From: Bacillota bacterium
Lineage (GTDB): Bacteria > Bacillota > Ch66 > Ch109
Reading direction: 5' to 3'
NCBI GenBank assembly: GCA_050952625.1
Contig: JBMNLH010000007.1
Location: 85,165 to 149,164 of the forward strand
DNA length: 64,000 bases
The notes beneath the pieces are model-generated. The model was not told the origin of the DNA. It worked only from the letters and a program-made list of their open reading frames with translations, and searched no databases. Both the position numbers and the translations under genes were made by a program. Within the stretch, counting starts at the first letter, position 1, and every line of letters begins with the position of its first letter. Positions 1 through 64,000 of the stretch are shown here, piece after piece.

Positions 1-370
1 TGATAAGCTGGGCCGCACTCAGAATCTGTTCACGGTTTTCCACCGCGCAAGGGCCAGCCACCACCACAATTTCCTCGCCACCGACTGGGATTCCCTCAGA
101 TTCCTGGTTCCTACCCACCCAAACTACTGTATCTTCGGGCTTGAACTCCCGACTGACTAGTTTGAAAGGATGACGGACCGGTAATATCTTTTCCACGGCG
201 GGCATGGTCTCCAAGCTCTCCTTCCCATTGAGCTTACCCTGCCCGACCGCCCCAATTACCAGTCGCTCCACCCCGCGGATTAGATGATGCTGATAACCCA
301 TTTTCTCCAAACGTTGACACACCGCCGTCAATTGCTCTTCACTGGCCTCTAACTTCATCACAATGATCAC
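1..370 (-). CDS. aroF: DAHP synthase type I-beta (5' part; runs off the window edge)
   Basis: Not in the ORF track. Manual translation from GTG at 370: MIIVMKLEASEEQLTAVCQRLEKMGYQHHLIRGVERLVIGAVG...PFKLVSREFKPEDTVV...VVVAGPCAVENREQI. AAAGGAG RBS upstream. Confidence 0.93.
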   Translation of the reverse strand, partial: MIIVMKLEASEEQLTAVCQRLEKMGYQHHLIRGVERLVIGAVGQGKLNGKESLETMPAVEKILPVRHPFKLVSREFKPEDTVVWVGRNQESEGIPVGGEEIVVVAGPCAVENREQILSAAQLI

Positions 371-421
371 TTTTCTCACTCCTTTAAATTATTTGGGGTC
401 GGGCGATTATTTTAGGCTTGC

Positions 422-516
422 CTTTCCAATCCACTATAGTGAAAAAGAGACATTGAACATTGGTATACTGCGAAGCTGCGTGCAGGGCTTTCCAATCACT
501 ATAGTGAAAAAGCAAC
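422..516 (-). CRISPR. Putative orphan CRISPR mini-array (2 repeats, 1 spacer)
   Basis: Repeats at 422-451 (minus strand GTCTCTTTTTCACTATAGTGGATTGGAAAG) and 488-516 (GTTGCTTTTTCACTATAGTGATTGGAAAG) flank a 36-nt spacer. GAAAG 3' end. No cas genes in the window. Confidence 0.5.
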
Positions 517-596
517 CGACTAAAAGAAGACAAATGTTGGTAATGTCCCGGTCGCCAATTTAACTAGCCAAAAGGAAAAGCACATTAGATTTAGAA

Positions 597-672
597 ACAA
601 AAAAGTCCGCAACCATCATCCTTCAACAAAGGACGAAAGTAACGGACTTCCGTGGTACCACCTTACTTGATT
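597..672 (-). promoter_or_regulatory. Second T-box antiterminator/terminator module
   Basis: AAGGTGGTACCACGG at 664-650 followed by hairpin AAGTCCG...CGGACTTTTTT. Confidence 0.75.
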
Positions 673-712
673 GCCGATAAATAAGTTAACCTTGATTGAG
701 GTTGTTCCGCCA

Positions 713-1032
713 AATAAAAAAAGCTTCTCCGTCCTGGGGACGAGAAACTTTGTCTCCGTGGTACCACCCCAATAAGTCACCTTTCCCGGCAACCCACTCT
801 ACCCGGTACGGAATGAGTAGAACCATTAGCTTGCCTCATTCGATACCTGCTTCCTTTTAACGGTGGAAGTCTCCGGGGAGATCTACTTTCCGAACTGGAT
901 TCAATCACCAGATCGGTTTCAATCACCAGCTCAAGAGGGAACTTCAAATAGGTCGGCAATAGAACTGCTTCCAGTCTGCGACAGTTCCTCCCTGCAATGC
1001 CTTACTATCCTACTTTCCTCTATCATGGCCAT
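713..1032 (-). promoter_or_regulatory. T-box riboswitch leader, probable Phe (UUC) specifier
   Basis: Stem I-like GCCATGATAGAGGAAAGTAG...GAAGTTCCCTCT with TTC at 941-939. T-box GGGTGGTACCACGG near 769-756. Terminator with U-run at 753-713. Lies upstream of aroF. Confidence 0.88.
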
Positions 1033-1131
1033 TATCATTATTTTGGTTGCTTAAGTATAGCATTCCTTTTCGGGTAATGCAATATGTATTACTCAATTGA
1101 ATAACATTAAATTTTTTATAATTGACTAAAA

Positions 1132-1965
1132 TTAATGATCTTCCAGACGCGGTTTAATCCCTAACAGCGAGGCAGCGTTTAACCCTAAAATCTTGTCTTT
1201 GGTCTCTGGTTTTAAATTTAATTTCCTAATTTCATTTATGGTATAGGTAAAACCTGGCCCGGCCGGCCAATCGGTGCCAAACAGAATTTTGTCGGCATTT
1301 TTTTCGAGGTTTGGAAAATAGGTTAACAGATTCCGCGGCGGCAGGCCGGTTATTTCCATATATACATTGGGATGAAAACTAGCTAGGAAAAAACAGGCAT
1401 CATACCAGAAGCCCCGGCCGCTGTGGGCCATAATAATCTTAGTATTTTTAAAGTCTCGTGCTACGTCATCAAGGTAAATCGGGTCCCCGTACTTCAGCCG
1501 AGTTTCCGGAAAGATGGAAGAGCCAATGTGGTACATCATAGGCAGATTTAACTCCTGAGCCGCATCATAAAAAGGATACAGCTTATTTTCATTGGGGTAG
1601 AAATGGTGATAGGTTGGTAAAAACTTTAGACCTCGGTACCCCTGTTTGACCCTTTTTTCGATTTCCCGAGCCGGGTAAGCTACCAGATGGGGATTTAGAT
1701 TGGCATAAGGGATAAAACGGTCGCTTACTGAACAAAAGTCAGCCGCCCAGTCTAAAGCAAAGTAATCGACCACAATCACTGCATAATCTAACCCGGCCTC
1801 ATCCATAAGCTGCAAAAGAAGATCCGGCTCTATCTCCCCGTTGCTTCCTTTGGTCCGGTCAAGTCCATTTTGTTCACTAAACGTTGCGACCAGATCCAAT
1901 ACCCAGGGCATATATTCTTGCCAATGCTTTAATCCACCGATGTGCACATGAAAGTCGATAAGCAT
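1132..1965 (-). CDS. Amidohydrolase_2 family metal-dependent hydrolase
   Basis: IDFHVH, GLKF, YHIG, IMAHSG and LFGTDWP motifs. Confidence 0.9.
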   Translation of the reverse strand: MLIDFHVHIGGLKHWQEYMPWVLDLVATFSEQNGLDRTKGSNGEIEPDLLLQLMDEAGLDYAVIVVDYFALDWAADFCSVSDRFIPYANLNPHLVAYPAREIEKRVKQGYRGLKFLPTYHHFYPNENKLYPFYDAAQELNLPMMYHIGSSIFPETRLKYGDPIYLDDVARDFKNTKIIMAHSGRGFWYDACFFLASFHPNVYMEITGLPPRNLLTYFPNLEKNADKILFGTDWPAGPGFTYTINEIRKLNLKPETKDKILGLNAASLLGIKPRLEDH

Positions 1966-2340
1966 TTTTGCTCCTTGTAAAATTACACCTATTCAAGAAA
2001 TCTTCGTAACAATATATGTAGGTAATTAAATCATTGAGAGTTTTCTAAGGACTTTCCAATATATACATTATATTCCTTAAAACAGCCATAATCAAGAAAA
2101 GAACGCCAAAATTCAAATCGGCGCTTCTTTCCCTTGTTTATGAAATATCACCTTTAACATTTAGTCCCACAAAATAGTTCAACTGAAACATCTATCTACT
2201 GGCCACTTTGTATATAGGTCAGCCTCTTTCCAATTTTAAAATTTTATGGAATTAAGCCGGGCTATTAATCTTTGGCTCTTATAATCCTGATTATGCTGTA
2301 ATATGACTGAAATTTTTGAAATATCGTTGTAAAAACCTGG

Positions 2341-2390
2341 TTGACTTTTGACCCTTAGCTGAAATATAATTAAACTGAACGTACGTACAC
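2341..2390 (+). promoter_or_regulatory. Sigma-A promoter and probable TetR operator
   Basis: TTGACT-N18-TATAAT followed by imperfect palindrome TGAACGTACGTACA before the RBS. Confidence 0.6.
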
Positions 2391-2406
2391 TCGGAGGTAT
2401 TAGCCA

Positions 2407-3009
2407 ATGCCTTTACCTGAATTAAAACAAAACAAAGAAAAAAGACAAAGACTCTTAGAGTGTGCCCTAGAACTTTTCGTTGAACAGGGGTACTTTAATA
2501 CACCGGTCCGTCAAATCATTGCCAGGTCCGGATTTGGTACCGGTACCTTTTATAACTACTTCACTAATAAGGAAGATATTTTGAAGGCGTTGCTAGAACA
2601 GTTCGCGCACGAGATTATTTCCAGCGTCAAGAACTATTACACTGTTGAAAAAGATTTAGGCAAGCGCTTTATCGAAACTAAGCGGTTAAATATGGAGGTC
2701 TTCATTCAAAATAGAAAATTGACCGAAATATACTGTCGAGTAGCCGGAGTCAGCGAGGTGATTGATGCCAGCTTAAAAGAATTCGAGGATAAGCTGATCG
2801 AGTTTTTTAGGAAAAATATTGAGTATGGCATTAAGAAGGGTGCTTTTAATGATGTTCCAGCGACTCCGGTTGCCTATGGTATCCTGGCGATCGAAAAACA
2901 ACTTTTATATAAATGGATAGTTTTGAAGGATATAACCGCTGAAGAGATGATCGAAATGGTCATATCTTATCACGAAACGTTGGCTGAAGGTCTGCTTAAA
3001 AAACACTGA
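2407..3009 (+). CDS. TetR/AcrR family regulator
   Basis: ALELFVEQGYFNTPVRQI...GTGTFYNYFTNKEDI HTH. Confidence 0.92.
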   Translation: MPLPELKQNKEKRQRLLECALELFVEQGYFNTPVRQIIARSGFGTGTFYNYFTNKEDILKALLEQFAHEIISSVKNYYTVEKDLGKRFIETKRLNMEVFIQNRKLTEIYCRVAGVSEVIDASLKEFEDKLIEFFRKNIEYGIKKGAFNDVPATPVAYGILAIEKQLLYKWIVLKDITAEEMIEMVISYHETLAEGLLKKH

Positions 3010-3140
3010 ACTCGTTTAGCTGCGCTGAACATCGGGGCTACTGAGACTTTACTCCACCTGAAGTTTAAACACTGAAGTTTAAACACTGAAGTTTAAACAA
3101 GGTAATCCCCACTTATGAAGGGGGAGTCCTGTGATTCAGT
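3010..3140 (+). repeat. Dispersed palindromic element family A, copy 1, with internal 3x14-bp tandem repeat
   Basis: CGTTTAGCTGCGCTGAACATCGGGGCT...CTCCACCTGAAG...CCCCACTTATGAAGGGGG; (CTGAAGTTTAAACA)x3 at 3058-3099. Confidence 0.8.
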
Positions 3141-3372
3141 GCAATTATGTCTTAGGACCACTTACTACTTCTAGGGGGTGAGAGTCTATAAATTTGTCAA
3201 GTCATAATCTGCCTTCAACAAGGTAGTCATATTTATTAATCCGGTTTAAACCAAGCGCAATGAAGATTTGGAGGCTAACAGGGTGTCTAAACACCCCGCG
3301 GGGAATTGATATATGGATTTTGTCTTTTGACTATTAAATTAAACCACCTATTTTAAATTTCTTAAGAGTGAG

Positions 3373-3903
3373 GTGTTCTTTTTGCAGAAGCTGAATCCCG
3401 ACCACGTTAAGGCTGTATTGGACCTGATCAACCGAGGGCCATACTTTAGGCTCCTAGCGATGGAGGTCCGAGAGATGGGAATAGGCTTTTCGAAGGTTGT
3501 GGTTGACCTCGAAGACAAACACCTTAATCCATTTGGCGGAATTCACGGCGGGGTTTACTCCTCATTGATTGATACGGCTGCTTATTGGGCGGTTTATTGC
3601 GAAGTTGAAGAAAATGCTGGACTGATCTCGCTTGATCTAAGGGTCGATAATTTAGCACCAGTAAAAGACGGGCGTCTGGTGGTAGAAGGAAAACGGATTA
3701 AAACCGGAAGAAATATTTGTATTGCCGAAGCAGAAATAGTCAATGATCAGGGTAAACGTCTGGCGTATGGGATATCTAAACAGATGGTTGTGCCAGGGCT
3801 GCAAACCATCGCTCAAGCAGTGGCCGCGATGGGATATGAACCGATCCCACCCAAATTCATTTATGAACCCACTTTGGAGCTTAAGCAATCAGTCCAAATG
3901 TAA
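3373..3903 (+). CDS. PaaI family thioesterase
   Basis: HLNPFGGIHGGVYSSLIDTA hotdog-fold motif. Confidence 0.9.
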   Translation: MFFLQKLNPDHVKAVLDLINRGPYFRLLAMEVREMGIGFSKVVVDLEDKHLNPFGGIHGGVYSSLIDTAAYWAVYCEVEENAGLISLDLRVDNLAPVKDGRLVVEGKRIKTGRNICIAEAEIVNDQGKRLAYGISKQMVVPGLQTIAQAVAAMGYEPIPPKFIYEPTLELKQSVQM

Positions 3904-3934
3904 TTTGTAATTTAGGAAAGGAACATGCACGATT

Positions 3935-4765
3935 ATGAAAAAGGTGCTCGGATTGGTCATCTCCCAGAGAAAACTGGGCAACAGCGAACTATTAGTTAAA
4001 GAGATTATGAGCAATATCCCTGAAGAATGCCACCTAGAATTAATCCGGCTGACTGACTTAAAAATCGAGCCATGTAAAGCATGTTATCGCTGCCTGCAAC
4101 CGGACACCGCTTGCCCGACAAAAGATGATTTTAATTATGTAATGAATAAAATTAAAGCGGCGGACGCACTAATTATTGGAATGCCTGTCTATATCCTAGG
4201 GCCACACGGCTACTATAAGATGCTGACCGACCGTTTAGTGGGAGCAGAGAACTACTCCAAATATACGGCCGGTAAACCCTGCGTCATTGTTATCCCCTAC
4301 GGAACAAAGGGGTGGCAAGGATACAGCAAGACTGCCGCTCTGGCCATGCCAAGATTCCTGAAAATGAAACTCATCGACTGTTGGCAGGTTCACGCTACCT
4401 TACCGGCGGAATCACTGTTGAACCCGGATAACCTGGAGTATGCGCGTACCTTGGGTCGCGACCTTTTTGGCAATCGGGAATACCCATATGGCCGCCGAGA
4501 GTGTATTTACTGCGGGTCTGACTTATTCCGACTGCTGCCGGAACGAAAAGTGGAATGCCCTCTCTGCGGAGCCCAAGGGATTCTTGACAGCGACAACCTC
4601 CCCGATTTTTCCATCACAGATTACTGCCGTTTTGCCAACAGAGAGATGGAAGAACATTTTAAAGTATGGTTGGTAGAAATGAAACAGAAGTTTTTAGCGG
4701 AAAAGGATAGTCTAAAAGAGGTTCAGAAAGGCTACGGGGAAAAAGACTGGTGGATTAAACCCTAA
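3935..4765 (+). CDS. Flavodoxin-like iron-sulfur flavoprotein / NADPH-dependent FMN reductase family
   Basis: SQRKLGNS, CKACYRC..C..KDD, ADALIIGMPVY; C-terminal CxxC...CxxC. Confidence 0.85.
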   Translation: MKKVLGLVISQRKLGNSELLVKEIMSNIPEECHLELIRLTDLKIEPCKACYRCLQPDTACPTKDDFNYVMNKIKAADALIIGMPVYILGPHGYYKMLTDRLVGAENYSKYTAGKPCVIVIPYGTKGWQGYSKTAALAMPRFLKMKLIDCWQVHATLPAESLLNPDNLEYARTLGRDLFGNREYPYGRRECIYCGSDLFRLLPERKVECPLCGAQGILDSDNLPDFSITDYCRFANREMEEHFKVWLVEMKQKFLAEKDSLKEVQKGYGEKDWWIKP

Positions 4766-4821
4766 TATAAACTGGTTTTAATGGAATTTCAAAGGCAGAG
4801 TACTGGAAATATTTTTCTTGC

Positions 4822-4918
4822 ATAATCAGATAGTATAAGTGGTGCTTTCTGATTATCAGTAAGTGGTGCAACTAGGCTTCCGCCTGCGCCAAAGGCTTGG
4901 CGTAACTGAGTTTTCTTT
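4822..4918 (-). repeat. Dispersed repeat family B, copy 1
   Basis: Reverse-complement match to 33046-33141. Confidence 0.75.
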
Positions 4919-5054
4919 AACTAGCTTGATAAAAGGCTAAATGCACCTCCATTATATATAGCCCCCTTAGGGGGGCATATTTTACATTCCACTAGCACTA
5001 TATCTACCCGATGTTTTCACCTAAGCGATTTGAGATTTTGTCTGAATGAAAAAC

Positions 5055-5156
5055 TCCCGCTCCACTCCTATAAGTGGGGTACCCTGTTTAAACTTCAATT
5101 GGAGTAGAGTCTTTCATCTGAAGCCTCGATGTTCAGCAAAACTGAACGAGTACACT
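5055..5156 (-). repeat. Dispersed palindromic element family A, copy 2
   Basis: CCACTCCTATAAGTGGGG...TTTAAACTTCA...GGAGTAGAGTC...GATGTTCAGCAAAACTGAACGAG. Confidence 0.8.
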
Positions 5157-5177
5157 TGGAAATATCTAGGTATTAGG

Positions 5178-5230
5178 TTGACTATAAAGTTTCTAGATTT
5201 TATAATATTAATTAATCGACCGTTTAATTA
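5178..5230 (+). promoter_or_regulatory. Sigma-A promoter with probable TetR operator
   Basis: TTGACT-N17-TATAAT (5178-5206), then TAATTAATCGACCGTTTAATTA. Confidence 0.65.
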
Positions 5231-5277
5231 GTTGTATATCTACTATTTTTGTCTGTGTGCACCCTGTTCTCTTTATG

Positions 5278-5307
5278 AAGCTCGCCGTAAGTTTGGCGGG
5301 CTTTTTT
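5278..5307 (+). terminator. Intrinsic terminator in the leader of the second PaaI gene
   Basis: AAGCTCGCC-GTAAGTTT-GGCGGGCTTTTTT. Confidence 0.65.
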
Positions 5308-5382
5308 AAAGCAAATTCATACTTTCACTTTTTATAATAATCAACTGCTTTCCGTCTAGAAAATTCCAAGGGAGGATAAATT

Positions 5383-5835
5383 ATGAATGAATACCAAGTT
5401 GAAAATAAGGGTCTTGATGAAAAACTTTTTAATACAATATTAAAAACCATCCTCGATATGCCCGCCTTACAGAACATGCAAATAATCCCGAAGTATTTGG
5501 CCCCTGGTAAAGCGGGATTTGAAATGACTGTTGACCCGGCGTATTCCAACTCTAGAGGCACCGCCCACGGGGGATTGATTGCCGCCCTGGTTGATACAAC
5601 CATGGGATATGCGGGTATCTGTTTAGATCTAATGTTAGTAACATTAGAAATGAATCTAAATTATTTTGCCTCCGTTAATGTGGGAGAAAAGATTTTTGCC
5701 GATGGTGAAGTAATTCATGCAGGTAGGACAACAGTGGTAGCAGAAGCCAGGGTATATGATAGCAAGAATAAACTCGTGACCAAAAGTCGAGGAACCTATT
5801 TTCCGGTTGGTAAAATGTCCGAGATCCAAGATTAA
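5383..5835 (+). CDS. PaaI family thioesterase
   Basis: NSRGTAHGGLIAALVDTTMG. Confidence 0.9.
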   Translation: MNEYQVENKGLDEKLFNTILKTILDMPALQNMQIIPKYLAPGKAGFEMTVDPAYSNSRGTAHGGLIAALVDTTMGYAGICLDLMLVTLEMNLNYFASVNVGEKIFADGEVIHAGRTTVVAEARVYDSKNKLVTKSRGTYFPVGKMSEIQD

Positions 5836-6446
5836 CTTGTTTCTCGGACAGACAACATACCCTGCAATAGAATGTCTAGCGTCTTCTCCGCCAGCTTCTC
5901 ATCATATTTATTTTGGTAGTCTGCCATTCCGGGAAACCGGCTGGTTATAGGAGAAGACATGAAATACCAGAGAATCATCCCTCGGATACTGATGGTAACC
6001 AATCGGGTATCGATTGGCCGAAAAACTCCAGTTTTAACACCTTTGCTCAGTATCCGCTCAATCATAATGAAATGTTTTGCCCAATAACGCTCCACCAGTA
6101 AATCCATATCGGTGTCCTTAAAAAAAATGGCCTGAAAGACTAGTTGAGCGGTCTTATTTCTTCGCCGCAGGAAATTGGTGTATTCGTAGACGTATCTTTT
6201 AAGATTGGCGACGGGGTCCCTCTCTTCTTGAATTGCCGACTCAAGTATTTCGCTCAACTCACTCAGCAACTTCTCGATGATCGCCTGGTAAAGGCCTTGT
6301 TTATTCCTGAAGTAGTAATAGATCATGGCACTGTTCACTTGAGCCCCATCCGCTATCTCCCTAATCGAGACAGCATCAAACCCTCTATCCGCGAAGAGCG
6401 TTTCCGCAGTCTCGATGATCCTTTCCTTGGGGTCCGACCTTTTTAT
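5832..6446 (-). CDS. TetR/AcrR family regulator, probable non-canonical ATA start
   Basis: The frame stays open upstream of the GTG at 6338 and encodes the HTH start KERIIETAETLFADRGFDAVSIREIADGAQVNSAMIYYYF. GGAGG lies 7 nt before ATA at 6446. No in-frame ATG/GTG/TTG further upstream. Confidence 0.8.
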   Translation of the reverse strand: MKRSDPKERIIETAETLFADRGFDAVSIREIADGAQVNSAMIYYYFRNKQGLYQAIIEKLLSELSEILESAIQEERDPVANLKRYVYEYTNFLRRRNKTAQLVFQAIFFKDTDMDLLVERYWAKHFIMIERILSKGVKTGVFRPIDTRLVTISIRGMILWYFMSSPITSRFPGMADYQNKYDEKLAEKTLDILLQGMLSVRETS

Positions 6447-6611
6447 ACTAATTCCTCCAATCTTCTCTTTGTCTTTTTCAATTATCGCAGCCCATGTGTC
6501 TCCCTGTCAACATTAATGCTAACAATGTCGGAATTATAAATATTATTAAAAGTTATCAATCAATTGATCGACACTTTTTAACATTTTTGCTGGAAATATC
6601 TGAAATATCTG

Positions 6612-6640
6612 TTGACTATAATTAAAGAATATTCTATACT
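6612..6640 (+). promoter_or_regulatory. Sigma-A promoter upstream of the MCP gene
   Basis: TTGACT-N17-TATACT. Confidence 0.65.
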
Positions 6641-6726
6641 ATTATTAAACAGCCGATAAGTCTGACAAATTACTGTTTCTAATTCTTATGTTCCTATGGG
6701 AATTCATTGCGTCTGTTGGTTTATTC

Positions 6727-6760
6727 AATAAAGCCCGCCCTAAATTGGCGGGCTTTATTG
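6727..6760. terminator. Hairpin/terminator in the MCP leader
   Basis: AATAAAGCCCGCC-CTAAATT-GGCGGGCTTTATT. Confidence 0.65.
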
Positions 6761-6826
6761 AAATGACGTGACTAACTGTTATGTAAGATAACAAATGCTT
6801 TGTTACTTCTTAAGTTGCAAAAATGA

Positions 6827-7978
6827 ATGGAGGTAATAGTTATGAACGAAAAATTGAATTCCTTTCGTAGTTTGGCTGACTCAATGATTCAGGCCCACGA
6901 ACAAGGCTGTATATTTTTTACTACTGACCTAGCTAAGTATGACTTCGTCCAGAATCATAAACTAGATTTACCAGGAGTAAAACCCGGCGAACCGCTAATT
7001 AACCTAGGTAATATAGAAACTTGTATTAAAGAAAGGAGGACCCTAGTCGGAGAGATTGAACGCCATATTTATGGAAAACGGATGAAGATTTGGGTTTGGC
7101 CAGTTATAGAGAACAACGAAGTAATCGGGACATACGGAATAATGATACCGAAAGAACATCCGGTAATTCAGGCCTTCGACTACTTTGCAGAACCGCTGGC
7201 CAACTCTTTCCCTGAAGGCACAGTTATTCTGGCCACTGACAAGGAACAAATTATTAAAAAACAAGGCACGAAGAAATTTGACATTAAGGCTATTCAGGTT
7301 GGGACAAAGCTCCAAGAGCATGATGCCGCCCCCCGCTCCATGCGTTCCCGGTCCCAGGAAGTTTTAAATGTTGGAGCCAAGGCATTCGGCACTCCTTGTC
7401 AAATAGTCAGCAACCCCCTGATTGATGAGGAGTCTGGTGAAGTAGTAGGAGCTTTTGGTCTAATCTTCCCCCGTGCCCTAGCTGTAAAACTTAATGACTT
7501 AGCCACCCGATTAGGTGTCAGTACCCAGGAGATAGCTTCAGTTATGGAAGAGGTCGCCGCTTCTGCCAGCGAGATTTCGATGAATGAAGGGCAATTAAAT
7601 GAAAAGGTAAAAGAAGTAGCTAACATATCGGTCCAAATAAATGAAGTATTAGACTTTATTAAGAGCGTTGCTGACCAGACTAAAATGTTAGGCTTAAATG
7701 CGGCAATAGAAGCGGCCCGCGCCGGTGAACACGGCCGCGGGTTTGGCGTTGTGGCGGAAGAAATTCGCAAGCTTAGTGATCAGTCTAAGGAAACCGCCGA
7801 GAGCATCAGAAAACTCACTAAAGAGATTGAGGATAAGATGGAGGTAATCAGCGGTGCCTCGGGACTAACCCTGAAGCAAAGCCAAGAACAAGCAGCGGCC
7901 ACCGAAGAAGTAACTGCCTCGATAATGGAAATAGCCCAAATGGCCGAAAGCTTGGCCGAAACTGCCAAAACATTGTAA
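6827..7978 (+). CDS. Soluble methyl-accepting chemotaxis protein
   Basis: [33 protein letters not shown]; no obvious TM segment; start may be 6842. Confidence 0.92.
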
Positions 7979-8420
7979 GCTTCTTCAACGGTGAACCGAT
8001 AAACGAAGCCTCTCCCGCCTGCTTTGCTATGAGGCGGGAACTCCCCGGTTTACAAACCGCAGCCACCGGTTGTTAAGAAACAACCTAACTCTAATAAAAA
8101 TTTCCATACCAAATATTTCCATTCCACAGACGAACAGGACCACCTGCACGATCTTCCCTTACTAAAGCCGTCTGTTAAAGCCCAGGCATCTATATGTTCT
8201 GGGCTAAGGGTTTGTTCGCCGCTCCTTACTCACCTCCAAGTTGCAAGTGTTCCGATAAGCCCCACACTTTCTTAATGTTTCATAAAGGCAACAAACCCTT
8301 TGTTCCTTCCCCTCGATTCCCGCGACATAAAGAAACCACTCTCGATAATAGAGTGGCTTCTTCTCATTTTTTCAGTCCAAGGCCAAAAGTTCAACCAGTT
8401 TCTCGGTTTCCGGCCAGACT

Positions 8421-9269
8421 TCACTGCGCTCCCTTGATCTCCCCGATATCCAGACTTATATCCAGGGCTTTGACCGAATGAGTAAGCGCGCCTACAGAGA
8501 TTAAATCTACGCCGGTCGCGGCCACTTCAGCTACGTTCTCTTCGGTAATTCCCCCCGAGGCCTCCAGCAAAGCTCTTCCCCCGGTTAATTCCACTGCCTG
8601 CCGCAATAAAGCTGGTGCCATATTATCCAGGAGGACAATATCTACCTTTGCTTCTAAAGCTTCCTGAAGTTGGGCTAGGTCCTCCACTTCCACCTCAATT
8701 TTCATCGTGTGGGGAATCTGTCGACGGACCCGCTTCACCGCCGCTTGGATGCTGCCGGCGACTTTGATATGGTTATCTTTGATCAGCACGGCATCGTATA
8801 GGCCAAACCGGTGGTTGCTTCCGCCGCCCATCCGTACCGCATACTTTTCCAGAACACGCAACCCCGGGGTAGTCTTACGAGTATCCACTATTTTCGCTTT
8901 GTAATCCTTGACCCTTTCGACATAACGCTGGGTTTGACTGGCGATACCCGATAACCGTTGAAGAAAATTTAAGGCCACCCTTTCTCCAGATAAAATAACG
9001 CCGGCCGGGCCGAAAACCTCAGCAATCAAGTCCCCCGCGCGGATGGGTTGACCGTCATTTTTCAGAGCAACAAAAGTAACCTGAGGGTTAAGCTGCTGAA
9101 AAACTAGCCGCGCCACCTCGATTCCGGCTAACACTCCAGAACTCTTGCTGTATAGCAAACCACGGGCCAGCTCCCCGGCCGGCACAATACTGTCAGTAGT
9201 GATGTCACCGGTTCCCAAATCTTCCTGCAATGCCCGACTAACAATTTCCTTGATTACTTCGTGATTCAT
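8421..9269 (-). CDS. nadC: Nicotinate-nucleotide pyrophosphorylase
   Basis: DTRKTTPGLR, NHRFGLYDAVLIKDNH, EASGG. Confidence 0.97.
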   Translation of the reverse strand: MNHEVIKEIVSRALQEDLGTGDITTDSIVPAGELARGLLYSKSSGVLAGIEVARLVFQQLNPQVTFVALKNDGQPIRAGDLIAEVFGPAGVILSGERVALNFLQRLSGIASQTQRYVERVKDYKAKIVDTRKTTPGLRVLEKYAVRMGGGSNHRFGLYDAVLIKDNHIKVAGSIQAAVKRVRRQIPHTMKIEVEVEDLAQLQEALEAKVDIVLLDNMAPALLRQAVELTGGRALLEASGGITEENVAEVAATGVDLISVGALTHSVKALDISLDIGEIKGAQ

Positions 9270-9354
9270 CGCTGTTCGTTAACTCCTTAAGTAAACTCGT
9301 TCGTCAGGAGAGTGTCTGAAGTCATTCAAGCAGTATAAATTCGTTAGCTCCTTA

Positions 9355-9432
9355 AGTGAACACGTTCAGCTTTATTGAACACTGAGCTTCAGATAGAGAA
9401 CAGAGACCCTAGTAGGGAGTCTTTTGATTAAG
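9355..9432 (+). repeat. Family A element, internally deleted copy 3
   Basis: CGTTCAGCTTTATTGAACACTGAGCTTCAGAT...GGGAGTCTTTTGATT. Confidence 0.65.
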
Positions 9433-9527
9433 ATCAAAATGAATTGTACTATAAATCGTGTGACGAAAGGCGTGAAGCGTGTTGGTGGAATGGGAAACAG
9501 GAAAACCAGAACTATGAGTTTGGCTGA

Positions 9528-11213
9528 TCAATTCCTTTGGAAAACTATGTGGACTCGCCAAAGCCGATCCCGGGGATTGGGATAATCCAGGCGGAAATGA
9601 GCACCCCGGCTTTCTCGGCGAAACCAAGCTGCAGTGGCGACCAATCGACCGAGCATTAACAGGTTAGCCGCCTCAACTTGGACCGGCTCAGTTATAATAG
9701 TTGGAACCCTTAGTGCCTCAGTTGACAGCCAGTTGATGGCCTGGACTAAACTTTCCGCATTTCGAACCAAGCCGACCTTGTCCCACATTAACTTCTGGAT
9801 ATTACAAATGGTTTCGGCGGGATCAAAGCCATTTTTCCAGTCGGTCGCAATAAAATCAATTAACGCTGCTTCAGGTAAAGGTTGATTGCCAAAATCCGGG
9901 GTCCAAGCAAGCACCTGATCGGCCCCGTGTCTTTCCAAAGGAGGAAACTTTTCTAGCGGAGCAATATCCTGCTTGTTCCAAAAGGGCGTGGTGTTCCAAA
10001 AGTCTAAGCAGGACCGAACTATCCGATCGCCAAAAACCAGCCCATCCAACAAAGAGTTGCTAGCCAAACGGTTGGCTCCGTGCACTCCATTACAGGCTGC
10101 CTCGCCGCAAGCATATAGCCCGGGGACCGTTGTTCGTCCACAGCCATCGGTTTTAATGCCGCCCATGGTATAATGAGCTGCCGGAGCAATTGGGATCGGC
10201 TGTGTTCCAATATCTATTCCATATTTCAGACAATTACGGCTAATGCTCGGAAAACGGCGTCGGACCCGGTCAGCCCCTAAACGGGTCGCGTCTAAATAAA
10301 CCGGGCCTTCTTGCAGCTCCTGCCAGATAGCTCGGGCGACCACGTCTCGTGGTGCCAACTCGGCCAAGGGATGGTAACGCGGCATGAAGCGTTCCTGGCG
10401 GTGGTTAAATAACAAGCCACCTTCTCCCCGTACCGCTTCGGAGATCAAAAATCGAGGTGCCCCGGGCAGTGATAGCGCGGTGGGGTGAAACTGGACAAAC
10501 TCCAAATCCATCAGCCGACAACCCACCCGATAGGCAGCCGCTACTCCATCGCCAGTAGCAATCGATGGATTGGTGGTATTCTGGTATAACTGGCCGGCAC
10601 CGCCGGTAGCCAGCACCGTAACCCGCGCCAGGTAAATAATCAAGTGACCGCTCTGCCGGTCCAAGGTCAATACGCCAATACATTGGCCGGCCTGGTTGGT
10701 CAAGATGTCCAACACCAAACTATTCTCGTAAACAGTTATTTTAGATGTTCGTTCACATTGCCGGACCAGGGTTCTCTGGATTTCATTACCAGTCGCGTCG
10801 CTAGCATGAATAATTCTCGGATGACTGTGAGCCGCTTCCCGAGTAAAAACAATATTGCCTTCAACCTTATCGAAGTCAGCCCCCATCCGGATCAATTCGC
10901 CTACTCGGGCCGGCCCCTCATTCACCAAGATCTCGACGACTGATTCATCGCATAATCCCGCTCCAGCCGCTAGAGTATCCTCTCGGTGGAGTCGTGGAGA
11001 ATCTCGTTCATCTAAGGCTACGGCGATGCCGCCCTGAGCTAAGTCGGTATTGCTATCCATCCTTCCTTGCTTGGTTAACACCGTTACTATTCCGTAGTCA
11101 CTGGCCTTTAAGGCTGTAAACAGCCCGGCAATCCCGCTCCCGACTACTAAGAAATCAGTCTGAACTACATCCAATTGATTGGGGTCAAACCAAGTCAAGA
11201 ACCTTCTGGTCAC
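9528..11213 (-). CDS. nadB: L-aspartate oxidase
   Basis: GSGIAG, AQGGIA, QFHPT, LISEAVRGEG, HGANRLASNSLL; between nadA and nadC. Confidence 0.96.
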   Translation of the reverse strand: MTRRFLTWFDPNQLDVVQTDFLVVGSGIAGLFTALKASDYGIVTVLTKQGRMDSNTDLAQGGIAVALDERDSPRLHREDTLAAGAGLCDESVVEILVNEGPARVGELIRMGADFDKVEGNIVFTREAAHSHPRIIHASDATGNEIQRTLVRQCERTSKITVYENSLVLDILTNQAGQCIGVLTLDRQSGHLIIYLARVTVLATGGAGQLYQNTTNPSIATGDGVAAAYRVGCRLMDLEFVQFHPTALSLPGAPRFLISEAVRGEGGLLFNHRQERFMPRYHPLAELAPRDVVARAIWQELQEGPVYLDATRLGADRVRRRFPSISRNCLKYGIDIGTQPIPIAPAAHYTMGGIKTDGCGRTTVPGLYACGEAACNGVHGANRLASNSLLDGLVFGDRIVRSCLDFWNTTPFWNKQDIAPLEKFPPLERHGADQVLAWTPDFGNQPLPEAALIDFIATDWKNGFDPAETICNIQKLMWDKVGLVRNAESLVQAINWLSTEALRVPTIITEPVQVEAANLLMLGRLVATAAWFRRESRGAHFRLDYPNPRDRLWRVHIVFQRN

Positions 11214-11299
11214 TTAACGTTCCTGGTTTCAAAAACACAATCAAACCTAGGAGAACTGGACTAAATCGTGTTTTTCACCCGTTCAACTAACGAGTAGTA

Positions 11300-11489
11300 G
11301 CATCACCGGATTCAGCTACCTAGCCACCAGCTCTCGCTGATGTTTCAGGTGGTTAATCGGCCGCCCGTCCGTTCGGCCCGAAGGGGAGTGTTGCCCACCG
11401 CCTGTTTAAATCTATCCGCGCCCGACTTTCGCCGGCGATCTGAGCAATGCGGAAGGATTTAAAAAACCAGTAGCTCGTTTCGGTAATGC
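11300..11489. repeat. ~190-bp structured element with terminal inverted repeats
   Basis: GCATCACCGGATTCAGCTAC ... GTAGCTCGTTTCGGTAATGC; internal hairpin TTTAAATC..TCCGC...GCGGA..GATTTAAA. Confidence 0.5.
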
Positions 11490-11559
11490 TGTCAGGAAAC
11501 CAGGCTGGCACCACCTTTCTTTTTCATTTTAAGAGTATGACTTTATCTAAAATCACAAG

Positions 11560-11657
11560 CTTCCCCCTTCTCGAAGTGGGGTTTACCTTATTTAACCCGA
11601 GGTGGAGTAGAGTCTTTCTCGGAAACTTTGATGTTCAGCCAAGCTGAACGGGGCACT
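11560..11657 (-). repeat. Family A element, copy 4
   Basis: CCCCCTTCTCGAAGTGGGG...GAGGTGGAGTAGAGTC...GATGTTCAGCCAAGCTGAACG. Confidence 0.8.
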
Positions 11658-11682
11658 GATATCACTCCACTATTGGCAGCTG

Positions 11683-12657
11683 CTACCCCAGAGCTAACAT
11701 TCGATTAAGGGCCAGAGTCGCTGCCTTGCTGACTGCCGGCGGGACGGTAACTCGTGGTGTTAACGTCTGAAGAGCTCGCTTTAGTTTAAATAGATCAATG
11801 CTTTTCATATTCTCACATAACAGGACTGGTGAAGCCAAATAAAATGCTTTCTCTGGGTAACGGGTTTGCAACTGGTAGAGGATTCCCTGTTCAGTGCCAA
11901 TAATAAAACTGTTGTTCGAAGATTTGCCCACATACTCAATAATCCCGGCCGTGCTAAACACGCCGTCCGCTAAGTTGATTACCTCGGGCCGGCACTCAGG
12001 ATGCACCAAAACTTCTGCTTCCGGATGTTGATCCTTAACCTGCTGGACCGCCTCCACGCTTAAGTCGTGATGACTTGGACAGTAACCTTCCCACAAGACC
12101 ATCTTTCGACCAGTTTTTCTCTGCACCCATTTCCCCAGGTTTTGATCCGGGACAAAAATCAACGGGACATCAGCCGGTAAAGACTCAACTACCCGAACCG
12201 CATTGGAAGAGGTACAGCAGATATAGCTTTCAGCCTTGACCGCTGCCGAAGAATTGATATAACAAACTACCAGGGCTCCCGGTATTTTTTCCTTTAATAG
12301 TCTTAACGCAGCTGGTTCAACCATATCCGCCATCGGACAACCCGCATTCTCCTCGGGGATTAGCACTAATCGGTCCGGACAAAGCAAAGCTGCGCTCTCA
12401 GCCATAAACTGAACGCCGCACATGACTAACACCTCAGCTGAGGTCTTGGCCGCCTGCTGGGCGAGTTGCAAAGAATCCCCGACAAAATCAGCCACCCGTT
12501 GTATATCGGGCGGCTGATAAAAATGAGCCAGGATAACCGCCTTTCGTTCTTTTTTTAAGTCTGCTATCTCCTGGATCAGCTTTACCTTCTGCGGGTCCTG
12601 ATGACTCGGATTGTACAGCTCCAAAGTCAAAGTCTTTTCCACGATCCTTCCTTCCAA
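11683..12657 (-). CDS. nadA: Quinolinate synthase
   Basis: ILAHFYQ, GDSLQL, GCPMAD, YINSSA, HPEC, CENM. Confidence 0.97.
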   Translation of the reverse strand: MEGRIVEKTLTLELYNPSHQDPQKVKLIQEIADLKKERKAVILAHFYQPPDIQRVADFVGDSLQLAQQAAKTSAEVLVMCGVQFMAESAALLCPDRLVLIPEENAGCPMADMVEPAALRLLKEKIPGALVVCYINSSAAVKAESYICCTSSNAVRVVESLPADVPLIFVPDQNLGKWVQRKTGRKMVLWEGYCPSHHDLSVEAVQQVKDQHPEAEVLVHPECRPEVINLADGVFSTAGIIEYVGKSSNNSFIIGTEQGILYQLQTRYPEKAFYLASPVLLCENMKSIDLFKLKRALQTLTPRVTVPPAVSKAATLALNRMLALG

Positions 12658-12683
12658 GCAATTAAGTGTTACAGAAACGAAAC

Positions 12684-13046
12684 CTAGCCTTTCCTTGTCT
12701 CCACGATTCTATTATTGGCATCGACAAAAACCAGGTCTGCTTTGTAAGTACGGGCTTCATTTTCCTCAAATATGCCGTAACCAATGATAATAATGATATC
12801 TCCTTTTTGTACCATGCGGGCTGCGGCACCGTTCAAACAGATGACCCCCGATCCCCTCGGTCCGGCAATAACGTAGGTTTCAAACCGAGCCCCGTTGTTA
12901 TTATTAACGATATGCACCTGTTCATTGGGCCAAATATTCGCCGCATCCATCAGGTCCTGATCAATGGTAATACTGCCAATGTAATTTAAATCAGCATCCG
13001 TAACGGTAGCCCGATGGATTTTCGACTTCAACATAGTCCGAAACAC
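12684..13046 (-). CDS. panD: Aspartate 1-decarboxylase
   Basis: [33 protein letters not shown]. Confidence 0.98.
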
Positions 13047-13051
13047 AGGAC

Positions 13052-13900
13052 TTACACCTCCACTATCCGGTTATCGATAAGTCTAGTCTTGCCAAAGAAA
13101 ACTGCTAAGGCTATAAGAATCCGGCCTTGAAGGATCTCCACTGGCTTCAAATCCTCGGCTCCGACAATTTCTACATAATCAATCCGCGCCAAGGGCTCTG
13201 CCTGAATTTGGGTTTCAATCGCCTTACGTAATACATTGGCATCCCTTTCCCCATTAGCTGCTAATTCCCCAGCTATATTTAAGGCTCGGGACAAAACCAG
13301 GCTGGCTTTTCGTTCGCTAGGACTAAGGTACACATTGCGTGAACTCATAGCTAACCCATCTGCCTCACGCATGATTGGTGCAACGATAATCCGTAGCGGC
13401 ATATTCAAATCACGAACCATGCGCTGGATTACAATTGCCTGCTGGGCATCTTTTTGCCCGAACACGGCGATATCCGGTTGGACTATGTTAAAAAGTTTGG
13501 TGACTACCGTCGTGACCCCACGGAAGTGCCCAGGCCGTGACTTGCCACAAAGGCCTTCTGTCAGCTTTTCTACATCTACATAACTGTAATATCCGCCTGG
13601 GGGATACATTTCAGCTACAGACGGGGCAAAAATTGCCGCAACTCCACCTTCTTCTGCCAACTCACTATCCCGAGTCAAATCCCGGGGATAGTCCTCATAG
13701 TCCTCACCTACTCCAAACTGCAGGGGATTAACAAAGATACTCATCACTACAACGTCACAGGCTTTTAACGCCTCCTGCACCAGGCTTAAATGACCTGCAT
13801 GCAGGTAGCCCATTGTAGGAACCAGGCCGATCTGCTTTCCTGCCAGCCGTTGCTCTCGAACGAATTCCCGCATCCGGCCAATTCCTCTGATTACTTCCAC
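13052..13900 (-). CDS. panC: Pantoate-beta-alanine ligase
   Basis: [39 protein letters not shown]. Confidence 0.98.
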
Positions 13901-13943
13901 CCGTCTTCCTCCTCAGTTACTACCTTAACATAGAATATTATCT

Positions 13944-14783
13944 CTAATAGAGTTTGTCCAGCACATCTTCTTTAATGGTATAACAGTGTTCCTCAGCCGG
14001 GAAAGTCCCTTTTTCCACATCTTCTTTGTATGCTTTAAAAGCCTCTTTCATAATTTCCCCAACTTGAGCGTACTGCCGAACAAACTTAGCCACATGGCCG
14101 CCAAAAAGGCCGATCATGTCATGATTCACTAATACTTGACCATCACAATCTGGGCCAGCCCCAATGCCAATCGTCGGGATGCCTACTTCCTGAGTCACTT
14201 TCTTCGCCAATGGAGCGGGAACACATTCCAAAACTACCGCAAAGGCGCCGGCCTCTTCCAAGGCCTTGGCATCGTCAATCAATCTGCGCGCCGACTCGAC
14301 ATCCTTCCCCTGGACCCGAAAACCGCCTAGTTGATGGACGGTCTGGGGCGTTAACCCAATATGCCCCATGACTGGAATACCGGATTCAGTTAAGGCCCGA
14401 ACGACAGCCACTCGTTCCCGGCCGCCTTCTATCTTAACCGCGTGGGCCCCGGCTTCTTGCATTAATCGGCCGGCATTACGCAGGCTTTCCTCTACTGAGA
14501 TATGGAAAGATAGAAAAGGCATATCAGCTACTACCATGGTATTTTTTGCCGCCCGGGTCACAGCCTTGGTGTGATGAACCATATCATCCATCGTCACAAA
14601 CAGGGTTGTCTCATAGCCTAATACCACATTCCCCAATGAGTCGCCCACCAAAATCATGTCAATTCCGACCTCGTCCATCATTCGGGCAGTTGGGAAGTCA
14701 TAAGCAGTTAACATCGAAATCTTCTGGCCATTGCGTTTCTTTTCTTTTAGCGATAAAACGGTAGCACGTGCCACTAATCTCAC
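13944..14783 (-). CDS. panB: 3-methyl-2-oxobutanoate hydroxymethyltransferase
   Basis: LTAYD, ILVGDSLG, KIEGG, GHIGLTPQ, IGIGAG. Confidence 0.98.
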   Translation of the reverse strand: MRLVARATVLSLKEKKRNGQKISMLTAYDFPTARMMDEVGIDMILVGDSLGNVVLGYETTLFVTMDDMVHHTKAVTRAAKNTMVVADMPFLSFHISVEESLRNAGRLMQEAGAHAVKIEGGRERVAVVRALTESGIPVMGHIGLTPQTVHQLGGFRVQGKDVESARRLIDDAKALEEAGAFAVVLECVPAPLAKKVTQEVGIPTIGIGAGPDCDGQVLVNHDMIGLFGGHVAKFVRQYAQVGEIMKEAFKAYKEDVEKGTFPAEEHCYTIKEDVLDKLY

Positions 14784-14938
14784 TCCTTAACTTTATTATT
14801 GCTTTTTCCAACAACAGCTAACATCGGTAAACCTGACTCTGTAGTGTTAGCTTACCCTGAACTCTATCAGGGAACTCCGGGCAGTAAACTTACCATTACC
14901 CACCATTTACCCGCTAATTACTAAAGACTAGGGTGTAT

Positions 14939-15805
14939 CTACCGTAAGACTTTTTGCAATTCCTGGGCTCTTTCTCCCGTAATACTTCCTTTTCGCTCCG
15001 CAACTTCCACAGTTTGGCTCCCTAAAGATCGGTACAACGATATTAGGTCCGGTGCCACCCCCTCCATCGTCGTTATATGTTCCTGAATGGTTGCTAAATC
15101 ACCGCGGGCGATCGGCCCGGTTAAAGCCTGAGGTATCCCGACCTTTCGAATATTAGCTAAGGTCCCTTCGATTAAAGGAAATAGGGCGGTTACCGCTGTT
15201 TCTTTGGGGATCCCGGCTGCTTCCAGCAGATGGGTGCCAAAATCAACCAAAGTAACTAGATAATTAGATACAACACAAGCCCCAGCGTGATACAGGGGCT
15301 TGGCCTTCTTATCAATAAAGAAATATTTGCCCTCCAAATCTTCGACAAGTCTAATCCCCAGCGGATAACCCGCTGGATTTCCCTCAATACTAAACACCGA
15401 TCCTGGTAAAACCTTAATGGCCTGTTCGGTCGCCGCGAATGACTGCAAAGGATGCACTGAAAGGCAGACTGCCCCCTGCTCAGCCGCCGGCTCGAGAACC
15501 TCGCTGGTTAGTGCTCCGCTCATATGAATCACTACTTGTCCAGATTGGAAACAGCCTTCATGGGCCAGTTCTCGGGTTACTTGACCAATTGCACCATCGC
15601 TAGTTGTAATAAAAACCACTTCTGCCTGACGCGCCACCTCAGATGGAAGCATACCCGAGGTTCCAAGTCGATCAGCCAACTGGTTCCTTTTTTCTGGGGC
15701 CTGATCGGCTACGCCGGTTATCTGATACCCTTTAGACCGTAGGACTATACCGATTGCTGAACCAACCACTCCGGTTCCAATAATCCCCACCGTCGGTTTA
15801 GTCAT
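14939..15805 (-). CDS. Rossmann-like + DUF2520 protein, probable alternative ketopantoate reductase (PanG type)
   Basis: GIIGTGVVG, HMSGA, HPLQSF, YHAGACVVSN, ALTGPIARGD. First gene of the pan operon; start placed at the ATG after GAGG. Confidence 0.85.
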   Translation of the reverse strand: MTKPTVGIIGTGVVGSAIGIVLRSKGYQITGVADQAPEKRNQLADRLGTSGMLPSEVARQAEVVFITTSDGAIGQVTRELAHEGCFQSGQVVIHMSGALTSEVLEPAAEQGAVCLSVHPLQSFAATEQAIKVLPGSVFSIEGNPAGYPLGIRLVEDLEGKYFFIDKKAKPLYHAGACVVSNYLVTLVDFGTHLLEAAGIPKETAVTALFPLIEGTLANIRKVGIPQALTGPIARGDLATIQEHITTMEGVAPDLISLYRSLGSQTVEVAERKGSITGERAQELQKVLR

Positions 15806-15892
15806 TATCCTCATCCTTCCACAGACCAAGATAAAATGTTAATGATCAACTTTAAAACAAACAATGATTAAGGATAAAACCAACAATTAAGA

Positions 15893-16010
15893 AACAAAAT
15901 AGAGCCTTCTGGACACAATTACCCAGAAGGCTCCACGAGAATTCCAAACGCACCTTCCGTCTCGGTCCAATTGGCTACAAGCGGATTTTGGTTTGTCACA
16001 GGGCACATAC
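15893..16010 (-). promoter_or_regulatory. pan RNA motif-like leader followed by intrinsic terminator
   Basis: ATCCGCTTG...GGACCGAGACGGAAGGTGCG, then GAGCCTTCTGG...CCAGAAGGCTC-TATTTT, upstream of the pan operon. Confidence 0.7.
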
Positions 16011-16095
16011 ACAAAATATATTTTCTATATTAAATCACTTTTATAGTCATAATCTTGCGATCAGGCAATTCTAAAAATTCCAGACATTTTAAAAA

Positions 16096-17064
16096 TCAAC
16101 ACTCATCCTTATCGCTTTTCGGATGCCGCGAATTAATTTTAACATGGCTCCACAGTTTTTGACAACCGGTAGTTTCCGAATTAAATGATTGAGTAATAAT
16201 TTTTTTTAAGAATCGACCATCCGGCATCAGCAGGTCAGGGGCAATTTCCACCAAGGGAACTAAAACAAAATCTCGTTCTAGCATTCGCGGGTGGGGAATA
16301 ATCAGTTCTGGTTCCTCAATAGTTTGATTGCCATAAAGAAGCAGGTCTAAATCAATGGTCCGTGGACCCCAGCGGATGTCTCGCTGCCGCCCCAAACGGT
16401 TTTCAACGGCCTGCAAGATTTTTAGAAGTTCTTTAGGTTTTCGGTCCGTTTCCAGCTGAGCCACGGCGTTGAGAAATATTCCCTGATTTAAATACCCCAC
16501 TGGTTCTGTTTCATAAAAGGACGATACCTTTTGGACCTGCAGAGAAGGATGGGCAGCCAGCAAACCCAGAGCCTGCCACAGATACGCCTCTCGATCGCCC
16601 AAGTTTGAACCAAGAGCCACATAGGCAGTTTCCCTGATTATCTGCTCACGGTTGAATTGTCGTTTTGACTCTTCCTCGTTCCGCCAACGGCTAATCTCTA
16701 CCCCAGCCCACGCTAGCGGCCCGGGTAAAGGGACCTCGGGTTTTCGGACCCTGATGCGCACTCCTTCTATTGGGTATCCAGCCAATAAACTCTCAGCTAA
16801 TCGGGCGGCCAGGGTTTCAATTAAACGATACTGCCGTCCTTCCACGATTTCTCGAATATTTTGGTAGACCAGGCTGTAATCTACCGCCTCGTTTAGCTCA
16901 TCATGTTCAGCGACGGATTCCAAAGAACAAAAGAGTTCCGCATCCACTTCAAAAAACTGCCCCTGGGTTCTTTCCTCTGGGAGTACTCCATGATAACCAA
17001 AAAAACGCATTCCCTGCAACTGGATCCGATCACCACCGCTCCAATGGTTACTGGTACAAGCCAT
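16096..17064 (-). CDS. folBK: Fused dihydroneopterin aldolase / HPPK (FolB-FolK)
   Basis: FFGYHGVLPEER...VDYS..LIETLA, then AYVALGSNLGDR...WGPRTIDLDLL...PHPRM. Confidence 0.95.
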   Translation of the reverse strand: MACTSNHWSGGDRIQLQGMRFFGYHGVLPEERTQGQFFEVDAELFCSLESVAEHDELNEAVDYSLVYQNIREIVEGRQYRLIETLAARLAESLLAGYPIEGVRIRVRKPEVPLPGPLAWAGVEISRWRNEEESKRQFNREQIIRETAYVALGSNLGDREAYLWQALGLLAAHPSLQVQKVSSFYETEPVGYLNQGIFLNAVAQLETDRKPKELLKILQAVENRLGRQRDIRWGPRTIDLDLLLYGNQTIEEPELIIPHPRMLERDFVLVPLVEIAPDLLMPDGRFLKKIITQSFNSETTGCQKLWSHVKINSRHPKSDKDEC

Positions 17065-17102
17065 CTCAGACCGCCTCCAACATCTTACGTTTTTAGTATT
17101 GT

Positions 17103-17171
17103 GCCATTCTGCGCGAAGCGAAGAGTCCTTCCCACGCTAGAAGAAAGATCCTTCGCCAACACCAGGATGAC
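17103..17171. repeat. Palindromic repeat family C, copy 1
   Basis: GCCATTCTGCGCGAAGCGAAGAGTCC...GATCCTTCGCCAACACCAGGATGAC; matches 26132-26201. Confidence 0.75.
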
Positions 17172-17558
17172 ACACGTCCCGTTTTTCCCCCAGTAATTCG
17201 TCTTTTTCAGCGTCAATCATACCAATCCAGATGAGCAGCGTCAAAAACAATTCAATCACCAGCATCATTTCTCATCATTTCTTCAAAGCGAACCCTTCGT
17301 ACTGCTAAGCAGAACATTATAAGACATTATAAGCCGATCGCACAGTGTTATAACGAAGGTCAGGGATTGTTGGTCAACATCATAAGTATATTGTTTCCCA
17401 GTCTGGCCGGCTGACCAAGTTAAAATACAAGCTTAGGTACTTCATCAAAGCTATTAAGTAAGCTATACTACTATACTATCAGAAGGTATAATAAGCTTAA
17501 CTCTGCCCCAGACGGGCATTTAAGATTAAATACAGTTTAAGGAGAGAGTAACTCTAGC

Positions 17559-18638
17559 ATGATCGGTCTATATGAAGAATTAGAAAAGACCCTTGATGAA
17601 TCCATTGTGCAACAGATTTTGGAAGAGCACCCGGAAATTAAAATTTTGTGGAACCGCCGGAAATCCTTAAAGAAACCGGCCATTATTGATCGGGAGGATG
17701 TCATCCTCCACGTGATTTTCGAAGCAGTAGTCGAAAAACAAATCCAGGACAATGATCCGGCGGAAGTTCGCGAAGCCTACCAAAAGCTGATTCAATCCGG
17801 TCTAGCCCCTCACGCAGCCAGAGGGAATATCGTTAAACTCTTTCGCTGGCACCTTGATCAGGGATTACGCGAAAAAAAGCCTTTTGATCATCAAAGCTAC
17901 ACACGGCGATTACAATTTTTGGGCCATAATCCCCATAAGACAGAACGAAATCAAGCTTGCCCCTGCGGCAGCGGTAAAAAATATAAAAAATGTTGCCTAT
18001 CCTGCCAGGACCTGCTTGAAGTCTATCCAAAAGAAGGTGCTTTGATACTCGGATCAGGGGCTTACTTAGCCGCTGACTATTATAAAAAATCCGAGTATGA
18101 TCCGCGCCGCCTCCAAGTGGAAAACCGAGTGCATCTCGCCTCATTCTTAGAAAGCCTGGGTGATTTCGAAGGAGCCTTATTCTATCTGCAAGAAAACGCC
18201 GCCGTATTTGAGCAGGATAATGATAAGGCACGCCTAGAAGACGCTTTACAAGATGTTCTTTTCTTCTGCAGCAATCACCCTGAGTATCTAGAAATCGGAT
18301 TAAAAGTTGTCGATCAACTGATTGATCTGACCAATTCGATCCATAATCAAGGACTGTACCGATGTGACAAAGCTGATCTCTTGGCCCAAAAGGACGGAGT
18401 TGATAAAGGAGAACAGGAATTTTCAAAAATTTTCCACGATCTCCCGCAGTTTTCTTTTGCCCATTTCCGTTACGCCAACTTCCTTAATCTATACGGCCAA
18501 AAAGAAAAAGCACTTACTGTGCTCAAAAAATTAGTAAATCAGCCCAATTTGGATAAAATGACCCTCGAGGCAGCTAATGAACTATTAAAGGATCTTTCAC
18601 CAACGCAAAGCAATGCCGATAAGCGCCAAAACCAATAA
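17559..18638 (+). CDS. SEC-C zinc-motif protein with TPR-like C-terminus
   Basis: RNQACPCGSGKKYKKCC; helical repeats. Confidence 0.8.
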   Translation: MIGLYEELEKTLDESIVQQILEEHPEIKILWNRRKSLKKPAIIDREDVILHVIFEAVVEKQIQDNDPAEVREAYQKLIQSGLAPHAARGNIVKLFRWHLDQGLREKKPFDHQSYTRRLQFLGHNPHKTERNQACPCGSGKKYKKCCLSCQDLLEVYPKEGALILGSGAYLAADYYKKSEYDPRRLQVENRVHLASFLESLGDFEGALFYLQENAAVFEQDNDKARLEDALQDVLFFCSNHPEYLEIGLKVVDQLIDLTNSIHNQGLYRCDKADLLAQKDGVDKGEQEFSKIFHDLPQFSFAHFRYANFLNLYGQKEKALTVLKKLVNQPNLDKMTLEAANELLKDLSPTQSNADKRQNQ

Positions 18639-18643
18639 AATTA

Positions 18644-19867
18644 TCAACGGACAATGGCATCCGCCATGCGGAGAGCCGGCTTGATTTGCCGGACGTCGTG
18701 CACCCGAACGATATCAACCCCGGCCGCAATTCCCAGCACCACCGTGGCCGCGGTCCCCATATCCCGCTGGTCCACCGGTGCATCCAAAACCTGACCAATC
18801 ATCGACTTGCGGGAAGTGCCCAACAGCAACGGTTTTCCTAGGTTGCGGAGTTCCGGCAGGCGTTTCATCACCTCCAGGTTGTGTTCTAGAGTCTTGCCGA
18901 ACCCAATCCCGGGGTCAAGAATAATCTTGGCCGGGTCAATTCCGGCTTGGTCGGCAATCCGCAGGCTCTGTCCCAGGTCCTGAACCAGTTCGGCCATTAG
19001 ATCCCGATACTCGGCCTTTTTTCGATTGTGCATCACCACAACTGGAACCTGATACTCAGCGATCACCTCAGCCATGGCCGGGTCTCCCTGAAGACCCCAG
19101 ATATCATTGATTAGGTGAACCCCCAGGTCCAGGGCCCGGCGGGCTACCTCCGCCTTATAGGTATCTAACGATATAGGGATCGGCAGTTCTTTTATGAGCA
19201 GCGGTAAAACTGTTTTCAGCCGTTCCCATTCCGCAGCGGCGGAAATTGGTCGAAACCCGGGTCTGGTTGACTCCGCCCCGACGTCTAGCAGATCAGCTCC
19301 CTCTTCGACTAGCTGCTGCGCCCTGGCCAAAGCGGCGGCCGGTTCACAGTACTTTCCACCATCCGAAAAGGAATCAGGAGTCAGGTTTAAGATCCCCATC
19401 ATCAAGGTTCGTTCTCCCAGGGGCAACCAGCGGTCCCGACAGGCCAGCCCTCTGGATCTTAATTTTCGAGAACCGGTCCGAGACTGATCATCACCTTTAG
19501 CGATGGAATTCAGATCAAGAATAAATTCTATTTCCTCGGCCAGAGCTTTCAAGCCAAATGGTTGCTGCCGCATCCTGATTAGGGCTTGACGATACTGCTG
19601 CAAAGTCCCCATCAGCACCATATCCGTCTTATCCGTTTGGGCTACGATTACCTCCCGGTTAACGGCGGCCTCACCACCCCGGGCCAGCATCTCCTGTTTT
19701 AAAATCAAAGCCCCCGGCGTAGACACATCTTTCACATATAAAACCAGGTGGACTGCTTTAGGGGCCATAATCCCTAAACCGGCGACATCAGGACCTACCC
19801 GACGAATCAATTCCCGGGCTTCCCCTTCATCCTGAATTCGCACTACCCGTACCCGGCCGGTCAGCAT
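18644..19867 (-). CDS. folP: Dihydropteroate synthase with ~140-aa N-terminal extension
   Basis: MGILNLTPDSFSDGG, DVGAESTRPG, LDPGIGFGK, SRKS, RVHDV. Confidence 0.96.
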   Translation of the reverse strand: MLTGRVRVVRIQDEGEARELIRRVGPDVAGLGIMAPKAVHLVLYVKDVSTPGALILKQEMLARGGEAAVNREVIVAQTDKTDMVLMGTLQQYRQALIRMRQQPFGLKALAEEIEFILDLNSIAKGDDQSRTGSRKLRSRGLACRDRWLPLGERTLMMGILNLTPDSFSDGGKYCEPAAALARAQQLVEEGADLLDVGAESTRPGFRPISAAAEWERLKTVLPLLIKELPIPISLDTYKAEVARRALDLGVHLINDIWGLQGDPAMAEVIAEYQVPVVVMHNRKKAEYRDLMAELVQDLGQSLRIADQAGIDPAKIILDPGIGFGKTLEHNLEVMKRLPELRNLGKPLLLGTSRKSMIGQVLDAPVDQRDMGTAATVVLGIAAGVDIVRVHDVRQIKPALRMADAIVR

Positions 19868-19972
19868 TCTTTTCCACCTACTCTTCTAACCCACATGCAT
19901 CGGCTTAATTTTAAACCACCCTGGATCAAGGCTTTCAGGATTCGAGTGGTTTAACTCAGTCACAAGACTAAG

Positions 19973-20066
19973 GCGGGAACGAACTAATCGGCTTCGGGCA
20001 GGCATTAAGCTCGTTCTACGGAATCACTTAGTGATGCCTGCTGTTCCTCAGCCGCGTCCGTTCCCT
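19973..20066. repeat. Long imperfect hairpin between fhs and folP
   Basis: GGGAACG..GGCT..GCAGGCATTA...TGATGCCTGC..AGCC..CGTTCCC. Confidence 0.55.
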
Positions 20067-20081
20067 GATCTCGATCGTCAA

Positions 20082-21749
20082 TTAGAACAAACCATATATT
20101 TTACCCTGCGCGTCAATATCAATATCAACCGCAGCCGGCCGTTTGGGCAGGCCGGGCATCGTCATGATGGTCCCAGTGATGGGGACCACGAAACCCGCGC
20201 CGGCTGAGAGCCGAACTTCCCGCACCGTCACCGTATAACCGGTAGGCCTTCCCTTGACCGTGGGATCATCGGAAAGCGAAGATTGGGTTTTGGCCATACA
20301 GATTGGCAATTCACTAAATCCCATTTCCGTAAACCGGGACAAAGCGTTCTCCGCTTCTCGCGTATACTGAACCCCGTCCGCCCCATAGATTTCGCGGCAG
20401 ATAATCTCGATTTTTTCTTTCAGGGGGCGATCCAGGGAATACAGATAATTAAACTGATTCGGTTTGCCGCAGGCTTCCATTACTTTCTCGGCTAATTCCA
20501 AACCACCCTCGCCGCCTTTGGCCCAAACCTCCGAAATGGCGGTTTCCACGCCAACTGCCCGGGTATGCTCCTTAACCATATTCAACTCTTCTGCCGAATC
20601 AGTCGGGAAACGATTAACCGAGACAACTGCGGGCACCCCAAAGCGGGCTACATTCTCCAAGTGTTTCTCCAAATTCGCCAGCCCTTTTTCCAATGCAGCC
20701 AGATTTGGTTGGCTTAAATCAGCCATTGGGACCCCGCCATGCATCTTTAAGCTACGGCAAGAAGCCACGATGACCACTGTATCCGGCTTTAATCCGGCTA
20801 AACGGCATTTCAGGTCCATAAATTTCTCGGCCCCTAGATCTGCACCAAAACCAGCCTCAGTTACCAGATACTCACCCAGTTTCAGGCCTAGGCGAGTGGC
20901 GACCAGACTATTGCACCCGTGGGCAATATTAGCGAAAGGCCCCCCATGAATCAAGGCCGGGGTATTTTCGAGAGTCTGCACCAAATTTGGTTTAATAGCA
21001 TCCTTCATTAAGACGGTCATCGCCCCGGTTGCCTTTAAGTCAGCGGCCGTGACCGGTTGACCGTCATAGGTGTAGCCTACAATAATTTTTTCAAATCGAG
21101 CTTTCAGGTCCATTAAATCAGTGGCTAAGCAGAGACAGGCCATAATTTCGGAAGCCACGGTAATGTCAAATCCCGATTCCCGCGGCACCCCATCTAAGCG
21201 GCCACCCAGCCCTAAAACCAGTTTGCGCAAGGCCCGGTCGTTCATGTCCAGTGCTCTCCGCCAAACTACTTGGCGCGGATCGATATTCAGGGGATTGCCC
21301 TGGTGCAGGCTATTATCCAGCATTGCCGCCAGCAAATTGTGGGCGGTCCCTACTGCATGGATATCCCCGGTAAAATGAAGATTAATATCCTCCATCGGGA
21401 CAACTTGCGCATAGCCGCCCCCGGCAGCCCCGCCTTTTATTCCGAAACTCGGTCCCAAAGAGGGCTCCCGTAGAGCAATAACCGCTTTCTTTCCCAATCG
21501 ATTCAGAGCTTGTCCCAACCCAACAGTATTGGTGGTTTTACCCTCCCCGGCCGGCGTTGGCGTCATGGCGGTTACTAAAACTAATTTGCCGTCCGGCTGA
21601 TTCTCTAATTTTTTCAAAACATTCAGCGAGACTTTCGCCTTATAACGGCCGTATAAATCCAAATCATCTTCGGATAAGCCCAGGCTGCTACCTACTTCAA
21701 CGATTGGTTTAAGCTTAGCTGATTGAGCAATTTCAATATCTGTTTGCAT
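20082..21749 (-). CDS. fhs: Formate-tetrahydrofolate ligase
   Basis: MQTDIEIAQ start, [46 protein letters not shown]. Confidence 0.98.
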
Positions 21750-21769
21750 TATTTGGCTCACTCCATAAA

Positions 21770-22171
21770 TCAATTTTTGTTTTGTTTGCTCAGGTTTTTC
21801 CGCATAAATTTGTCCATCTGCACAATAAATCTTTCGTGGGTTCCTTCTCCCACCTTCTCTCGCTCATCAAATCCTTCGACCTTAAACACCAGGCGACGGC
21901 CATCTACCTCGACCAACTCGGCCCGGGCTGTCACAGTCAGGCCGATAGGTGTAGCGGCCGTGTGGCTGGTCCAAATGCTGATCCCGACAGTACAAAACCC
22001 GTCCGGCAGGTACTTGTCCACCGCATTAATGGAAGCACCTTCCATTAAACCGACAAGGGCTGGGGTGGCAAAAACGGGTACATCCCCGCTGCCATATTTG
22101 ATAGCGGTATTATTATCAGTTACCCGTTCCTGTTTTTCCCCGGTTAAACCTGGTTGCAAATTAATCTCCAT
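21770..22171 (-). CDS. FlK-like (fluoroacetyl-CoA type) thioesterase
   Basis: [34 protein letters not shown]. Confidence 0.88.
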
Positions 22172-22249
22172 AATGTGCCCTCCCCTTAACTAAGGTAATC
22201 TATGACTTAGTGATTTGCCCAAAGAAAAAGGGCCGGCCGGGCCCTCTCT

Positions 22250-22702
22250 TTATTTCTCCATGAGCCAAGCATCCGCTGGTCGATCGTAAACCAAAATCTC
22301 CTCCGGTTTAAAATACAAAGCGATTTCTCGTTCTGCACTCTCCACCGAATCTGAGCCGTGAATCACATTTCTGGAGATGGTTACCGCCAAGTTGCCTCGA
22401 ATCGTTCCGGGTAAGGCCTCCGCTGGGTTGGTCGCTCCCATTAAGTCTCGAACTCCCTTAACCACGTTAGGCCCTTCCCAAACCATCGCGACTACCGGGC
22501 CTGAGGTAATAAACTCCACCAATCCCGGGAAAAAGGCTTTGCCCATGTGCTCCGCATAATGCCTCTCTGCCAAAGCTGTATCCATCTTGAGCATTTTCAT
22601 GGCCACTAATTTGAATCCTTTGCGTTCCAAACCGGCAATGATTTCACCAGTCAGTTGCCGCATAACCCCATCGGGTTTTACCATGACAAAAGTTCTCTCC
22701 AC
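22250..22702 (-). CDS. ndk: Nucleoside diphosphate kinase
   Basis: [31 protein letters not shown]. Confidence 0.98.
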
Positions 22703-22744
22703 CAGGTAACCTGCTCCTTTCTGCTGGGGTTCATTCGGTAAGCC

Positions 22745-22850
22745 TGTTCAGCTTCGCTGAATACTGAGGGTTAGATGGAAACTCCTGCTCCACCTGAAGT
22801 TAAACAAGGTAACCACCCCTTAGAGAAGTGGGCGTCTTTTGATTCAGATC
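22745..22850 (+). repeat. Family A element, copy 5
   Basis: GTTCAGCTTCGCTGAATACTGAGG...CTCCACCTGAAGTTAAACAAGGTAA...GAAGTGGGCGTCTTTTGATTCAG. Confidence 0.8.
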
Positions 22851-22871
22851 AACCCCATCCTGGTATTGCCC

Positions 22872-24818
22872 TTATTCAGGTGACGAAGCTATTACTTCGC
22901 CAACTGCCGGCCGGCGTATTCCTTCTAGGCTGTTGTCTGTCTTAGGATTGACAACCCCCTTAGTCTCCTCAGGAGAAGGATTGGCCGTTCCTTGAGACGC
23001 CGGTTTTTCAGTTGAAATGAACCCTTCTTTTAGCAACTGCTCAAACTCTGATCCTTCTAGAGTCTCCTTTTCCATCAGAGTCCGGGCAACTAGCTCCAGT
23101 TTGTCCCGATTATTGGCCAGCAGTTCTTCTGCTTTTTGGTAGCAGGCATCGATAATTTTTCGAGCCTCCTGATCGATTGAATAGGCGACTGCTTCGCTGT
23201 AATTACGATCCCGGGCAATATCTCGACCTAAAAATACCTGCTCCTCTTTTCGGCCAAAAGTCAATGGCCCAAGCTTTTCCGACATTCCATATTCAGTGAT
23301 CATCTTCCGGACCAGGTCGGTGGCCCGTTCCAGATCGTTTTGAGCCCCGGTACTGATCTCTTTTAAGAACATACTTTCCGCAACCCGTCCCCCTAATAAG
23401 ACTGTCACCTCATCCAACAAACGCGAACGGGTCATATAGTAACGATCTTCAGTCGGTAATAATAAAGTATAACCCCCAGCCCGACCTCGAGGAATAATCG
23501 AAATTTTATGCACTGGATCGGTATTGGGCAACAAGGCCCCGACCAGAGCATGACCGGCCTCATGGTAGGCTACTAGCTCTTTTTCCTTCTCGCTGATCAC
23601 CCGTGACTTCTTTTCTGGTCCCGCAATAACCCGTTCAATTGCGTCCTCTAATTCATTCATGCTTAACTTTGTCTTATTCCGACGCGCTGTTAAAAGGGCC
23701 GCCTCATTCATCATATTGGCCAGGTCCGCTCCGGTAAAACCAGGGGTCCGTCGGGCAAGAACCTCTAGGTCAACTTCTTTCTCCAGTGGTTTATCCTTAG
23801 CGTGGACCTTTAGAATAGCTTTCCTTCCGGCGACATCCGGTCGGTCAACCATGATATGCCGGTCAAATCGCCCTGGCCGAAGCAAAGCCGGATCCAGGAT
23901 ATCCGGTCGGTTAGTCGAAGCGATGACAATAATCCCTTCGTTGGCACTAAAGCCATCCATTTCCACCAACAGTTGGTTTAAGGTTTGTTCGCGTTCATCG
24001 TGCCCGCCGCCCAGTCCAGCACCCCGATGACGTCCGACCGCGTCAATCTCATCAATAAAAACGATACAGGGAGCGTTTTTCTTGGCTTGTTCAAACAAAT
24101 CTCTAACTCGTGAAGCCCCCACACCTACGAACATCTCCACAAAATCCGAACCGCTGATGCTGAAGAAAGGTACTCCCGCTTCCCCGGCCACGGCCCGAGC
24201 CAGAAGTGTTTTCCCGGTCCCAGGAGCCCCAAACAAAAGAACCCCCTTGGGAATGCGTGCGCCAATCTCCGTAAATTTTTTCGGCTGTTTGAGAAACTCG
24301 ACCACCTCGGCCAACTCCTCCTTGGCCTCATCAGCCCCGGCCACGTCCTCAAAGGTCACCTTTTTCTTTTCATCAGTGTGGAGTCGGGCCCGGCTCTTGC
24401 CGAACTGCATGACCCGGTTCCCCCCACCCTGAGTCTGCTGCATCATAAAGAACACAAATCCGATAAGCAAAAGAATCGGGAGAAATGTGGTTAACATACT
24501 GGTCCACCAGGGTGGTTGCGCTGGAGGACTAAAGAAATACTCTACATTGTGTTCTCTTAATAAAGTAAGCAAAGTTTGGTCTTCCGGACCGGTAAGCTTA
24601 AATTTTTCTTCATTTTTCATTGTCCCGGTAATTCGGTAGAAATTATCCTCCAGAACAATGGTTACTGATTTAACCTTATCCTGCTGCACCGACTGGTAAA
24701 AGGTTCTATAATCAATCGCCTTTTCTTGCTTTTCTGGTTCAGCGGACCAGCGGAAAGCCGCAACTGCAATCAGGACAATCAGCAGGTAGATAGCTAGATT
24801 TTTAAAAATTCGGCTCAA
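22872..24818 (-). CDS. ftsH: ATP-dependent zinc metalloprotease FtsH
   Basis: Two TMs, [27 protein letters not shown]. Confidence 0.98.
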
Positions 24819-25061
24819 CCCCTATGTCCTCCTCTCTCGTTCTCAAGACAATAGATAATATATATTAACAAAACCATCGCCTCTTGTAAATCAATAAATT
24901 TATTACCAGTTATCGCCGTATAATACTAGATTCTATAGAAAATGCCAAAAAAATCCGAAAAATGGCTTAAGTTGTTCCCTCTTAGCCCAAGACTTCTTTG
25001 GCACCGTATTAATAATTGTAACACAACCTTAAAGCGACATCAAATAAACAAACAAACTAGA

Positions 25062-26087
25062 TTACCTTTCTTTCTTCCGACGCACCATCCTAGTTTCGAT
25101 TATTAACCGGTTATACTCTCGCCGGCCCTGTAAATTTCCTGGCAAATAAATCCTGCGACCTCCAACTGGGTTAACCGCTAGTTCCAGCAGCCTTTCAATA
25201 TGATCATAACTAAACTGCCGCAGATCGCCACTTAACTTACCCAGAATCCGACGGAGCACTCGCCGCCGCAAAGCAACCGGCTCTGTTAATAACTGAGAGA
25301 TAGATAAGGCGGCAGATCCTGTTGGCAAAGCAGACTCTGATTCAAGCAGGCAGCGTTGAGCAGATTCAGCAGCCAATTCTTCTAAGAGATCATTATCATC
25401 TCTAATAATTTCGGCCATCCTATTAAGACCAGTTACTATGTTTGGGTTATACTTCTCTTGCAGGTAAGGAATCAACTCCAACCGGATACGGTTGCGCAGA
25501 TAAACTAGCTTTTGATTGCTCGGATCCAGACAGTATGGAACTTGGTTTTCCTTTAAGTATAGCTCAATCTCTTCTCGGGTCAGGTCAAGTAGCGGACGAA
25601 CAACTGGTCCTCGCTGATAACGCATGCCTCCCAGTCCCGTTAGACCGCTGCCGCGCAAAATATTCTCCAGAATGGTTTCGGCCTGATCCTGAGCGTGATG
25701 GGCGACCGCAATCCGCTGGCAGCTTAAAGCTTGAGCGGTCTCTTCCAAAGCCTGATATCTCACCCGTCGCCCGGCCTCCTGTAAAGAACACCTCCACCTT
25801 TGAGCCAAGCGAGCTACTTCCACCCGATAAACCTTAACCGGCACATCCCAACTTGCCGCTATTTCTTGCACAAAGGCAGCTTCCTGATCCGCTTCTTCAC
25901 CTCGCAAACAATGATTAACGTGAACTACCTGAAGCCTAATCTCCAGTTCTTCCCTCAAAGATACCAAAGAATGCAAAAGAGCCATCGAATCAGGGCCGCC
26001 CGATACAGCTACGACCACCCCATCCCCTGGTCCTATAAGCTTATGCCGGTTAATCGTAAGCTTTAGCTTCTCCAAAAAGTCATTCAC
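25062..26087 (-). CDS. tilS: tRNA(Ile)-lysidine synthetase (short form)
   Basis: VAVSGGPDS, HVNH.LRG, AHHAQDQAET, RPLL, DPSN, RNRIR. Confidence 0.93.
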   Translation of the reverse strand: MNDFLEKLKLTINRHKLIGPGDGVVVAVSGGPDSMALLHSLVSLREELEIRLQVVHVNHCLRGEEADQEAAFVQEIAASWDVPVKVYRVEVARLAQRWRCSLQEAGRRVRYQALEETAQALSCQRIAVAHHAQDQAETILENILRGSGLTGLGGMRYQRGPVVRPLLDLTREEIELYLKENQVPYCLDPSNQKLVYLRNRIRLELIPYLQEKYNPNIVTGLNRMAEIIRDDNDLLEELAAESAQRCLLESESALPTGSAALSISQLLTEPVALRRRVLRRILGKLSGDLRQFSYDHIERLLELAVNPVGGRRIYLPGNLQGRREYNRLIIETRMVRRKKER

Positions 26088-26131
26088 TTAGCGACCTAAC
26101 TCCTTAATTAAGTAAATAGTTTTAATATCGG

Positions 26132-26201
26132 GTCATTCTGAGCGAAGCCAAGAATCCTTCCCGCGCTGAGAAGCAAAATCCTTCGCGAACGCTCAGGATG
26201 A
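26132..26201. repeat. Palindromic repeat family C, copy 2
   Basis: GTCATTCTGAGCGAAGCCAAGAATCC...ATCCTTCGCGAACGCTCAGGATGAC. Confidence 0.8.
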
Positions 26202-26385
26202 CATATGTCCACTACTTTCATCAATGGTTGTGCCTTGCGAACACGGGCGGTTAGTATAAAAAAAGCGCTTTCGCGCTCTTGTTTTCGACACCCCTGGCCG
26301 AATTCCTGCTAATTTCTATTATTTCTCAGCTAATCTACAGCTATACGGTGTTTCCATCGACTCTCAGGATAAAGATGTAAATGCC

Positions 26386-26460
26386 TAACCACTAACCACT
26401 AACCACTAACCACTAACCCCCCAACCACTACCACCCCCAACCACTCCCCAACCACCAAAC
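26386..26460. repeat. Degenerating (TAACCAC)n heptamer tandem repeat
   Basis: Four perfect and several degenerate units immediately after the spoIIE stop codon. Confidence 0.8.
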
Positions 26461-29202
26461 TTAACGCTCATCTATTCGGGCAACCAAGACAGCCATATCG
26501 TCCCTGACCCGGCTGCAATTGGCCAAGGCCTGTTCCAGCAAGGTGTTGGCTATTTCTCGAGGATTAAGACTGTTTATCTTTTCCAAGACTTCACCTAGCC
26601 AACTATCCCTTTCGGCGACATGAAACCGGCTATCTAATAGACCATCCGTGACCATAACTACCAGATCTCCCGGTTCGAGACGGTGCTTAAGACTATTTAC
26701 CTCCAACGTATCGAGGATGCCGATGGGGGGAGAATTGGCGGAAATAACAGTAACCTTTCCCTGTCGCACCAAGAAAGTCGGAGTAGCCCCCAGCTTGAAA
26801 AATTCGCCATCCCCGCTTTGCAGATTAATAATGGCTAGGTCTAGCGTGGCAAAGCTCTCTTCCTTGGACCTTAATAACAGGAGAGAATTAACCGCACACA
26901 CCGCTTGGTCCGTTGGCAAGCCGGCTCCTAAGACTGTCTCTAGCAAACTCAAGGTTGAACGACTGGTCTCGTTAGCCACCGGTCCGACTCCCATCCCGTC
27001 ACTGAGAGCCAGGAGATAACGCGCACCCGGCAAATTGATGGTTAAATAGTTATCGCCGGAACAATTATAACCATCTTCAGCCCGACAGGCTACGCCAACC
27101 TCGACGGTTAGGCGTCCTCCCCCAACCAGACAAACTTCACACCCCTGCTCAGCCGGCCAGGGACAGCGATCCGGCCGGAGTTCCAGTTGTTGTCCTAATA
27201 TCGAGGTCAAAGCCGGCAATAAGCGATTCCGACAATCGTTATCTCCCGGACATGCCTTACGATAAAAATATAACTCTAATTCGCCACTAGGCAAGCGGTA
27301 GGCCTGAATTCGTTCGGCATTAACCCCTAATCGTTTGAACTCACGGCTTAACCTTTTTTCCATCGGTTTAATCCGTTCCGCCCTTTTTTCAAATTCCGAA
27401 ATCACCTTATTAACCACATCAGCTAGGCCTTTAACCTGGCAGGCGACCAGATCACGACCTTCTTCCATTCGGTCCAGCCAGTAGCTTTCTAATTTGAATT
27501 TTTCAGAAACCCGGTTCACTTGGTTGACCAAATCCCGAGGATATAAGCAGCGATTCTTAATAAATGGGGCCGCCTCATCCAAAGTCACACCTAACTTTTC
27601 TCGACTTTCTCCCAGCGATAGCAAGTCCAGCAAAATCCGGTAGGTGGCATAAAAATCTTCCTCCCAACATACCCGCTGTGCCGAACAATTTAAACACGGT
27701 CCCTGCCTGACACTATCCATAAACTCAACGAGCCGATCCGAATTATTTTCTAGAGCGGAGCCCTTTTCCTTTTCCAGCGTCGCCGATATTTCATTGAGCA
27801 TTCCCCCTAGATTTTTCAGTTTCTGACCGGTCATTTTCCACCAGATAACATCCGCCTGTCCGGTTTCTGATCCGCAACTTTCTTTATCGTCTGCCGCTTC
27901 CTTTAAACGACTAGCCGGACTGCAACTATTCACGCTCATTTCGTTATCATCAAGGTTATCATTAATCGTTTCGTTCTCGTTAGAACGACTAGGCGAAAAA
28001 GAGAACATGCCCGATAAAAACCCGGACTTTGGGTTATTGGGGGCAGATTGGATCTGGGTGCCTAAACGAGAAAAAAAGCGGGTCGGAAGTAAGAGGAATA
28101 TCACAACCCCACTCCCCAGTTGAATTAGACTCTCCGGACTGGCACCTCCTTCTGCCAAGTAAAGGGTTAACAATAGGTTGCCCAAAAGAAAGCCTACGGC
28201 CATACCCAAGCGGCCCCAGGCTCGAAAAAGACCAGCTAAAAGCCCAGCTACAGCGTAGACTCCTACGGCATATGGCATTATCAGATGAGTAACACTAGGA
28301 AGCAGCCCAATCAAGGCTCCGGCTGCCGAACCAGCTCCGGCACCGCCTAAATAAGCAGCGATTAAAACCCCTAAGCTGGCAGTCAAAGGACCAAGCTCCC
28401 ATTGGCCGATGTGAAGATCACAAATCCCCAGGATCAAACAAACCCCCAGGACAATAGCGGCAATCATTTCCTCTGCTCTCAGTTGATTAGGTTTCTCCCG
28501 GTTTTCTATCCACTGGACCGCGATCATAAAGATAAACGAAAGCACTCCCGCGATGATCGCCTCAAAGATTATGGATATCTCCTGATACAGGTTCCAGCCG
28601 TGCCAGATTAAAAAACAGTTTTGCACCAGGAGGTAAACGGCCATAACCAGCAAGGGCAGCAGAATCCACCACTGTTCCGGTTTCTTTCTAGCAGAGGTGA
28701 TGACGCTGGTTAGCAAAAGAATCACCGCGACCTGATTCCAAAACACTGCCGGTATCGACGTGCTCCATAACCCTAGGACCACCGAAAAAACCATTAACCC
28801 GGCCAGCCCTGGGCGAAAGACCAGGGTCGCGGCCAGGTAAGCACCGCCAAAAGGGAGAAGTTCGCCCAGCACCGCCCCCCGGGCCAGGAGCCCCCCGGCT
28901 ATTAAATGAAACAGATCTGTCAGATGAAATCCATGTGCCAAAAATCGATAGATATATCTACCCAAAAATCCCTTTGCAGATGTCAGCCCCGTTTGCACGG
29001 TTTGCCCTATGGCCGCAAACAGCCTGGCTAATAAAGGAAACAAAGTTCTCTGGGATTTACGCCGGCCCCTGTCTTCCTCGCCTGCCCCTGCTAGATCACC
29101 TAAGCGGCAGTACGTGTAGACATTAAGATCATCATTAAACATTCTTTCATCATCTCCGGTCAGCAATCTCATTCCCCCCCCGGCACCTGAATTCGTAGAC
29201 AA
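26461..29202 (-). CDS. spoIIE: Stage II sporulation protein E (membrane PP2C phosphatase)
   Basis: Multi-TM N-terminus, C..C....CW, SGDNY, LSDGMGVG, FATLDL, MVTDG, DDMAV; upstream of tilS. Start position uncertain. Confidence 0.93.
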   Translation of the reverse strand: MSTNSGAGGGMRLLTGDDERMFNDDLNVYTYCRLGDLAGAGEEDRGRRKSQRTLFPLLARLFAAIGQTVQTGLTSAKGFLGRYIYRFLAHGFHLTDLFHLIAGGLLARGAVLGELLPFGGAYLAATLVFRPGLAGLMVFSVVLGLWSTSIPAVFWNQVAVILLLTSVITSARKKPEQWWILLPLLVMAVYLLVQNCFLIWHGWNLYQEISIIFEAIIAGVLSFIFMIAVQWIENREKPNQLRAEEMIAAIVLGVCLILGICDLHIGQWELGPLTASLGVLIAAYLGGAGAGSAAGALIGLLPSVTHLIMPYAVGVYAVAGLLAGLFRAWGRLGMAVGFLLGNLLLTLYLAEGGASPESLIQLGSGVVIFLLLPTRFFSRLGTQIQSAPNNPKSGFLSGMFSFSPSRSNENETINDNLDDNEMSVNSCSPASRLKEAADDKESCGSETGQADVIWWKMTGQKLKNLGGMLNEISATLEKEKGSALENNSDRLVEFMDSVRQGPCLNCSAQRVCWEEDFYATYRILLDLLSLGESREKLGVTLDEAAPFIKNRCLYPRDLVNQVNRVSEKFKLESYWLDRMEEGRDLVACQVKGLADVVNKVISEFEKRAERIKPMEKRLSREFKRLGVNAERIQAYRLPSGELELYFYRKACPGDNDCRNRLLPALTSILGQQLELRPDRCPWPAEQGCEVCLVGGGRLTVEVGVACRAEDGYNCSGDNYLTINLPGARYLLALSDGMGVGPVANETSRSTLSLLETVLGAGLPTDQAVCAVNSLLLLRSKEESFATLDLAIINLQSGDGEFFKLGATPTFLVRQGKVTVISANSPPIGILDTLEVNSLKHRLEPGDLVVMVTDGLLDSRFHVAERDSWLGEVLEKINSLNPREIANTLLEQALANCSRVRDDMAVLVARIDER

Positions 29203-29551
29203 GCTTAATTATAGACTGCCCGCATGGAAATAACTGTCAAACAAGGAGACTGCGACCAAAGTAGATTTCGACACAAAATATTTAGGCTATTCATTTTTAT
29301 GGTAATTATTACATTTACGTTAATCTCTTAATTGACTATTTTTCTCTTTATTTTTACAGCCCAAGAAAGAATCCCCACTAACAAAAGCCCACTATTAAGA
29401 CTTGAAAGTCTAAATACGGACTATTTTGTCAAGGCATAATATTGTATTAACACCTATTTTTGTCTGAATACTTTACTTTTCGTTTGACGATAAAATAAGT
29501 CTTTACAAAAATAATAATTATAACCGGAAGCTGGTTGCCCTCCGACAGTAA

Positions 29552-30298
29552 TCACCTGGCCGTATAACCACCATCAACTAACAAGCTGATCCCAGTGACA
29601 AACGAGGCTGCTTCCGAAGCCAGGAATAAAACACACTGAGCCACTTCCTCCGGCTCTCCCAGCCGACCCAGCGGGTGGGCTTGCGCCAGCTGTTCCCGGA
29701 CCTCTTCAGAAAGGCCATTCATCACCATTGGCGTTTTAATGAAGCCGGGAGAAACCGCGTTTACTCTGATATTATAAGGAGCGTAGTCCAGGGCCAGGTT
29801 ACGGGTCAGCACCACTACTCCCCCCTTGGCCGCATTATAGGCCGGGGTCGCGGGAAACCCTACATGACCAAGGATAGAGGCGTTATTGATAATTGCTCCT
29901 TTTTTCTTAGCGATCATAATGGGCAACACCGCTTTTGCCCCAAGATAAATACCTTTTAAATTAATATTAATGACTCGGTCCCACTCCTCTTCGGCCAATT
30001 CGACCACCGAACCCTGAGTACCGATACCGGCATTATTAAACAGGATATCCACGGTCCCGAAATGCCTGACGGTTTCCTCAACCATTTTCTGAACCTGAGT
30101 GCCTGATGAAACATCCACCTGTACGAAGAGAGAACTCCCGCCCCCTTGCTGAATTTCCTCTACCGTTTTCCTTCCCTGCTCGGCATTATAATCAGCGACG
30201 ACCACCCGGGCCCCTTCCTGAGCAAAAAGCAGGGCAGTAGTCCGGCCAATCCCGGTTGCTCCTCCCGTGATTATTGCGACCTTGTCTGCTAATTTCAA
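29552..30298 (-). CDS. SDR family NAD(P)-dependent oxidoreductase
   Basis: TGGATGIG, NNAG, YNAAK, VDGG. Confidence 0.93.
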   Translation of the reverse strand: MKLADKVAIITGGATGIGRTTALLFAQEGARVVVADYNAEQGRKTVEEIQQGGGSSLFVQVDVSSGTQVQKMVEETVRHFGTVDILFNNAGIGTQGSVVELAEEEWDRVININLKGIYLGAKAVLPIMIAKKKGAIINNASILGHVGFPATPAYNAAKGGVVVLTRNLALDYAPYNIRVNAVSPGFIKTPMVMNGLSEEVREQLAQAHPLGRLGEPEEVAQCVLFLASEAASFVTGISLLVDGGYTAR

Positions 30299-30826
30299 TA
30301 AACTGCTCTCCTTTCCAAAATTGCTTTCCAGACTTTCCGCTTGAACATCTGGTACCCAGCGTCATGAACTAACCGTTATTGAAGCCATTAATTGAAGCCA
30401 TTTAACATTTGAAAAGCTCTTCGGGTGCGCAGGTGATGTCGATTCAAAGCTAAAACTTAGTTTATGTTTTCCTGATTACAATATTGCTCTTGCTCGTCAT
30501 TCTCGACTTTCTCGTTCATGCTCGAACATATTTCGGGTTTATCCGGATAGCCCAAGCGTTCATAGTTTTTGTTGTACAAAGATTTATCATACTGTCGCCA
30601 TTGCCCTTCAAGTTAAAACCAAAGAAAAAGTCTGGATGCTTATAAATCATAGGGTAACCAGCTCATCGAGGGAAAATAACGATGGTTGTAGAATATACAA
30701 GGTAATTCACCTCTCTTGGACCGTAGTATTTTAGTGGACGGTTACCTAAAATTTCTACATTTCATAGGGGTGAATTCCTTTTTTTCAGGGGCTAAAACCC
30801 AATAAAATTAATATTCAGCCCTGAAC

Positions 30827-31017
30827 GGAACTTAGAAAGCTAAAAGCGGCTACCCCTAGTGTACCGATTAAGGTTAAGATAATAGCCCACAGAATAATTC
30901 CCATAATACACCAAAACATAAGGCATCAAGGGACGCTCCCAGGGTTATTCCGATGGCGGCCCCCAGGGGTGCTCCGGTTATAAGCGGGGCTAGCAAACCT
31001 AACCCGACGACCCCATA
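30827..31017 (-). pseudogene. Duplicated 3' end of the small multidrug export gene, with a 1-bp deletion
   Basis: Highly similar direct repeat of 32481-32672. Confidence 0.85.
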
Positions 31018-31300
31018 CGGTGCTTATAAAGTTCCAAATCGTAATGGCCATAGCGGATTTGATCATCTAGGGTTGGTTCGCTGGATTCGAACTCTAGATG
31101 GGCGATGGTATTATCAGCTAAGATAAAGTTGATGTCCATATCACGGTCTTTAACTTCAATCGTTGGTACTTTGGTTTGAATTACATCGACGATCCTTGCT
31201 AGTTTTAAGTCATAAAATTCTAATATTTCATCTTTAAAGGTTACGCTTAAGGAGCGCAAAGCTATGTCTTTATGGTGATAGGGAATCTTTAGTTCTGCAC
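31018..31300 (-). pseudogene. Fragment of Rpn-like PD-(D/E)XK nuclease-family protein
   Basis: HHKDIALRSL...DMDINFILADNTIAHLEFES...RYGHYD, truncated by the duplicated fragment. Confidence 0.6.
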
Positions 31301-31304
31301 TAAT

Positions 31305-31416
31305 AGGTATCCTCACTGATGACTCAATCCGGAAAGTGGTATTCCTTTCGGCTAGGGAAATCACAAAAAAGTGGACGCAGCCATCAAAGGACTGGGCAAT
31401 GGCGTACAGCCAGATT
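31305..31416 (+). mobile_element. IS256-family transposase C-terminal remnant
   Basis: Translates LTDDSIRKVVFLSAREITKKWTQPSKDWAMAYSQI. Confidence 0.7.
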
Positions 31417-31431
31417 TATCACTGGATAAAT

Positions 31432-31590
31432 CTACCAATAATGATATTCCCAATCAGCAATCTTTTTAATCTCTAGAAATACGAGGACATCGGCAATCTG
31501 TTCTTGCGTGAATCCCTTTTCTTCCCGGATACGTTGACTTTGGCAACGAAGTATGGAAATTGTTTTTCTGAACGCGGATAAACCCAGCAT
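31432..31590 (-). pseudogene. Small ORF containing an XRE HTH fragment, overlapping the doc stop codon
   Basis: TAATG overlap; RIREEKGFTQEQIADVL. Confidence 0.35.
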
Positions 31591-31982
31591 TAACGGGCCT
31601 TTACATTATTCTTAATCCATTCTGTCAGTTCCTGTTTTGTTAATTCACCTGCTGCCAACTGCAACATTATCACGTATGTTTCCTTCTCTCCGGCTATTAG
31701 CTCCCATCCATTAAGCTGCAAGAATGTGTCTATTGCCACCAGGGCAATGCGTTTATTCCCATCAACAAAGGCGTGATTTTTACATAAATGAAAACCATAC
31801 GTGGCGGCCATTTCAAAAATATCCTGATGCAAGTATTCTCCGTTCATCGTCATTTGGACTTGTGATAAGGCAGATTCAAGCAGGCCCTCATCCCGCAGTC
31901 CACTACTGCCCCCATACTGGCGGATTAAACTTCGATGAAAAAAAAGAATGATCTCTTTGTTCAGAAACTTAATCTTACTCAT
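31590..31982 (-). CDS. Doc/Fic family type II toxin
   Basis: GLRDEGLLESAL, NHAFVDGNKR. Confidence 0.92.
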   Translation of the reverse strand: MSKIKFLNKEIILFFHRSLIRQYGGSSGLRDEGLLESALSQVQMTMNGEYLHQDIFEMAATYGFHLCKNHAFVDGNKRIALVAIDTFLQLNGWELIAGEKETYVIMLQLAAGELTKQELTEWIKNNVKAR

Positions 31983-32203
31983 TTGCCCAACTCGCTTAAA
32001 ACATTTTTATACTTGCTGTTAGTATTTCTAAATGCCTCAGCCCATTCGGCAAAATCAGGATCAAAGGCCTTTAAACGAATCCCTTCGGGCTCTTCAACAA
32101 TTTGTAGCAAATCATTCTCTTTCAGGTAAAGTCGATCAATGATCTCCTTCGGCAAAATAACACCCAGACTGTTGCCTATTTTTCTTATCTTTAACGTGGA
32201 CAT
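31979..32203 (-). CDS. AbrB/MazE-type antitoxin
   Basis: LKIRKIGNSLGVILPKE; ATGA overlap with the toxin; palindrome GTTATAACTTAATTATAAC at 32219-32237. Confidence 0.92.
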   Translation of the reverse strand: MSTLKIRKIGNSLGVILPKEIIDRLYLKENDLLQIVEEPEGIRLKAFDPDFAEWAEAFRNTNSKYKNVLSELGK

Positions 32204-32462
32204 TATCTACACCCCCCCGTTATAACTTAATTATAACTTTTCGCTTTTTATTCTTCAACTAGTATTCAATATCCCTACATTCATTGGCCTCACCCCGGGC
32301 AAACGAGCCAAAGACCCCGAGCTTAGAAACCAGGTAAACTTCACCTAATGCTGATATGGGTTTTCGGATACACTCAATTAGTTCATGCTGCTCCCTTATA
32401 TTTTTCTCCAACGTGCGTTCCGCCCCCGTTCAATACACTCAATAAACCCATCATGCCCTAAC

Positions 32463-32933
32463 CTATTCAACTCCGGCCGGGGAACTTAGGAAGCTGAAAG
32501 CGGCTACCCCTAGTGTACCGATTAAGGTTAAAATAATAGCCCACAGAATAATTCCCATAATACACCAAAACATAAGGCGTCGAGGGGATGCTCCCAGGGT
32601 TATTCCTATGGCGGCTCCCAGGGGTGCCCCGGTTATCAGCGGTGCCAGTAAACCTAACCCGACGACCCCATAACGTTCCCAGATCCGATAGATCCGAGAA
32701 TTTTTTTCCCGCTCTTTTCCGGGGCCGCGACGTTTGATTAACCACGTCCGAAGACGGTCCCCGAGCAACACAACGAGCAAGGTCCCCAAAATGGTCCCCA
32801 GAGCAGATACAACTCCGTTTAATAAAGGATGCAGCCCAAACGCTATCCCGGCCGGGATGGCTGCCCATAACTCAATTATTCCGATCCCAAATACGGTCGC
32901 TGTCTTAAGAAAAAGATCCACTTTAGCCCCCAA
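32463..32933 (-). CDS. Small multidrug export-type membrane protein
   Basis: IELWAAIPAG, YGVVGLGLLAPLITG; about 4 TMs. Confidence 0.8.
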   Translation of the reverse strand: MGAKVDLFLKTATVFGIGIIELWAAIPAGIAFGLHPLLNGVVSALGTILGTLLVVLLGDRLRTWLIKRRGPGKEREKNSRIYRIWERYGVVGLGLLAPLITGAPLGAAIGITLGASPRRLMFWCIMGIILWAIILTLIGTLGVAAFSFLSSPAGVE

Positions 32934-33045
32934 AGTATTCTACTCTCAAATCCAAGACTACTTTTCTCAACAACATTTGATCCTTAATATTATAATAAAT
33001 ATTCCCAAACTCTGTATAAACGCCCCACCGATTAATGCCCCTCTT

Positions 33046-33141
33046 AAAGAAAACTTGGCTTACGGCAAGCCTTTGGCGCAAGCGGAAGCCCTAGTTGCCC
33101 TTACTTATAATTCAGAAAGTCACTTATACTTTCTGATTATG
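33046..33141 (+). repeat. Dispersed repeat family B, copy 2
   Basis: AAGAAAACTTGGCTTACGGCAAGCCTTTGGCGCAAGCGGAAGCCCTAGTTGC...CACTTATACTTTCTGATTAT. Confidence 0.75.
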
Positions 33142-33171
33142 TAAAAAATCCTCTGAGGGGATACTTATGCC

Positions 33172-35352
33172 CTACAGTTTCAATTTAGCCAGTGCGTCCG
33201 CCAATGCGGTATTGATCGGCTCCTCCTTTTTAGTTTGCTGCTTTAAATACCGATCCACTTCTTTTTTGCTGATCTGTCCCTTTTCCGCTTCTCTTCGTTT
33301 ATTATAGGTGCTTAGTTTTTCTCGAAAGCCGCAGACACAGGCAAAGGTTTTGTTCTCGCCTTCCCCTCGCAGTTCCATCTTTTTATGGCATTCAGGACAG
33401 CGGGCGTTGGAATTAATCGAGATCCCTTTGCGATAACCGCATTCCCGATCCTGGCAGACCAGCATTTCCCCGCGCTTGCCCTTAACTTTTAAGAGGAATT
33501 TCTCGCACTCCGGGCACTTTGTTCTAGTCAGATTATCGTGCCGAAAGGTTTGACTGCTGCCCTGAACCGCGGCGACTAATTGCGTGACGTAACCCCGGAT
33601 GCCGCTGATAAACTTCTCGCTGTTGCTTCGGCCCTGACTGATTTCATTCAATTGTTGTTCCCACTTGGCGGTTAGCTCCGGGGATTTAAGCTCCGGCGGT
33701 ACCAGGTTGACTAACTGGATTCCTTTGGCGGTCGGAATAATCTCTTTGCCCTGGCGCTCCATATAGAAGGAATTAAATAGTTTTTCGATAATGTCAGCTC
33801 GCGTCGCCGGGGTGCCCAGACCGCTAGTATGATCCATCACTTCCCGCAGTTTCTGGTTTTCCAGGAGTTTACCCGGGTGTTCCATGGCTGAAAGCAACGT
33901 GGCTTCCGTATACCGGGCCGGTGGTCTGGTTTTACTGGCCACGGGCTTAACGGACAGGACTTTTAGCCGCTCTCCTTGGCGAATCGCCGGGAGGGTTTGT
34001 TCCGGTCCCTCATCGTCTGCCTCCTCCTCCCAACTGCCGATGCCCTCATAAACACTCCGCCAGCCTTTGTGTTTCACGATTTTTCCCTTGGCGAAAAAAA
34101 GTTCTCCTTTAATTGATACTTTGACCGTTGTTTGTTCGTATTCAAAAGCCGGCAAAAGGACCGCCAAAAACCTTTTCGCAATCAAATCATAAATTTTAAG
34201 TTCGTCGGAACTCAGCCGGGCTAAATTCACCGGCTGCTCCGTCGGGATAATGGCGTGGTGATCGGTCACTTTAGCATTATCCACCAACCGCTTGGTGGGG
34301 CTTATTTTACCCTTTAAAAGCAAACGGGCTGCTTCAGCATAAGGCCCAACCGCAATGTTTTTTAACCGTTCCGACAGGGTCGGCACGATGTCGGCACTAA
34401 GATATCGCGAATCAGTCCGGGGATAGGTAACCAATTTATGGTACTCGTAGAGCTGCTGCATGACTGAGGAGGTCTTTTTGGCAGAAAAGCCGTATTTCCG
34501 GTTAGCATCGCGCTGTAGTTCTGTTAAATCATACGCCAAAGGGGGTAATTCCCTTTTGGCTTCTTTTTTGATCTCAATAATTTCGCCAGTTTGTCCGGTA
34601 ACTTTGGCCACCAGTTCATCCACCCTATTTTTATCAAAAATAGGGGTCTGACCGCTGTTTTTATCCTGCCACCTTAAAGAAAAGCCGTTAGTCATTGCTT
34701 TTATGGTCCAGTAGTCTTTGGGCACAAACTTTTTAATTTCATTTTCCCGCTCCACCACCATGGCCAGCGTCGGAGTTTGGACCCGGCCAGCGGAAAGTTG
34801 AGCATTATATTTACAGGTTAAAGCTCTAGTGACGTTTAACCCGACTAGCCAATCAGCCTCCGCCCGGCATTCGGCCGCCAGATACAGATGCTCGTAATCC
34901 CGACCAGGTTTTAGGCGGCTAAATCCTTCCTTAATCGCCTTCTCGGTTTGCGAAGAAATCCACAAACGTTTAATCGGTTTGCGCCAGCCGGCTTTTTTAA
35001 TGATCCATCGGGCTACCAACTCGCCCTCCCGCCCGGCATCTGTGGCGATAATTATCTCATCAATATCGGGCTGCTTCATAAGATTCCGGATTACGCTAAA
35101 CTGTTTGGCAGTTTCTTTGATGACAACCAGATCCATTTTCGGGGGAAGCATGGGCAGATCTTCTATTTTCCAGGTTTTATATTTAGCATCATACGCCTCT
35201 GGGTCCGCTAACGTCACCAGGTGCCCCAAGGCCCAAACCACCACGTACTTGGCCCCCAGAAAACAACCGTTGCCTTTTTGATGGCAGTTCAGGATTTTGG
35301 CAATCTCCCGACCGACCGAAGGTTTTTCGGTTAGGACTAGACTTTTTCCCAT
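33172..35352 (-). CDS. topB: DNA topoisomerase III
   Basis: TEKPSV, ATDAGREGE, SAGRVQTP, TYPRTDS, DHHAIIPT, GLGTPATR; C-terminal Zn ribbons. Confidence 0.95.
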   Translation of the reverse strand: MGKSLVLTEKPSVGREIAKILNCHQKGNGCFLGAKYVVVWALGHLVTLADPEAYDAKYKTWKIEDLPMLPPKMDLVVIKETAKQFSVIRNLMKQPDIDEIIIATDAGREGELVARWIIKKAGWRKPIKRLWISSQTEKAIKEGFSRLKPGRDYEHLYLAAECRAEADWLVGLNVTRALTCKYNAQLSAGRVQTPTLAMVVERENEIKKFVPKDYWTIKAMTNGFSLRWQDKNSGQTPIFDKNRVDELVAKVTGQTGEIIEIKKEAKRELPPLAYDLTELQRDANRKYGFSAKKTSSVMQQLYEYHKLVTYPRTDSRYLSADIVPTLSERLKNIAVGPYAEAARLLLKGKISPTKRLVDNAKVTDHHAIIPTEQPVNLARLSSDELKIYDLIAKRFLAVLLPAFEYEQTTVKVSIKGELFFAKGKIVKHKGWRSVYEGIGSWEEEADDEGPEQTLPAIRQGERLKVLSVKPVASKTRPPARYTEATLLSAMEHPGKLLENQKLREVMDHTSGLGTPATRADIIEKLFNSFYMERQGKEIIPTAKGIQLVNLVPPELKSPELTAKWEQQLNEISQGRSNSEKFISGIRGYVTQLVAAVQGSSQTFRHDNLTRTKCPECEKFLLKVKGKRGEMLVCQDRECGYRKGISINSNARCPECHKKMELRGEGENKTFACVCGFREKLSTYNKRREAEKGQISKKEVDRYLKQQTKKEEPINTALADALAKLKL

Positions 35353-35601
35353 TTAGCTAACACTCCGTTTAAAATAATCCTATTTCATTTATAAGTCCTT
35401 GGTATTATATCACATAAAGGCTTTTAACACTTGACTTTGGTAACAGTTGTAACTGCCCACAACAGCCATTGGTTCCACCTGAAAAACCTCTATAAGTTAA
35501 ACAGCAACAACTTTCATCCGGCTTATAGCCTCAATTTATTAAATTTATTGTATTAGATAAATAGATTTAAAAGTTTTTGAGAAATTTTTTGCGTATTTTT
35601 C

Positions 35602-35630
35602 TTGCATCTTTTTAGATTAGCGGTTATACT
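35602..35630 (+). promoter_or_regulatory. Sigma-A promoter
   Basis: TTGCAT-N17-TATACT. Confidence 0.55.
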
Positions 35631-35741
35631 AAAACAACCATTAATGCTTATGGGCTTTTACAATAACCTTCTCTATTGCCGAACGCTGGGGAAGCTTATG
35701 AATTCCCTTTGCAATGGCAATAAATTTATGGAGGTTTTTTT

Positions 35742-36044
35742 ATGTTTAATGACAAGGTATTAAGTTGTAGGGATTGTGGTAACGAGTTTGTTTTTTCTGC
35801 TTCCGAACAGGAATTTTACGCAGAAAAAGGCTTTGCCAATGAGCCAGGCCGGTGTCCGGAGTGCCGGGCTGCCAGAAAAGCACAAGCTAGAGGCAACAAC
35901 GGATACGGAAGAGCACCCCGAGAAATGTTCCCAGCCGTTTGTGCTGCTTGCGGCAAAGATACAACCGTTCCCTTCCAACCAAGTGGTGAAAAACCAGTTT
36001 ACTGCAGAGACTGCTATCAACCCCGGAGCCGAAATAACTGGTAA
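35742..36044 (+). CDS. Double zinc-ribbon (CxxC-x17-CxxC) protein
   Basis: CRDCG.EFVF...EQEFY..KGF.NEP.RCPECR; REMFPAVCAACG..TTVPF.P....PVYCRDCY. Confidence 0.9.
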   Translation: MFNDKVLSCRDCGNEFVFSASEQEFYAEKGFANEPGRCPECRAARKAQARGNNGYGRAPREMFPAVCAACGKDTTVPFQPSGEKPVYCRDCYQPRSRNNW

Positions 36045-36073
36045 GACTTAACTAAAAATTAGTATACTAAGTC

Positions 36074-36117
36074 AAAAAACCTTCCCAAACTCACGAGAGA
36101 GCTGGGAAGGTTTTTTA
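36074..36117 (+). terminator. Intrinsic terminator
   Basis: AAAAACCTTCCCA...TGGGAAGGTTTTTT. Confidence 0.75.
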
Positions 36118-36330
36118 AACTTGTTAACACGTATATTGTTGTTTGGGTTATTTTCATTGGTGGTTGTGCCTAGCGGGCATGGGCGGTTAACAAGAATATC
36201 CAGCCAACAATAAAAGCAAGTAGGTGAACTCTACCGATAGACCGTCACGGCAGCCGCTAGAAATGACTAATTAATAACGCTCGTATCCGGGATTAATTGA
36301 ATATGGCCAAAATCACGGCCTGACCCATGT

Positions 36331-38559
36331 TTATAGAAACCGACTTTTTTCTCCCGTATAATACAAAGCCAGCCGATGAAGGGCTCGGGTACAGGCAACA
36401 TAAAGCAGTTTTCGGTCATACTCACTGGAATAATTGTCGCGGTCAGCCCCATAGACCAGCACTACATCAAACTCCAACCCCTTGGCTAGGTAAACTGGGA
36501 TAACCACCGCCCCCTTGGGCAGTTCTCCATCACCGGGGTTAATCAGTGGTTGATTCGTTAATTTCTTCAACCGGGCCCGTACTTTATGAGCCTCCTGCCG
36601 AGTTTTGCAGATAACCGCGACGGTTTTATATCCTTGTTCGAGGCAGGCCTCTAGATCACGGGCAATCGACTGATCGACCCGTTCCTCGTTCTCTTGAAAC
36701 ACAACGATCGGTTCGGCATCATGTCTTTCAAAAGGAATGCCGTCCTGCTTTTTCCCCAGTAAATTCTGAGCAAACCGGCTTATTTCATAAGAAGATCGGT
36801 AGCTTTTATTCAAATGAAGGGTTATTGCTTTCTTTTTCCCGAGTGTATCGGCGATTTTTTTATACAGCGATTGATCCGCGTCTTGGACAATGCCTTGCTG
36901 GATATCTCCCAGCACCGTATATCGGGCCACTTTAAACAAGCGTTTAAAGACCTCATATTGTAAAGGATAATAGTCCTGGGCCTCATCAATAATCACCTGC
37001 CGAATCTGCGGAAAAAAATCACCGCCTTCAATTCGCAGTCTAAGATAGAGCAACGGCGCAATGTCTTCATAGCAGATCCATCCCTGGTCTAACCTTTCCC
37101 GGGTGGTGGAGATTATCGGCAAGATTTCTGCCGGCAGTTCCAGTCCCCGGGCCAGCTTTAGAAAAAGCTGTGGCTCGTTAAAAAGCACCTGGTACACTTG
37201 TTCATAATCAACTTCGGTAAACCGGCGAAGCCGTTCCATAAAGACCTTGGTTTCTTTGATCGACAGCAGCCGGCTGAAGGACTTGATTTCCAGGTCATGG
37301 CCCTCAGATTTTTGAACGATCTCCTCAATTTTTTTAAGCCGCAGCTTGCGGAGGGAATGAACTTTTTCCAAGATCCGCTGCTTGATTTTTTCCAGCCGCC
37401 TGGCCATTGGTTGCTCAAACTTTTTATGGAGAAACTGGTTCTTTAACTGCTGCCGGGTCTCAATAATTTCTCCGTTGTAATACACGTCAGCAAAAGGAAT
37501 TAGGTGGCGCGCATAATACTCCAGCAACCGATCCAGTATTACTTGAAAAACCGCGGACCCCTTAAACTCAATGCTCTTTCTCCTCAATTTCCCTTCTGTT
37601 GTGCCTTGGGAGGCAATCAGGGACTCCAGCTGGGCATTTCGGGTTTCTAGCTTTAACCGGCCGGCCAGTACCTGGCGGGCAAGCTCGTCAAAGGTTATTT
37701 GCCCGACGTTTTTCTCCCCCAGTTCCGGCAGCACACTGGAGATATACTGGCTAAATATGGTATTTGGCGAGATAATCAAAAAATTCTCCGGCCTAATGTT
37801 TGATTTCAGACCGTCGTAGAGCAAGAAAGCAATCCGGTGCAGGGCAATGGAGGTCTTACCGCTGCCGGCCACCCCTTGAACCATTAATAGTTCGTTAGTC
37901 GTATCCCGGATAATGATGTCCTGTTCCTTTTGAATGGTTTCCACGATATTCCTCATTTTCGCGGAAGAGTTACGGCTTAAGACCTCCTGCAGGATTTCAT
38001 CATTAATCTGGATGCTGCAGTCAAAAAAATACTCTAGCTGCGAGTTCTGAATCTTATACTGCCGCTTTAATAAGACTTCCCCGGAAATAAGGCCGATTGG
38101 TGCCTCATAGGTCGCCGGCCCCAATTCATGGCGGTAGAAGATGCTGCAAATAGGAGCTCGCCAATCAAAAACATAAATATCGTTGGTTGCCGGATCCATC
38201 ACATTACCTAGACCAACGTAAATCTTCTCCCGCTCCTCGAAACCATCCTCCACAAAATCAAACCGGCCGAAATAAGGAGAACCGATCATTTTTTTTAATT
38301 TCTCGATTCGGTTTAATGAGTTGATATAAGTGGCAGTCTGCCGGTTGACTTCAGCCAGGTATTGATTCAACTCGGTTAATCTGGCAAAATCATTAGAAAA
38401 GTGAACTGTGTTTTCCCACATGTCTTTTCTTGAGGCGATTAGGTTATTTCTACTGCTTTGCAGAGAGCCGGTTCCCTTTTCTATTTCATCCTGGATACAT
38501 GCCAGGGTTTGCTCAAGATACTTTGTTTCCTCACGAAAATCTCGTTGATAATCGTCCAA
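36331..38559 (-). CDS. helD: HelD-family RNA polymerase recycling ATPase
   Basis: SPYFGRFDF, DWRAPI, MRNIVETIQKEQ, QGVAGSGKTSIALHR, IDEAQD, SYRS, AKGLEFD, YVACTRA. Confidence 0.92.
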   Translation of the reverse strand: MDDYQRDFREETKYLEQTLACIQDEIEKGTGSLQSSRNNLIASRKDMWENTVHFSNDFARLTELNQYLAEVNRQTATYINSLNRIEKLKKMIGSPYFGRFDFVEDGFEEREKIYVGLGNVMDPATNDIYVFDWRAPICSIFYRHELGPATYEAPIGLISGEVLLKRQYKIQNSQLEYFFDCSIQINDEILQEVLSRNSSAKMRNIVETIQKEQDIIIRDTTNELLMVQGVAGSGKTSIALHRIAFLLYDGLKSNIRPENFLIISPNTIFSQYISSVLPELGEKNVGQITFDELARQVLAGRLKLETRNAQLESLIASQGTTEGKLRRKSIEFKGSAVFQVILDRLLEYYARHLIPFADVYYNGEIIETRQQLKNQFLHKKFEQPMARRLEKIKQRILEKVHSLRKLRLKKIEEIVQKSEGHDLEIKSFSRLLSIKETKVFMERLRRFTEVDYEQVYQVLFNEPQLFLKLARGLELPAEILPIISTTRERLDQGWICYEDIAPLLYLRLRIEGGDFFPQIRQVIIDEAQDYYPLQYEVFKRLFKVARYTVLGDIQQGIVQDADQSLYKKIADTLGKKKAITLHLNKSYRSSYEISRFAQNLLGKKQDGIPFERHDAEPIVVFQENEERVDQSIARDLEACLEQGYKTVAVICKTRQEAHKVRARLKKLTNQPLINPGDGELPKGAVVIPVYLAKGLEFDVVLVYGADRDNYSSEYDRKLLYVACTRALHRLALYYTGEKSRFL

Positions 38560-38597
38560 CTTAACCTATCACCCTCCCAATTATCTTCAATAACCCG

Positions 38598-38702
38598 TTG
38601 ACATGGCAATCTGCTTTGTGCTAAAATTTTTGGTGAAAAGATTAGTAAATTGGGTTACTGTGTGCATTTATCAATTATACTAAAAAGGGGTATTCAAGTA
38701 AA
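38598..38702. promoter_or_regulatory. Convergent sigma-A promoter pair in the helD leader
   Basis: Plus strand TTGACA(38598)-N18-TAAAAT with extended TG; minus strand TTTACT(38702)-N17-TATAAT(38679-38674). Confidence 0.6.
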
Positions 38703-38716
38703 GCTTGGATACCCCT

Positions 38717-38830
38717 TTACAAAATTTGTTTAGCTCTACTGGCAAGCTCGGATAAAGAGAAAGGCGTTTTAGCGTGACAAGTTGCACTAAAACGCCTTTC
38801 CAGAGTTTTGTATATTTGGATTAATTACTA
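38717..38830 (-). repeat. Conserved cassette end with terminator (copy 3); left border of the accessory region
   Basis: TTACAAAATTTGTTTAGCTCTACTGGCAAGCTCGGATAAAGAGAAAGGCGTTTTAG...CTAAAACGCCTTTC, repeated near 44496, 53336 and partly at 57041. Confidence 0.9.
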
Positions 38831-39342
38831 TTAATGTCCGGTTACATATATTTTCCATTCTCCGTTATGATGAAGGTACTTTAATTGATCTTCAGTATTA
38901 TTCCTGAGTTCTATATCTACTTCTGCCACCCAAATCGTTCCTTTTTCCGATATTTTATCTTCTATTTGTTTCTGTGCCTTTAAAATTTCTTTGAAGTCCT
39001 CTTCCCTAAATACTTCATGATTAATACGCTCCGGATGGTTCTGTGCTTCTATAACCTCGGCGGGAACTTCTTCAATGGGAATTTCTTTAAAAGGCATACT
39101 TTCATCTTCGAAAATTGGTCTTTCCCTCAATTGGTCGACCGGTATCTCTTTGACAGAAATAACCTTAGCAGAAATAATGGATGGCCCGACGTTATCACGA
39201 AGTAATTCATAAAGTTTCCTCTGGTCTTCTATAGATCCTCGGACATCCAAACAATATTTCATCATGCTATCAATATCTCCGCGCTGGTCAGCTTCAACGA
39301 AATTATTGATAACAGACTCTGCCTCTGCTAAGGTTAAAATTG
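38831..39342 (-). pseudogene. Partner protein C (NTF2-like), 5'-truncated copy
   Basis: Near-identical to 44609-45352 from LTLAEAESVINNF onward; signal peptide region replaced by an IS remnant. Confidence 0.85.
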
Positions 39343-39510
39343 GATCAAGTCCGTATAATGGTGTAGAAATAAAATGAGCCATAAATTCATTTCCTCGGTT
39401 AAGATATAAGTGCCTATCAAATACCAAACCGAGGGAGGAATGAATCCATGACTCAGTTTAATATTACCCTAACCGAAGAACATTTACACGGACTTTTTGT
39501 TTCAAATGGA
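39343..39510 (+). mobile_element. IS256-family left-end remnant
   Basis: GGATCAAGTCCGTATAATGGTGTA end; RBS plus MTQFNITLTEEHLHGLF start. Confidence 0.6.
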
Positions 39511-39737
39511 GGCTTGGAATATGAAGAGAAAAATAAATATAACTTGATTGGACACCAATTGTTGTACTTCTTCCTCCAGGCAAATCTGCTTATGGTGGCT
39601 GGAATGCATATGATTTTTGGCTGACAATTAGTCTACCACGCACAGGGGATTACACGACTTTAGTAAGTTGCAGTGATATATATTGGCCATTGTCTTCAAC
39701 TAGACAACTATATTTTTAATTGTGAGGTGTTAAAGTT

Positions 39738-40436
39738 ATGAAAAGCAAAAAAATAATCATGCTTACCAGTGCTTTCTTGTTTTTCATTGGACTAACAATA
39801 TTTGTTCAATCCTCATATGCTAATACTCTAAGCCAAAAAATAGAACAAATAAAGAGAAATGAAATTCATCAAAGATTGGGGGAGGCGTTAAAAGATAACG
39901 TCACCGTTAGTAATTCAGAAAATATAGTAGCTATAGTAAATGGAGAAAATATTTCAGTAAATGAATGGAACTATTATAAAATTTGGGACACTGAGAAAGT
40001 AAAAAATTTTGGAGAAGTAGTTCCTTCCGACCAACAAATTTTAGATAGCCTTGTTAAAAATAAAGTGATTGTGAGTGCTGCTAAACAACAAGGTTTGTAT
40101 CCTAATGAAGAAGAAATTAATTCATATATAAGCGAGCAACGTCAAATTATGGCTAAGGAACGACCTCAGGATGTTTATAACCTTATTAAGGGATGGGGCA
40201 TTAGTGAAGAAGAATATTTTTCTATAATGAAAGATATTTGGGGTGACTCAATTGCGAGGTTAAATTGGTATGATGCACTGCGTAAGAACTCGCCTCAAAA
40301 AGGGAATGAAACTACGGAGGATTATATGATAAGATTGAAAAAGATTTACAATGATGAAGTAGCTAGCTTAGTGGAGAAGCCAAATATAGAAATTACAAAT
40401 CAAGGGATGCTATTGGGACTTAGTTACAGTAAATAA
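39738..40436 (+). CDS. Secreted protein with SurA N-terminal-like chaperone domain
   Basis: Signal peptide; IVAIVNGENIS...ILDSLVKNKVIVSAAKQQGL..NEEEI. Confidence 0.7.
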   Translation: MKSKKIIMLTSAFLFFIGLTIFVQSSYANTLSQKIEQIKRNEIHQRLGEALKDNVTVSNSENIVAIVNGENISVNEWNYYKIWDTEKVKNFGEVVPSDQQILDSLVKNKVIVSAAKQQGLYPNEEEINSYISEQRQIMAKERPQDVYNLIKGWGISEEEYFSIMKDIWGDSIARLNWYDALRKNSPQKGNETTEDYMIRLKKIYNDEVASLVEKPNIEITNQGMLLGLSYSK

Positions 40437-40750
40437 AAATAGAGCAGAGGGCGGGTGTATTTGTCAACCGAAATGTTGACCACCTTGGCGAAAAAAATAT
40501 ATGATAGTTTACCTGTAACTAATAAAAAAACATTGAATTTTGGAGGGTTTATGAATTAGCATAATTTTCAATCTATATTGGCAGATAATCAGCATATATG
40601 AGTAATATTTTGAGATAGTCCCATTAGTGTACTTAAATAGGACCATTATGTGCATCAAATAAATCCACTTTGGTCATGATGAGATCCACTTTCTGTATAA
40701 TGATGAAATACACTACAAATGGTGTAAATCTTTATCAGGGGGTCGATCAA

Positions 40751-41775
40751 ATGATCAAGTATCGAGAAATTCTTCGGCTTCACAGCCAAGGTGTAAGCCA
40801 GCGCGGTATTGCCGCCGGTTGCCAGTGCTCACGAACCTCTATCCGCAATGTGCTTGAGCGAGCAGAAAGACAGGGTGTTTCTTGGCCTTTCAAAAAAGAC
40901 CTGACAGATGCAAACCTTCAGGAATTGCTTTTTCCCGAAAAGAGCAGTCAGTCCAATCGAAAGCCGCCGGATTGCGAATACATCCACCGAAAAATGGCCA
41001 AAAGTGGTGTTACCCTAAGTCTGTTATGGCATGAGTACTGTGAGCAGTGCCGGTTAAGCGGTGAGATTCTACTTATGTACAGCCAGTTTTGCCGGTATTA
41101 CCGCAAGTATGCCAACACCACCAAAGCCACCATGCGCATCAAACGTAAACCAGGTGAAATGCTTGAGGTGGACTGGGCTGGAAAGACTGCATTCATCACC
41201 GATAATCTAACAGGCGAACCCATCCCAGCATACATCTTTGTATCCGCTTTGTCCTGCAGTCAGTATGCTTATGTTGAAGCTTTTTTGTCCATGAACATGG
41301 AAAGCTGGATCAATGCTCATATCAATGCTTTCAACTACTTTGGCGGTGCTACCAGAATTTTGGTGCCGGACAACCTAAAGACCGGTGTAGACAAAGCCTC
41401 TCGTCAGGATCCTCAGATCAATAAAACCTACCACGAGATGGCGGAGCATTACGGTACAGCGGTGATTCCAGCCCGGGTGAGACACCCCAAGGACAAACCC
41501 ACTGCAGAAGGCACCGTGGGAATCATCTCCACCTGGCTTATTGCCTCCCTGCGGCACCAACAGTTCTTTTCCCTTCGAGAACTTAACAGTGCCATTCGGC
41601 TGAAGCTGGAAGAATTCAATCAGAAACCTTTTCAAAAGAAACCGGGAAGCAGGAAAAGTGCCTTTCTTGAAGAGGAAAAAGCCTTGCTACTGCCATTACC
41701 GGCCTCCCCATACGAACTTGCCACTTGGTCAACGGCATCCGTACAGTATGATTATTGCATAATTGCAGATAAAAA
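40751..41775 (+). mobile_element. IS21-family IstA transposase, 3'-truncated
   Basis: MIKYREILRL..QGVSQR.IA HTH, PGEMLEVDWAG, VPDNLKTGV, PKDKPTAEG. Confidence 0.88.
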
Positions 41776-41996
41776 TCTTGAGTATCACACCGACCGGAAG
41801 TTAGATAAGATACCGATGATAGTTGATCCCCTTTGCTTCGCACCAAGCCTTTGCGGTCATTCCACTGGCCCGGCATTCAACCACTAGTGCCTGCTGTTCA
41901 TTTTTGTCCATCTAAAACCTCCATACCTTAGTTTTATGGAGATATTTTCTCATGGACAGGGCGTGTTGACCATGCACCCGAATACTGAGCACTTAC
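41776..41996 (-). mobile_element. IS66-family left-end remnant with tnpA fragment
   Basis: End GTAAGTGCTCAG at 41996; ATG at 41911 gives MDKNEQQALVVECRASGMTAKAWCEAKGINY. Confidence 0.7.
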
Positions 41997-42134
41997 CCTT
42001 GTTCTTTATGCCATACTCGCTTCTTTTTTTGCTAGCTGAAAGGGCAAAGACTCTCTGCCTCTGCCCTTAATCCTGTTTCTTATTCAGTCTTAACTATTTA
42101 CATAAAATCTAAAAGTCTCGCAACTGATAATTAT

Positions 42135-42917
42135 TTATTGTATCTTTCCGTCAGATCCCCCTACCTGGAATTCACCTATTACAGTTTCCCCATCAACATC
42201 ATAAAGCGGAATAGTAAATCCCGCTAGAGATTTTTTTGTCATTTCTAAACATTCTTTTTCAGATGTAGGATCCTCCCCATCTAAATCTTTGGAATAAACA
42301 TATCCTACTGTTACTCCATCAACACCCATAGCTAGAATTAAATCCGGTTCATCATCTGGAGAGATAGCATCAAGCCCGCTTCCATAGGTTTGACCGTTCT
42401 TATTCACTTTGTAAGGTTGTTTCTGGGATTCTTCCTGAACGTTACCTGACTTGGCTGATGGCGCATATGGCCACCAATCAGTTGTATAACAATTATAGTC
42501 ATTCCAAAAGTTATTTGAAGCAGTGTAAACTCCAAATTGTCCTTGACTTCTCCAAGAACCATATGGGTTAGGAACTAAGGTTGTCCTGGCCATAACTTGA
42601 GTTGTTTCAGTATTAGTTACCCATCCAGATTCACGGTATAAAGCATCAATTCCATCGTACAATCTAGCTTTTGCCCGCAGGGTACTTACCGGAGTAGTTT
42701 GCCCACCAGACACACCTGCCCAAGTCTGCGCGCTTACCTCAGTTTGATAATAACCAGTAAGTTTAGATACTCCTGCATAAGTCTTATTATTATGATATAC
42801 ATATTTTGCAGAACTCTCTATAGTCTCTGCTAGTGCTAGTGCTAAAGGTGCCCATAAGACTAGAGAAGAGATAACTAATAGGGATGTCAGACACCTTCTC
42901 ATTTTTTTACCTAACAT
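42135..42917 (-). CDS. Secreted two-domain hypothetical protein
   Basis: Signal peptide, beta-rich Tyr/Thr/Trp domain, C-terminal YKVNKNGQTYGS...EPDLI...GYV...IPLYDVDGETVIGEF domain. Confidence 0.75.
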   Translation of the reverse strand: MLGKKMRRCLTSLLVISSLVLWAPLALALAETIESSAKYVYHNNKTYAGVSKLTGYYQTEVSAQTWAGVSGGQTTPVSTLRAKARLYDGIDALYRESGWVTNTETTQVMARTTLVPNPYGSWRSQGQFGVYTASNNFWNDYNCYTTDWWPYAPSAKSGNVQEESQKQPYKVNKNGQTYGSGLDAISPDDEPDLILAMGVDGVTVGYVYSKDLDGEDPTSEKECLEMTKKSLAGFTIPLYDVDGETVIGEFQVGGSDGKIQ

Positions 42918-43238
42918 TGTCTTACCACCTATCCTTTCTTTCCCACAATTAATAAAATTCTTAATTAATGCTATTTATATATAATAAATCACCTGCCTTA
43001 CATAATTATGACAGAGTATACTACGCAAAGTTCTATCAAAAATCCGTTATCTGTGATTTAAAGTTGACCAACTATTGCTTTCCTGAGGCATTATGTCTTG
43101 TGCACCTGTTGCACTAGCGAAAGTTGCTCCTGTAATCTAAGGGTAATTGCTAGCACAAACCAAAACCATGTAATAATTTGCTTATATTGTCCCGTTCTCT
43201 AAACATCATAAAATCTCCCCCCAAGAATAGTATTGATT

Positions 43239-43670
43239 CTAATAACATGTGGAAGAGTATAATGACTTGCTTTCCAACAGATTGCCGGAAGCGTTATAAA
43301 CTTTAGCCGTTGCACATACCCGATACGTACCGTTGACAACGTAATAACTCTCTTCTACAGTGGCAACAGAGACCCCGGTCGATGATGCGGACCATGTCTT
43401 GATTGTATTCCAACTACTACCGGCGGATTTTTGCAGTTCGACAGTAAGTATTGTTGTGTGCGAACTATCGTAAGCTGAAGCAAGCCCCATACAGGTGGCT
43501 TTTCCCGTCGAGTTGATCGATAACCCCGGACTTAATAGAGATATGTACGTCCATTGAGGAGCGACCACTCCTTGTGTCCCTACGTTTGTTGTCTGGCCAG
43601 CTGCGTAAGCCGGAACGATGCAGACAACAGTCATAAGGACAAGGATACCCAGGCAGATGAACTTTTTCAT
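43239..43670 (-). CDS. Secreted protein A, copy 3 (possibly DUF6147-like)
   Basis: Signal peptide, APQWTYI, ELQK..G.SW.TIKTWS, G.YRV; paralog of 55105-55536 with altered last residues. Confidence 0.8.
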   Translation of the reverse strand: MKKFICLGILVLMTVVCIVPAYAAGQTTNVGTQGVVAPQWTYISLLSPGLSINSTGKATCMGLASAYDSSHTTILTVELQKSAGSSWNTIKTWSASSTGVSVATVEESYYVVNGTYRVCATAKVYNASGNLLESKSLYSSTCY

Positions 43671-43705
43671 AAAATAAAACCTCCTTTAAAATATCTTTCA
43701 ATAAC

Positions 43706-43735
43706 AAAAGACAACCAAAGGAGGTTTTTGCAACA
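43706..43735 (-). promoter_or_regulatory. Candidate ECF promoter motif
   Basis: TGTTGCAAAAAC-N9-TTGTCTTTT; also at 46766-46795, 55572-55601 and 50159-50188 (+). Confidence 0.55.
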
Positions 43736-43780
43736 GATTTTTTTTATTTTTTTAGAAAATAATTTCTTCACTTATTTAAA

Positions 43781-43830
43781 TTTATTCTATATATTTTACC
43801 CCTTCGGCCATCTTTACCGCCATATCTTTC
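43781..43830 (-). pseudogene. 3' remnant of the anti-sigma gene (copy 3)
   Basis: Identical to 46841-46890 (KDMAVKMAEGVKYIE*). Confidence 0.85.
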
Positions 43831-44425
43831 CACATAATGCCAGATCCTTTGGAGCGTGGACTTAGGAAGGTTGGATATGCCTTCTACAGATTCTCTTCCG
43901 TACCTTATCATTATGGATATTAAACCGCCCAAGATATAATCAGATAACTCTACAAACCAGTTTCGCCAGCGGCCAATAGTGGACTCGTCCGTTGCGACCG
44001 TCAGATCGTCATTTCCGGTAATAACCGATTCAATGCTTTCGCTGCTATGGCGTTTATATGGAACCAGGATATCCGGAAGCTCGTGATGTATCCGATGGCA
44101 ATGACAACAACGAAGTCGACGGATAACTAGGACATTTTTATTTCCTGCGTCATTAATGAACCCGCGATGACGGCTGCCAATAACCTTCAATGACCCATTA
44201 CAGCATGGACAAGGATTCTGCTCCGCGCTCCTTACAAAAACACCCTTTTCAAGGTTTTCAATCAGTTCATATTCTGCTACAATGATCATACTAAGTAGTG
44301 GGGACGCCCCTGGTGCTTCTATTGGCGTGGAAAGCATCTTATAAAGGGGCGTCTTTTCCTTTCTGTATAATATGGTCATTATATACAGCAATCTCTGGTC
44401 AGGCAATTCCATCAGCTTTTTGACA
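43831..44425 (-). mobile_element. Remnant of a DUF6431-type transposon (first ORF, truncated)
   Basis: TGTCAAAAAGCTGATG end at 44425; ATG at 44289; CPCC.GSLKVIGSR...LVIRRLRC..C.RIHHELPDILVPYKR. Confidence 0.65.
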
Positions 44426-44442
44426 TTTTAGCTTGGCTCAGA

Positions 44443-44608
44443 CACCTTGACCAGCAATGAGTGCCAGCTATTGGTCTAGCCCCCTAGAAAGGTATTACAA
44501 AATTTGTTTAGCTCTACTGGCAAGCTCGGATAAAGAGAAAGGCGTTTTAGCGTGACAAGTTGCACTAAAACGCCTTTCCAGAGTCTTGTATATTTGGATT
44601 AATTACTA
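44443..44608 (-). repeat. Conserved cassette end with terminator (copy 2)
   Basis: CACCTTGACCAGCAATGAGTGCCAGCTATTG...TTACAAAATTTGTTTAGC...hairpin. Confidence 0.9.
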
Positions 44609-45352
44609 TTAATGTCCGGTTACATATATTTTCCATTCTCCGTTATGATGAAGGAACTTTAATTGATCTTCAGTGCGGTTCCTGAGCTCTATATCTACAT
44701 CTGCCACCCAAATCGTTCCTTTTTCCGATATTTTATCTTCTATTTGTTTCTGTGCCTTTAAAATTTCTTTGAAGTCCTCTTCCCTAAGTACTTCACGATT
44801 AATACGCTCCGGATGGTTCTGTGCCTCTATGACCTCGACGGGAACTTCTTCAATGGGAATTTCTTTAAAAGATATATTTTCATCTTCGAAAATTGGTCTT
44901 TCCCTCAATTGGTCGACCGGTATCTCTTTGACAGAAATAACCTTAGCAGAAGCAGAAATAATGGATGGCCCGGAATCATGAAGTATTTCATAAAGTTTCC
45001 TCTGGTCTCCTACAGATCCTCGGACATCCAAACAATATTTCATCATGCTATCAATATCTCCGCGCTGGTCAGCTTCAACGAAATTATTGATAACGGACTC
45101 AGCCTCTGCTAAGGTTAAAGTTGGGGGTTTCTCACTAATGTAATCAGCGTTGTACACTTCAATGGTTCTAATGCCATCAGCGTCGTGCACTTCAATGGTT
45201 CTAATGCCATCATCAGCGTCGTACACTTCAACAGTTCGAGTTGACGATTTCTCACTAGCATTTTTGGCAATAGCATTAAAAGAAAATCCCAAGATAAGGA
45301 TAAGACTAACAGCCAGTGTCAACGTAACCGTCCACTTGCGATTTATTTTCAT
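44609..45352 (-). CDS. Secreted/anchored partner protein C, NTF2-like (copy 2)
   Basis: Signal peptide; AESVINNFVEA..RGDIDSMMKY..DVR; C-terminal HNGEWKIY; 3x RT(V/I)EVx(D/N)AD repeat. Fold is inferred. Confidence 0.75.
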   Translation of the reverse strand: MKINRKWTVTLTLAVSLILILGFSFNAIAKNASEKSSTRTVEVYDADDGIRTIEVHDADGIRTIEVYNADYISEKPPTLTLAEAESVINNFVEADQRGDIDSMMKYCLDVRGSVGDQRKLYEILHDSGPSIISASAKVISVKEIPVDQLRERPIFEDENISFKEIPIEEVPVEVIEAQNHPERINREVLREEDFKEILKAQKQIEDKISEKGTIWVADVDIELRNRTEDQLKFLHHNGEWKIYVTGH

Positions 45353-45369
45353 TAATATACCTCTCCTTT

Positions 45370-45798
45370 CTAATTTTGATATATTTCTCCATAACCAGCA
45401 TAAGCTTGGTTCCCATTTGTGACCGTAATCTCAAGTGTAGCCGCACTATCTGCTTTTGGTGTACTACTCATTTCCGCATAAACAGCAGGACCAGAATAAT
45501 TATATACACTGGATGAGTAACTGCACCTACTGCCAACTCCAAAGACGTCACGAGTATAAACGGAATAATTTATGGTATAGGGATTATAGGGAGTGGAAGT
45601 TGACCACTGCCGCAAATTAATATACAAAGGATTCGTATTTGGAACATTGAAAGGTGCTGTTTTAATAAAATTTGTAATTTGAAAACTATAATCTTTAATT
45701 TGTGTCGCTTGTGCCTCTTTTATATCTGCATTGACAATCGTAGGAATAAGCATAGTAACTAACAAGAAACTAATAATCATGTAGCGTTTAACCTTCAT
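45370..45798 (-). CDS. Secreted variable protein B (copy 2, intact)
   Basis: Signal peptide (..IVNA); FNVPNTNPLYINLRQW; C-terminal YAGYGEIYQN. Confidence 0.8.
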   Translation of the reverse strand: MKVKRYMIISFLLVTMLIPTIVNADIKEAQATQIKDYSFQITNFIKTAPFNVPNTNPLYINLRQWSTSTPYNPYTINYSVYTRDVFGVGSRCSYSSSVYNYSGPAVYAEMSSTPKADSAATLEITVTNGNQAYAGYGEIYQN

Positions 45799-46294
45799 AA
45801 TCCAGCCTCCTTATTACTTTATTATCTTCTTACTTAATTATCAAGGTCGCTGTTCAAAATGAGTTACACCAATAAAAAGCAGTTAGTTAAAATCAACAAA
45901 TTTAAAGCATAGGCATCACCTCCTTTAATAAACTCTCGACATCTCCACAATGCTCCTATTTTCATGGTATTTCACTTTGTTTATCTTGAACCTACTCTCA
46001 GGATGTCCTTAAATCCTGGTAGCTTTTGTGTTTTCCGGCAGAGCAAAACAAACCACACGGGATTCTTTTTTCTCGGCCATTGGGATTCCACATCAGCTCC
46101 AGGCGGCTAACCTCCTAGGTCTCCCGGCATCAGCGTGCCTAATTCCTTCGTCCAGCCTATCCTAGAGATGGAACGTCAGTGATGCTCCCCTACGCTGGGT
46201 CAGTGCCCTCAAGGTGAAATTCAATCCTGCTGCACGGTCCTCGATTGTCAAAGTTTTTCCTAGTCAGACAAATTGACGATTATTGTCAACTAAT

Positions 46295-46730
46295 TCAATA
46301 TATTACCGTGGAAGAGTATAATGACTTGCTTTCCAACAGATTGCCGTATATGTTATAAACTTTAGCCGTTGCACAAACCCGATAGGTACCGTTAATAACG
46401 TAATAACTCTCTTCTACAGTGGCGATGGAGACCCCGGTCGATGATGCGGACCATGTCTTGATTGTGTTCCAACTACTACCGGCGGATTTTTGCAGTTCGA
46501 CAGTAAGTATTGTTGTGTGCGAACTATCGTAAGCTGAAGCAAGCCCCATACAGGTGGATTTTCCCGTAGAGTTGATCGATAACCCCGGACTTAATAGAGA
46601 TATGTACGTCCATTGAGGAGCGACCACTCCTTGTGTCCCCTACGTTTGTTGTCCCGTCAGTTGCGCAAGCCGGAACGACGCAGACAACAGTCATAAGGAC
46701 AAGGATACCCAGGCAGATGAACTTTTTCAT
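46295..46730 (-). pseudogene. Secreted protein A, copy 2, +1 frameshift
   Basis: Extra C in GTCCCCTAC (~46637-46640) versus GTCCCTAC in copy 3; split across two ORFs. Confidence 0.8.
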
Positions 46731-46840
46731 AAAATAAAACCTCCTTTAAAATATCTTTCAATAACAAAAGACAACCAAAGGAGGTTTTTGCAACAGATTT
46801 TTTTATTTTTTTAGAAAATAATTTCTTCACTTATTTAAAT

Positions 46841-49482
46841 TTATTCTATATATTTTACCCCTTCGGCCATCTTTACCGCCATATCTTTCTCCGTCTGGGC
46901 TCGAATCATAAACATGCGTTTATTCATTGACCAGATGATGGTAACCAGAGAGTTTTTCACGACAACGGTTCCCTCATGTCCGTTGATGCTGATGGTTTCA
47001 ATGACGGAAGCATTTTCCGTATCCAAAGCGGGCTTGTTGCCTTCACTTAATTCCATATAAGTTATAAACAAGCCCTGCGGATTTTTAAATTCGATTCTTC
47101 TTAAAAGTTCGCTATTAGAGCTATCACTGACTTTATATCCGTCCGGTATATAGGTCGGCACATAAGCATTGTGCCAATCTATAGCCACACTGCCCCCCCT
47201 CCGAACCATTCTCATTGTTCTTTAACTCAAAGGACGTATATTCCTGTTGGATTTCCATTAAATCCCATGTTCATCATGTCGCCCTAAACCTTTTTGATTT
47301 ATAACAAAAGGAAACTATTTCCACAAATTATGCGTTTAGTGATATCGGTTTGAGATAGATTTCTTCCGGGTTAAACCCGGCCCAACGGACCATATTTAAA
47401 GCTTGACGGTTAACATTATCCGGAAAATATCTCTGACCCTGAATACTTACTGTTTGAATAGTACCCAATACTTCCAGTATAGTTTGCACTGAAGGTCTGT
47501 CTGTACTTTTGTTTCCCGGTAATTTCACTGCTTCTCCTCGTTCCTTTAGGGCCTTGCGAACTCGGTACTCCAGGTAGGAAGCCAGCAGTAAGACCAGGAT
47601 AAACACGTAGCCTAGCGCATAAATTCGCTTCGGGTTTTCCAAGTATACTGGGCCTAAATATACGCGGTTTTTGAGGAATCGAAACTTGGTTTCAATTGAG
47701 ATCTGCCGTTTATACTCTAATAAAATCCCTTGATCATCGTATTTTTGACGATCTTTCACATTGGCGATCAGCACGAAGGTAGATTCCATTTGGAGCAGGT
47801 ACTGGTAAACCTCTGGTTTTATATCGCCAACACTGACTTCAGCGTGATATGTCGTGGTAATCGTCGGTTCTTCTCCATTGCGGGGTTTTCCTCGGTGACC
47901 GTAAGACTTTTTGACGCAGATCTGAACCGTTCCTTGAACCTCAAAGCCTTTTCGCTGGCATTCTTGAAGGAAGACATCTAAAGCAGCCTGGGCATCAGGT
48001 TCACAGGCAAAAGCCTTAGTTTTTAAGCCTTTACTCTGTTTAATTAACTCCTCTTTTTGCTTCCCGATCCGTTTTTGTAAGGTCTTTTCTTTCTGGGCTT
48101 CCAGGGAAGAGGAGTGAACTACCACAAAATCATAAGTGTGTCCTTCCAGTTCATGATGGACCAAATAGGTTCGGTAGTGAGAAGCCTTTTTCGAGTTGGT
48201 TTCACTGACTATCCCAATGTCATGCCAGGAGTTTTCGGCCCAGGCCAGTGTTTTTAGTTCTTTCGCCAGGTTATAGGTTTCCGGCAGTCGAGAGATAAAC
48301 TGAACGTGCTGCTTGGTCAGATTGGCTAAAGATTCGTTAGAGATCAGGGCACAGTCACCAACAAAAACGACATCCCGATAACCTTGGGTATCAAAGAACT
48401 CTTTCATTTTCAAGGCTGCTTCCGGGTTCCATTTGTTATCAGATTTGTTCCCAGAGAGCATTTCACCCATGACTACTTGGCCGTTTTGTTGCACTGCAGC
48501 CCCAATTTTGAATTGTTTAAGGTCCGGGCGCAGATCCTTACTGTGGCCTCTATTAATCGTAAAATCGTTGTATGGCTCTACATCATAGATTCCTTCGACC
48601 GATATGGAAGTAGTATCTAGATGAACCGTGGAGATATCTAAATTGTGAATATCAAGCATCACCAAGGATACCAAACTGATCAGTTTGTTCAAATCAACTT
48701 CAGCTAGTTTATCTAAGGCCCGGCCGTAGGCATGTTCGTTAAGCTGATCAATTGATAATTCCACATCGGGAAACAGGTTAGATAAATCCTGCTCAGCCCA
48801 AAATTGATGCACTTTCCATAAAGGCATCCGGCCGCAGAAGATACTAATAATGAGGGTTTCGATCAGGAGACCCGGAGAGATTTTAGAATTATCTTCTCTC
48901 CATAATACTATCTCGTTAACCAGTTCCCGAATCTTAGCTAGACGACAGAGCTTGGTGACTACCGGAACAGCCATTGGTTTAAGGGTCTTAATCCCAGCAA
49001 ATATTGACAATCGAATCAACTCCCAAAGAAATATCTTAGAGAGTTATATTCGACATAAATTTACCGGTCCCTGCCAGATACTGGACATTTTTTAAATATT
49101 TTTTCTGTAAAGTTTTGACATGCCGAATGCGGGTTAAATAATTCAGCACCCTTACTCTAACTGCTTGGACGGTCACCACGGTGGTGCATAGTATAACAAA
49201 TATGATCAGCATAGCAACTGCCACTCTGTTTAAGACCTTCAGAATGTGCTGCCTTCTGGCATAAGCCTTCGGCTTTTTAAGATGGACATCCAGTAATTGG
49301 CTGAATTTTTGGACTGCTTCCTTGGAAGGCAAAAATTCGGGATCATCTTTGAGCTTTTCTTTTTCTTCCAGAAAAAGCTGGCCTTCTTTTTCCGCTACAT
49401 CGTACATGACCAATTTAAACAGACTGTCTTCATATTCCTCGTATAGCTTTTTCCGAATTTGTTCCTGACTGTTATTTGGCAT
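46841..49482 (-). pseudogene. DUF4367-type anti-sigma factor, copy 2, interrupted by an IS and frameshifted
   Basis: Both halves match 55640-56404; C7 run at 47193-47199 versus C6 in the intact copy. Confidence 0.88.
47264..49133 (-). mobile_element. IS1634-family insertion sequence (transposase 47328-49019)
   Basis: HLDTTSISV.G.Y, GHSKD.RPDLKQ, IETKFRFLK; 6-bp TSD TTAAAT at 47258-47263 and 49134-49139; imperfect IRs CCC...TTC..CATGTC. Confidence 0.92.
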
Positions 49483-50044
49483 GCTTATTCATCTCCTTAT
49501 CCATGAGGTCTTTGGCTTTTCTTCGGGCTCGTGTCAAATACTGCCGGACGCTGTCCGGAGATATTTCAAAAATTCTCGCTATCTCCCGATCCTTCATTTC
49601 CAATATGTACTTAAAATACAACAGGTCTTTCTGCTTCTCCGGAAGCCTCAATATGGCATTACCCAGCTCTTCTATTTCTTCCTGATGGACGACCCTTTCT
49701 TCCATGGTATCTCCAAGGTTGGGGATCCTTTCCGCCAGATCCCGATCTTTTCCATAATACGTATGTTTTTTCTGTACATCACGGTGTTTTATAAAGTTAA
49801 TGGCTACACTCTTAGAAGTATAGACAATATAAGCAGTCCTTTTGCAACTGTCTAGAGTTCGAATTAAAGATATTTTTTCAATTAGTTTTATGAAAGTATC
49901 GTTGATCAAATCCTCCACATGGTTCGCGTCGTGGGTAATATTGTAAACAGTCTTTCGCACCAACCCATAATAATCATGATATAGATTCAGCATAAAGGCC
50001 TTACTCTCATCGCTTTCTATTGCGACGATTAACATCATGATCAT
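49472..50044 (-). CDS. ECF RNA polymerase sigma factor (copy 2)
   Basis: EDLINDTFIKL region 2; LPEKQKDLL...EIARIFEISPDSVRQYLTRAR region 4; overlaps the anti-sigma start. Confidence 0.92.
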   Translation of the reverse strand: MIMMLIVAIESDESKAFMLNLYHDYYGLVRKTVYNITHDANHVEDLINDTFIKLIEKISLIRTLDSCKRTAYIVYTSKSVAINFIKHRDVQKKHTYYGKDRDLAERIPNLGDTMEERVVHQEEIEELGNAILRLPEKQKDLLYFKYILEMKDREIARIFEISPDSVRQYLTRARRKAKDLMDKEMNKHAK

Positions 50045-50158
50045 TACGAATCACATCCTTTATTAGGATTATACATAATCCTAATAAGAATTTGTGATAA
50101 GACAATGAAGGAATCTCCAAAATCGTAAAATTGTGCTTAAGAATTTTTTTGCACTAAA

Positions 50159-50188
50159 TGTTGCATAAACTTTTAAAGATTGTCTTTT
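50159..50188 (+). promoter_or_regulatory. Candidate ECF promoter motif upstream of the divergent B/C pair
   Basis: TGTTGCATAAAC-N9-TTGTCTTTT; same boxes and spacing, different spacer sequence. Confidence 0.55.
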
Positions 50189-50546
50189 ATTGATAAGACG
50201 ACTTTAAAGGGAAATTTGCCCATTAAATAAAGGCATAAAATATTCCGGGTTTTTAGGAGATGTACTACCGCTCCGTTTAAACAGGTGTCACTTAAATACT
50301 CAAGGATTAACAGTTTGATATAAATAAATGGAAAGGAGGTGATGAAGTTGAAAATGAAAGGTCTAAGTTCCACCATATCAATTGAAGTAAGTATGGTGAA
50401 GCGAACACACTTACTCCTTTGGGCTCCCCCGATCATCAATTTAAACTAATCTTCGACCGGTTTATGAAAATGTTGTAATTTACCAGGAAGTTGATTTGTT
50501 TAATCAGTAAGAAAAATTGCAGAATTTGTGAAGGGAGATATTTTTT

Positions 50547-50984
50547 ATGAGCAAGAAGCATATTACTTTAACCGTTTTTCTTTTGGTTTTCCTGCTTAGC
50601 ATTCCGGTAATAACTAATGCACAAGATGATTCAAAAAATCTATTAAGTTCCAGATCAATGCTTGATAGTTATCAATTTTCGGGATTGTTGTCAAATAACA
50701 TTTACTCCCAGGACACCTTTAACACTAATGGAACCAATATACTGTTAAATTATCGGCAATGGGACAATGTTCCTCAATGTATCCAAACTGTTAGATACGT
50801 AATATGTAATCACGGTTATATTTATGATACCGACTATGTATACAATACCTCTGATGTCGATGATGAAAATCAGGCTTATCAAATGTATTTAGGAGCCCCA
50901 CCTGCCGGCACAGACAGATCATTAAAGATAATTAATGAAACTCGGGTATATCCCATTAGCGGTTTCGGAGAACTGTATGAATAA
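50547..50984 (+). CDS. Secreted protein B, divergent paralog
   Basis: Signal peptide; FNTNGTNILLNYRQW and ISGFGELYE align with FNVPNTNPLYINLRQW and YAGYGEIYQ. Confidence 0.75.
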   Translation: MSKKHITLTVFLLVFLLSIPVITNAQDDSKNLLSSRSMLDSYQFSGLLSNNIYSQDTFNTNGTNILLNYRQWDNVPQCIQTVRYVICNHGYIYDTDYVYNTSDVDDENQAYQMYLGAPPAGTDRSLKIINETRVYPISGFGELYE

Positions 50985-51023
50985 CGATACATCTATAAAA
51001 AAATAAAACGGGAGGAAATAACA

Positions 51024-51437
51024 ATGCGTATTCTCAGTCAAAAATACTCTTGGAAGATCGTTATTGTATTAGGAGCAATGTTAACTTTTGTATTCGCTGT
51101 ATATGCAGTAGCATCATCTGAACAAACCAAGGAAGAAACAATAGTAGAAACCCTATTAGATAAACATATTAGCGCTGTAAATAGTGGTGATGTTGATACT
51201 CTAATGAAAATGGCAATCGATGTAAGACAAAGCCCAGAAGAAACCCGAAAGCTCTACACTCGATTACGCGGAAAAGATAATTTCACTCCAGTATCTTATA
51301 CTATAAACAAAATAACTAAAGAAGGTGAGTATATATTAGTTGATACAACTTTTAAAATGAAAGATGGTCACACGGAGAACCCGACATTAAAAATTATTAA
51401 TCATGAAGGGGAATGGATATTTTATGTCACTCCGTAA
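51024..51437 (+). CDS. Partner protein C, short divergent paralog (NTF2-like)
   Basis: GDVDTLMKMAIDVRQSPEETRKLY and NHEGEWIFYVT align with GDIDSMMKYCLDVRGS..DQRKLY and HHNGEWKIYVT. Confidence 0.75.
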   Translation: MRILSQKYSWKIVIVLGAMLTFVFAVYAVASSEQTKEETIVETLLDKHISAVNSGDVDTLMKMAIDVRQSPEETRKLYTRLRGKDNFTPVSYTINKITKEGEYILVDTTFKMKDGHTENPTLKIINHEGEWIFYVTP

Positions 51438-51730
51438 TAAAGCTTAATAGTCAATATGTTTAATCTTAAAAATAGAATGAGTAGGAAGCGGATTACCTCG
51501 CTAATCCCAGGTTGACGAAATTTAAATAACTTTTCAGCCCTTGCGTCTTCCAGTAGGAAGTAGCAAGGGCATTATTTTCAGTTACTGAACATAATACTAG
51601 AACCCTCGAACCCTATACAGTTGGTAGAGAATATAAACGCCAGATTAGATTGAAACCAAGTTTAAATTCCTCAACAAGGATGCGGTTTCCGAATGTCAAC
51701 GACTTGTTGGGACAGGTAGGGAGGTAAAGC

Positions 51731-51933
51731 ATGACTGATTAAAATCAGGTGATGGTTCGAGCAGCCGGGGTGCTGATGGCGATAAGTGTTCTGGCCCGGT
51801 TAGCCGGGTTTATTCGGGAGCAGGCGATTGCTGCTAAGTTTGGCACCAGCATGGCGACTGATGCCTATGTGGTGGCTTATACAGTGGCGAATACCGTTTA
51901 TTTGATCAATCGGTGGGGCATTAGCCACGGTTT
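51731..51933 (+). pseudogene. murJ: 5' remnant of lipid II flippase MurJ
   Basis: VRAAGVLMAISVLARLAGFIREQAIAAKFGTSMATDAYVVA; early stop, frameshift, IS insertion, truncated near 53283. Confidence 0.8.
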
Positions 51934-53268
51934 GAGTGTGTAAAATAAATTGTGCTTCTGCTCTTTCCGAATATAAAATGAAACGGAAAGGCAGGAATAC
52001 ATATGGAGAAGAAGAAACTGGTCTCCCGAGCTGAGATCAAGCAATTCATCAAAGAGAACGACCTAAAAAGCGTTGAAGACATCCAGAATGTCCTTAATGA
52101 CCTCTTTGCCGAGACCCTACAAGAGATGCTGGAGGCCGAATTGGATACCACCCTAGGCTATGAAAAGAACGATGTTCAAAACAAAAGGACAAGCAACCGG
52201 CGTAATGGGCATAGTACTAAAACTGTACGCAGCGAATTCGGAGAAATCGACATACAGATCCCCTGGGACCGCGAAGGCGAACATGATCCTCTAATCGTCA
52301 AAAAGCATCAGAAGAATGTGACCGGTATCGAAGACCAAGTATTGGCTCTCTACGCCAAAGGGGTTAGCACTCGTGATATCCAGGATCATTTGGAGCGCCT
52401 GTACGGAATTGAGGTTTCGCCTACTCTAATATCTAATATCACCAACAAAATCATGCCTATGGTCAAGGAGTGGCAGAACCGGCCGCTGCAGAAGATCTAT
52501 GCAGCCGTCTTCCTGGATGCAATCCATTTTAAAGTCAAGCAGGACGGCCAGATTGTAAACAAGGCAGCCTATATGGTAATAGGCATCGACTTGGATGGCA
52601 ATAAAGACGTATTGGGCATCTGGATCGGGGAAAACGAATCTGCCAAGTTCTGGCTCTTAAACGAACTTAGAAACCGTGGAGTTCAGGATATTCTAATCGT
52701 TTGCGTGGATAATCTCACTGGGTTTAGTGAAGCCATATCGGCCTGCTACCCGGATGCTGAGATCCAGAAGTATATCGTGCACCAGGTGAGAAATTCCATA
52801 CGCTATGTCTCATACAAAGATGTTAAGAAGATAACTGCCGCCTTAAAGACCATTTACACGGCATCTTCTGAGCCCGCTGCTTGCGAAGAGCTAAACCAAT
52901 TTGAAGCTACTTGGGGAGACAAATATCCACTGATAGTCCGGTCCTGGCGCAACAACTGGGCGGAGATCTCGACGTTTTTCAAGTATCCACCTGAGATTAG
53001 AAAAATCATCTATACTACCAATATGATCGAAAGTTATCACCGGCAGCTCCGCAAAGTAACCAAGGGTAAGAGTATTTTCCCAACGGATGAAGCGCTCTTA
53101 AAGATGCTATATATGGCCACCCAAGATGTCTTGAAGAGATGGACCGGCCGGGTCCAAAACTGGGGGCAAATTCTGCTACAGCTGTCTATTTACTTCCCCG
53201 ACAAAGTTAAAGCGCACCTACGATGAACAGACGGAAGAAAGGCAAAGCACAAAATTATTGACAGACCC
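51934..53268 (+). mobile_element. IS256-family insertion sequence (transposase 52003-53226)
   Basis: RRNGH, LYAKGVSTRDI, FLDAI, YTTNMIES; IRs GAGTGTGTAAAATAAATTGTGCTT / GGGTCTGTCAATAATTTTGTGCTT; 8-bp TSD CACGGTTT. Confidence 0.95.
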
Positions 53269-53283
53269 CACGGTTTCCTACCT

Positions 53284-53454
53284 CACCTTGACCAGCAATG
53301 AGTGCCAGCTATTGATCTAGCTCCCTAGATAGGTATTACAAATTTTGTTTAGCTCTACTGGCAAGCTCGGATAAAAAGAAAGGCGTTTTGGTGCAACATT
53401 GACAAGTTGCACTAAAACGCCTTTCCAAAGTCTCATATATTTAGGTAATTACTA
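53284..53454 (-). repeat. Conserved cassette end with terminator (copy 1)
   Basis: Matches 44443-44608. Confidence 0.9.
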
Positions 53455-54126
53455 TTATTTTCCATCTATATACATCTTCCACTCGCCATTATGATGAAGA
53501 AACTTTATTTGATCTTCAGTGAGCCCATTCCTGTACTTCATATCTACTTTCGCCACCCAAATCGTTCCTATTTTTGATATTTTATTTTCTATTTGTTTCT
53601 GTGTCTCTAAGATTTTTTCGCATTTCTCTTCTTTAAGTTCTTCACGAGGAATGTCCTCCGGGTTGTTCATTGCCTCAATGACCTCGGCGGGAACGTCTTC
53701 AATGGGGATTTCTTTAAAAGATATACTTTCATCTTGGATAATTGGTCTTTCCCTCAATTGGTCGACGGGTATCTCTTTGACAGAAATAACCTTAGCAGAA
53801 ATAGTAAATGGTCCATCAGCAATGAACAATTTATAAAGGTCCCTCTGGTCTTCTACAGTGCCTCTAACATCCAAAATATATTTCATCATGCTATCAATAT
53901 CTCCGCGCTGTTCAGCTTCAACGTAATTATTGAGAATAGACTCAGCCTCTGCTAAGGTTAAAATTGGGGGTTCTTCACTAATGTAATCAGCGTTGTACAC
54001 TTCAACGGTTCGAGTTGACGATTTCTCACTAGAATTTTTGGCAATAGCATTAAAGGAAAATCCCAATATAAGGATAAGACTAACAGCCAGTGTAACCATA
54101 AATGTCCACTTGCGATTTGTTTTCAT
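53455..54126 (-). CDS. Partner protein C (copy 1)
   Basis: Start MKTNRKW at 54126 after GAGG; paralog of 44609-45352. Confidence 0.8.
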   Translation of the reverse strand: MKTNRKWTFMVTLAVSLILILGFSFNAIAKNSSEKSSTRTVEVYNADYISEEPPILTLAEAESILNNYVEAEQRGDIDSMMKYILDVRGTVEDQRDLYKLFIADGPFTISAKVISVKEIPVDQLRERPIIQDESISFKEIPIEDVPAEVIEAMNNPEDIPREELKEEKCEKILETQKQIENKISKIGTIWVAKVDMKYRNGLTEDQIKFLHHNGEWKMYIDGK

Positions 54127-54145
54127 AAGTAAATACCTCACTTTT

Positions 54146-54614
54146 CTAATTTTGATATATTTCTCCATAACCAGAATAAGCTTGGTCCCCTTTCTTGATC
54201 GTAATATGAAGTGTAGCTTGATCCCCTTTCTTGATCGTAATATGAAGTGTAGCTTGATTATCTTGTACTGGTGCTCCACTCATTTGCGCATAAACAGCAG
54301 GACCGGAATAATTATATACGCTGGATGAGTAACTGCTCATCTTGGGAGTCCCAGTGGGTGTGTGCGTAAAAACGGTATATTCTATGGTATAGGGAGTATA
54401 ATCAGATGAAGTTGACCATTGTCGCAAATTAATATATAAAGGATTTGAATTTGGAACATTAAAAGGCGATGAGTAAACCCAATTTTTAATATTTGAGAAA
54501 GTATAACTTTTAATTTGTGCCGCTTGTGCCTCTTTTATATCTGCATTGACAATCGTAGGGAATAAGCATAGTAACTAACAAGAAACTAATAATCATGTAG
54601 CGTTTAACCTTCAT
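54146..54614 (-). pseudogene. Secreted variable protein B (copy 1), +1 frameshift in signal peptide and a 36-bp in-frame duplication
   Basis: Same N-terminus as the gene starting at 45798; ATTCCCTACG versus ATTCCTACG; QATLHITIKKGD twice. Confidence 0.85.
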
Positions 54615-55104
54615 AATCCCGCCTCCTTATTACTTTATTATCTCCTTACTTAATTATCAAGGTCGCTGTTCAAAATGAGTTACACCAATAAAAAGCAATT
54701 AGTTAAAATCAACAAACTTAAAGCATAGGGATCACCTCATTTAATAAACTCTCGACATCTCCACAATGCTCCTATTTTCAGTATTTCACTTTGTTTATCT
54801 TGAACCTACTTTCAGGATGTCCTTAAATTCCTGGTAGCTTTTGTGTTTTCCGGCAGAGCAAAACAAACCACATGGGATTCTTTTTTCTCGGCCATTGGGA
54901 TTCCACATCAGCTCCAGGCGGCTAACCTCCTAGGTCTCCCAGCATCAGCGTGGTCTAATTCCTTCGTCCGGCCTATCCTAGAGATGGAACGTCAGTCATG
55001 CTCCCTACGCTGTGTCAGTGCCCTCAAGGTGAAATTCAATCCTGCTGCACGGTCTTCGATTGTCAAAGTTTTTCCTAGTCAGACAAATTGACGATCATTG
55101 TAAT

Positions 55105-55536
55105 TCAATATATTACCGTAGAAGAATATAATGATTGGCTTTCCAATAGGTTGCCGGAAGCGTTATAAACTTTAGCCGTTGCACATACCCGATAAGTACC
55201 GTTAACAACGTAATAACTCTCTTCTACCGTGGCGATGGAAACCCCGGTCGATGATGCGGACCACGTCTTGATTGTGTTCCAGCTACTCCCGGCGGATTTT
55301 TGCAGTTCGACAGTAAGCCTTGTTGTGTGCGAACTGTCGTAAGCTGAGGCAAGCCCCATACAGGTGGCTTTTCCCAACGAGTTGATTGATAGGCCTGGAC
55401 TTAACAACGATATGTAAGTCCATTGAGGAGTGATCACTCCTTGTGTCCTGTTTGTTGTCTCGCCAGCTGCGCAAGCCGGAACGACGCAGACAACAGTCAT
55501 AAGGACAAGGATTCCCAGGCAGATGAACTTTTTCAT
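55105..55536 (-). CDS. Secreted protein A, copy 1 (possibly DUF6147-like)
   Basis: Intact paralog with signal peptide and two conserved Cys in the mature part. Confidence 0.82.
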   Translation of the reverse strand: MKKFICLGILVLMTVVCVVPACAAGETTNRTQGVITPQWTYISLLSPGLSINSLGKATCMGLASAYDSSHTTRLTVELQKSAGSSWNTIKTWSASSTGVSIATVEESYYVVNGTYRVCATAKVYNASGNLLESQSLYSSTVIY

Positions 55537-55639
55537 AAAATAAAACCTCCTATAAAATATCTTTCAATAACAAAAGACAACCAAAGGAGGTTTTTGCAAC
55601 AGATTTTTTAACTTTTTAAGAGAATATTTTCTTTTCTTC

Positions 55640-56404
55640 TTAATCTATAAATTTCACTCCTTCAGCCATCTTTACCGCCGTCTCTTTATCCGTCTGGGCC
55701 CGAATCATAAACATGCGATCATTCATTGACCAGATGATCGTAACTAGAGAGTTTTTCACGACAACTGTTCCTTCATGTCCATTGATGCTGACTGCTTCAA
55801 AGGTGGAAGCATTTTCTGTATCCAGCGCGGGCTTGTTGCCTTCGCTTAATTCTGTATAGGTGATAAACGATCCCTGGGAATTTTTAAATTCGATTCTTTT
55901 TAACAATTCGCTGTTGGTGCTATTGCTGACTTCAAATCCGTCCGGTATATAGGTCGGGACATAAGCATTGTGCCAATCTATAGCCACACTGCCCCCCTCC
56001 GAACCGTTGTCATTGTTCTTTAATTCAAAGGACGTATATTCCTGTTGGATATCCATTAAATAATTCAGCACCCTTACTCTAACTGCTTGGACGGTCACCA
56101 CGGTGGTGCATAAGATAACAAGTACGATCAGCATAACAACCGCTACTTTGTTTAATGCCTTCAAAATGCGCTGCCTTTTGGCGTAAGCCTTCGGCTTTTT
56201 CAGATGAGCATCCAGTTGTTGGCTGAATTTTTGGACTGCTTCCTTGGAAGGCAGAAATGCCGGATCATCTTTGAGCTTTTCTTTTTCTTCCAGAAAAAGC
56301 TGGCCTTCTTTTTCCGCTACATCGTGCATGACCAATTTAAACAGACTGTCTTCATATTCCTCATACAGCTTTTTTCGAATTTGTTCCGGACTATTATTTG
56401 GCAT
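55640..56404 (-). CDS. Membrane-anchored anti-sigma factor with DUF4367-type extracellular domain
   Basis: Single TM; YVPTYIPDGF, LDTENA, VSINGHEG, IIWSMND; follows the ECF sigma gene. Confidence 0.85.
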   Translation of the reverse strand: MPNNSPEQIRKKLYEEYEDSLFKLVMHDVAEKEGQLFLEEKEKLKDDPAFLPSKEAVQKFSQQLDAHLKKPKAYAKRQRILKALNKVAVVMLIVLVILCTTVVTVQAVRVRVLNYLMDIQQEYTSFELKNNDNGSEGGSVAIDWHNAYVPTYIPDGFEVSNSTNSELLKRIEFKNSQGSFITYTELSEGNKPALDTENASTFEAVSINGHEGTVVVKNSLVTIIWSMNDRMFMIRAQTDKETAVKMAEGVKFID

Positions 56405-56966
56405 GCTTATTCATCTCCTTATCCATGAGCTCTTTGGCTTTCCTTCGGGCTCGTGTCAAATATTGCCGAACGCTGTCAGGAGATATTTCGAAAATTTCTG
56501 CTATATCCCGATCCTTCATTTCCAATATGTACTTAAAATACAACAGGTCTTTCTGCTTCTCCGGAAGCCTCAATATGGCGTTCCCCAGCTCTTCTATTTC
56601 TTCCTGACGGACGATCCGGTCTTCCATGGTGTCTTCAAGGTTGGAAACCCTTTCTGCCAGATCCCGGTCTTTTCCATAATACGCATATTTCTTCCGCACA
56701 TCTCGGTGTTTTATAAAGTTGATGGCCACACTCTTAGAAGTATAGACAATATAGGCGGTCCTTTTGCAACTGTCCAGAGTTCGAATTAAAGAAACTTTTT
56801 CAATTAGTTTTATGAAAGTATCATTGATCAAATCCTCTACATGGTCCGCATCATGGGTAATATTGTAAACGGTCTTTCGCACCAGACCATAATAATCATG
56901 ATATAGATTCAGCATAAAGGCCTTATCATAATCGCCTTCCATTGCGGCGATTAACATTATGATCAC
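56394..56966 (-). CDS. ECF RNA polymerase sigma factor (copy 1)
   Basis: Near-identical to 49472-50044. Confidence 0.92.
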   Translation of the reverse strand: MIIMLIAAMEGDYDKAFMLNLYHDYYGLVRKTVYNITHDADHVEDLINDTFIKLIEKVSLIRTLDSCKRTAYIVYTSKSVAINFIKHRDVRKKYAYYGKDRDLAERVSNLEDTMEDRIVRQEEIEELGNAILRLPEKQKDLLYFKYILEMKDRDIAEIFEISPDSVRQYLTRARRKAKELMDKEMNKHAK

Positions 56967-57040
56967 TTAAATCACATCCTTATATAAGGATTATATAAGG
57001 ATTACAAACAACAATTGGTAACAGAAAATGAAGGAATCGA

Positions 57041-57221
57041 GATAAGGAGAAAGGCGTTTTAGTGTGACAAGTAGCACTAAAACGCCTTTCCAGAGTCTTG
57101 GATATTTATATTAATTACTATTAATGTCCGGTTACATATATCTTCCATTCTCCGTTATGATGAAGGAACTTCAATTGATCTTCAGTGCGGTTCCTGAGCC
57201 CTATATCTACTTCTGCCACCC
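57041..57221 (-). pseudogene. 3' fragment of protein C gene plus terminator (copy 0)
   Basis: WVAEVDIGLRNRTEDQLKFLHHNGEWKIYVTGH* followed by the GAAAGGCGTTTTAG hairpin. Confidence 0.85.
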
Positions 57222-57336
57222 ACTTTAATCTGGTGGTTGCAAAACAGGTCGAATTACAGTTTCAGGGTCTCGGCCAGAGTGGTCCTACTCGTGCTAATTT
57301 TGGAGCTAATTATGATTGTTCGTAATAATTTAGACC

Positions 57337-59091
57337 TTACCGATCCCAGTAGATACTTGCCCAGCCCGGGTAGTAGTTACCATAGTAACCAGGGCTACCT
57401 GTCAAGCCGCGGAGCAACTCGACTGTCTTGCCGCCTTTGGATGACGTTAGATACAACGAGCCGCCGTTCGCCCGGTCTAACCGCAGGAAAACCAGATGTT
57501 TCCCGTCCGGAGAAAAGCAGGGCGCATAGTCAGCAGCATCCGCTGAAGCGGCAATAAGTGGCTGTTGGTTTTGACTGTCACCCACCCAGATACCCTGCCC
57601 CGGGATCAACGGCTTATTGTTCTGGATTTGGTTCTCTGCTTGATCCCACCAATCGCCTTCCAGACCGCGACAGAAAGCTACCTGATAAGGAGGAGTCGCG
57701 GTCCAGGCCGGCTGAGTATCCACCTGGCCAATGCTGCCGCAGTCTTTGATCCGGCCGTCATCTGCGTTCACGATAAAAAGTCGCTTAGTGGTGTCGACAA
57801 ATCGGTTGCCGCCATAGATAAAGGCTAACTGCCGGCTGTCCGGGGACCAGGCAAGTCACTCAGGATACTTTAAACCGGTCCCCAGATCGAGAGTACGGCC
57901 AGGCTGATGCAGATCCAGGAGTTGGATCGCGACTTCATCGGCGGAGAGAGAACCCGAATTAGGCCGCAAATAATAAGCCAGGTAGCGTCCATCCGGCGAC
58001 CATTTCAATCCCTGCGCCCCCCAGGGAAAAATAATCTCATCATAATTCTCGATTTTCTGGCCAAGCTGCAGCAGATTGCTGCTCTCCCCGGACCGGGTTA
58101 TCCGGTCAATCCGCATCGGTTGCTCCCGGCTGGCTGGGAACGAGACGGCCAGACTTCGGCCATCGGGAGACCAAGCGAAATCAAAGGTCCCTTGACCTTC
58201 TGGGATTAAAACGGATGGTTGGGCCGTTTCCTCTTTAATACCGGCTAACTTCAAGTTGTATCCATTAAAAAACTGCTTATCAGTACTCTTCGTCAAATAA
58301 GCGATGGTGTTATCTGCTGAAGACCAGGCCAGGCCCTGACCGGTCACAACCGGACTTTGGTCAACCTGATAGGCATCGGATCCGTCTGCTTTAACTACCC
58401 AGAGATAATTAGACTGTGAATGAAAGGCTCCGGCTTCTCGATCTGCGTTCTGCAAATAGGCCAACCAATTGCCATCTGCCGACCAACCAATTAGGCTGAC
58501 CGTTCCTTCACGGGTAATCTGCACCGGCGGCCTCCCCTGTTCACTGCCGTCCATCAGCCAAAGGTGACCCTTATTAGTAAAGGCAATCCGCGCTGGTAGA
58601 ACCGGAGCATAAACCCTCCGTACGTCCGCAGCTTGCTTGGAGACGACTTCGACCGTGCGCGTTTTTTCATACCAAACCACTTTAGCCCCCAGTGCTTCGG
58701 CCATAAAGCGCAACGGAACCATCAGCTGATTATTCATAAGGCGTGCCGGCACTTCAAGTTCCACCGGGACCTCATTGACTATGGCCTTCTGGCTGTTGGC
58801 AAACAGCTTAATAACAATGCCTTCCCCGAAGATGGTAGCCATTTGCCGGTCGGTATCCCAGTTCACCTGCGCCCCCAGGTATCTAGCTAGATACGCTCCA
58901 GCCAGAATCCGACCCTGCACAATAAACGGCGATGGATAAAGATGCGTATCACCATCGATAACAACGTTTACCTGCCGCTGCTCCTGTGCTTGCACTGGTT
59001 TTGCCCCCCAGTTCATCAAGGCCATCGTTATGAACCCGCCCAGAATAACCGAAACCAGGATAAAAGCGCTCATTGATAGACGTTGCTTCAT
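57337..59091 (-). pseudogene. Copper-amine-oxidase-N-terminal-like + TolB/WD40-like beta-propeller protein, split
   Basis: MVPLRFMAEALGAKVVW and repeated WSPDG; TGA at 57856 where Trp is expected, plus a frameshift about 40 bp further on. Confidence 0.8.
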
Positions 59092-59318
59092 TTCAAATCT
59101 CCTTTCCGTTAAGCCACTTGGCTAATAACCAACCAGATTTATAATAATTCTGGATTTTGTTACTTACTAAATTGAAGCGTAAATTTGCCAGGAAAAGCAC
59201 CGCACTTTAAAAATTATCGCTGACTTTTTCATATGGAATTAAATCGATTTCATTTAATTTGCTGGTATCAAATCTGAAGTGGCCACTTATTTCTTGTCTT
59301 TATAGAGCCATCCTAAGC

Positions 59319-59905
59319 CTAAGCATCGGGAAATTGCTCATTTCGATACTTCCTAATTGCCTCTAAAAACTGCTCCCCGTATTTCTTAAACTTAATTTCG
59401 CCTACTCCGGGGATGGCTAGCATGGACCGGGCATCCTTTGGCTGGGAGTGGCACATTTCCCGCAAGGTGCTGTCGTGAAAAATAATATAAGGCGGCACCT
59501 TTTCCCGCTCCGCGATTTGTTTCCGCAAGACCCGAAGTACCCCAAAAAGCGAGGCATCCGCGTCGATGGCCTGTTTCCAGCGGGGCACCCGCTGTGTCAC
59601 TCGTTCTTCATTCCGCAGGACGGGAATTACCTTTTTCCGCAGTTGCACGATCGGAAATTTACTCTCCGTTAACTTCAGATACTCCTCGGCAATTAACAAA
59701 TTGATCAGGTTGATGATTTCCCGCAACGAAATTTCATCAAAAAGAAACTGTTCCTGATTGCGCGTCCTTTCCGTATCACTCAAACCCGCATGGTATTTCC
59801 CGACTCGGTATCCTTTACTGTGCAAATAATCATAAAGACTCTCCACCTCTTTGCGGGTAGCTGCATAGATAATCCCGGTTTTATCCCGATGGTCATCGAT
59901 ATATA
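59319..59905 (-). pseudogene. recQ: RecQ helicase remnant, 5'-truncated with an internal deletion
   Basis: TGIIYAATRKEVE...YHAGL..joined directly to the RQC tail and HRDC (VPPYIIFHDSTLREM). Confidence 0.85.
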
Positions 59906-60043
59906 AAGTCTGGTTTAGTGACCCCCTTAACCACGGAAAAAAATAAATTGGCCCGATCAAATCCGGCAACATAGACGTTCGGGTTCTGTAAGGTTAATAG
60001 ATTGATAATATCCTGCTTAACCTTAAGAACGCAGTTTTAATTT

Positions 60044-61876
60044 TCATAGGGATTCCCCCATAATATTAATTTCGTGACATAATAATAAAGTATAGTACAG
60101 CTCTTCTATCCATAGTGATCCGGCGTCAGGCATGCGCCTTAAGCCTGGTTTAGGATCAAAGGTATAGTAGTTTTTCAGATATTTTTTTATCTCTTTTGCT
60201 TTTTCTAATTCTAATCCCCCGTTGTGTTTTTTAAATTGCACCGCAATATAAGTTTCTGGTATAGAAGGCCTGCCACTTACACCACCTTGTAAATATTTAT
60301 ATCCACCATTTACGCTTAATTTATTTATTTCACTTTCAATAGATTCTTTTACACAACCTAATTCTTCTGTTTCTAACATATTAACAGTTTCTATAAATAC
60401 CCACATATACATTATATTATATATTTTTTTATCCTGATCAATTTCTTTTAAGAAACTAATTATGCGATTTTGATGCTCTACTGGACAACTCTCATTGATA
60501 AGATCAAACATTTTCAGACATAAATTATATGTACTAATAAGTTCATATTTTTTTTCGTCATCCACATCGGATAAATCGTTATAGACATTATTTGAATTTA
60601 TTTTATCTAAAAATTCTATCACCAAACGATTAAGAAGACCTTTTTGAATGTTTATATTGTATTCCTTTAAGCTTGACATGAGATAATATAGTTCTCTTAG
60701 TTTTTTATAATCATTAATACAACTATTTTCTAAAAAAGTTTGCTCATATTTTTGTTTTAAATAATTTTTCATTCTGTTTTGGTCATAATTATAGCCAAAA
60801 ATGTTCGCGAGACAAATACCATAATAATTGTCTTCGAGGTTTTCAGAAACGGTTCCGAATTTATTAAATTCACTGTTAATGGCATCATCAATATAATAAA
60901 TAACATCTTTTGTATACTCAAAATCATAATTATAATAATTATACATTTCAATCGTATATGTAAGCAACTGGGGTTCAATTATCAAAATTTTTTCTTTTAC
61001 TTCTTTTAAGTTTTCAGGTTTTAAATGTAACTGGTTACCAAAAAATTGGTTAGTCTCGGATAAAATTTTGTAAAAAATAATACCATGGTTTTGATCATCA
61101 CTAAAATATTCATTCATCTGTTTTAGCCATAAAACCCTTTTTGTCGAGTCGGTATCTAGCTTGTCTACAGAAAGATCAAATCGATTTAATATTTGGCATA
61201 TAATTCCTGCCCGAAGCATTGAATTTTCTAACCCATTGCTTATATCAAAAAATGAATCATCATTGTATAAAGATAATACTTTATACAATATTTCCTCTTT
61301 ATAATCTAATGGAATATCTAAGTTTCGATATAAATCAATAATATTCCGAGTAGCCCCTAATTTTGTTTCTATTGTATCTTCAGTATCATGAAAAAAAAAT
61401 AAGCTCTCCTGGTCATAATAACTTAATAGTCTATCCCTAAAATAATTTATTTTGGATTCATCGATTGGAATATGCAAAATCCCGCAAATACCTATTTGAT
61501 ATTCTATTCTAGTTAATTCGTGGAATGTTTCGTCACAAAAAATGAATTCTTCATATCTATCGGATTCCACTGAACTTAGGTCATAATTCAAATTAACAGC
61601 CATTTTTAGAGTCCAATACATATTGTATAAATTTGGATAACTGCTCGTAAATCCAATGTCTGAAAACTGGGGCGGTTCTTGATTGAAATAATACGTTTTA
61701 GCTATTTGTTTATACAGGATATCTTTGTCCAAAATATCTGAATCTATTATTATATTAGTTTTACTCACTGGCATGATACTGAGATTATCTTTATATTTTA
61801 TATAACAGGTCATTATGCTTATTGAGCTTAATACAATAAGCATAACCAAAAAAAATTGAATTCTTTGTTTTTTCAA
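60044..61876 (-). CDS. Membrane-anchored helical-repeat protein, weakly prenyltransferase-like (low GC)
   Basis: N-terminal TM; recurring NLYNMYW / EDNYYG / GGY...PETY / EELYY motifs. Fold is inference only. Confidence 0.55.
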   Translation of the reverse strand: MKKQRIQFFLVMLIVLSSISIMTCYIKYKDNLSIMPVSKTNIIIDSDILDKDILYKQIAKTYYFNQEPPQFSDIGFTSSYPNLYNMYWTLKMAVNLNYDLSSVESDRYEEFIFCDETFHELTRIEYQIGICGILHIPIDESKINYFRDRLLSYYDQESLFFFHDTEDTIETKLGATRNIIDLYRNLDIPLDYKEEILYKVLSLYNDDSFFDISNGLENSMLRAGIICQILNRFDLSVDKLDTDSTKRVLWLKQMNEYFSDDQNHGIIFYKILSETNQFFGNQLHLKPENLKEVKEKILIIEPQLLTYTIEMYNYYNYDFEYTKDVIYYIDDAINSEFNKFGTVSENLEDNYYGICLANIFGYNYDQNRMKNYLKQKYEQTFLENSCINDYKKLRELYYLMSSLKEYNINIQKGLLNRLVIEFLDKINSNNVYNDLSDVDDEKKYELISTYNLCLKMFDLINESCPVEHQNRIISFLKEIDQDKKIYNIMYMWVFIETVNMLETEELGCVKESIESEINKLSVNGGYKYLQGGVSGRPSIPETYIAVQFKKHNGGLELEKAKEIKKYLKNYYTFDPKPGLRRMPDAGSLWIEELYYTLLLCHEINIMGESL

Positions 61877-61944
61877 AAACAGTCTCTTCTTTCATTATTT
61901 GCTCTATAAACTAAGGCAATCCGTGTTGCAATTCGTTTAAAACT

Positions 61945-61992
61945 AATTCTGCCATCAATTTTTTGTAGATTAGCGAAATTGATGGCAGAATT
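61945..61992. terminator. Long inverted repeat between the 62045 and 60044 genes
   Basis: AATTCTGCCATCAATTT...AAATTGATGGCAGAATT. Confidence 0.65.
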
Positions 61993-62044
61993 CATTCGTT
62001 CACTATATCAACTTATCTTCTTTTATATATATTTCCATTATTTA

Positions 62045-62836
62045 TTAATACTGATTGCCCCGCACATCGACTCCTCTAGTTACACCTCCAGCGAGTTGGT
62101 AGCCACCAACATCAGCTTGACCAATAGCTGAATGTTTATAACCCTTAAGAAATGGGTGGGTTACATAATGACTTCCAATAGATTTGCCATAATAGTAATA
62201 CGGTCCTTTTTCGGACCAAGATATTTCAGTTTTTGCTTGGTCAGAGCCTATAGTGAAGTTAAGTCCACCTGTACCTATAGTTCCTTCCCAGTAACCATAG
62301 GTTACTGTAATCGTATCCTTGATATTATATAGTCTATTCCAATTGGCATAAGGGCCATCCTCCTGAAACCATTGGACAGCCCCGTTTCCTGACGCGTCTA
62401 CCCTAGTTTTATTTGTATTGTACGTTACTCCAGTATTAATCATTGTTTCTAAATAACCGTTTTCTTGAACTGGTAATCTGACTACTCCAAGCTTATATAA
62501 TGGATAATAGGTTTGTGGATGATAAGATTGGCCAGTAAATTCAGCTGCCTTTTTAAGAAAACGCTCTTTGTCTTGTTCATTTTTTACATTTTTTGAATAA
62601 GTGAATGAGAAAGTACCATTACCAAAATCATCTAAGATTTCAAAGTCCGGATCAGCTTTTATTCTGTTATATTTCTCCATAACCTTCTTCTGATTTGCCT
62701 CGAACACAAGATCAGCTTGTTTGTTTTCCAACTCTATGGGTTTATCGGATATAGAATCCGTGCAAGCTAGAGCTACTAAGGAAAACGACAACACTAAACT
62801 CATTGCTAAGATTTTAGAAATAACTTTTTTTCTCAT
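62045..62836 (-). CDS. Secreted hypothetical protein
   Basis: Signal peptide, charged N-terminal region, Gly/Tyr/Thr-rich C-terminal domain. Confidence 0.7.
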   Translation of the reverse strand: MRKKVISKILAMSLVLSFSLVALACTDSISDKPIELENKQADLVFEANQKKVMEKYNRIKADPDFEILDDFGNGTFSFTYSKNVKNEQDKERFLKKAAEFTGQSYHPQTYYPLYKLGVVRLPVQENGYLETMINTGVTYNTNKTRVDASGNGAVQWFQEDGPYANWNRLYNIKDTITVTYGYWEGTIGTGGLNFTIGSDQAKTEISWSEKGPYYYYGKSIGSHYVTHPFLKGYKHSAIGQADVGGYQLAGGVTRGVDVRGNQY

Positions 62837-62962
62837 TTACGATCCTCCTACTTAATTAAATTACATTATTACTTTGTAGTAAAATCGTAGAACTACGAGA
62901 AATACAACTCTCCTTCTAAGATACTACAAATGGATTAACCAGTAATCCGAAGATCAGATACC

Positions 62963-63709
62963 TCATATTGAATAATAATAAATAGCGCCGCCGGGAGGGG
63001 TTATTTTTATTGTTTTATTATTAATTATTTCAATATCCCCAAATTGAGCGTCGATAGCGGTTTTCTTTTGAAGTTTTTTATTCCTATCTATTATAGTAAC
63101 AATCAGCTTCCTTGATTCACCCTTCAAATCATCAATATAAAATGCAAAAGTCTGTTCGTCGTCAGAGACAGCGAGTTTGTCGAGGATTGATTCTCCCTGT
63201 TGAGTTTCAAAATAAATATGCCCTTCATTATTAATGATTTTACTAAGCACCTGCCCCCCATAATGGGGTGAGCCCTCGATATAATATAACCTATCCTTAT
63301 TCTTATTCCAGGTAAAGCCTATACCATAGTACTTGCCGATAATTTCTCTCTTTTGGACATCTATTAATATATAAACCTCCAGAGAAGGGTTAACGTGACC
63401 GTGGACAGCGTATCGGGTGTTATCCAACCATTCAGTATTTTCAATATTGGTATAAAAAATATCCTCTAAAGCAATCAATCCCTCAAACCTGTCCTGCCTT
63501 TTTATTAATACAGAATCAAATAAATATCCATTTTCCCTCATCACCTCAGCACTAACCTCTCCATTAGAGGACTTGGAGTAATGGTTCGGACTGGCGTAAT
63601 TGTTTAGAAATTCGGAACCTTTTTCTACCTTAATTTCGTTTTTTATGTTGGCATAAACAACGGAAAAACTAATAATAGCAATTAAAAATATAACCCATAT
63701 TCTTATCAT
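62963..63709 (-). CDS. Secreted hypothetical protein, partial beta-propeller-like
   Basis: Signal peptide; EWLDN, GHVNPS, FTWN, LAVSDD repeats. Confidence 0.65.
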   Translation of the reverse strand: MIRIWVIFLIAIISFSVVYANIKNEIKVEKGSEFLNNYASPNHYSKSSNGEVSAEVMRENGYLFDSVLIKRQDRFEGLIALEDIFYTNIENTEWLDNTRYAVHGHVNPSLEVYILIDVQKREIIGKYYGIGFTWNKNKDRLYYIEGSPHYGGQVLSKIINNEGHIYFETQQGESILDKLAVSDDEQTFAFYIDDLKGESRKLIVTIIDRNKKLQKKTAIDAQFGDIEIINNKTIKITPPGGAIYYYSI

Positions 63710-63789
63710 GTCACCCTAAACCCTTCTAGGTAGTTTACCATGTTGGTTGTTTTTAAATGTTAGTGCTCGGCCAAACCCGATTCCGCGGA

Positions 63790-64000
63790 AATCTTGGGCT
63801 CTGGCAACGTGTCCGGTTAAGTTAAGTACTTCGCTTTTTTGGAGGATTCGATCCAAAATAGCCGTCGTGATGGCTGGATCGCCCAAGATCTTTCCCCATT
63901 CTTCCGGACCTTTGTTGGAGGTAATGATAAGCGAAGTTTGACCGTAGAACTTGTTGACTAACTGAAAGAAGAGGTTAGCTTCATGGCGATCGATGGCCAT
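63790..64000 (-). mobile_element. IS21-family IstB ATPase fragment (window edge, 3'-truncated)
   Basis: ANLFFQLVNKFY..TSLIITSNK..EEWG..LGD..ITTAILDRI; lacks the usual G.SYR ending. Confidence 0.88.

Follow-up and report, generated by a model that had tools for sequence, protein, structure and literature searches.

A probable ECF sigma switch with a predicted secreted partner and variable exported cargo in a decaying cassette array of an anaerobic-digester bacterium

ECF sigma switches form the third great class of bacterial signalling, and for most ECF groups of Gram-positive anaerobes we know of no signal, partner or regulon. The closest described counterparts of the locus analysed here are RpoE-RseA-RseB of E. 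coli and AlgU-MucA-MucB of P. aeruginosa, which likewise combine an ECF sigma factor, a single-pass anti-sigma factor and an exported third protein. In these switches the third protein binds the outer part of the anti-sigma factor, the C-terminal domain of RseB or MucB being the part that grips RseA or MucA; at the present locus such binding is predicted. Unlike in the RseB/MucB systems, an RseB-like domain is here fused to the anti-sigma factor, the free partner (protein A) is an unrelated Ig-like sandwich whose gene has a promoter-like motif of its own, and the host is Gram-positive. In the SigI-RsgI systems of Clostridium thermocellum, several paralogous sigma/anti-sigma pairs with outer sensor domains have exported-protein targets. 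The present array resembles them in its paralogous pairs within one Clostridia genome and in its putative exported-protein targets, whereas SigI is not an ECF sigma factor, RsgI ectodomains are carbohydrate-binding modules, and we know of no conserved secreted third partner or tandem array in those systems. A literature search found no published description of the trio of sigma factor, anti-sigma factor and A, in agreement with an earlier note on this DNA that knew of no characterised system with this architecture. New here are the motif, the RseB/MucB-like fold of the modelled ectodomain, the predicted binding of A to it, and a complementarity between the motif spacer and the ribosome-binding site of A.

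The array lies on the minus strand of a 64,000-nucleotide stretch (the window) from a bacterium of anaerobic digesters (Table 1). Its cassettes, arranged head to tail, comprise two full copies (53284-57038 and 44443-50115), a broken third (38665-43830) and a 182-bp stub (57041-57222), with the gene order sigma, DUF4367 anti-sigma, A, spacer, B, C and terminator hairpin. The earlier note had proposed a repeat of this minus-strand order, with remnants near 38717-43830 and 57041-57221, and both proposals were borne out. A direct-repeat search gave 13 families whose copies fall at the cassette positions. By self-BLAST, 44443-47263 and 49134-50115 share 85-90% nucleotide identity with 53284-57038, identity to copy 2 is 95-96% for 38717-39343 and 43249-43830, and the stub is 78-94% identical to the 3' end of C. 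No other cassette copy was found in the whole 2.9-Mb genome. GC content is 34-43% over most of 38-57 kb, compared to 45-47% for the contigs, and insertion sequences (IS) are abundant across the low-GC array. No integrase is visible, as noted before, though four IS-type genes are present (IS4-like, IS256, an IS21 fragment and a DUF6431 gene); the last 60 nt of the DUF6431 gene match the 3' end of an anti-sigma gene.

Table 1. Features of the cassette array, by position in the window.
Feature	Position	Strand	Remarks
Stub "cassette 0": last 33 codons of C and terminator hairpin	57041..57222	-	runs directly into sigma 1 promoter
Sigma 1, ECF-type, 190 aa, intact	56394..56966	-	Pfam Sigma70_r2, r4_2; TIGR02937
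Anti-sigma 1, 254 aa, intact	55640..56404	-	long N-terminal helices, one membrane span, DUF4367 ectodomain (residues 142-254)
Promoter-like motif before A1	55573..55601	-	TGTTGCAAAA-N12-TGTCTTT; spacer complementary to ribosome-binding site of A
Sites identical to A1 motif	46767-46795 and 43707-43735		
A1, secreted seven-strand beta-sandwich, 143 aa	55105..55536	-	distant DUF6147 relative
A-B spacer	54615..55104	-	95-99% identity, copy 1 vs copy 2
B1, gene for exported beta-rich protein, broken	54149..54614	-	+1 frameshift near 54558; 36-bp tandem duplication
C1, exported partner protein, intact	53455..54126	-	
Conserved cassette end with terminator hairpin	53284..53454	-	same end at 44443-44608 and 38665-38830
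IS256-family (Mutator) transposase gene	52003..53226	+	between cassettes 1 and 2
Divergent cargo of cassette 2	50159..51437	+	motif 50159-50187 (1 mismatch), B' 50547-50984, C' 51024-51437
Sigma 2, intact	49472..50044	-	
Anti-sigma 2, split (49036-49482 and 46841-47215)	46841..49482	-	IS4-like element 47258-49134; transposase 47328-49019
A2, frameshifted in assembly	46295..46730	-	one extra G near 46637
B2, 142 aa, intact	45370..45798	-	
C2, 247 aa, intact	44609..45352	-	
DUF6431 gene, IS-associated kind	43768..44412	-	occupies place expected for cassette 3 sigma and anti-sigma
A3, 143 aa, intact	43239..43670	-	
Alternative exported cargo behind A3, 260 aa	42135..42917	-	no Pfam family
IS21-like transposase fragment	40670-41887	+	inside cassette 3
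SurA-N-like exported protein	39738-40436	+	inside cassette 3
C3, 3' part of C gene, 172 codons	38831..39343	-	90% identical to C2

No cassette copy is whole: sigma, anti-sigma and A are all intact only in copy 1, B and C both only in copy 2. The element splitting anti-sigma 2 measures 1877 bp and has a TTTAA-type target duplication; the frameshifts are a +1 in a G run (A2) and a +1 in a C run (B1). Strains differ at the locus, as the IS, a frameshift and the 36-bp duplication are each absent from other samples: one contig joins 47257 to 49134 without the IS, and one of run X1 lacks the extra G of A2, while another contig is a B2/B1/B2 mosaic. These differences, together with a cassette order that comes from one assembly, no contig of other runs spanning a whole cassette, are what speaks for an assembly artefact in which strain haplotypes of one cassette were merged. 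Such an artefact is nevertheless very improbable: the copies are 10-15% divergent, they stand beside different unique neighbours (IS256, B'-C', the DUF6431 gene), and sequencing runs from three studies yielded contigs that match regions specific to one copy, for both cassettes and mostly at 99% or more. These contigs also connect across unique junctions, for example 49974-50353 and 52459-53313. Additional or incomplete copies of trio genes are likewise found in 7 of 34 other loci, L005 having two full trios. Positions 50255-51453, over B' and C', are covered by contigs from an RNA library.

Sigma 1 contains Pfam Sigma70_r2 (E 2.2e-9) and r4_2 (E 9.4e-14) and no other region, scores 82.4 bits against TIGR02937 (cut-off 42.9), and with regions 2 and 4 only and a length of 190 aa has the make-up of an ECF (group 4) sigma factor. 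The anti-sigma gene overlaps that of sigma by 11 nt, and the two remain together in 28 of 34 loci, as befits a cognate anti-sigma factor. The extracytoplasmic sigma/anti-sigma module of the earlier note thus stands, but the self-regulation attributed to it was not seen. The sigma operon is preceded by a housekeeping-type TGTATAAT box in the window and in most loci, the family motif standing before A and B' instead; this motif precedes the sigma gene itself in three loci only (L030, L031 and L035). Autoregulation of the ECF kind is accordingly not seen in the window and mostly missing across the loci.

The anti-sigma factor belongs to DUF4367 (PF14285; 68.4 bits, cut-off 22.1, residues 148-250). 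Its cytoplasmic part has no ZAS HxxxCxxC motif, and residues 1-85 contain no cysteine. In the structural model, the ectodomain (residues 142-254) folds like the C-terminal domain of RseB/MucB (RseB residues 220-316; VIA-align Z 12.7, rmsd 2.4 Å over 90 residues; MucB Z 11.4; Foldseek E-value 1.9e-4). The LolA-like N-terminal domain of RseB/MucB is not present in this ectodomain of about 113 residues, all of which align to the C-terminal domain, and the ectodomain is fused to a membrane span, unlike the free periplasmic RseB and MucB. The sole paper found to mention DUF4367 does so as an extra domain of B. subtilis SsdC.

Searching with A yielded 34 related loci from several Bacillota orders (Syntrophomonadaceae, Desulfotomaculaceae, Desulfitobacteriaceae, Oscillospiraceae and others). 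In 28 of them the genes for sigma, DUF4367 anti-sigma and A are adjacent and co-oriented, while B-C, a nearly orphan family, is joined to the trio in two. The conserved unit is thus the trio, which occurs widely among Bacillota anaerobes, and not the five-gene cassette put forward earlier; linkage of B and C to the trio in other genomes is present, but rare. The proposal that cassettes had been "amplified or repeatedly acquired at one locus" held in its first half. In a tree of 28 sigmas, sigma 1 and sigma 2 are sisters (support 100/99), and since the cassette copies are each other's closest relatives among the genomes sampled, repeated acquisition from outside as a mobile unit is not favoured. 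Several observations point towards acquisition all the same: the low-GC array lies among IS elements, the sigma tree is at odds with taxonomy, which implies transfer between lineages, A is absent from 40 sampled relatives of the host genome, and another metagenome contig encodes an A protein that has 91% identity to A1 and is nearest to A2. We nonetheless regard it as improbable, for no recombinase or conserved ends accompany the trio in the 34 loci, searches of plasmid and phage collections gave no match, and at the stub the terminator of C abuts the promoter of sigma 1, as from unequal recombination. The repeat structure, this junction, the sister sigmas, the similar dS of all cassette genes (0.25-0.40) and the low GC content together argue for a chromosomal array of at least three cassettes and a stub, probably duplicated within the lineage and now decaying.

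With up to 2 mismatches allowed in its 17 positions, a bipartite motif, TGTTGCAAAA-N12-TGTCTTT, is located no more than 110 nt before the A gene in 31 of 33 cases. The 34 loci (about 0.5 Mb) contain 71 sites, compared with 12 in the whole 2.9-Mb genome, six of these in the array. A further 32 sites precede other genes, 21 of them with a signal-peptide-like start; the genes include those for SH3, Cu_amine_oxidN1, CWB2, Amidase_6, holin and lactococcin-972-like proteins (the last as cargo in L007) and B in L006. The divergent B'-C' pair in the window also has the motif upstream. This co-occurrence suggests that the sigma factor reads the motif. None precedes B1 or B2, whose control by sigma would depend on read-through across the 490-bp spacer. 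Within the motif, the spacer is complementary to the ribosome-binding site of A, with duplex energies of -7.6 to -17.9 kcal/mol at 20 A-type sites; shuffles give about -4 to -6 kcal/mol, and two sites of other genes give -3.2 and -5.6 kcal/mol. Paired changes preserve the duplex (e.g. GCC with GGC in L015); RNAalifold found no consensus structure in a 19-sequence alignment of the region before A. As the complementary stretch lies inside the promoter spacer, masking may be promoter-dependent: transcripts reading through from the sigma operon would mask the ribosome-binding site of A, and those started at the motif would leave it free.

Protein A matches DUF6147 (PF19644) at 16.9 bits (E 0.0075), under the cut-off of 24, and G000 gave no match to this family at E 1e-5. 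NCBI labels an 80%-identical homologue of A (P0005) a DUF6147 family protein, and all three true DUF6147 loci in 301 genomes stand beside a sigma/DUF4367 pair, the same context as that of A by a gene-context criterion which is ours and not Pfam's. No function has been described for either DUF6147 or DUF4367. The predicted complex of A with the ectodomain scored 0.79 (runs 0.79, 0.81 and 0.78), a mark that 116 of 157 solved complexes attained, as did 2 of 215 mismatched pairs, with at least 69% of contacts agreeing between runs and a partner pLDDT of at least 90; the best of three controls scored 0.00. A is therefore predicted to bind the anti-sigma ectodomain. Alternatively, A could be a mere output, such as a surface or matrix protein, making no contact with the anti-sigma factor, the complex being a false positive and adjacency reflecting co-expression. 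The predicted interface is less conserved than the rest of both domains (0.75 vs 0.85 in A, 0.59 vs 0.70 in the ectodomain), in fold A resembles generic Ig-like sandwiches, among them the matrix proteins TapA and RbmA (E ~5e-3), and a holin (L016) or Cu_amine_oxidN1 gene (L006) stands behind an A-type promoter where A would be expected. These points make an output role possible, although not likely, in view of the contrast between the complex and all three controls, the position of A beside the anti-sigma gene in 28 of 34 loci with every other neighbour changing, and a constraint on A that is the strongest among the five cassette genes (dN/dS 0.12-0.13).

The cargo is less stable. The copies share 89% amino-acid identity in sigma, 81-89% in anti-sigma and 92% in A, too low for the near-invariance claimed earlier, and less in B (62%) and C (68%). 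dN/dS is elevated in B (0.91) and C (0.53) relative to sigma (0.18) and A. The cargo does vary, but these values do not single out diversifying selection: relaxed constraint explains B as well, since its dN/dS stays near 1 and one B copy is a pseudogene. B and C are both exported, fast-evolving and mosaic between strains, which, with the lactococcin-972-like cargo of L007, offers leads towards a possible secreted toxin (bacteriocin) and its immunity partner. B' and C', missed by the earlier note, are distant paralogues of B and C, and copy 3 has kept A3 with a different exported gene behind it, the C-terminal part of whose product is 47% identical to a stretch beside a Dehalobacter trio (L030). 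B-C would thus appear to be one rare cargo set among many interchangeable ones. The A-B spacer is more alike between copies than the genes are. It may correspond to a non-coding end of an IS110/IS1111 element, for DNA similar to its GC-rich part (54885-55074) lies elsewhere immediately 3' of IS110-family transposase genes; two of three spacer homologues outside the window (L018, L158) lie directly 3' of such genes, none of which is found in the window. The spacer has a fold z-score of -1.03 and no Rfam match.

We propose, with moderate confidence, that the cassettes encode a sigma switch that uses A as its secreted feedback partner, carries exchangeable cargo and was duplicated within the lineage. 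A housekeeping-type promoter would make the sigma/anti-sigma pair, and released sigma would read the motif before A and neighbouring exported-protein genes, the targets here being A1-A3, B-C (probably by read-through from A) and the divergent B'-C' pair. Once secreted, A would bind the outer domain of the anti-sigma factor and feed back on the switch, most likely by stabilising the anti-sigma factor, by analogy with RseB on RseA. It is tempting to speculate further, although we consider this unlikely, that the switch is self-signalling and protein-based, sigma turning on A as a population-shared secreted ligand that acts on the RseB-like ectodomain from outside the cell, and that it controls polymorphic sets of exported weapons and protection (B-C, lactococcin-972-like proteins, amidases, holins) swapped between cassettes and strains.

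The trio hereby gains a testable wiring, consisting of a promoter motif, a predicted exported and cell-wall-active regulon, an RseB-related ectodomain and a predicted secreted partner. If confirmed, the ribosome-binding-site mask embedded in the promoter spacer would be a compact regulatory trick and a new way for translation to depend on which promoter has fired. Hosts of the trio include syntrophs, dehalogenators, sulfate reducers and gut Oscillospirales, which makes it relevant to anaerobic digestion and bioremediation, and the array illustrates how sigma switches may multiply, exchange cargo and decay within one genome.

A serial repeat had been claimed for this part of the window in the earlier note, and a direct-repeat search bore this out, with 13 families of direct repeats having copies there. 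The gene order described for a full unit on the minus strand also held: genes for an ECF sigma factor, a DUF4367-type anti-sigma and a secreted protein A (together the trio), a spacer, genes for exported proteins B and C, and a terminator hairpin. Self-BLAST of the 36-60 kb part aligned 53284-57038 with 44443-47263 and 49134-50115 at 85-90% identity, 38717-39343 and 43249-43830 with copy 2 at 95-96%, and 57041-57222 with the 3' ends of the C genes at 78-94%. Since this last stub is a C tail whose terminator runs into the sigma 1 promoter, the units lie head to tail and at least four were once present. Cassette proteins had no copy outside the array in the whole 2.9-Mb genome, where only unrelated sigma factors (23-25% identity) were matched, and no match to the cassette was found in plasmid and phage collections. 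GC content across most of the array is 34-43%, against 45-47% for the contigs. An Rfam scan of 38000-58000 with E up to 1 gave a single chance-level match, outside the A-B spacer, and the sites from a generic scan for promoters and terminators in cassette 1 were no more numerous than in shuffles.

Features of the array and its surroundings, in window positions
Feature	Position	Strand	State or content
Doc-family (death-on-curing) toxin gene	31590-31982		a few kb ahead of the array; topoisomerase III and HelD genes nearby
Copy 3 (broken)	38665-43830		A retained; DUF6431 gene in the expected place of sigma and anti-sigma
Exported gene behind A3	42135-42917		different from B; then IS21 fragment, SurA-N-like gene, 3' part of C gene
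DUF6431 gene	43768-44412		
Copy 2	44443-50115	minus	sigma, B, C intact; anti-sigma, A broken
GC-rich spacer core, copy 2	46075-46265	minus	likeness to three sequences elsewhere
A2 damage	near 46637		one extra G
Anti-sigma 2 damage			split by 1877-bp IS4-like element, TTTAA-type duplication at flanks
Weaker motif copy, sigma 2	49820-49849	minus	inside sigma reading frame
B' (distant B paralogue)	50547-50984	plus	divergent pair with C', between copies 1 and 2 with an IS256 transposase gene
C' (distant C paralogue)	51024-51437	plus	
Copy 1	53284-57038	minus	sigma, anti-sigma, A, C intact; B broken
B1 damage	near 54558		one extra C; also 36-bp tandem duplication
GC-rich spacer core, copy 1	54885-55074	minus	likeness to the same three sequences
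Weaker motif copy, sigma 1	56742-56771	minus	inside sigma reading frame
Stub	57041-57222	minus	C-gene tail and terminator, abutting sigma 1 promoter directly
Cu_amine_oxidN1 and beta-propeller gene	57337-59091	minus	exported; split into 57856-59091 and 57337-57771
Truncated RecQ gene	59319-59972		only C-terminal part
610-aa gene	60044-61876		28% GC, no family match

The single locus is a decaying array: every cassette is damaged and no copy is complete. The DUF6431 gene belongs to a multi-copy element, as two more copies are found on contig C1 (1696402-1702283; 82% identity) and a fragment on contig C5. Next to the array, the truncated RecQ gene and the 610-aa gene following it add to the foreign or decayed DNA. 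A synteny comparison with five relatives found no HelD gene in them.

The stretch is present in bioreactor, biogas and anaerobic-digester metagenome runs (16 studies), and contigs from four of these runs were aligned to window 43000-57400 as an independent check on the assembly. Contigs of three DNA runs matched stretches of both cassettes that are specific to one copy, mostly at 99% identity or more, and bridged the unique junctions; none spans a whole cassette, so that the order of the units rests on the present assembly. Strain variation was evident as well: one contig of run X8 joins 47257 to 49134 without the IS element, and another contig is without the 36-bp duplication of B1. The extra G at 46637 is absent from one contig of run X1, which leaves strain variation or a faulty assembly as possible sources of the A2 frameshift; a further X1 contig spans 54521-54859 free of gaps, and the B1 frameshift therefore stands. 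One contig of run X10 is a B2/B1/B2 mosaic, with B2 flanks (window 45068-46107) around a B1 middle (54222-54520), which reflects either an exchange between cassettes in a different strain or a chimera made by the assembler. Contigs from an RNA library align to C2, B2, B'-C', the spacer and the sigma 1/anti-sigma 1 junction; these are possibly DNA carry-over and were not counted as proof of expression.

A protein search with A yielded 83 homologues, 53-100% identical to it along most of their sequence; their sources include Syntrophomonas, Desulfotomaculum, Pelotomaculum and Desulfoscipio, and a search of 40 sampled relatives of the host genome gave none. Scanning with the A alignment, one genome per species, gave 34 loci, with sigma, anti-sigma and A adjacent in that order in 28; the remaining six comprise four with the anti-sigma (or a fragment) and A, one with A at the locus edge, and one with only an A fragment. 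Neighbours other than the trio genes vary from locus to locus. The five-gene unit of the earlier note is thus conserved in its first three genes, but B-C is linked to the trio in only two of the 34 loci (L006 and L007, both Syntrophomonadaceae). Relatives of B and C are few: a full HMMER pass over 1.84 billion representatives returned five proteins for B, i.e. B itself, a fragment of B1, two true relatives at 47% and 31%, and one spurious match (P0090, a low-complexity repeat protein, set aside), and the search with C matched nothing beyond C itself, C3 and one C1-identical fragment. It is hence the trio that is conserved, with B-C as a rarely found passenger. In 7/34 loci, trio genes are present in additional or partial copies, including two full trios in locus L005, which makes serial repetition a habit of the trio family.

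In a tree of 28 sigma factors, the two from the window are sisters (support 100/99) and the rest of the tree disagrees with taxonomy, a pattern in favour of an origin by transfer between lineages and later duplication at this site. All genes have similar dS values (0.25-0.40) when copies 1 and 2 are compared, and dN/dS is 0.12-0.13 for A, 0.18 for both sigma and the cytoplasmic part of the anti-sigma, 0.31 for the anti-sigma ectodomain, 0.53 for C, and 0.91 for B, with some B stretches at about 2. The ratios of B and C do exceed those of sigma and A, as had been expected under diversifying selection; however, relaxed constraint explains this equally well, given that B1 is a pseudogene and that the values are not clearly above 1. 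Counting the adjoining few bases of the genes on both sides, the 490-bp A-B spacer shows 95-99% identity between copies, compared to 84-94% for the flanking genes, which points to gene conversion or constraint. Two of the three sequences resembling its GC-rich core (L018:12338-12525 and L158:183-320) lie directly 3' of IS110-family transposase genes, and the core is possibly left over from an IS110-type non-coding (RNA) end. No Rfam match was obtained for the spacer, folding of its GC-rich part was unremarkable (z-score -1.03), and a metagenome scan with a 17-nt spacer word hit 120 places, nearly all by chance, with only L134 and L158 real.

The motif TGTTGCAAAA-N12-TGTCTTT is located between anti-sigma and A in nearly all loci. 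With up to 2 mismatches among the 17 positions and gaps of 11-13 allowed, 71 sites were found in the 34 loci (~0.5 Mb) versus 12 in the whole 2.9-Mb genome, 6 of them in the array. The motif lies at most 110 nt upstream of A in 31/33 cases, the misses being the most distant loci, L037 and L038; it is found upstream of the sigma gene only in L030, L031 and L035, with a TGTATAAT-type box there elsewhere. ECF promoters combine an A/C-rich -35 block with a GTC-type -10 block. From its two blocks, their fixed spacing, their fixed position upstream of the ribosome-binding site and the likeness to such promoters, we infer that the motif is the putative target of the trio's sigma factor. A weaker copy, AGTTGCAAAA-N13-TGTCTAT, lies within the sigma gene 367 nt before the anti-sigma start, and recurs at this position in 7 further loci; codon conservation or chance might explain it, as might an internal promoter.

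Other genes are preceded by 32 motif sites, and 21 of these genes have a signal-peptide-like start. Pfam families represented are SH3_3, Cu_amine_oxidN1, CW_binding_2, Amidase_6, a phage-type holin, a lactococcin-972-like protein and second sigma-like regulators, and many such genes have no Pfam family. Among the genes with an upstream motif are the L006 B gene and, in the window, B' (388 nt separate the site at 50159 from the B' start); the scan found no site for B1 or B2 of their own. Elsewhere, proteins of this domain make-up are encoded as motif-driven cargo, so that the split Cu_amine_oxidN1/beta-propeller gene beside the array may be old cargo of a lost first cassette; the scan showed no motif upstream of it. 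In four loci (L030:1556-2273, L031:7158-7954, L032:2848-3643 and L034:1413-2212) the motif is also present ahead of a second small gene of sigma-like type (sigma region 4, HTH_16), hinting at a regulatory cascade in some genomes; in the last three this gene is followed by a small exported protein of one recurrent family.

Where the motif precedes A, its 12-nt spacer and the adjoining bases are complementary to the ribosome-binding site of A, forming a putative mask for it. Duplex energies range from -7.6 to -17.9 kcal/mol at 20 A-type sites, with shuffles at about -4 to -6, and are -3.2 and -5.6 kcal/mol at two sites before other genes; the duplex is preserved by paired changes. RNAalifold gave no consensus pairs for 19 regions upstream of A, where the alignment offsets the repeat by one column, and per-sequence duplex energies were used after this null result. 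A transcript starting after TGTCTTT would be free of the mask, and a read-through transcript from the sigma operon would include it. In locus L016, a phage-type holin gene (Phage_holin_4_1), present twice in tandem (72-419 and 2727-3074), stands in A's usual place behind an A-type promoter with such a mask.

A is modelled as a signal peptide and a seven-strand beta sandwich (pLDDT >94 from residue 40), for which Foldseek returned generic Ig-like domains only. Long helices, a membrane span and an ectodomain (residues 142-254) make up the anti-sigma model; the ectodomain is best matched by the C-terminal domains of RseB (Z 12.7, rmsd 2.4 Å, 90 residues) and MucB (Z 11.4), followed by PsbP/Mog1-like folds at Z 8-10. 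Complex prediction with anti-sigma residues 113-254 and A residues 35-143 scored 0.79 (runs 0.79, 0.81 and 0.78; best of three controls 0.00), a mark reached by 116/157 solved complexes and 2/215 mismatched pairs, with at least 69% contact agreement between runs and a partner pLDDT of at least 90. The predicted complex supports putative binding of A to the anti-sigma ectodomain; against it, conservation in both domains is lower at the interface than outside it. A private channel between A and anti-sigma in each cassette is unsupported: of the predicted interface positions, 0-1 of the 27 in A and 3 of the 29 in the anti-sigma differ between copies, so that the window copies would cross-talk. 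PDB sequence searches with the anti-sigma, B and C gave nothing under E 0.1. As leads only, the ESM Atlas linked B to a cluster with the automatic name Lmo1656 family (score 0.93; CBM-like sandwich) and C to DUF4829 (score 0.86).

True DUF6147 genes adjoin sigma/DUF4367 pairs in 3/3 loci (301 genomes); A falls under the Pfam cut-off for DUF6147 and, judging from this gene context, is a distant cousin of that family. In full-text searches, DUF4367 appeared only in a paper on SsdC, and there was nothing on DUF6147 or PF14285 and nothing combining anti-sigma, LolA-like and ECF. The trio's sigma group may already be listed in the ECF re-classification of Casas-Pastor and colleagues. Closest in logic to the trio are the RpoE-RseA-RseB and AlgU-MucA-MucB envelope-stress switches, with RseB and MucB as exported partners of the anti-sigmas. 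In contrast to those systems, the anti-sigma here includes the RseB-like domain, there is no LolA-like domain, and the free partner has another fold and its own promoter-like motif. The interest lies in the trio family and its wiring, rather than in a single decaying array.

Follow-up and report, generated by a model that had tools for sequence, protein, structure and literature searches.

Paired genes for an exported jelly-roll protein and a probably NTF2-like partner, in three diverged copies in an anaerobic-digester bacterium of the Bacillota

The window analysed here, a stretch of 64,000 nucleotides from one anaerobic-digester bacterium, carries a neighbouring gene pair for two exported proteins, B and C, in three diverged copies. 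Two pairs lie on the minus strand (B1, 45370..45798, with C1, 44609..45352; B2, 54146..54614, with C2, 53455..54126) and one on the plus strand (B3, 50547..50984, with C3, 51024..51437); an earlier note had placed three pairs at these positions, and every peptide block quoted in it is found in the translations. The window also holds one 5'-truncated copy of C and one 34-residue C stub, and its B and C copies, located in an IS-rich island, are the sole ones in the genome.

The pairs are accompanied by regulatory genes arranged in two modules. In module II, an ECF-type sigma factor gene (56394..56966, minus strand; Sigma70_r2 and r4_2; TIGR02937, 82.4 bits, cut-off 42.9) overlaps that of a membrane protein with a C-terminal DUF4367 domain (55640..56404, minus strand; 68.4 bits, cut-off 22.1), which from its position and this overlap would be the anti-sigma factor. 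The adjacent gene A (55105..55536, minus strand) encodes a conserved exported protein of 143 aa, unrelated to B and matching DUF6147 below the cut-off (E 0.0075); further copies of A occur at 43239-43670 and, frameshifted, at 46295-46730. Module I contains a paralogous ECF-type sigma gene (49472-50044) and a DUF4367 gene (49036-49482 and 46841-47215) split by an inserted IS transposase (DUF4277 and DDE_Tnp_1; 47328..49019, minus strand), and a Mutator-family (IS256-type) transposase (52003..53226, plus strand; Transposase_mut, E 1.6e-115) lies between the third pair and module II. The A-to-B spacer (45799..46294, minus strand) is 96–98% identical to 54615-55104 despite a dS of 0.25–0.39 in the flanking genes; it matches no Rfam family, and a core of roughly 45 nt is common to the window and locus L008. 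The two modules resemble each other as a mosaic in which stretches of 96–100% identity adjoin others of 63–80% regardless of gene borders, a sign of gene conversion or recombination, processes able to produce variable blocks without selection.

B1 is a precursor of 142 aa with a Sec-type signal peptide, probably cleaved after VNA, followed by a roughly 13-kDa beta-sandwich of the jelly-roll type, for which the AF2 model gives nine strands and a pLDDT of 86–96 from residue 31 (overall about 94). The B protein, exported through a Sec-type signal, is all-beta and made of a single jelly-roll domain of 115–120 residues; trafficking region, repeat region and recognisable toxin tip are all absent, and the mature proteins have a pI of 4.3–8.1 and are thus not cationic. 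B1 matches no family of Pfam or NCBIfam above its cut-off, and no toxin, pore-forming or enzyme domain of B scored above cut-off in Pfam, NCBIfam, PHROGs or PADLOC. B2 is a paralogue of B1 with 68% amino acid identity. B3 (145 aa) is 33–34% identical to both and, as the earlier note had proposed for the third pair, a true distant homologue (hhalign against a B profile built without B3, E 1.3e-21, probability 99.4%). The conserved core of B consists of NxRQW and the C-terminal strand GYGE[IL]YQ, and beside it stand blocks that change fast.

The nearest structures to B are carbohydrate-binding modules (CBMs) and other ligand-binding jelly rolls (CBM16, Z 9.2; CBM22, 8.7; CBM6, 8.5; CBM36, 8.3), in a flat list whose Z values, 9.7 down to 7, fall in the range that the tool itself flags as common background. 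B shares with these modules and with CBM4_9 a jelly-roll beta-sandwich of the same size (rmsd 2.5–3.2 A over 96–108 residues), and its Atlas structure rows are CBM_4_9-like; unlike stand-alone or enzyme-linked CBMs, it is only 6–12% identical to them, matches no carbohydrate-binding family by sequence and is attached to no enzyme. The modelled fold is that of a generic binding-type jelly roll. The same list contains 7a02_A (Z 7.2), from the Bacillus endospore appendages, which are built of jelly-roll subunits; this match speaks for the suggestion, also in the earlier note, that B forms fibres or pili as their subunit with C as assembly factor. This suggestion found no specific support and is very improbable: the match ranks only 44th, the roughly 7 residues preceding the first strand of mature B in the model leave little for donor-strand exchange, and the window ORFs and Pfam matches near B-C include neither a sortase nor a pilin motif nor other assembly genes.

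C1 (247 aa) comprises a signal peptide or anchor, a repeat linker and, judging from secondary structure, a probable NTF2-like domain into which some 70 acidic-insert residues are set; the mature pI of C1 is 4.7. C2 (223 aa) is open and 76% identical to C1. C3 (137 aa) is a minimal C, with signal or anchor and NTF2-like core, that is recovered by a C profile built without it (E 4.4e-11, 97.2%) and lacks the insert, as had been noted earlier. C is an exported, acidic and probably NTF2-like protein, the NTF2-like assignment resting on sub-threshold matches (Lumazine_bd_2, E 0.066 for C1 and 0.0049 for C2; for C3, NCBIfam Rv0361_Cterm, E 2.7e-5 and below cut-off, SnoaL_2, E 0.031, and Atlas feature matches to DUF4878 and MecA_N at 0.90–0.92) and on a poor model of C1 (pLDDT 53). 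No Pfam or NCBIfam family reached its cut-off, and the Pfam Imm-NTF2 families gave nothing even at E up to 1. By inspection, both B and C have n-h-c regions and an AxA site, and C has no lipobox cysteine.

The acidic insert is conserved in most C proteins. The truncated C copy (38831..39346, minus strand) lacks the signal peptide and shares 91% identity with residues 76-247 of C1 (dS 0.07), and the stub (57124..57225, minus strand), a 3' end of the gene, immediately precedes the sigma gene of module II. The orphan C fragments of the earlier note thus exist, but both are truncated debris of IS-linked rearrangement and not working orphan immunity genes. About 30 nt past the C1 stop lies a hairpin (44537..44578, minus strand), read directly from the DNA and not listed by the consensus scan, which resembles a terminator and may act as one; a related structure stands after the C stub.

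In this assembly B2 is not intact, a point that the earlier note missed. An extra C at 54558-54560, in the signal-peptide codons, throws the reading frame off after codon 19, and a tandem duplication of 36 bp lies at 54185-54256. Contigs from other metagenomes are free of these lesions (X5 of the extra C, X4 and X5 of the duplication), and an intact form of 143 aa with the same sequence exists as P0019, so that the divergence of B1 and B2 predates the lesions.

The discrete variable blocks described earlier for B are visible in sliding windows, where conserved stretches have a pN of 0.02 against a pS of 0.44, which shows strong purifying selection, and variable stretches a pN of 0.30–0.39 against a pS of 0.09–0.31. 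Within the module no gene evolves faster than B: at similar dS (0.25–0.39), dN/dS is 0.90 for mature B1 and B2 (56 nonsynonymous and 17 synonymous differences), a value that relaxed constraint would also give and that is not clearly different from 1, compared with 0.53 for C, 0.27–0.31 for the anti-sigma gene, 0.18 for sigma and 0.13 for A. Relative to Syntrophomonadaceae loci, sigma, anti-sigma and A are 75–83% identical, B 46–50% and C 36–41%. Divergences of B and C covary (r 0.96 over 21 non-independent pairs); the co-divergence expected in the earlier note is therefore present, but it would arise anyway in adjacent genes inherited together.

These data bear on the view that the locus is mostly an eroding segmental duplication of the IS-rich island, its blocks being due to conversion or recombination and relaxed constraint with no specificity system behind them. 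The broken B2, the frameshifted A copy, the IS-split anti-sigma gene, the two truncated C copies, the mosaic tracts and the dN/dS of B all agree with neutral decay. It is nevertheless improbable given the age of the B1/B2 divergence, the selection on the conserved blocks and the open reading frames that the pair retains in several genomes of a different family; an RNA-library contig covering part of B2 adds a weak hint, as such libraries can contain DNA.

The cassette is very rare, accessory and patchy. Only 3 further clusters of B were found among 1.84 billion representatives, and a C profile search returned 10 proteins among 5.8 billion; among 40 relatives of this genome the B profile matched none, and in the family of G041 it matched 3 of 107 genomes. 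Where it occurs, the pairing is tight. The gap from B to C is 11–39 nt in all eight loci with intact B (B1, B3, L005, L006, L007, L008, L010 and L011, of which L005, L006, L010 and L011 are close kin; L012 and L008 are one and the same contig), and wherever the preceding DNA is readable C follows a B gene or B stub. P0011 and P0012, the two most divergent B relatives, were left out of this count. Intact B without intact C was seen in none of the eight loci, and in both cases of a broken B the C gene is still open (B2/C2, and L009 with a 14-residue B stub followed by a 209-aa C).

The sigma factor, the DUF4367 protein and A precede B-C twice in the window and in L008, and lie nearby in L007. 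In L011, genes for an AgrC-type kinase, AgrB and a LytTR regulator (Pfam) are directly upstream, and L006 and L010 have ORFs in the same place that match these by likeness of sequence or size alone. Such neighbours are typical of bacteriocin and exoprotein loci. They would also suit a secreted signal or self-recognition ligand, B or possibly A, sensed by the anti-sigma DUF4367 domain or by C, the pairs serving kin recognition or signalling as ligand-receptor variants of differing specificity; B varies in blocks, and C and the C-terminal domain of the anti-sigma factor (dN/dS 0.31) are the next most variable. This is nonetheless quite unlikely, since L006, L010 and L011 have B-C without sigma, anti-sigma or A genes, so that the anti-sigma receptor is not obligatory, and Agr systems come with a peptide signal of their own.

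Binding of C to B, proposed in the earlier note, is predicted, if weakly: B1 (29-142) and C1 (76-247), modelled from shallow alignments built for this analysis, gave a median ipSAE of 0.48 (runs 0.62, 0.48 and 0.42), above the best of three controls (0.21), with contact agreement between runs of at least 73% and a partner pLDDT of at least 81. Of 80 solved complexes, 58 attain the mark for complex support, as do 2 of 110 mismatched pairs; with an ipSAE of no more than 0.60, only 7 of the 80 attain it, together with both mismatches. A complex of this kind fits equally well with a non-antagonistic surface or binding assembly, a tenable though rather unlikely alternative, in which a lectin-like B of CBM type binds a glycan or envelope polymer and C, exported or held at the membrane, tethers, chaperones or regulates it within an envelope-stress or cell-density regulon, surface variation reflecting changing ligands or pressure from phages or predators. 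Envelope functions are often under the control of ECF sigma factors, B has a near-neutral to acidic charge, in contrast to the classic bacteriocins, which are cationic, and its best structural neighbours and Atlas rows are CBM-like. In the parts of the source drawn on here, NTF2-like proteins of the DUF4878 type are said to be secreted or lipid-anchored and putatively to bind ligands (PMC3924330). Loss of B with C retained, three diverged pairs in one genome and extreme patchiness are not predicted by such an assembly, however, and the fold scores stay in the background range with no carbohydrate-binding family matched by sequence.

Several known systems offer partial parallels. Lcn972 is a Sec-dependent beta-sandwich, and mature B is presumably larger. 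In the cited passages on the lactococcin 972 cluster, the gene of the exported protein bacteriocin (lcn972) is followed in one operon by the self-protection genes orf2-orf3, and the target is lipid II in the cell envelope (PMC4055356). Here, too, as far as the genes tell, an exported protein is followed by a partner, but B has no sequence relation to lactococcin 972 (no family match) and is paired with an exported, probably NTF2-like protein instead of an ABC transporter. L007 does carry a DUF1430 membrane protein and an ABC ATPase after B-C, which we take to be of the same kind as orf2-orf3; they stand behind a transposase fragment, are linked to B-C in this one locus and have no homologue in the present genome. 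Lipoprotein-type immunity proteins such as NisI sit outside the membrane and intercept the exported bacteriocin. By analogy with the product of the nisin immunity gene nisI (so named in the passages cited from PMC4055356), C would meet an exported effector outside the cell, unlike NisI having no lipobox cysteine, a different probable fold and weak in silico support for binding.

Polymorphic toxin systems include non-catalytic NTF2-like domains as immunity proteins, according to the cited parts of PMC3924330 (its reference 11). B-C resembles them in the small partner gene directly after B, the diversified paralogous pairs, the leftover C copies and the probable NTF2-like nature of C, and differs in the single-domain B with its Sec signal, the lack of Imm-NTF2 matches and the truncation of the leftover copies. 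With the exported DUF4878 or Rv0361 type, for which ligand binding is the role proposed there, C shares an N-terminal signal or anchor and one extracellular NTF2-like domain, all scores being below curated cut-offs; unlike that type, most C proteins carry the acidic insert and, where readable, always follow a B gene or stub.

The reading preferred here, with a probability of roughly one in three, is that B is a Sec-dependent, bacteriocin-like antagonistic effector and C its exported cognate neutralising or immunity protein. It is drawn from the tight pairing, the fast and block-wise variation of B, the asymmetric loss, the patchiness, the regulatory neighbours and the predicted complex. Against it stand the missing toxin domain, the CBM-like fold, the non-cationic B and the truncated state of the extra C copies; the toxin-immunity proposal of the earlier note thus keeps its pairing, rate, loss and NTF2-like precedent and falls short on toxin domain and charge. 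Under the preferred reading, an ECF sigma/anti-sigma pair or Agr-like quorum sensing would switch on a co-transcribed cassette whose two exported products act together outside the cytoplasm, where C would bind the small secreted jelly roll, and the export of both proteins would meet the need for an immunity protein against an envelope-acting toxin.

The stretch carries three pairs of genes for exported proteins, in each of which B, a small jelly-roll protein, is joined by C, an acidic and probably NTF2-like protein. All three lie where the earlier note had placed them (B1/C1 at 45370–45798/44609–45352 and B2/C2 at 54146–54614/53455–54126, both on the minus strand; B3/C3 at 50547–50984/51024–51437 on the plus strand), and all the peptide blocks quoted there are present in the translations. 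The kinship proposed for the third pair is borne out by profiles built without its own members (B3, E 1.3e-21; C3, E 4.4e-11, with the acidic insert skipped). B2 holds its place as the gene of a pair by position but is broken in this assembly, a point that the first reading missed: an extra C base at 54558–54560 falls within the signal-peptide codons and a 36-bp tandem duplication occupies 54185–54256. A whole-assembly search placed all B-like and C-like stretches of the 2.9-Mb assembly (genome completeness 95.9%) inside the window, including a truncated C copy at 38831–39346, which lacks a signal peptide because its start equals C1 residue 76, and a C stub of 34 residues at 57124–57225.

The first two pairs close the two copies of a duplicated minus-strand module, whose gene order is ECF-type sigma factor, overlapping DUF4367 membrane protein (putative anti-sigma factor), A, which is likewise small and exported, and then, after a spacer of ~490 nt, B and C. 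Module II (53284–56966) is complete apart from B2, while in module I (44443–50044) the anti-sigma gene is split by an insertion sequence (IS) at 47328–49019 and the A gene is frameshifted. Pair 3 sits between the modules on the opposite strand, beside a Mutator-family transposase, and the truncated C shares the segment from 38.8 to 44.4 kb with a DUF6431 gene, an rve-type transposase and one more copy of A. The duplicated modules, ISs and extra copies therefore describe an IS-ridden island of segmental duplications. Protein A is unrelated to B and was rejected as its relative; pairs of ORFs of matching length in other parts of the window were rejected as IS copies because they are unrelated to each other.

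Other features of the surroundings were recorded. Two further exported proteins are encoded within the island: that at 42135–42917 has 260 aa and no family, that at 39738–40436 has 232 aa and weak matches to peptidyl-prolyl isomerase (PPIase) families. A 610-aa ORF in a 28% G+C stretch (60044–61876) is without a Pfam or PADLOC match. A recQ-like gene at 59319–59972 is reduced to its RQC+HRDC tail, and a whole 590-aa recQ (2535–4307) lies upstream of Agr-like genes and B-C in locus L011 from another genome; thus the island occupies a similar neighbourhood in both genomes.

The order of the two genes is strict. C begins within 11–39 nt after B in all eight loci with an intact B (B1, B3 and the external loci L005, L006, L007, L008, L010 and L011, four of the eight being close kin and L012 duplicating L008). 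What precedes B varies: L008 repeats the complete order sigma, anti-sigma, A, spacer, B, C; in L007 the sigma, anti-sigma and A genes are ~3 kb off and an anti-sigma fragment adjoins B; in L011 B-C stands directly downstream of an AgrC-type kinase, AgrB and a LytTR regulator; and L006 and L010 have at that upstream site ORFs that are like those of L011 in sequence or size, a likeness only. Taken together with the window, these contexts give B-C the character of a portable cassette that comes under regulators of two distinct kinds. In L009 (7893–8675) a 209-aa C is open and B is reduced to its last 14 residues, which makes it, after B2/C2, the second case in which B was lost and C kept; a BlaI-like fragment lies upstream, as do, ~0.9 kb further, broken transposase pieces with an HTH_38 domain. 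After B-C of L007, beyond a transposase fragment, a DUF1430 membrane protein and an ABC ATPase are encoded (9753–12708), a 73-aa ORF being apparently the detached start of the former. These genes were rejected as part of the system, given that they occur in L007 only, with a transposase fragment between, and that no homologue was found in the present genome (95.9% complete).

The module sigma factor is composed of Sigma70_r2 and r4_2 (TIGR02937, 82.4 bits against a cut-off of 42.9), and the gene overlapping it downstream encodes a DUF4367 protein (68.4 against 22.1) with one membrane span by eye. Together they show the ECF arrangement, a factor with regions 2 and 4 only and an overlapping, presumably co-transcribed gene for a membrane protein, the anti-sigma role being putative because no known anti-sigma domain was detected in the overlapping protein. 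The L011 genes have the composition of Agr-type quorum sensing, with AgrB (E 3.8e-39), a GHKL kinase (HATPase_c_5, E 6.9e-15) and a LytTR response regulator (E 6.2e-25). Such neighbours might suggest that B-C itself serves signalling, for which there is little specific support and which we consider improbable; placement under stress-sensing or density-sensing regulators is accounted for by an exported effector with its neutraliser. A promoter and terminator scan gave nothing above shuffles, and a candidate motif common to the regions upstream of the B genes appeared. Upstream of either sigma gene stands an AT-rich palindrome, not the same one in the two cases, that overlaps a TATAAT-like hexamer (50045–50100 and 56967–57010), and these palindromes may be operators.

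The A-to-B spacer (45799–46294 and 54615–55104, minus strand) is 96–98% identical between the modules, in contrast to a synonymous divergence of 0.25–0.39 in the flanking genes, and the corresponding spacer of L008 preserves a core of ~45 nt as well. Neither an Rfam family nor a plasmid sequence matches it. In bin 54920–55000 the summed contig depth is 55, 186 and 785 in three digester metagenomes against ~5–20 beside it, and this short piece is therefore common to much more abundant DNA; loose contig ends fall at 54973 and 55004.

All genes have diverged similarly at synonymous sites between the modules (dS 0.25–0.39), and dN/dS rises from 0.13 for A, 0.18 for sigma and 0.27–0.31 for the anti-sigma gene to 0.53 for C and 0.90 for mature B. 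Against the loci of the Syntrophomonadaceae, sigma, anti-sigma and A are 75–83% identical, B 46–50% and C 36–41%. Within B the block PFNVPN...RQWSTS has a pN of 0.02 against a pS of 0.44, whereas in three other blocks pN equals or exceeds pS; the variable blocks of B1 span residues 36–48, 77–92 and 109–130. Several variable positions of B1 alternate along predicted strands (36/38/40 and 77/79/81/83), the pattern that one exposed face would give. DNA identity is mosaic, 96–100% in the spacer and B signal-peptide codons and 63–88% in mature B, and gene conversion or recombination has thus shaped the B blocks, with selection or not. The identities of B and C covary (r 0.96 over 21 non-independent pairs), as linkage alone would also make them do. 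Relaxed constraint and recombination can mimic much of this pattern. Largely neutral decay is a serious rival that we regard as unlikely overall; the effector and neutraliser reading accounts for the rapid change of B in blocks that lie next to an invariant core.

Natural variants date the lesions of B2. A contig from sequencing run X5 is without its extra base, contigs from X4 and X5 are without the 36-bp duplication, one from X2 carries the extra base as the window does, and an intact 143-aa form is recorded as P0019; the lesions thus arose recently and are polymorphic, and B1 and B2 had already diverged by then. An RNA-library contig of 168 nt lies on B2 and hints at transcription, but only hints because such libraries may contain DNA; RNA run X19 covers 3 of 30 bins, the remaining bins being uninformative.

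The AlphaFold2 model of B1, built on a 10-sequence alignment, confidently predicts a nine-strand all-beta domain from residue 31, with a block pLDDT of 86–96 (mostly 93–96), residues 1–28 being the signal peptide. Foldseek and an all-against-all aligner returned generic jelly rolls only (PNGase domains, CBM16/22/6/36, a TNF-family ligand, viral capsid protrusions, Cry/Vip domains and PirA) in a flat list, Z 9.7 to 7, within the background range stated by the tool, and the Atlas model of B concurs with CBM_4_9-like rows (TM 0.56–0.58). If cleavage at AxA is assumed, mature B has 12.5–14.7 kDa and a pI of 4.3–8.1. B is a single jelly-roll domain matching no toxin family in Pfam, NCBIfam, PHROGs or PADLOC. 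Below cut-off fell MrkDrd (E 0.0066, 1 of 10 members), WxLIP_PGBD (3 of 10, best E 0.062) and DUF2712 (2 of 10); the name 'Lmo1656 family' has an Atlas cluster score of 0.93, yet no NCBIfam match. The effector reading is kept low by the lack of any toxic domain, by a fold of the binding-module type, by a non-cationic B and by the mimicry that relaxed constraint with recombination allows. A non-antagonistic binding or surface complex is a serious rival, somewhat less probable than the effector reading. A fibre subunit with its assembly factor, the alternative of the earlier note, finds little specific support and is very improbable.

The model of C1 is poor (pLDDT 53), with an N-terminal hydrophobic helix, short beta repeats, three helices (81–96, 100–106, 114–126) and four strands (134–145, 213–223, 228–236, 239–244), the insert coming after the first strand. 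This succession fits an NTF2-like lead from several sub-threshold matches: Lumazine_bd_2 in 3 of 7 members (best E 0.0049, 18 bits against 22.1), SnoaL_2 in 1 of 7 (E 0.031) and Rv0361_Cterm (E 2.7e-5, 24.4 bits against 37); Atlas names DUF4878 and MecA_N. Mature C is acidic (pI 4.5–5.4 on the same AxA assumption), and a PDB sequence search with its profile found nothing below E 0.06. The linker of C1 (residues 40–67, window 45150–45260) carries two additional copies of a ~10-residue unit where C2 has one, a small repeat expansion between signal peptide and domain.

Complex prediction for B1(29–142) with C1(76–247), made with shallow alignments, gave a median ipSAE of 0.48 (runs 0.62, 0.48 and 0.42) against 0.21 for the best of three controls, with at least 73% of contacts shared among runs and partner pLDDT of at least 81. 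Of 80 solved complexes, 58 attain that mark, as do 2 of 110 mismatched pairs; only 7 of these complexes and both of the passing mismatches do so at 0.60 or below. The prediction gives weak support, raising the odds of binding a little, and is silent on specificity.

Among known systems, B-C appears to work most like bacteriocin-plus-immunity operons, as outlined in PMC4055356, and also like the polymorphic toxin systems that employ NTF2-like immunity proteins (PMC3924330). By sequence it is a member of neither the lactococcin 972 family nor a defined polymorphic-toxin family: B1 and B3, and the 10 B members scanned at E up to 1, have no Pfam/NCBIfam match to lactococcin 972, the adjacent DUF1430-type protein and ABC ATPase of such clusters occur in L007 only, and B is not a multidomain toxin with a recognisable C-terminal toxin domain. 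As with the immunity genes of polymorphic toxin systems, C lies immediately downstream of B in all eight loci and varies along with it, a result that linkage alone would also give. Carbohydrate-binding modules share the fold of B (Z 8.3–9.2) without a sequence family. PirB, the partner in a PirA/PirB-type binary toxin, is a pore-forming protein of over 400 aa. That comparison was rejected: the PirA match is weak (3x0t_A, E 1.5e-3, TM 0.37/0.42), and C is nothing like such a partner.

The proteins are rare. Word-based searches of 5.8 billion proteins brought up 2 with B1 and 3 with C1, counts that include those of the window itself, and the B profile matched 8 of all 1.84 billion representatives: 4 are the window's own forms or their fragments, 3 are new clusters of 137–138 aa (P0009, P0011, P0012), and P0013 (2018 aa), an immunoglobulin-repeat protein, is spurious. 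The C profile matched 10 proteins, and neither B nor C reaches any Pfam or NCBIfam family cut-off. The B profile had no match in 40 relatives of this genome; in the family to which the Syntrophomonadaceae MAG G041 belongs, 3 genomes out of 107 matched, with one copy each. The B2-C2 stretch recurs on contigs of bioreactor and biogas-fermenter metagenomes from three studies, B and C alleles being present in digester metagenomes of 20 runs in 18 studies, and a metagenome scan for related loci contributed close kin only. B1 had no tblastn match in phage and plasmid records; PHROGs and PADLOC gave nothing for B and for C a single weak match (C3 to phrog_806, of unknown function, E 0.0052), and an Rfam search gave nothing. 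Records of both are named merely 'hypothetical protein', and a literature search via DUF4367 and DUF6147 found no publication on these proteins.

The reading we place first, at a probability of roughly 0.35, is that B and C would act as an exported effector and its exported cognate neutraliser encoded side by side. It accounts for why two exported proteins are so strictly paired, with C after B, for three diverged pairs in one genome, for extreme patchiness in mobile DNA and for the loss of B with C kept twice and never the reverse. More tentatively, B may found an undescribed class of Sec-exported jelly-roll bacteriocins or kin-discrimination ligands, in which a few hypervariable surface blocks would set specificity for target or partner, each B would be matched by an NTF2-like neutraliser from the adjoining gene, and the cassette would move between anaerobic-digester Firmicutes by exchange and plug into ECF-sigma or Agr control. 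If the function holds, the jelly-roll and NTF2-like pairing, the two new families and the dual regulatory contexts would set B-C apart as a novel form of an already known type of system.

The three diverged pairs of one genome, along with the natural alleles, both broken and intact, that public metagenomes contain, form a ready set of cognate and non-cognate partners for questions of specificity. Should B-C be a surface binding pair instead, it would still be a new and very narrowly distributed family, in which the conserved NxRQW / GYGE[IL]YQ core of B, with N61/R63/W65 and Y136/E138/Y140, would mark a candidate binding site. As effector and neutraliser, the two would represent a new fold pair for Gram-positive interbacterial antagonism in syntrophic digester anaerobes, a group in which almost no competition systems have been studied.
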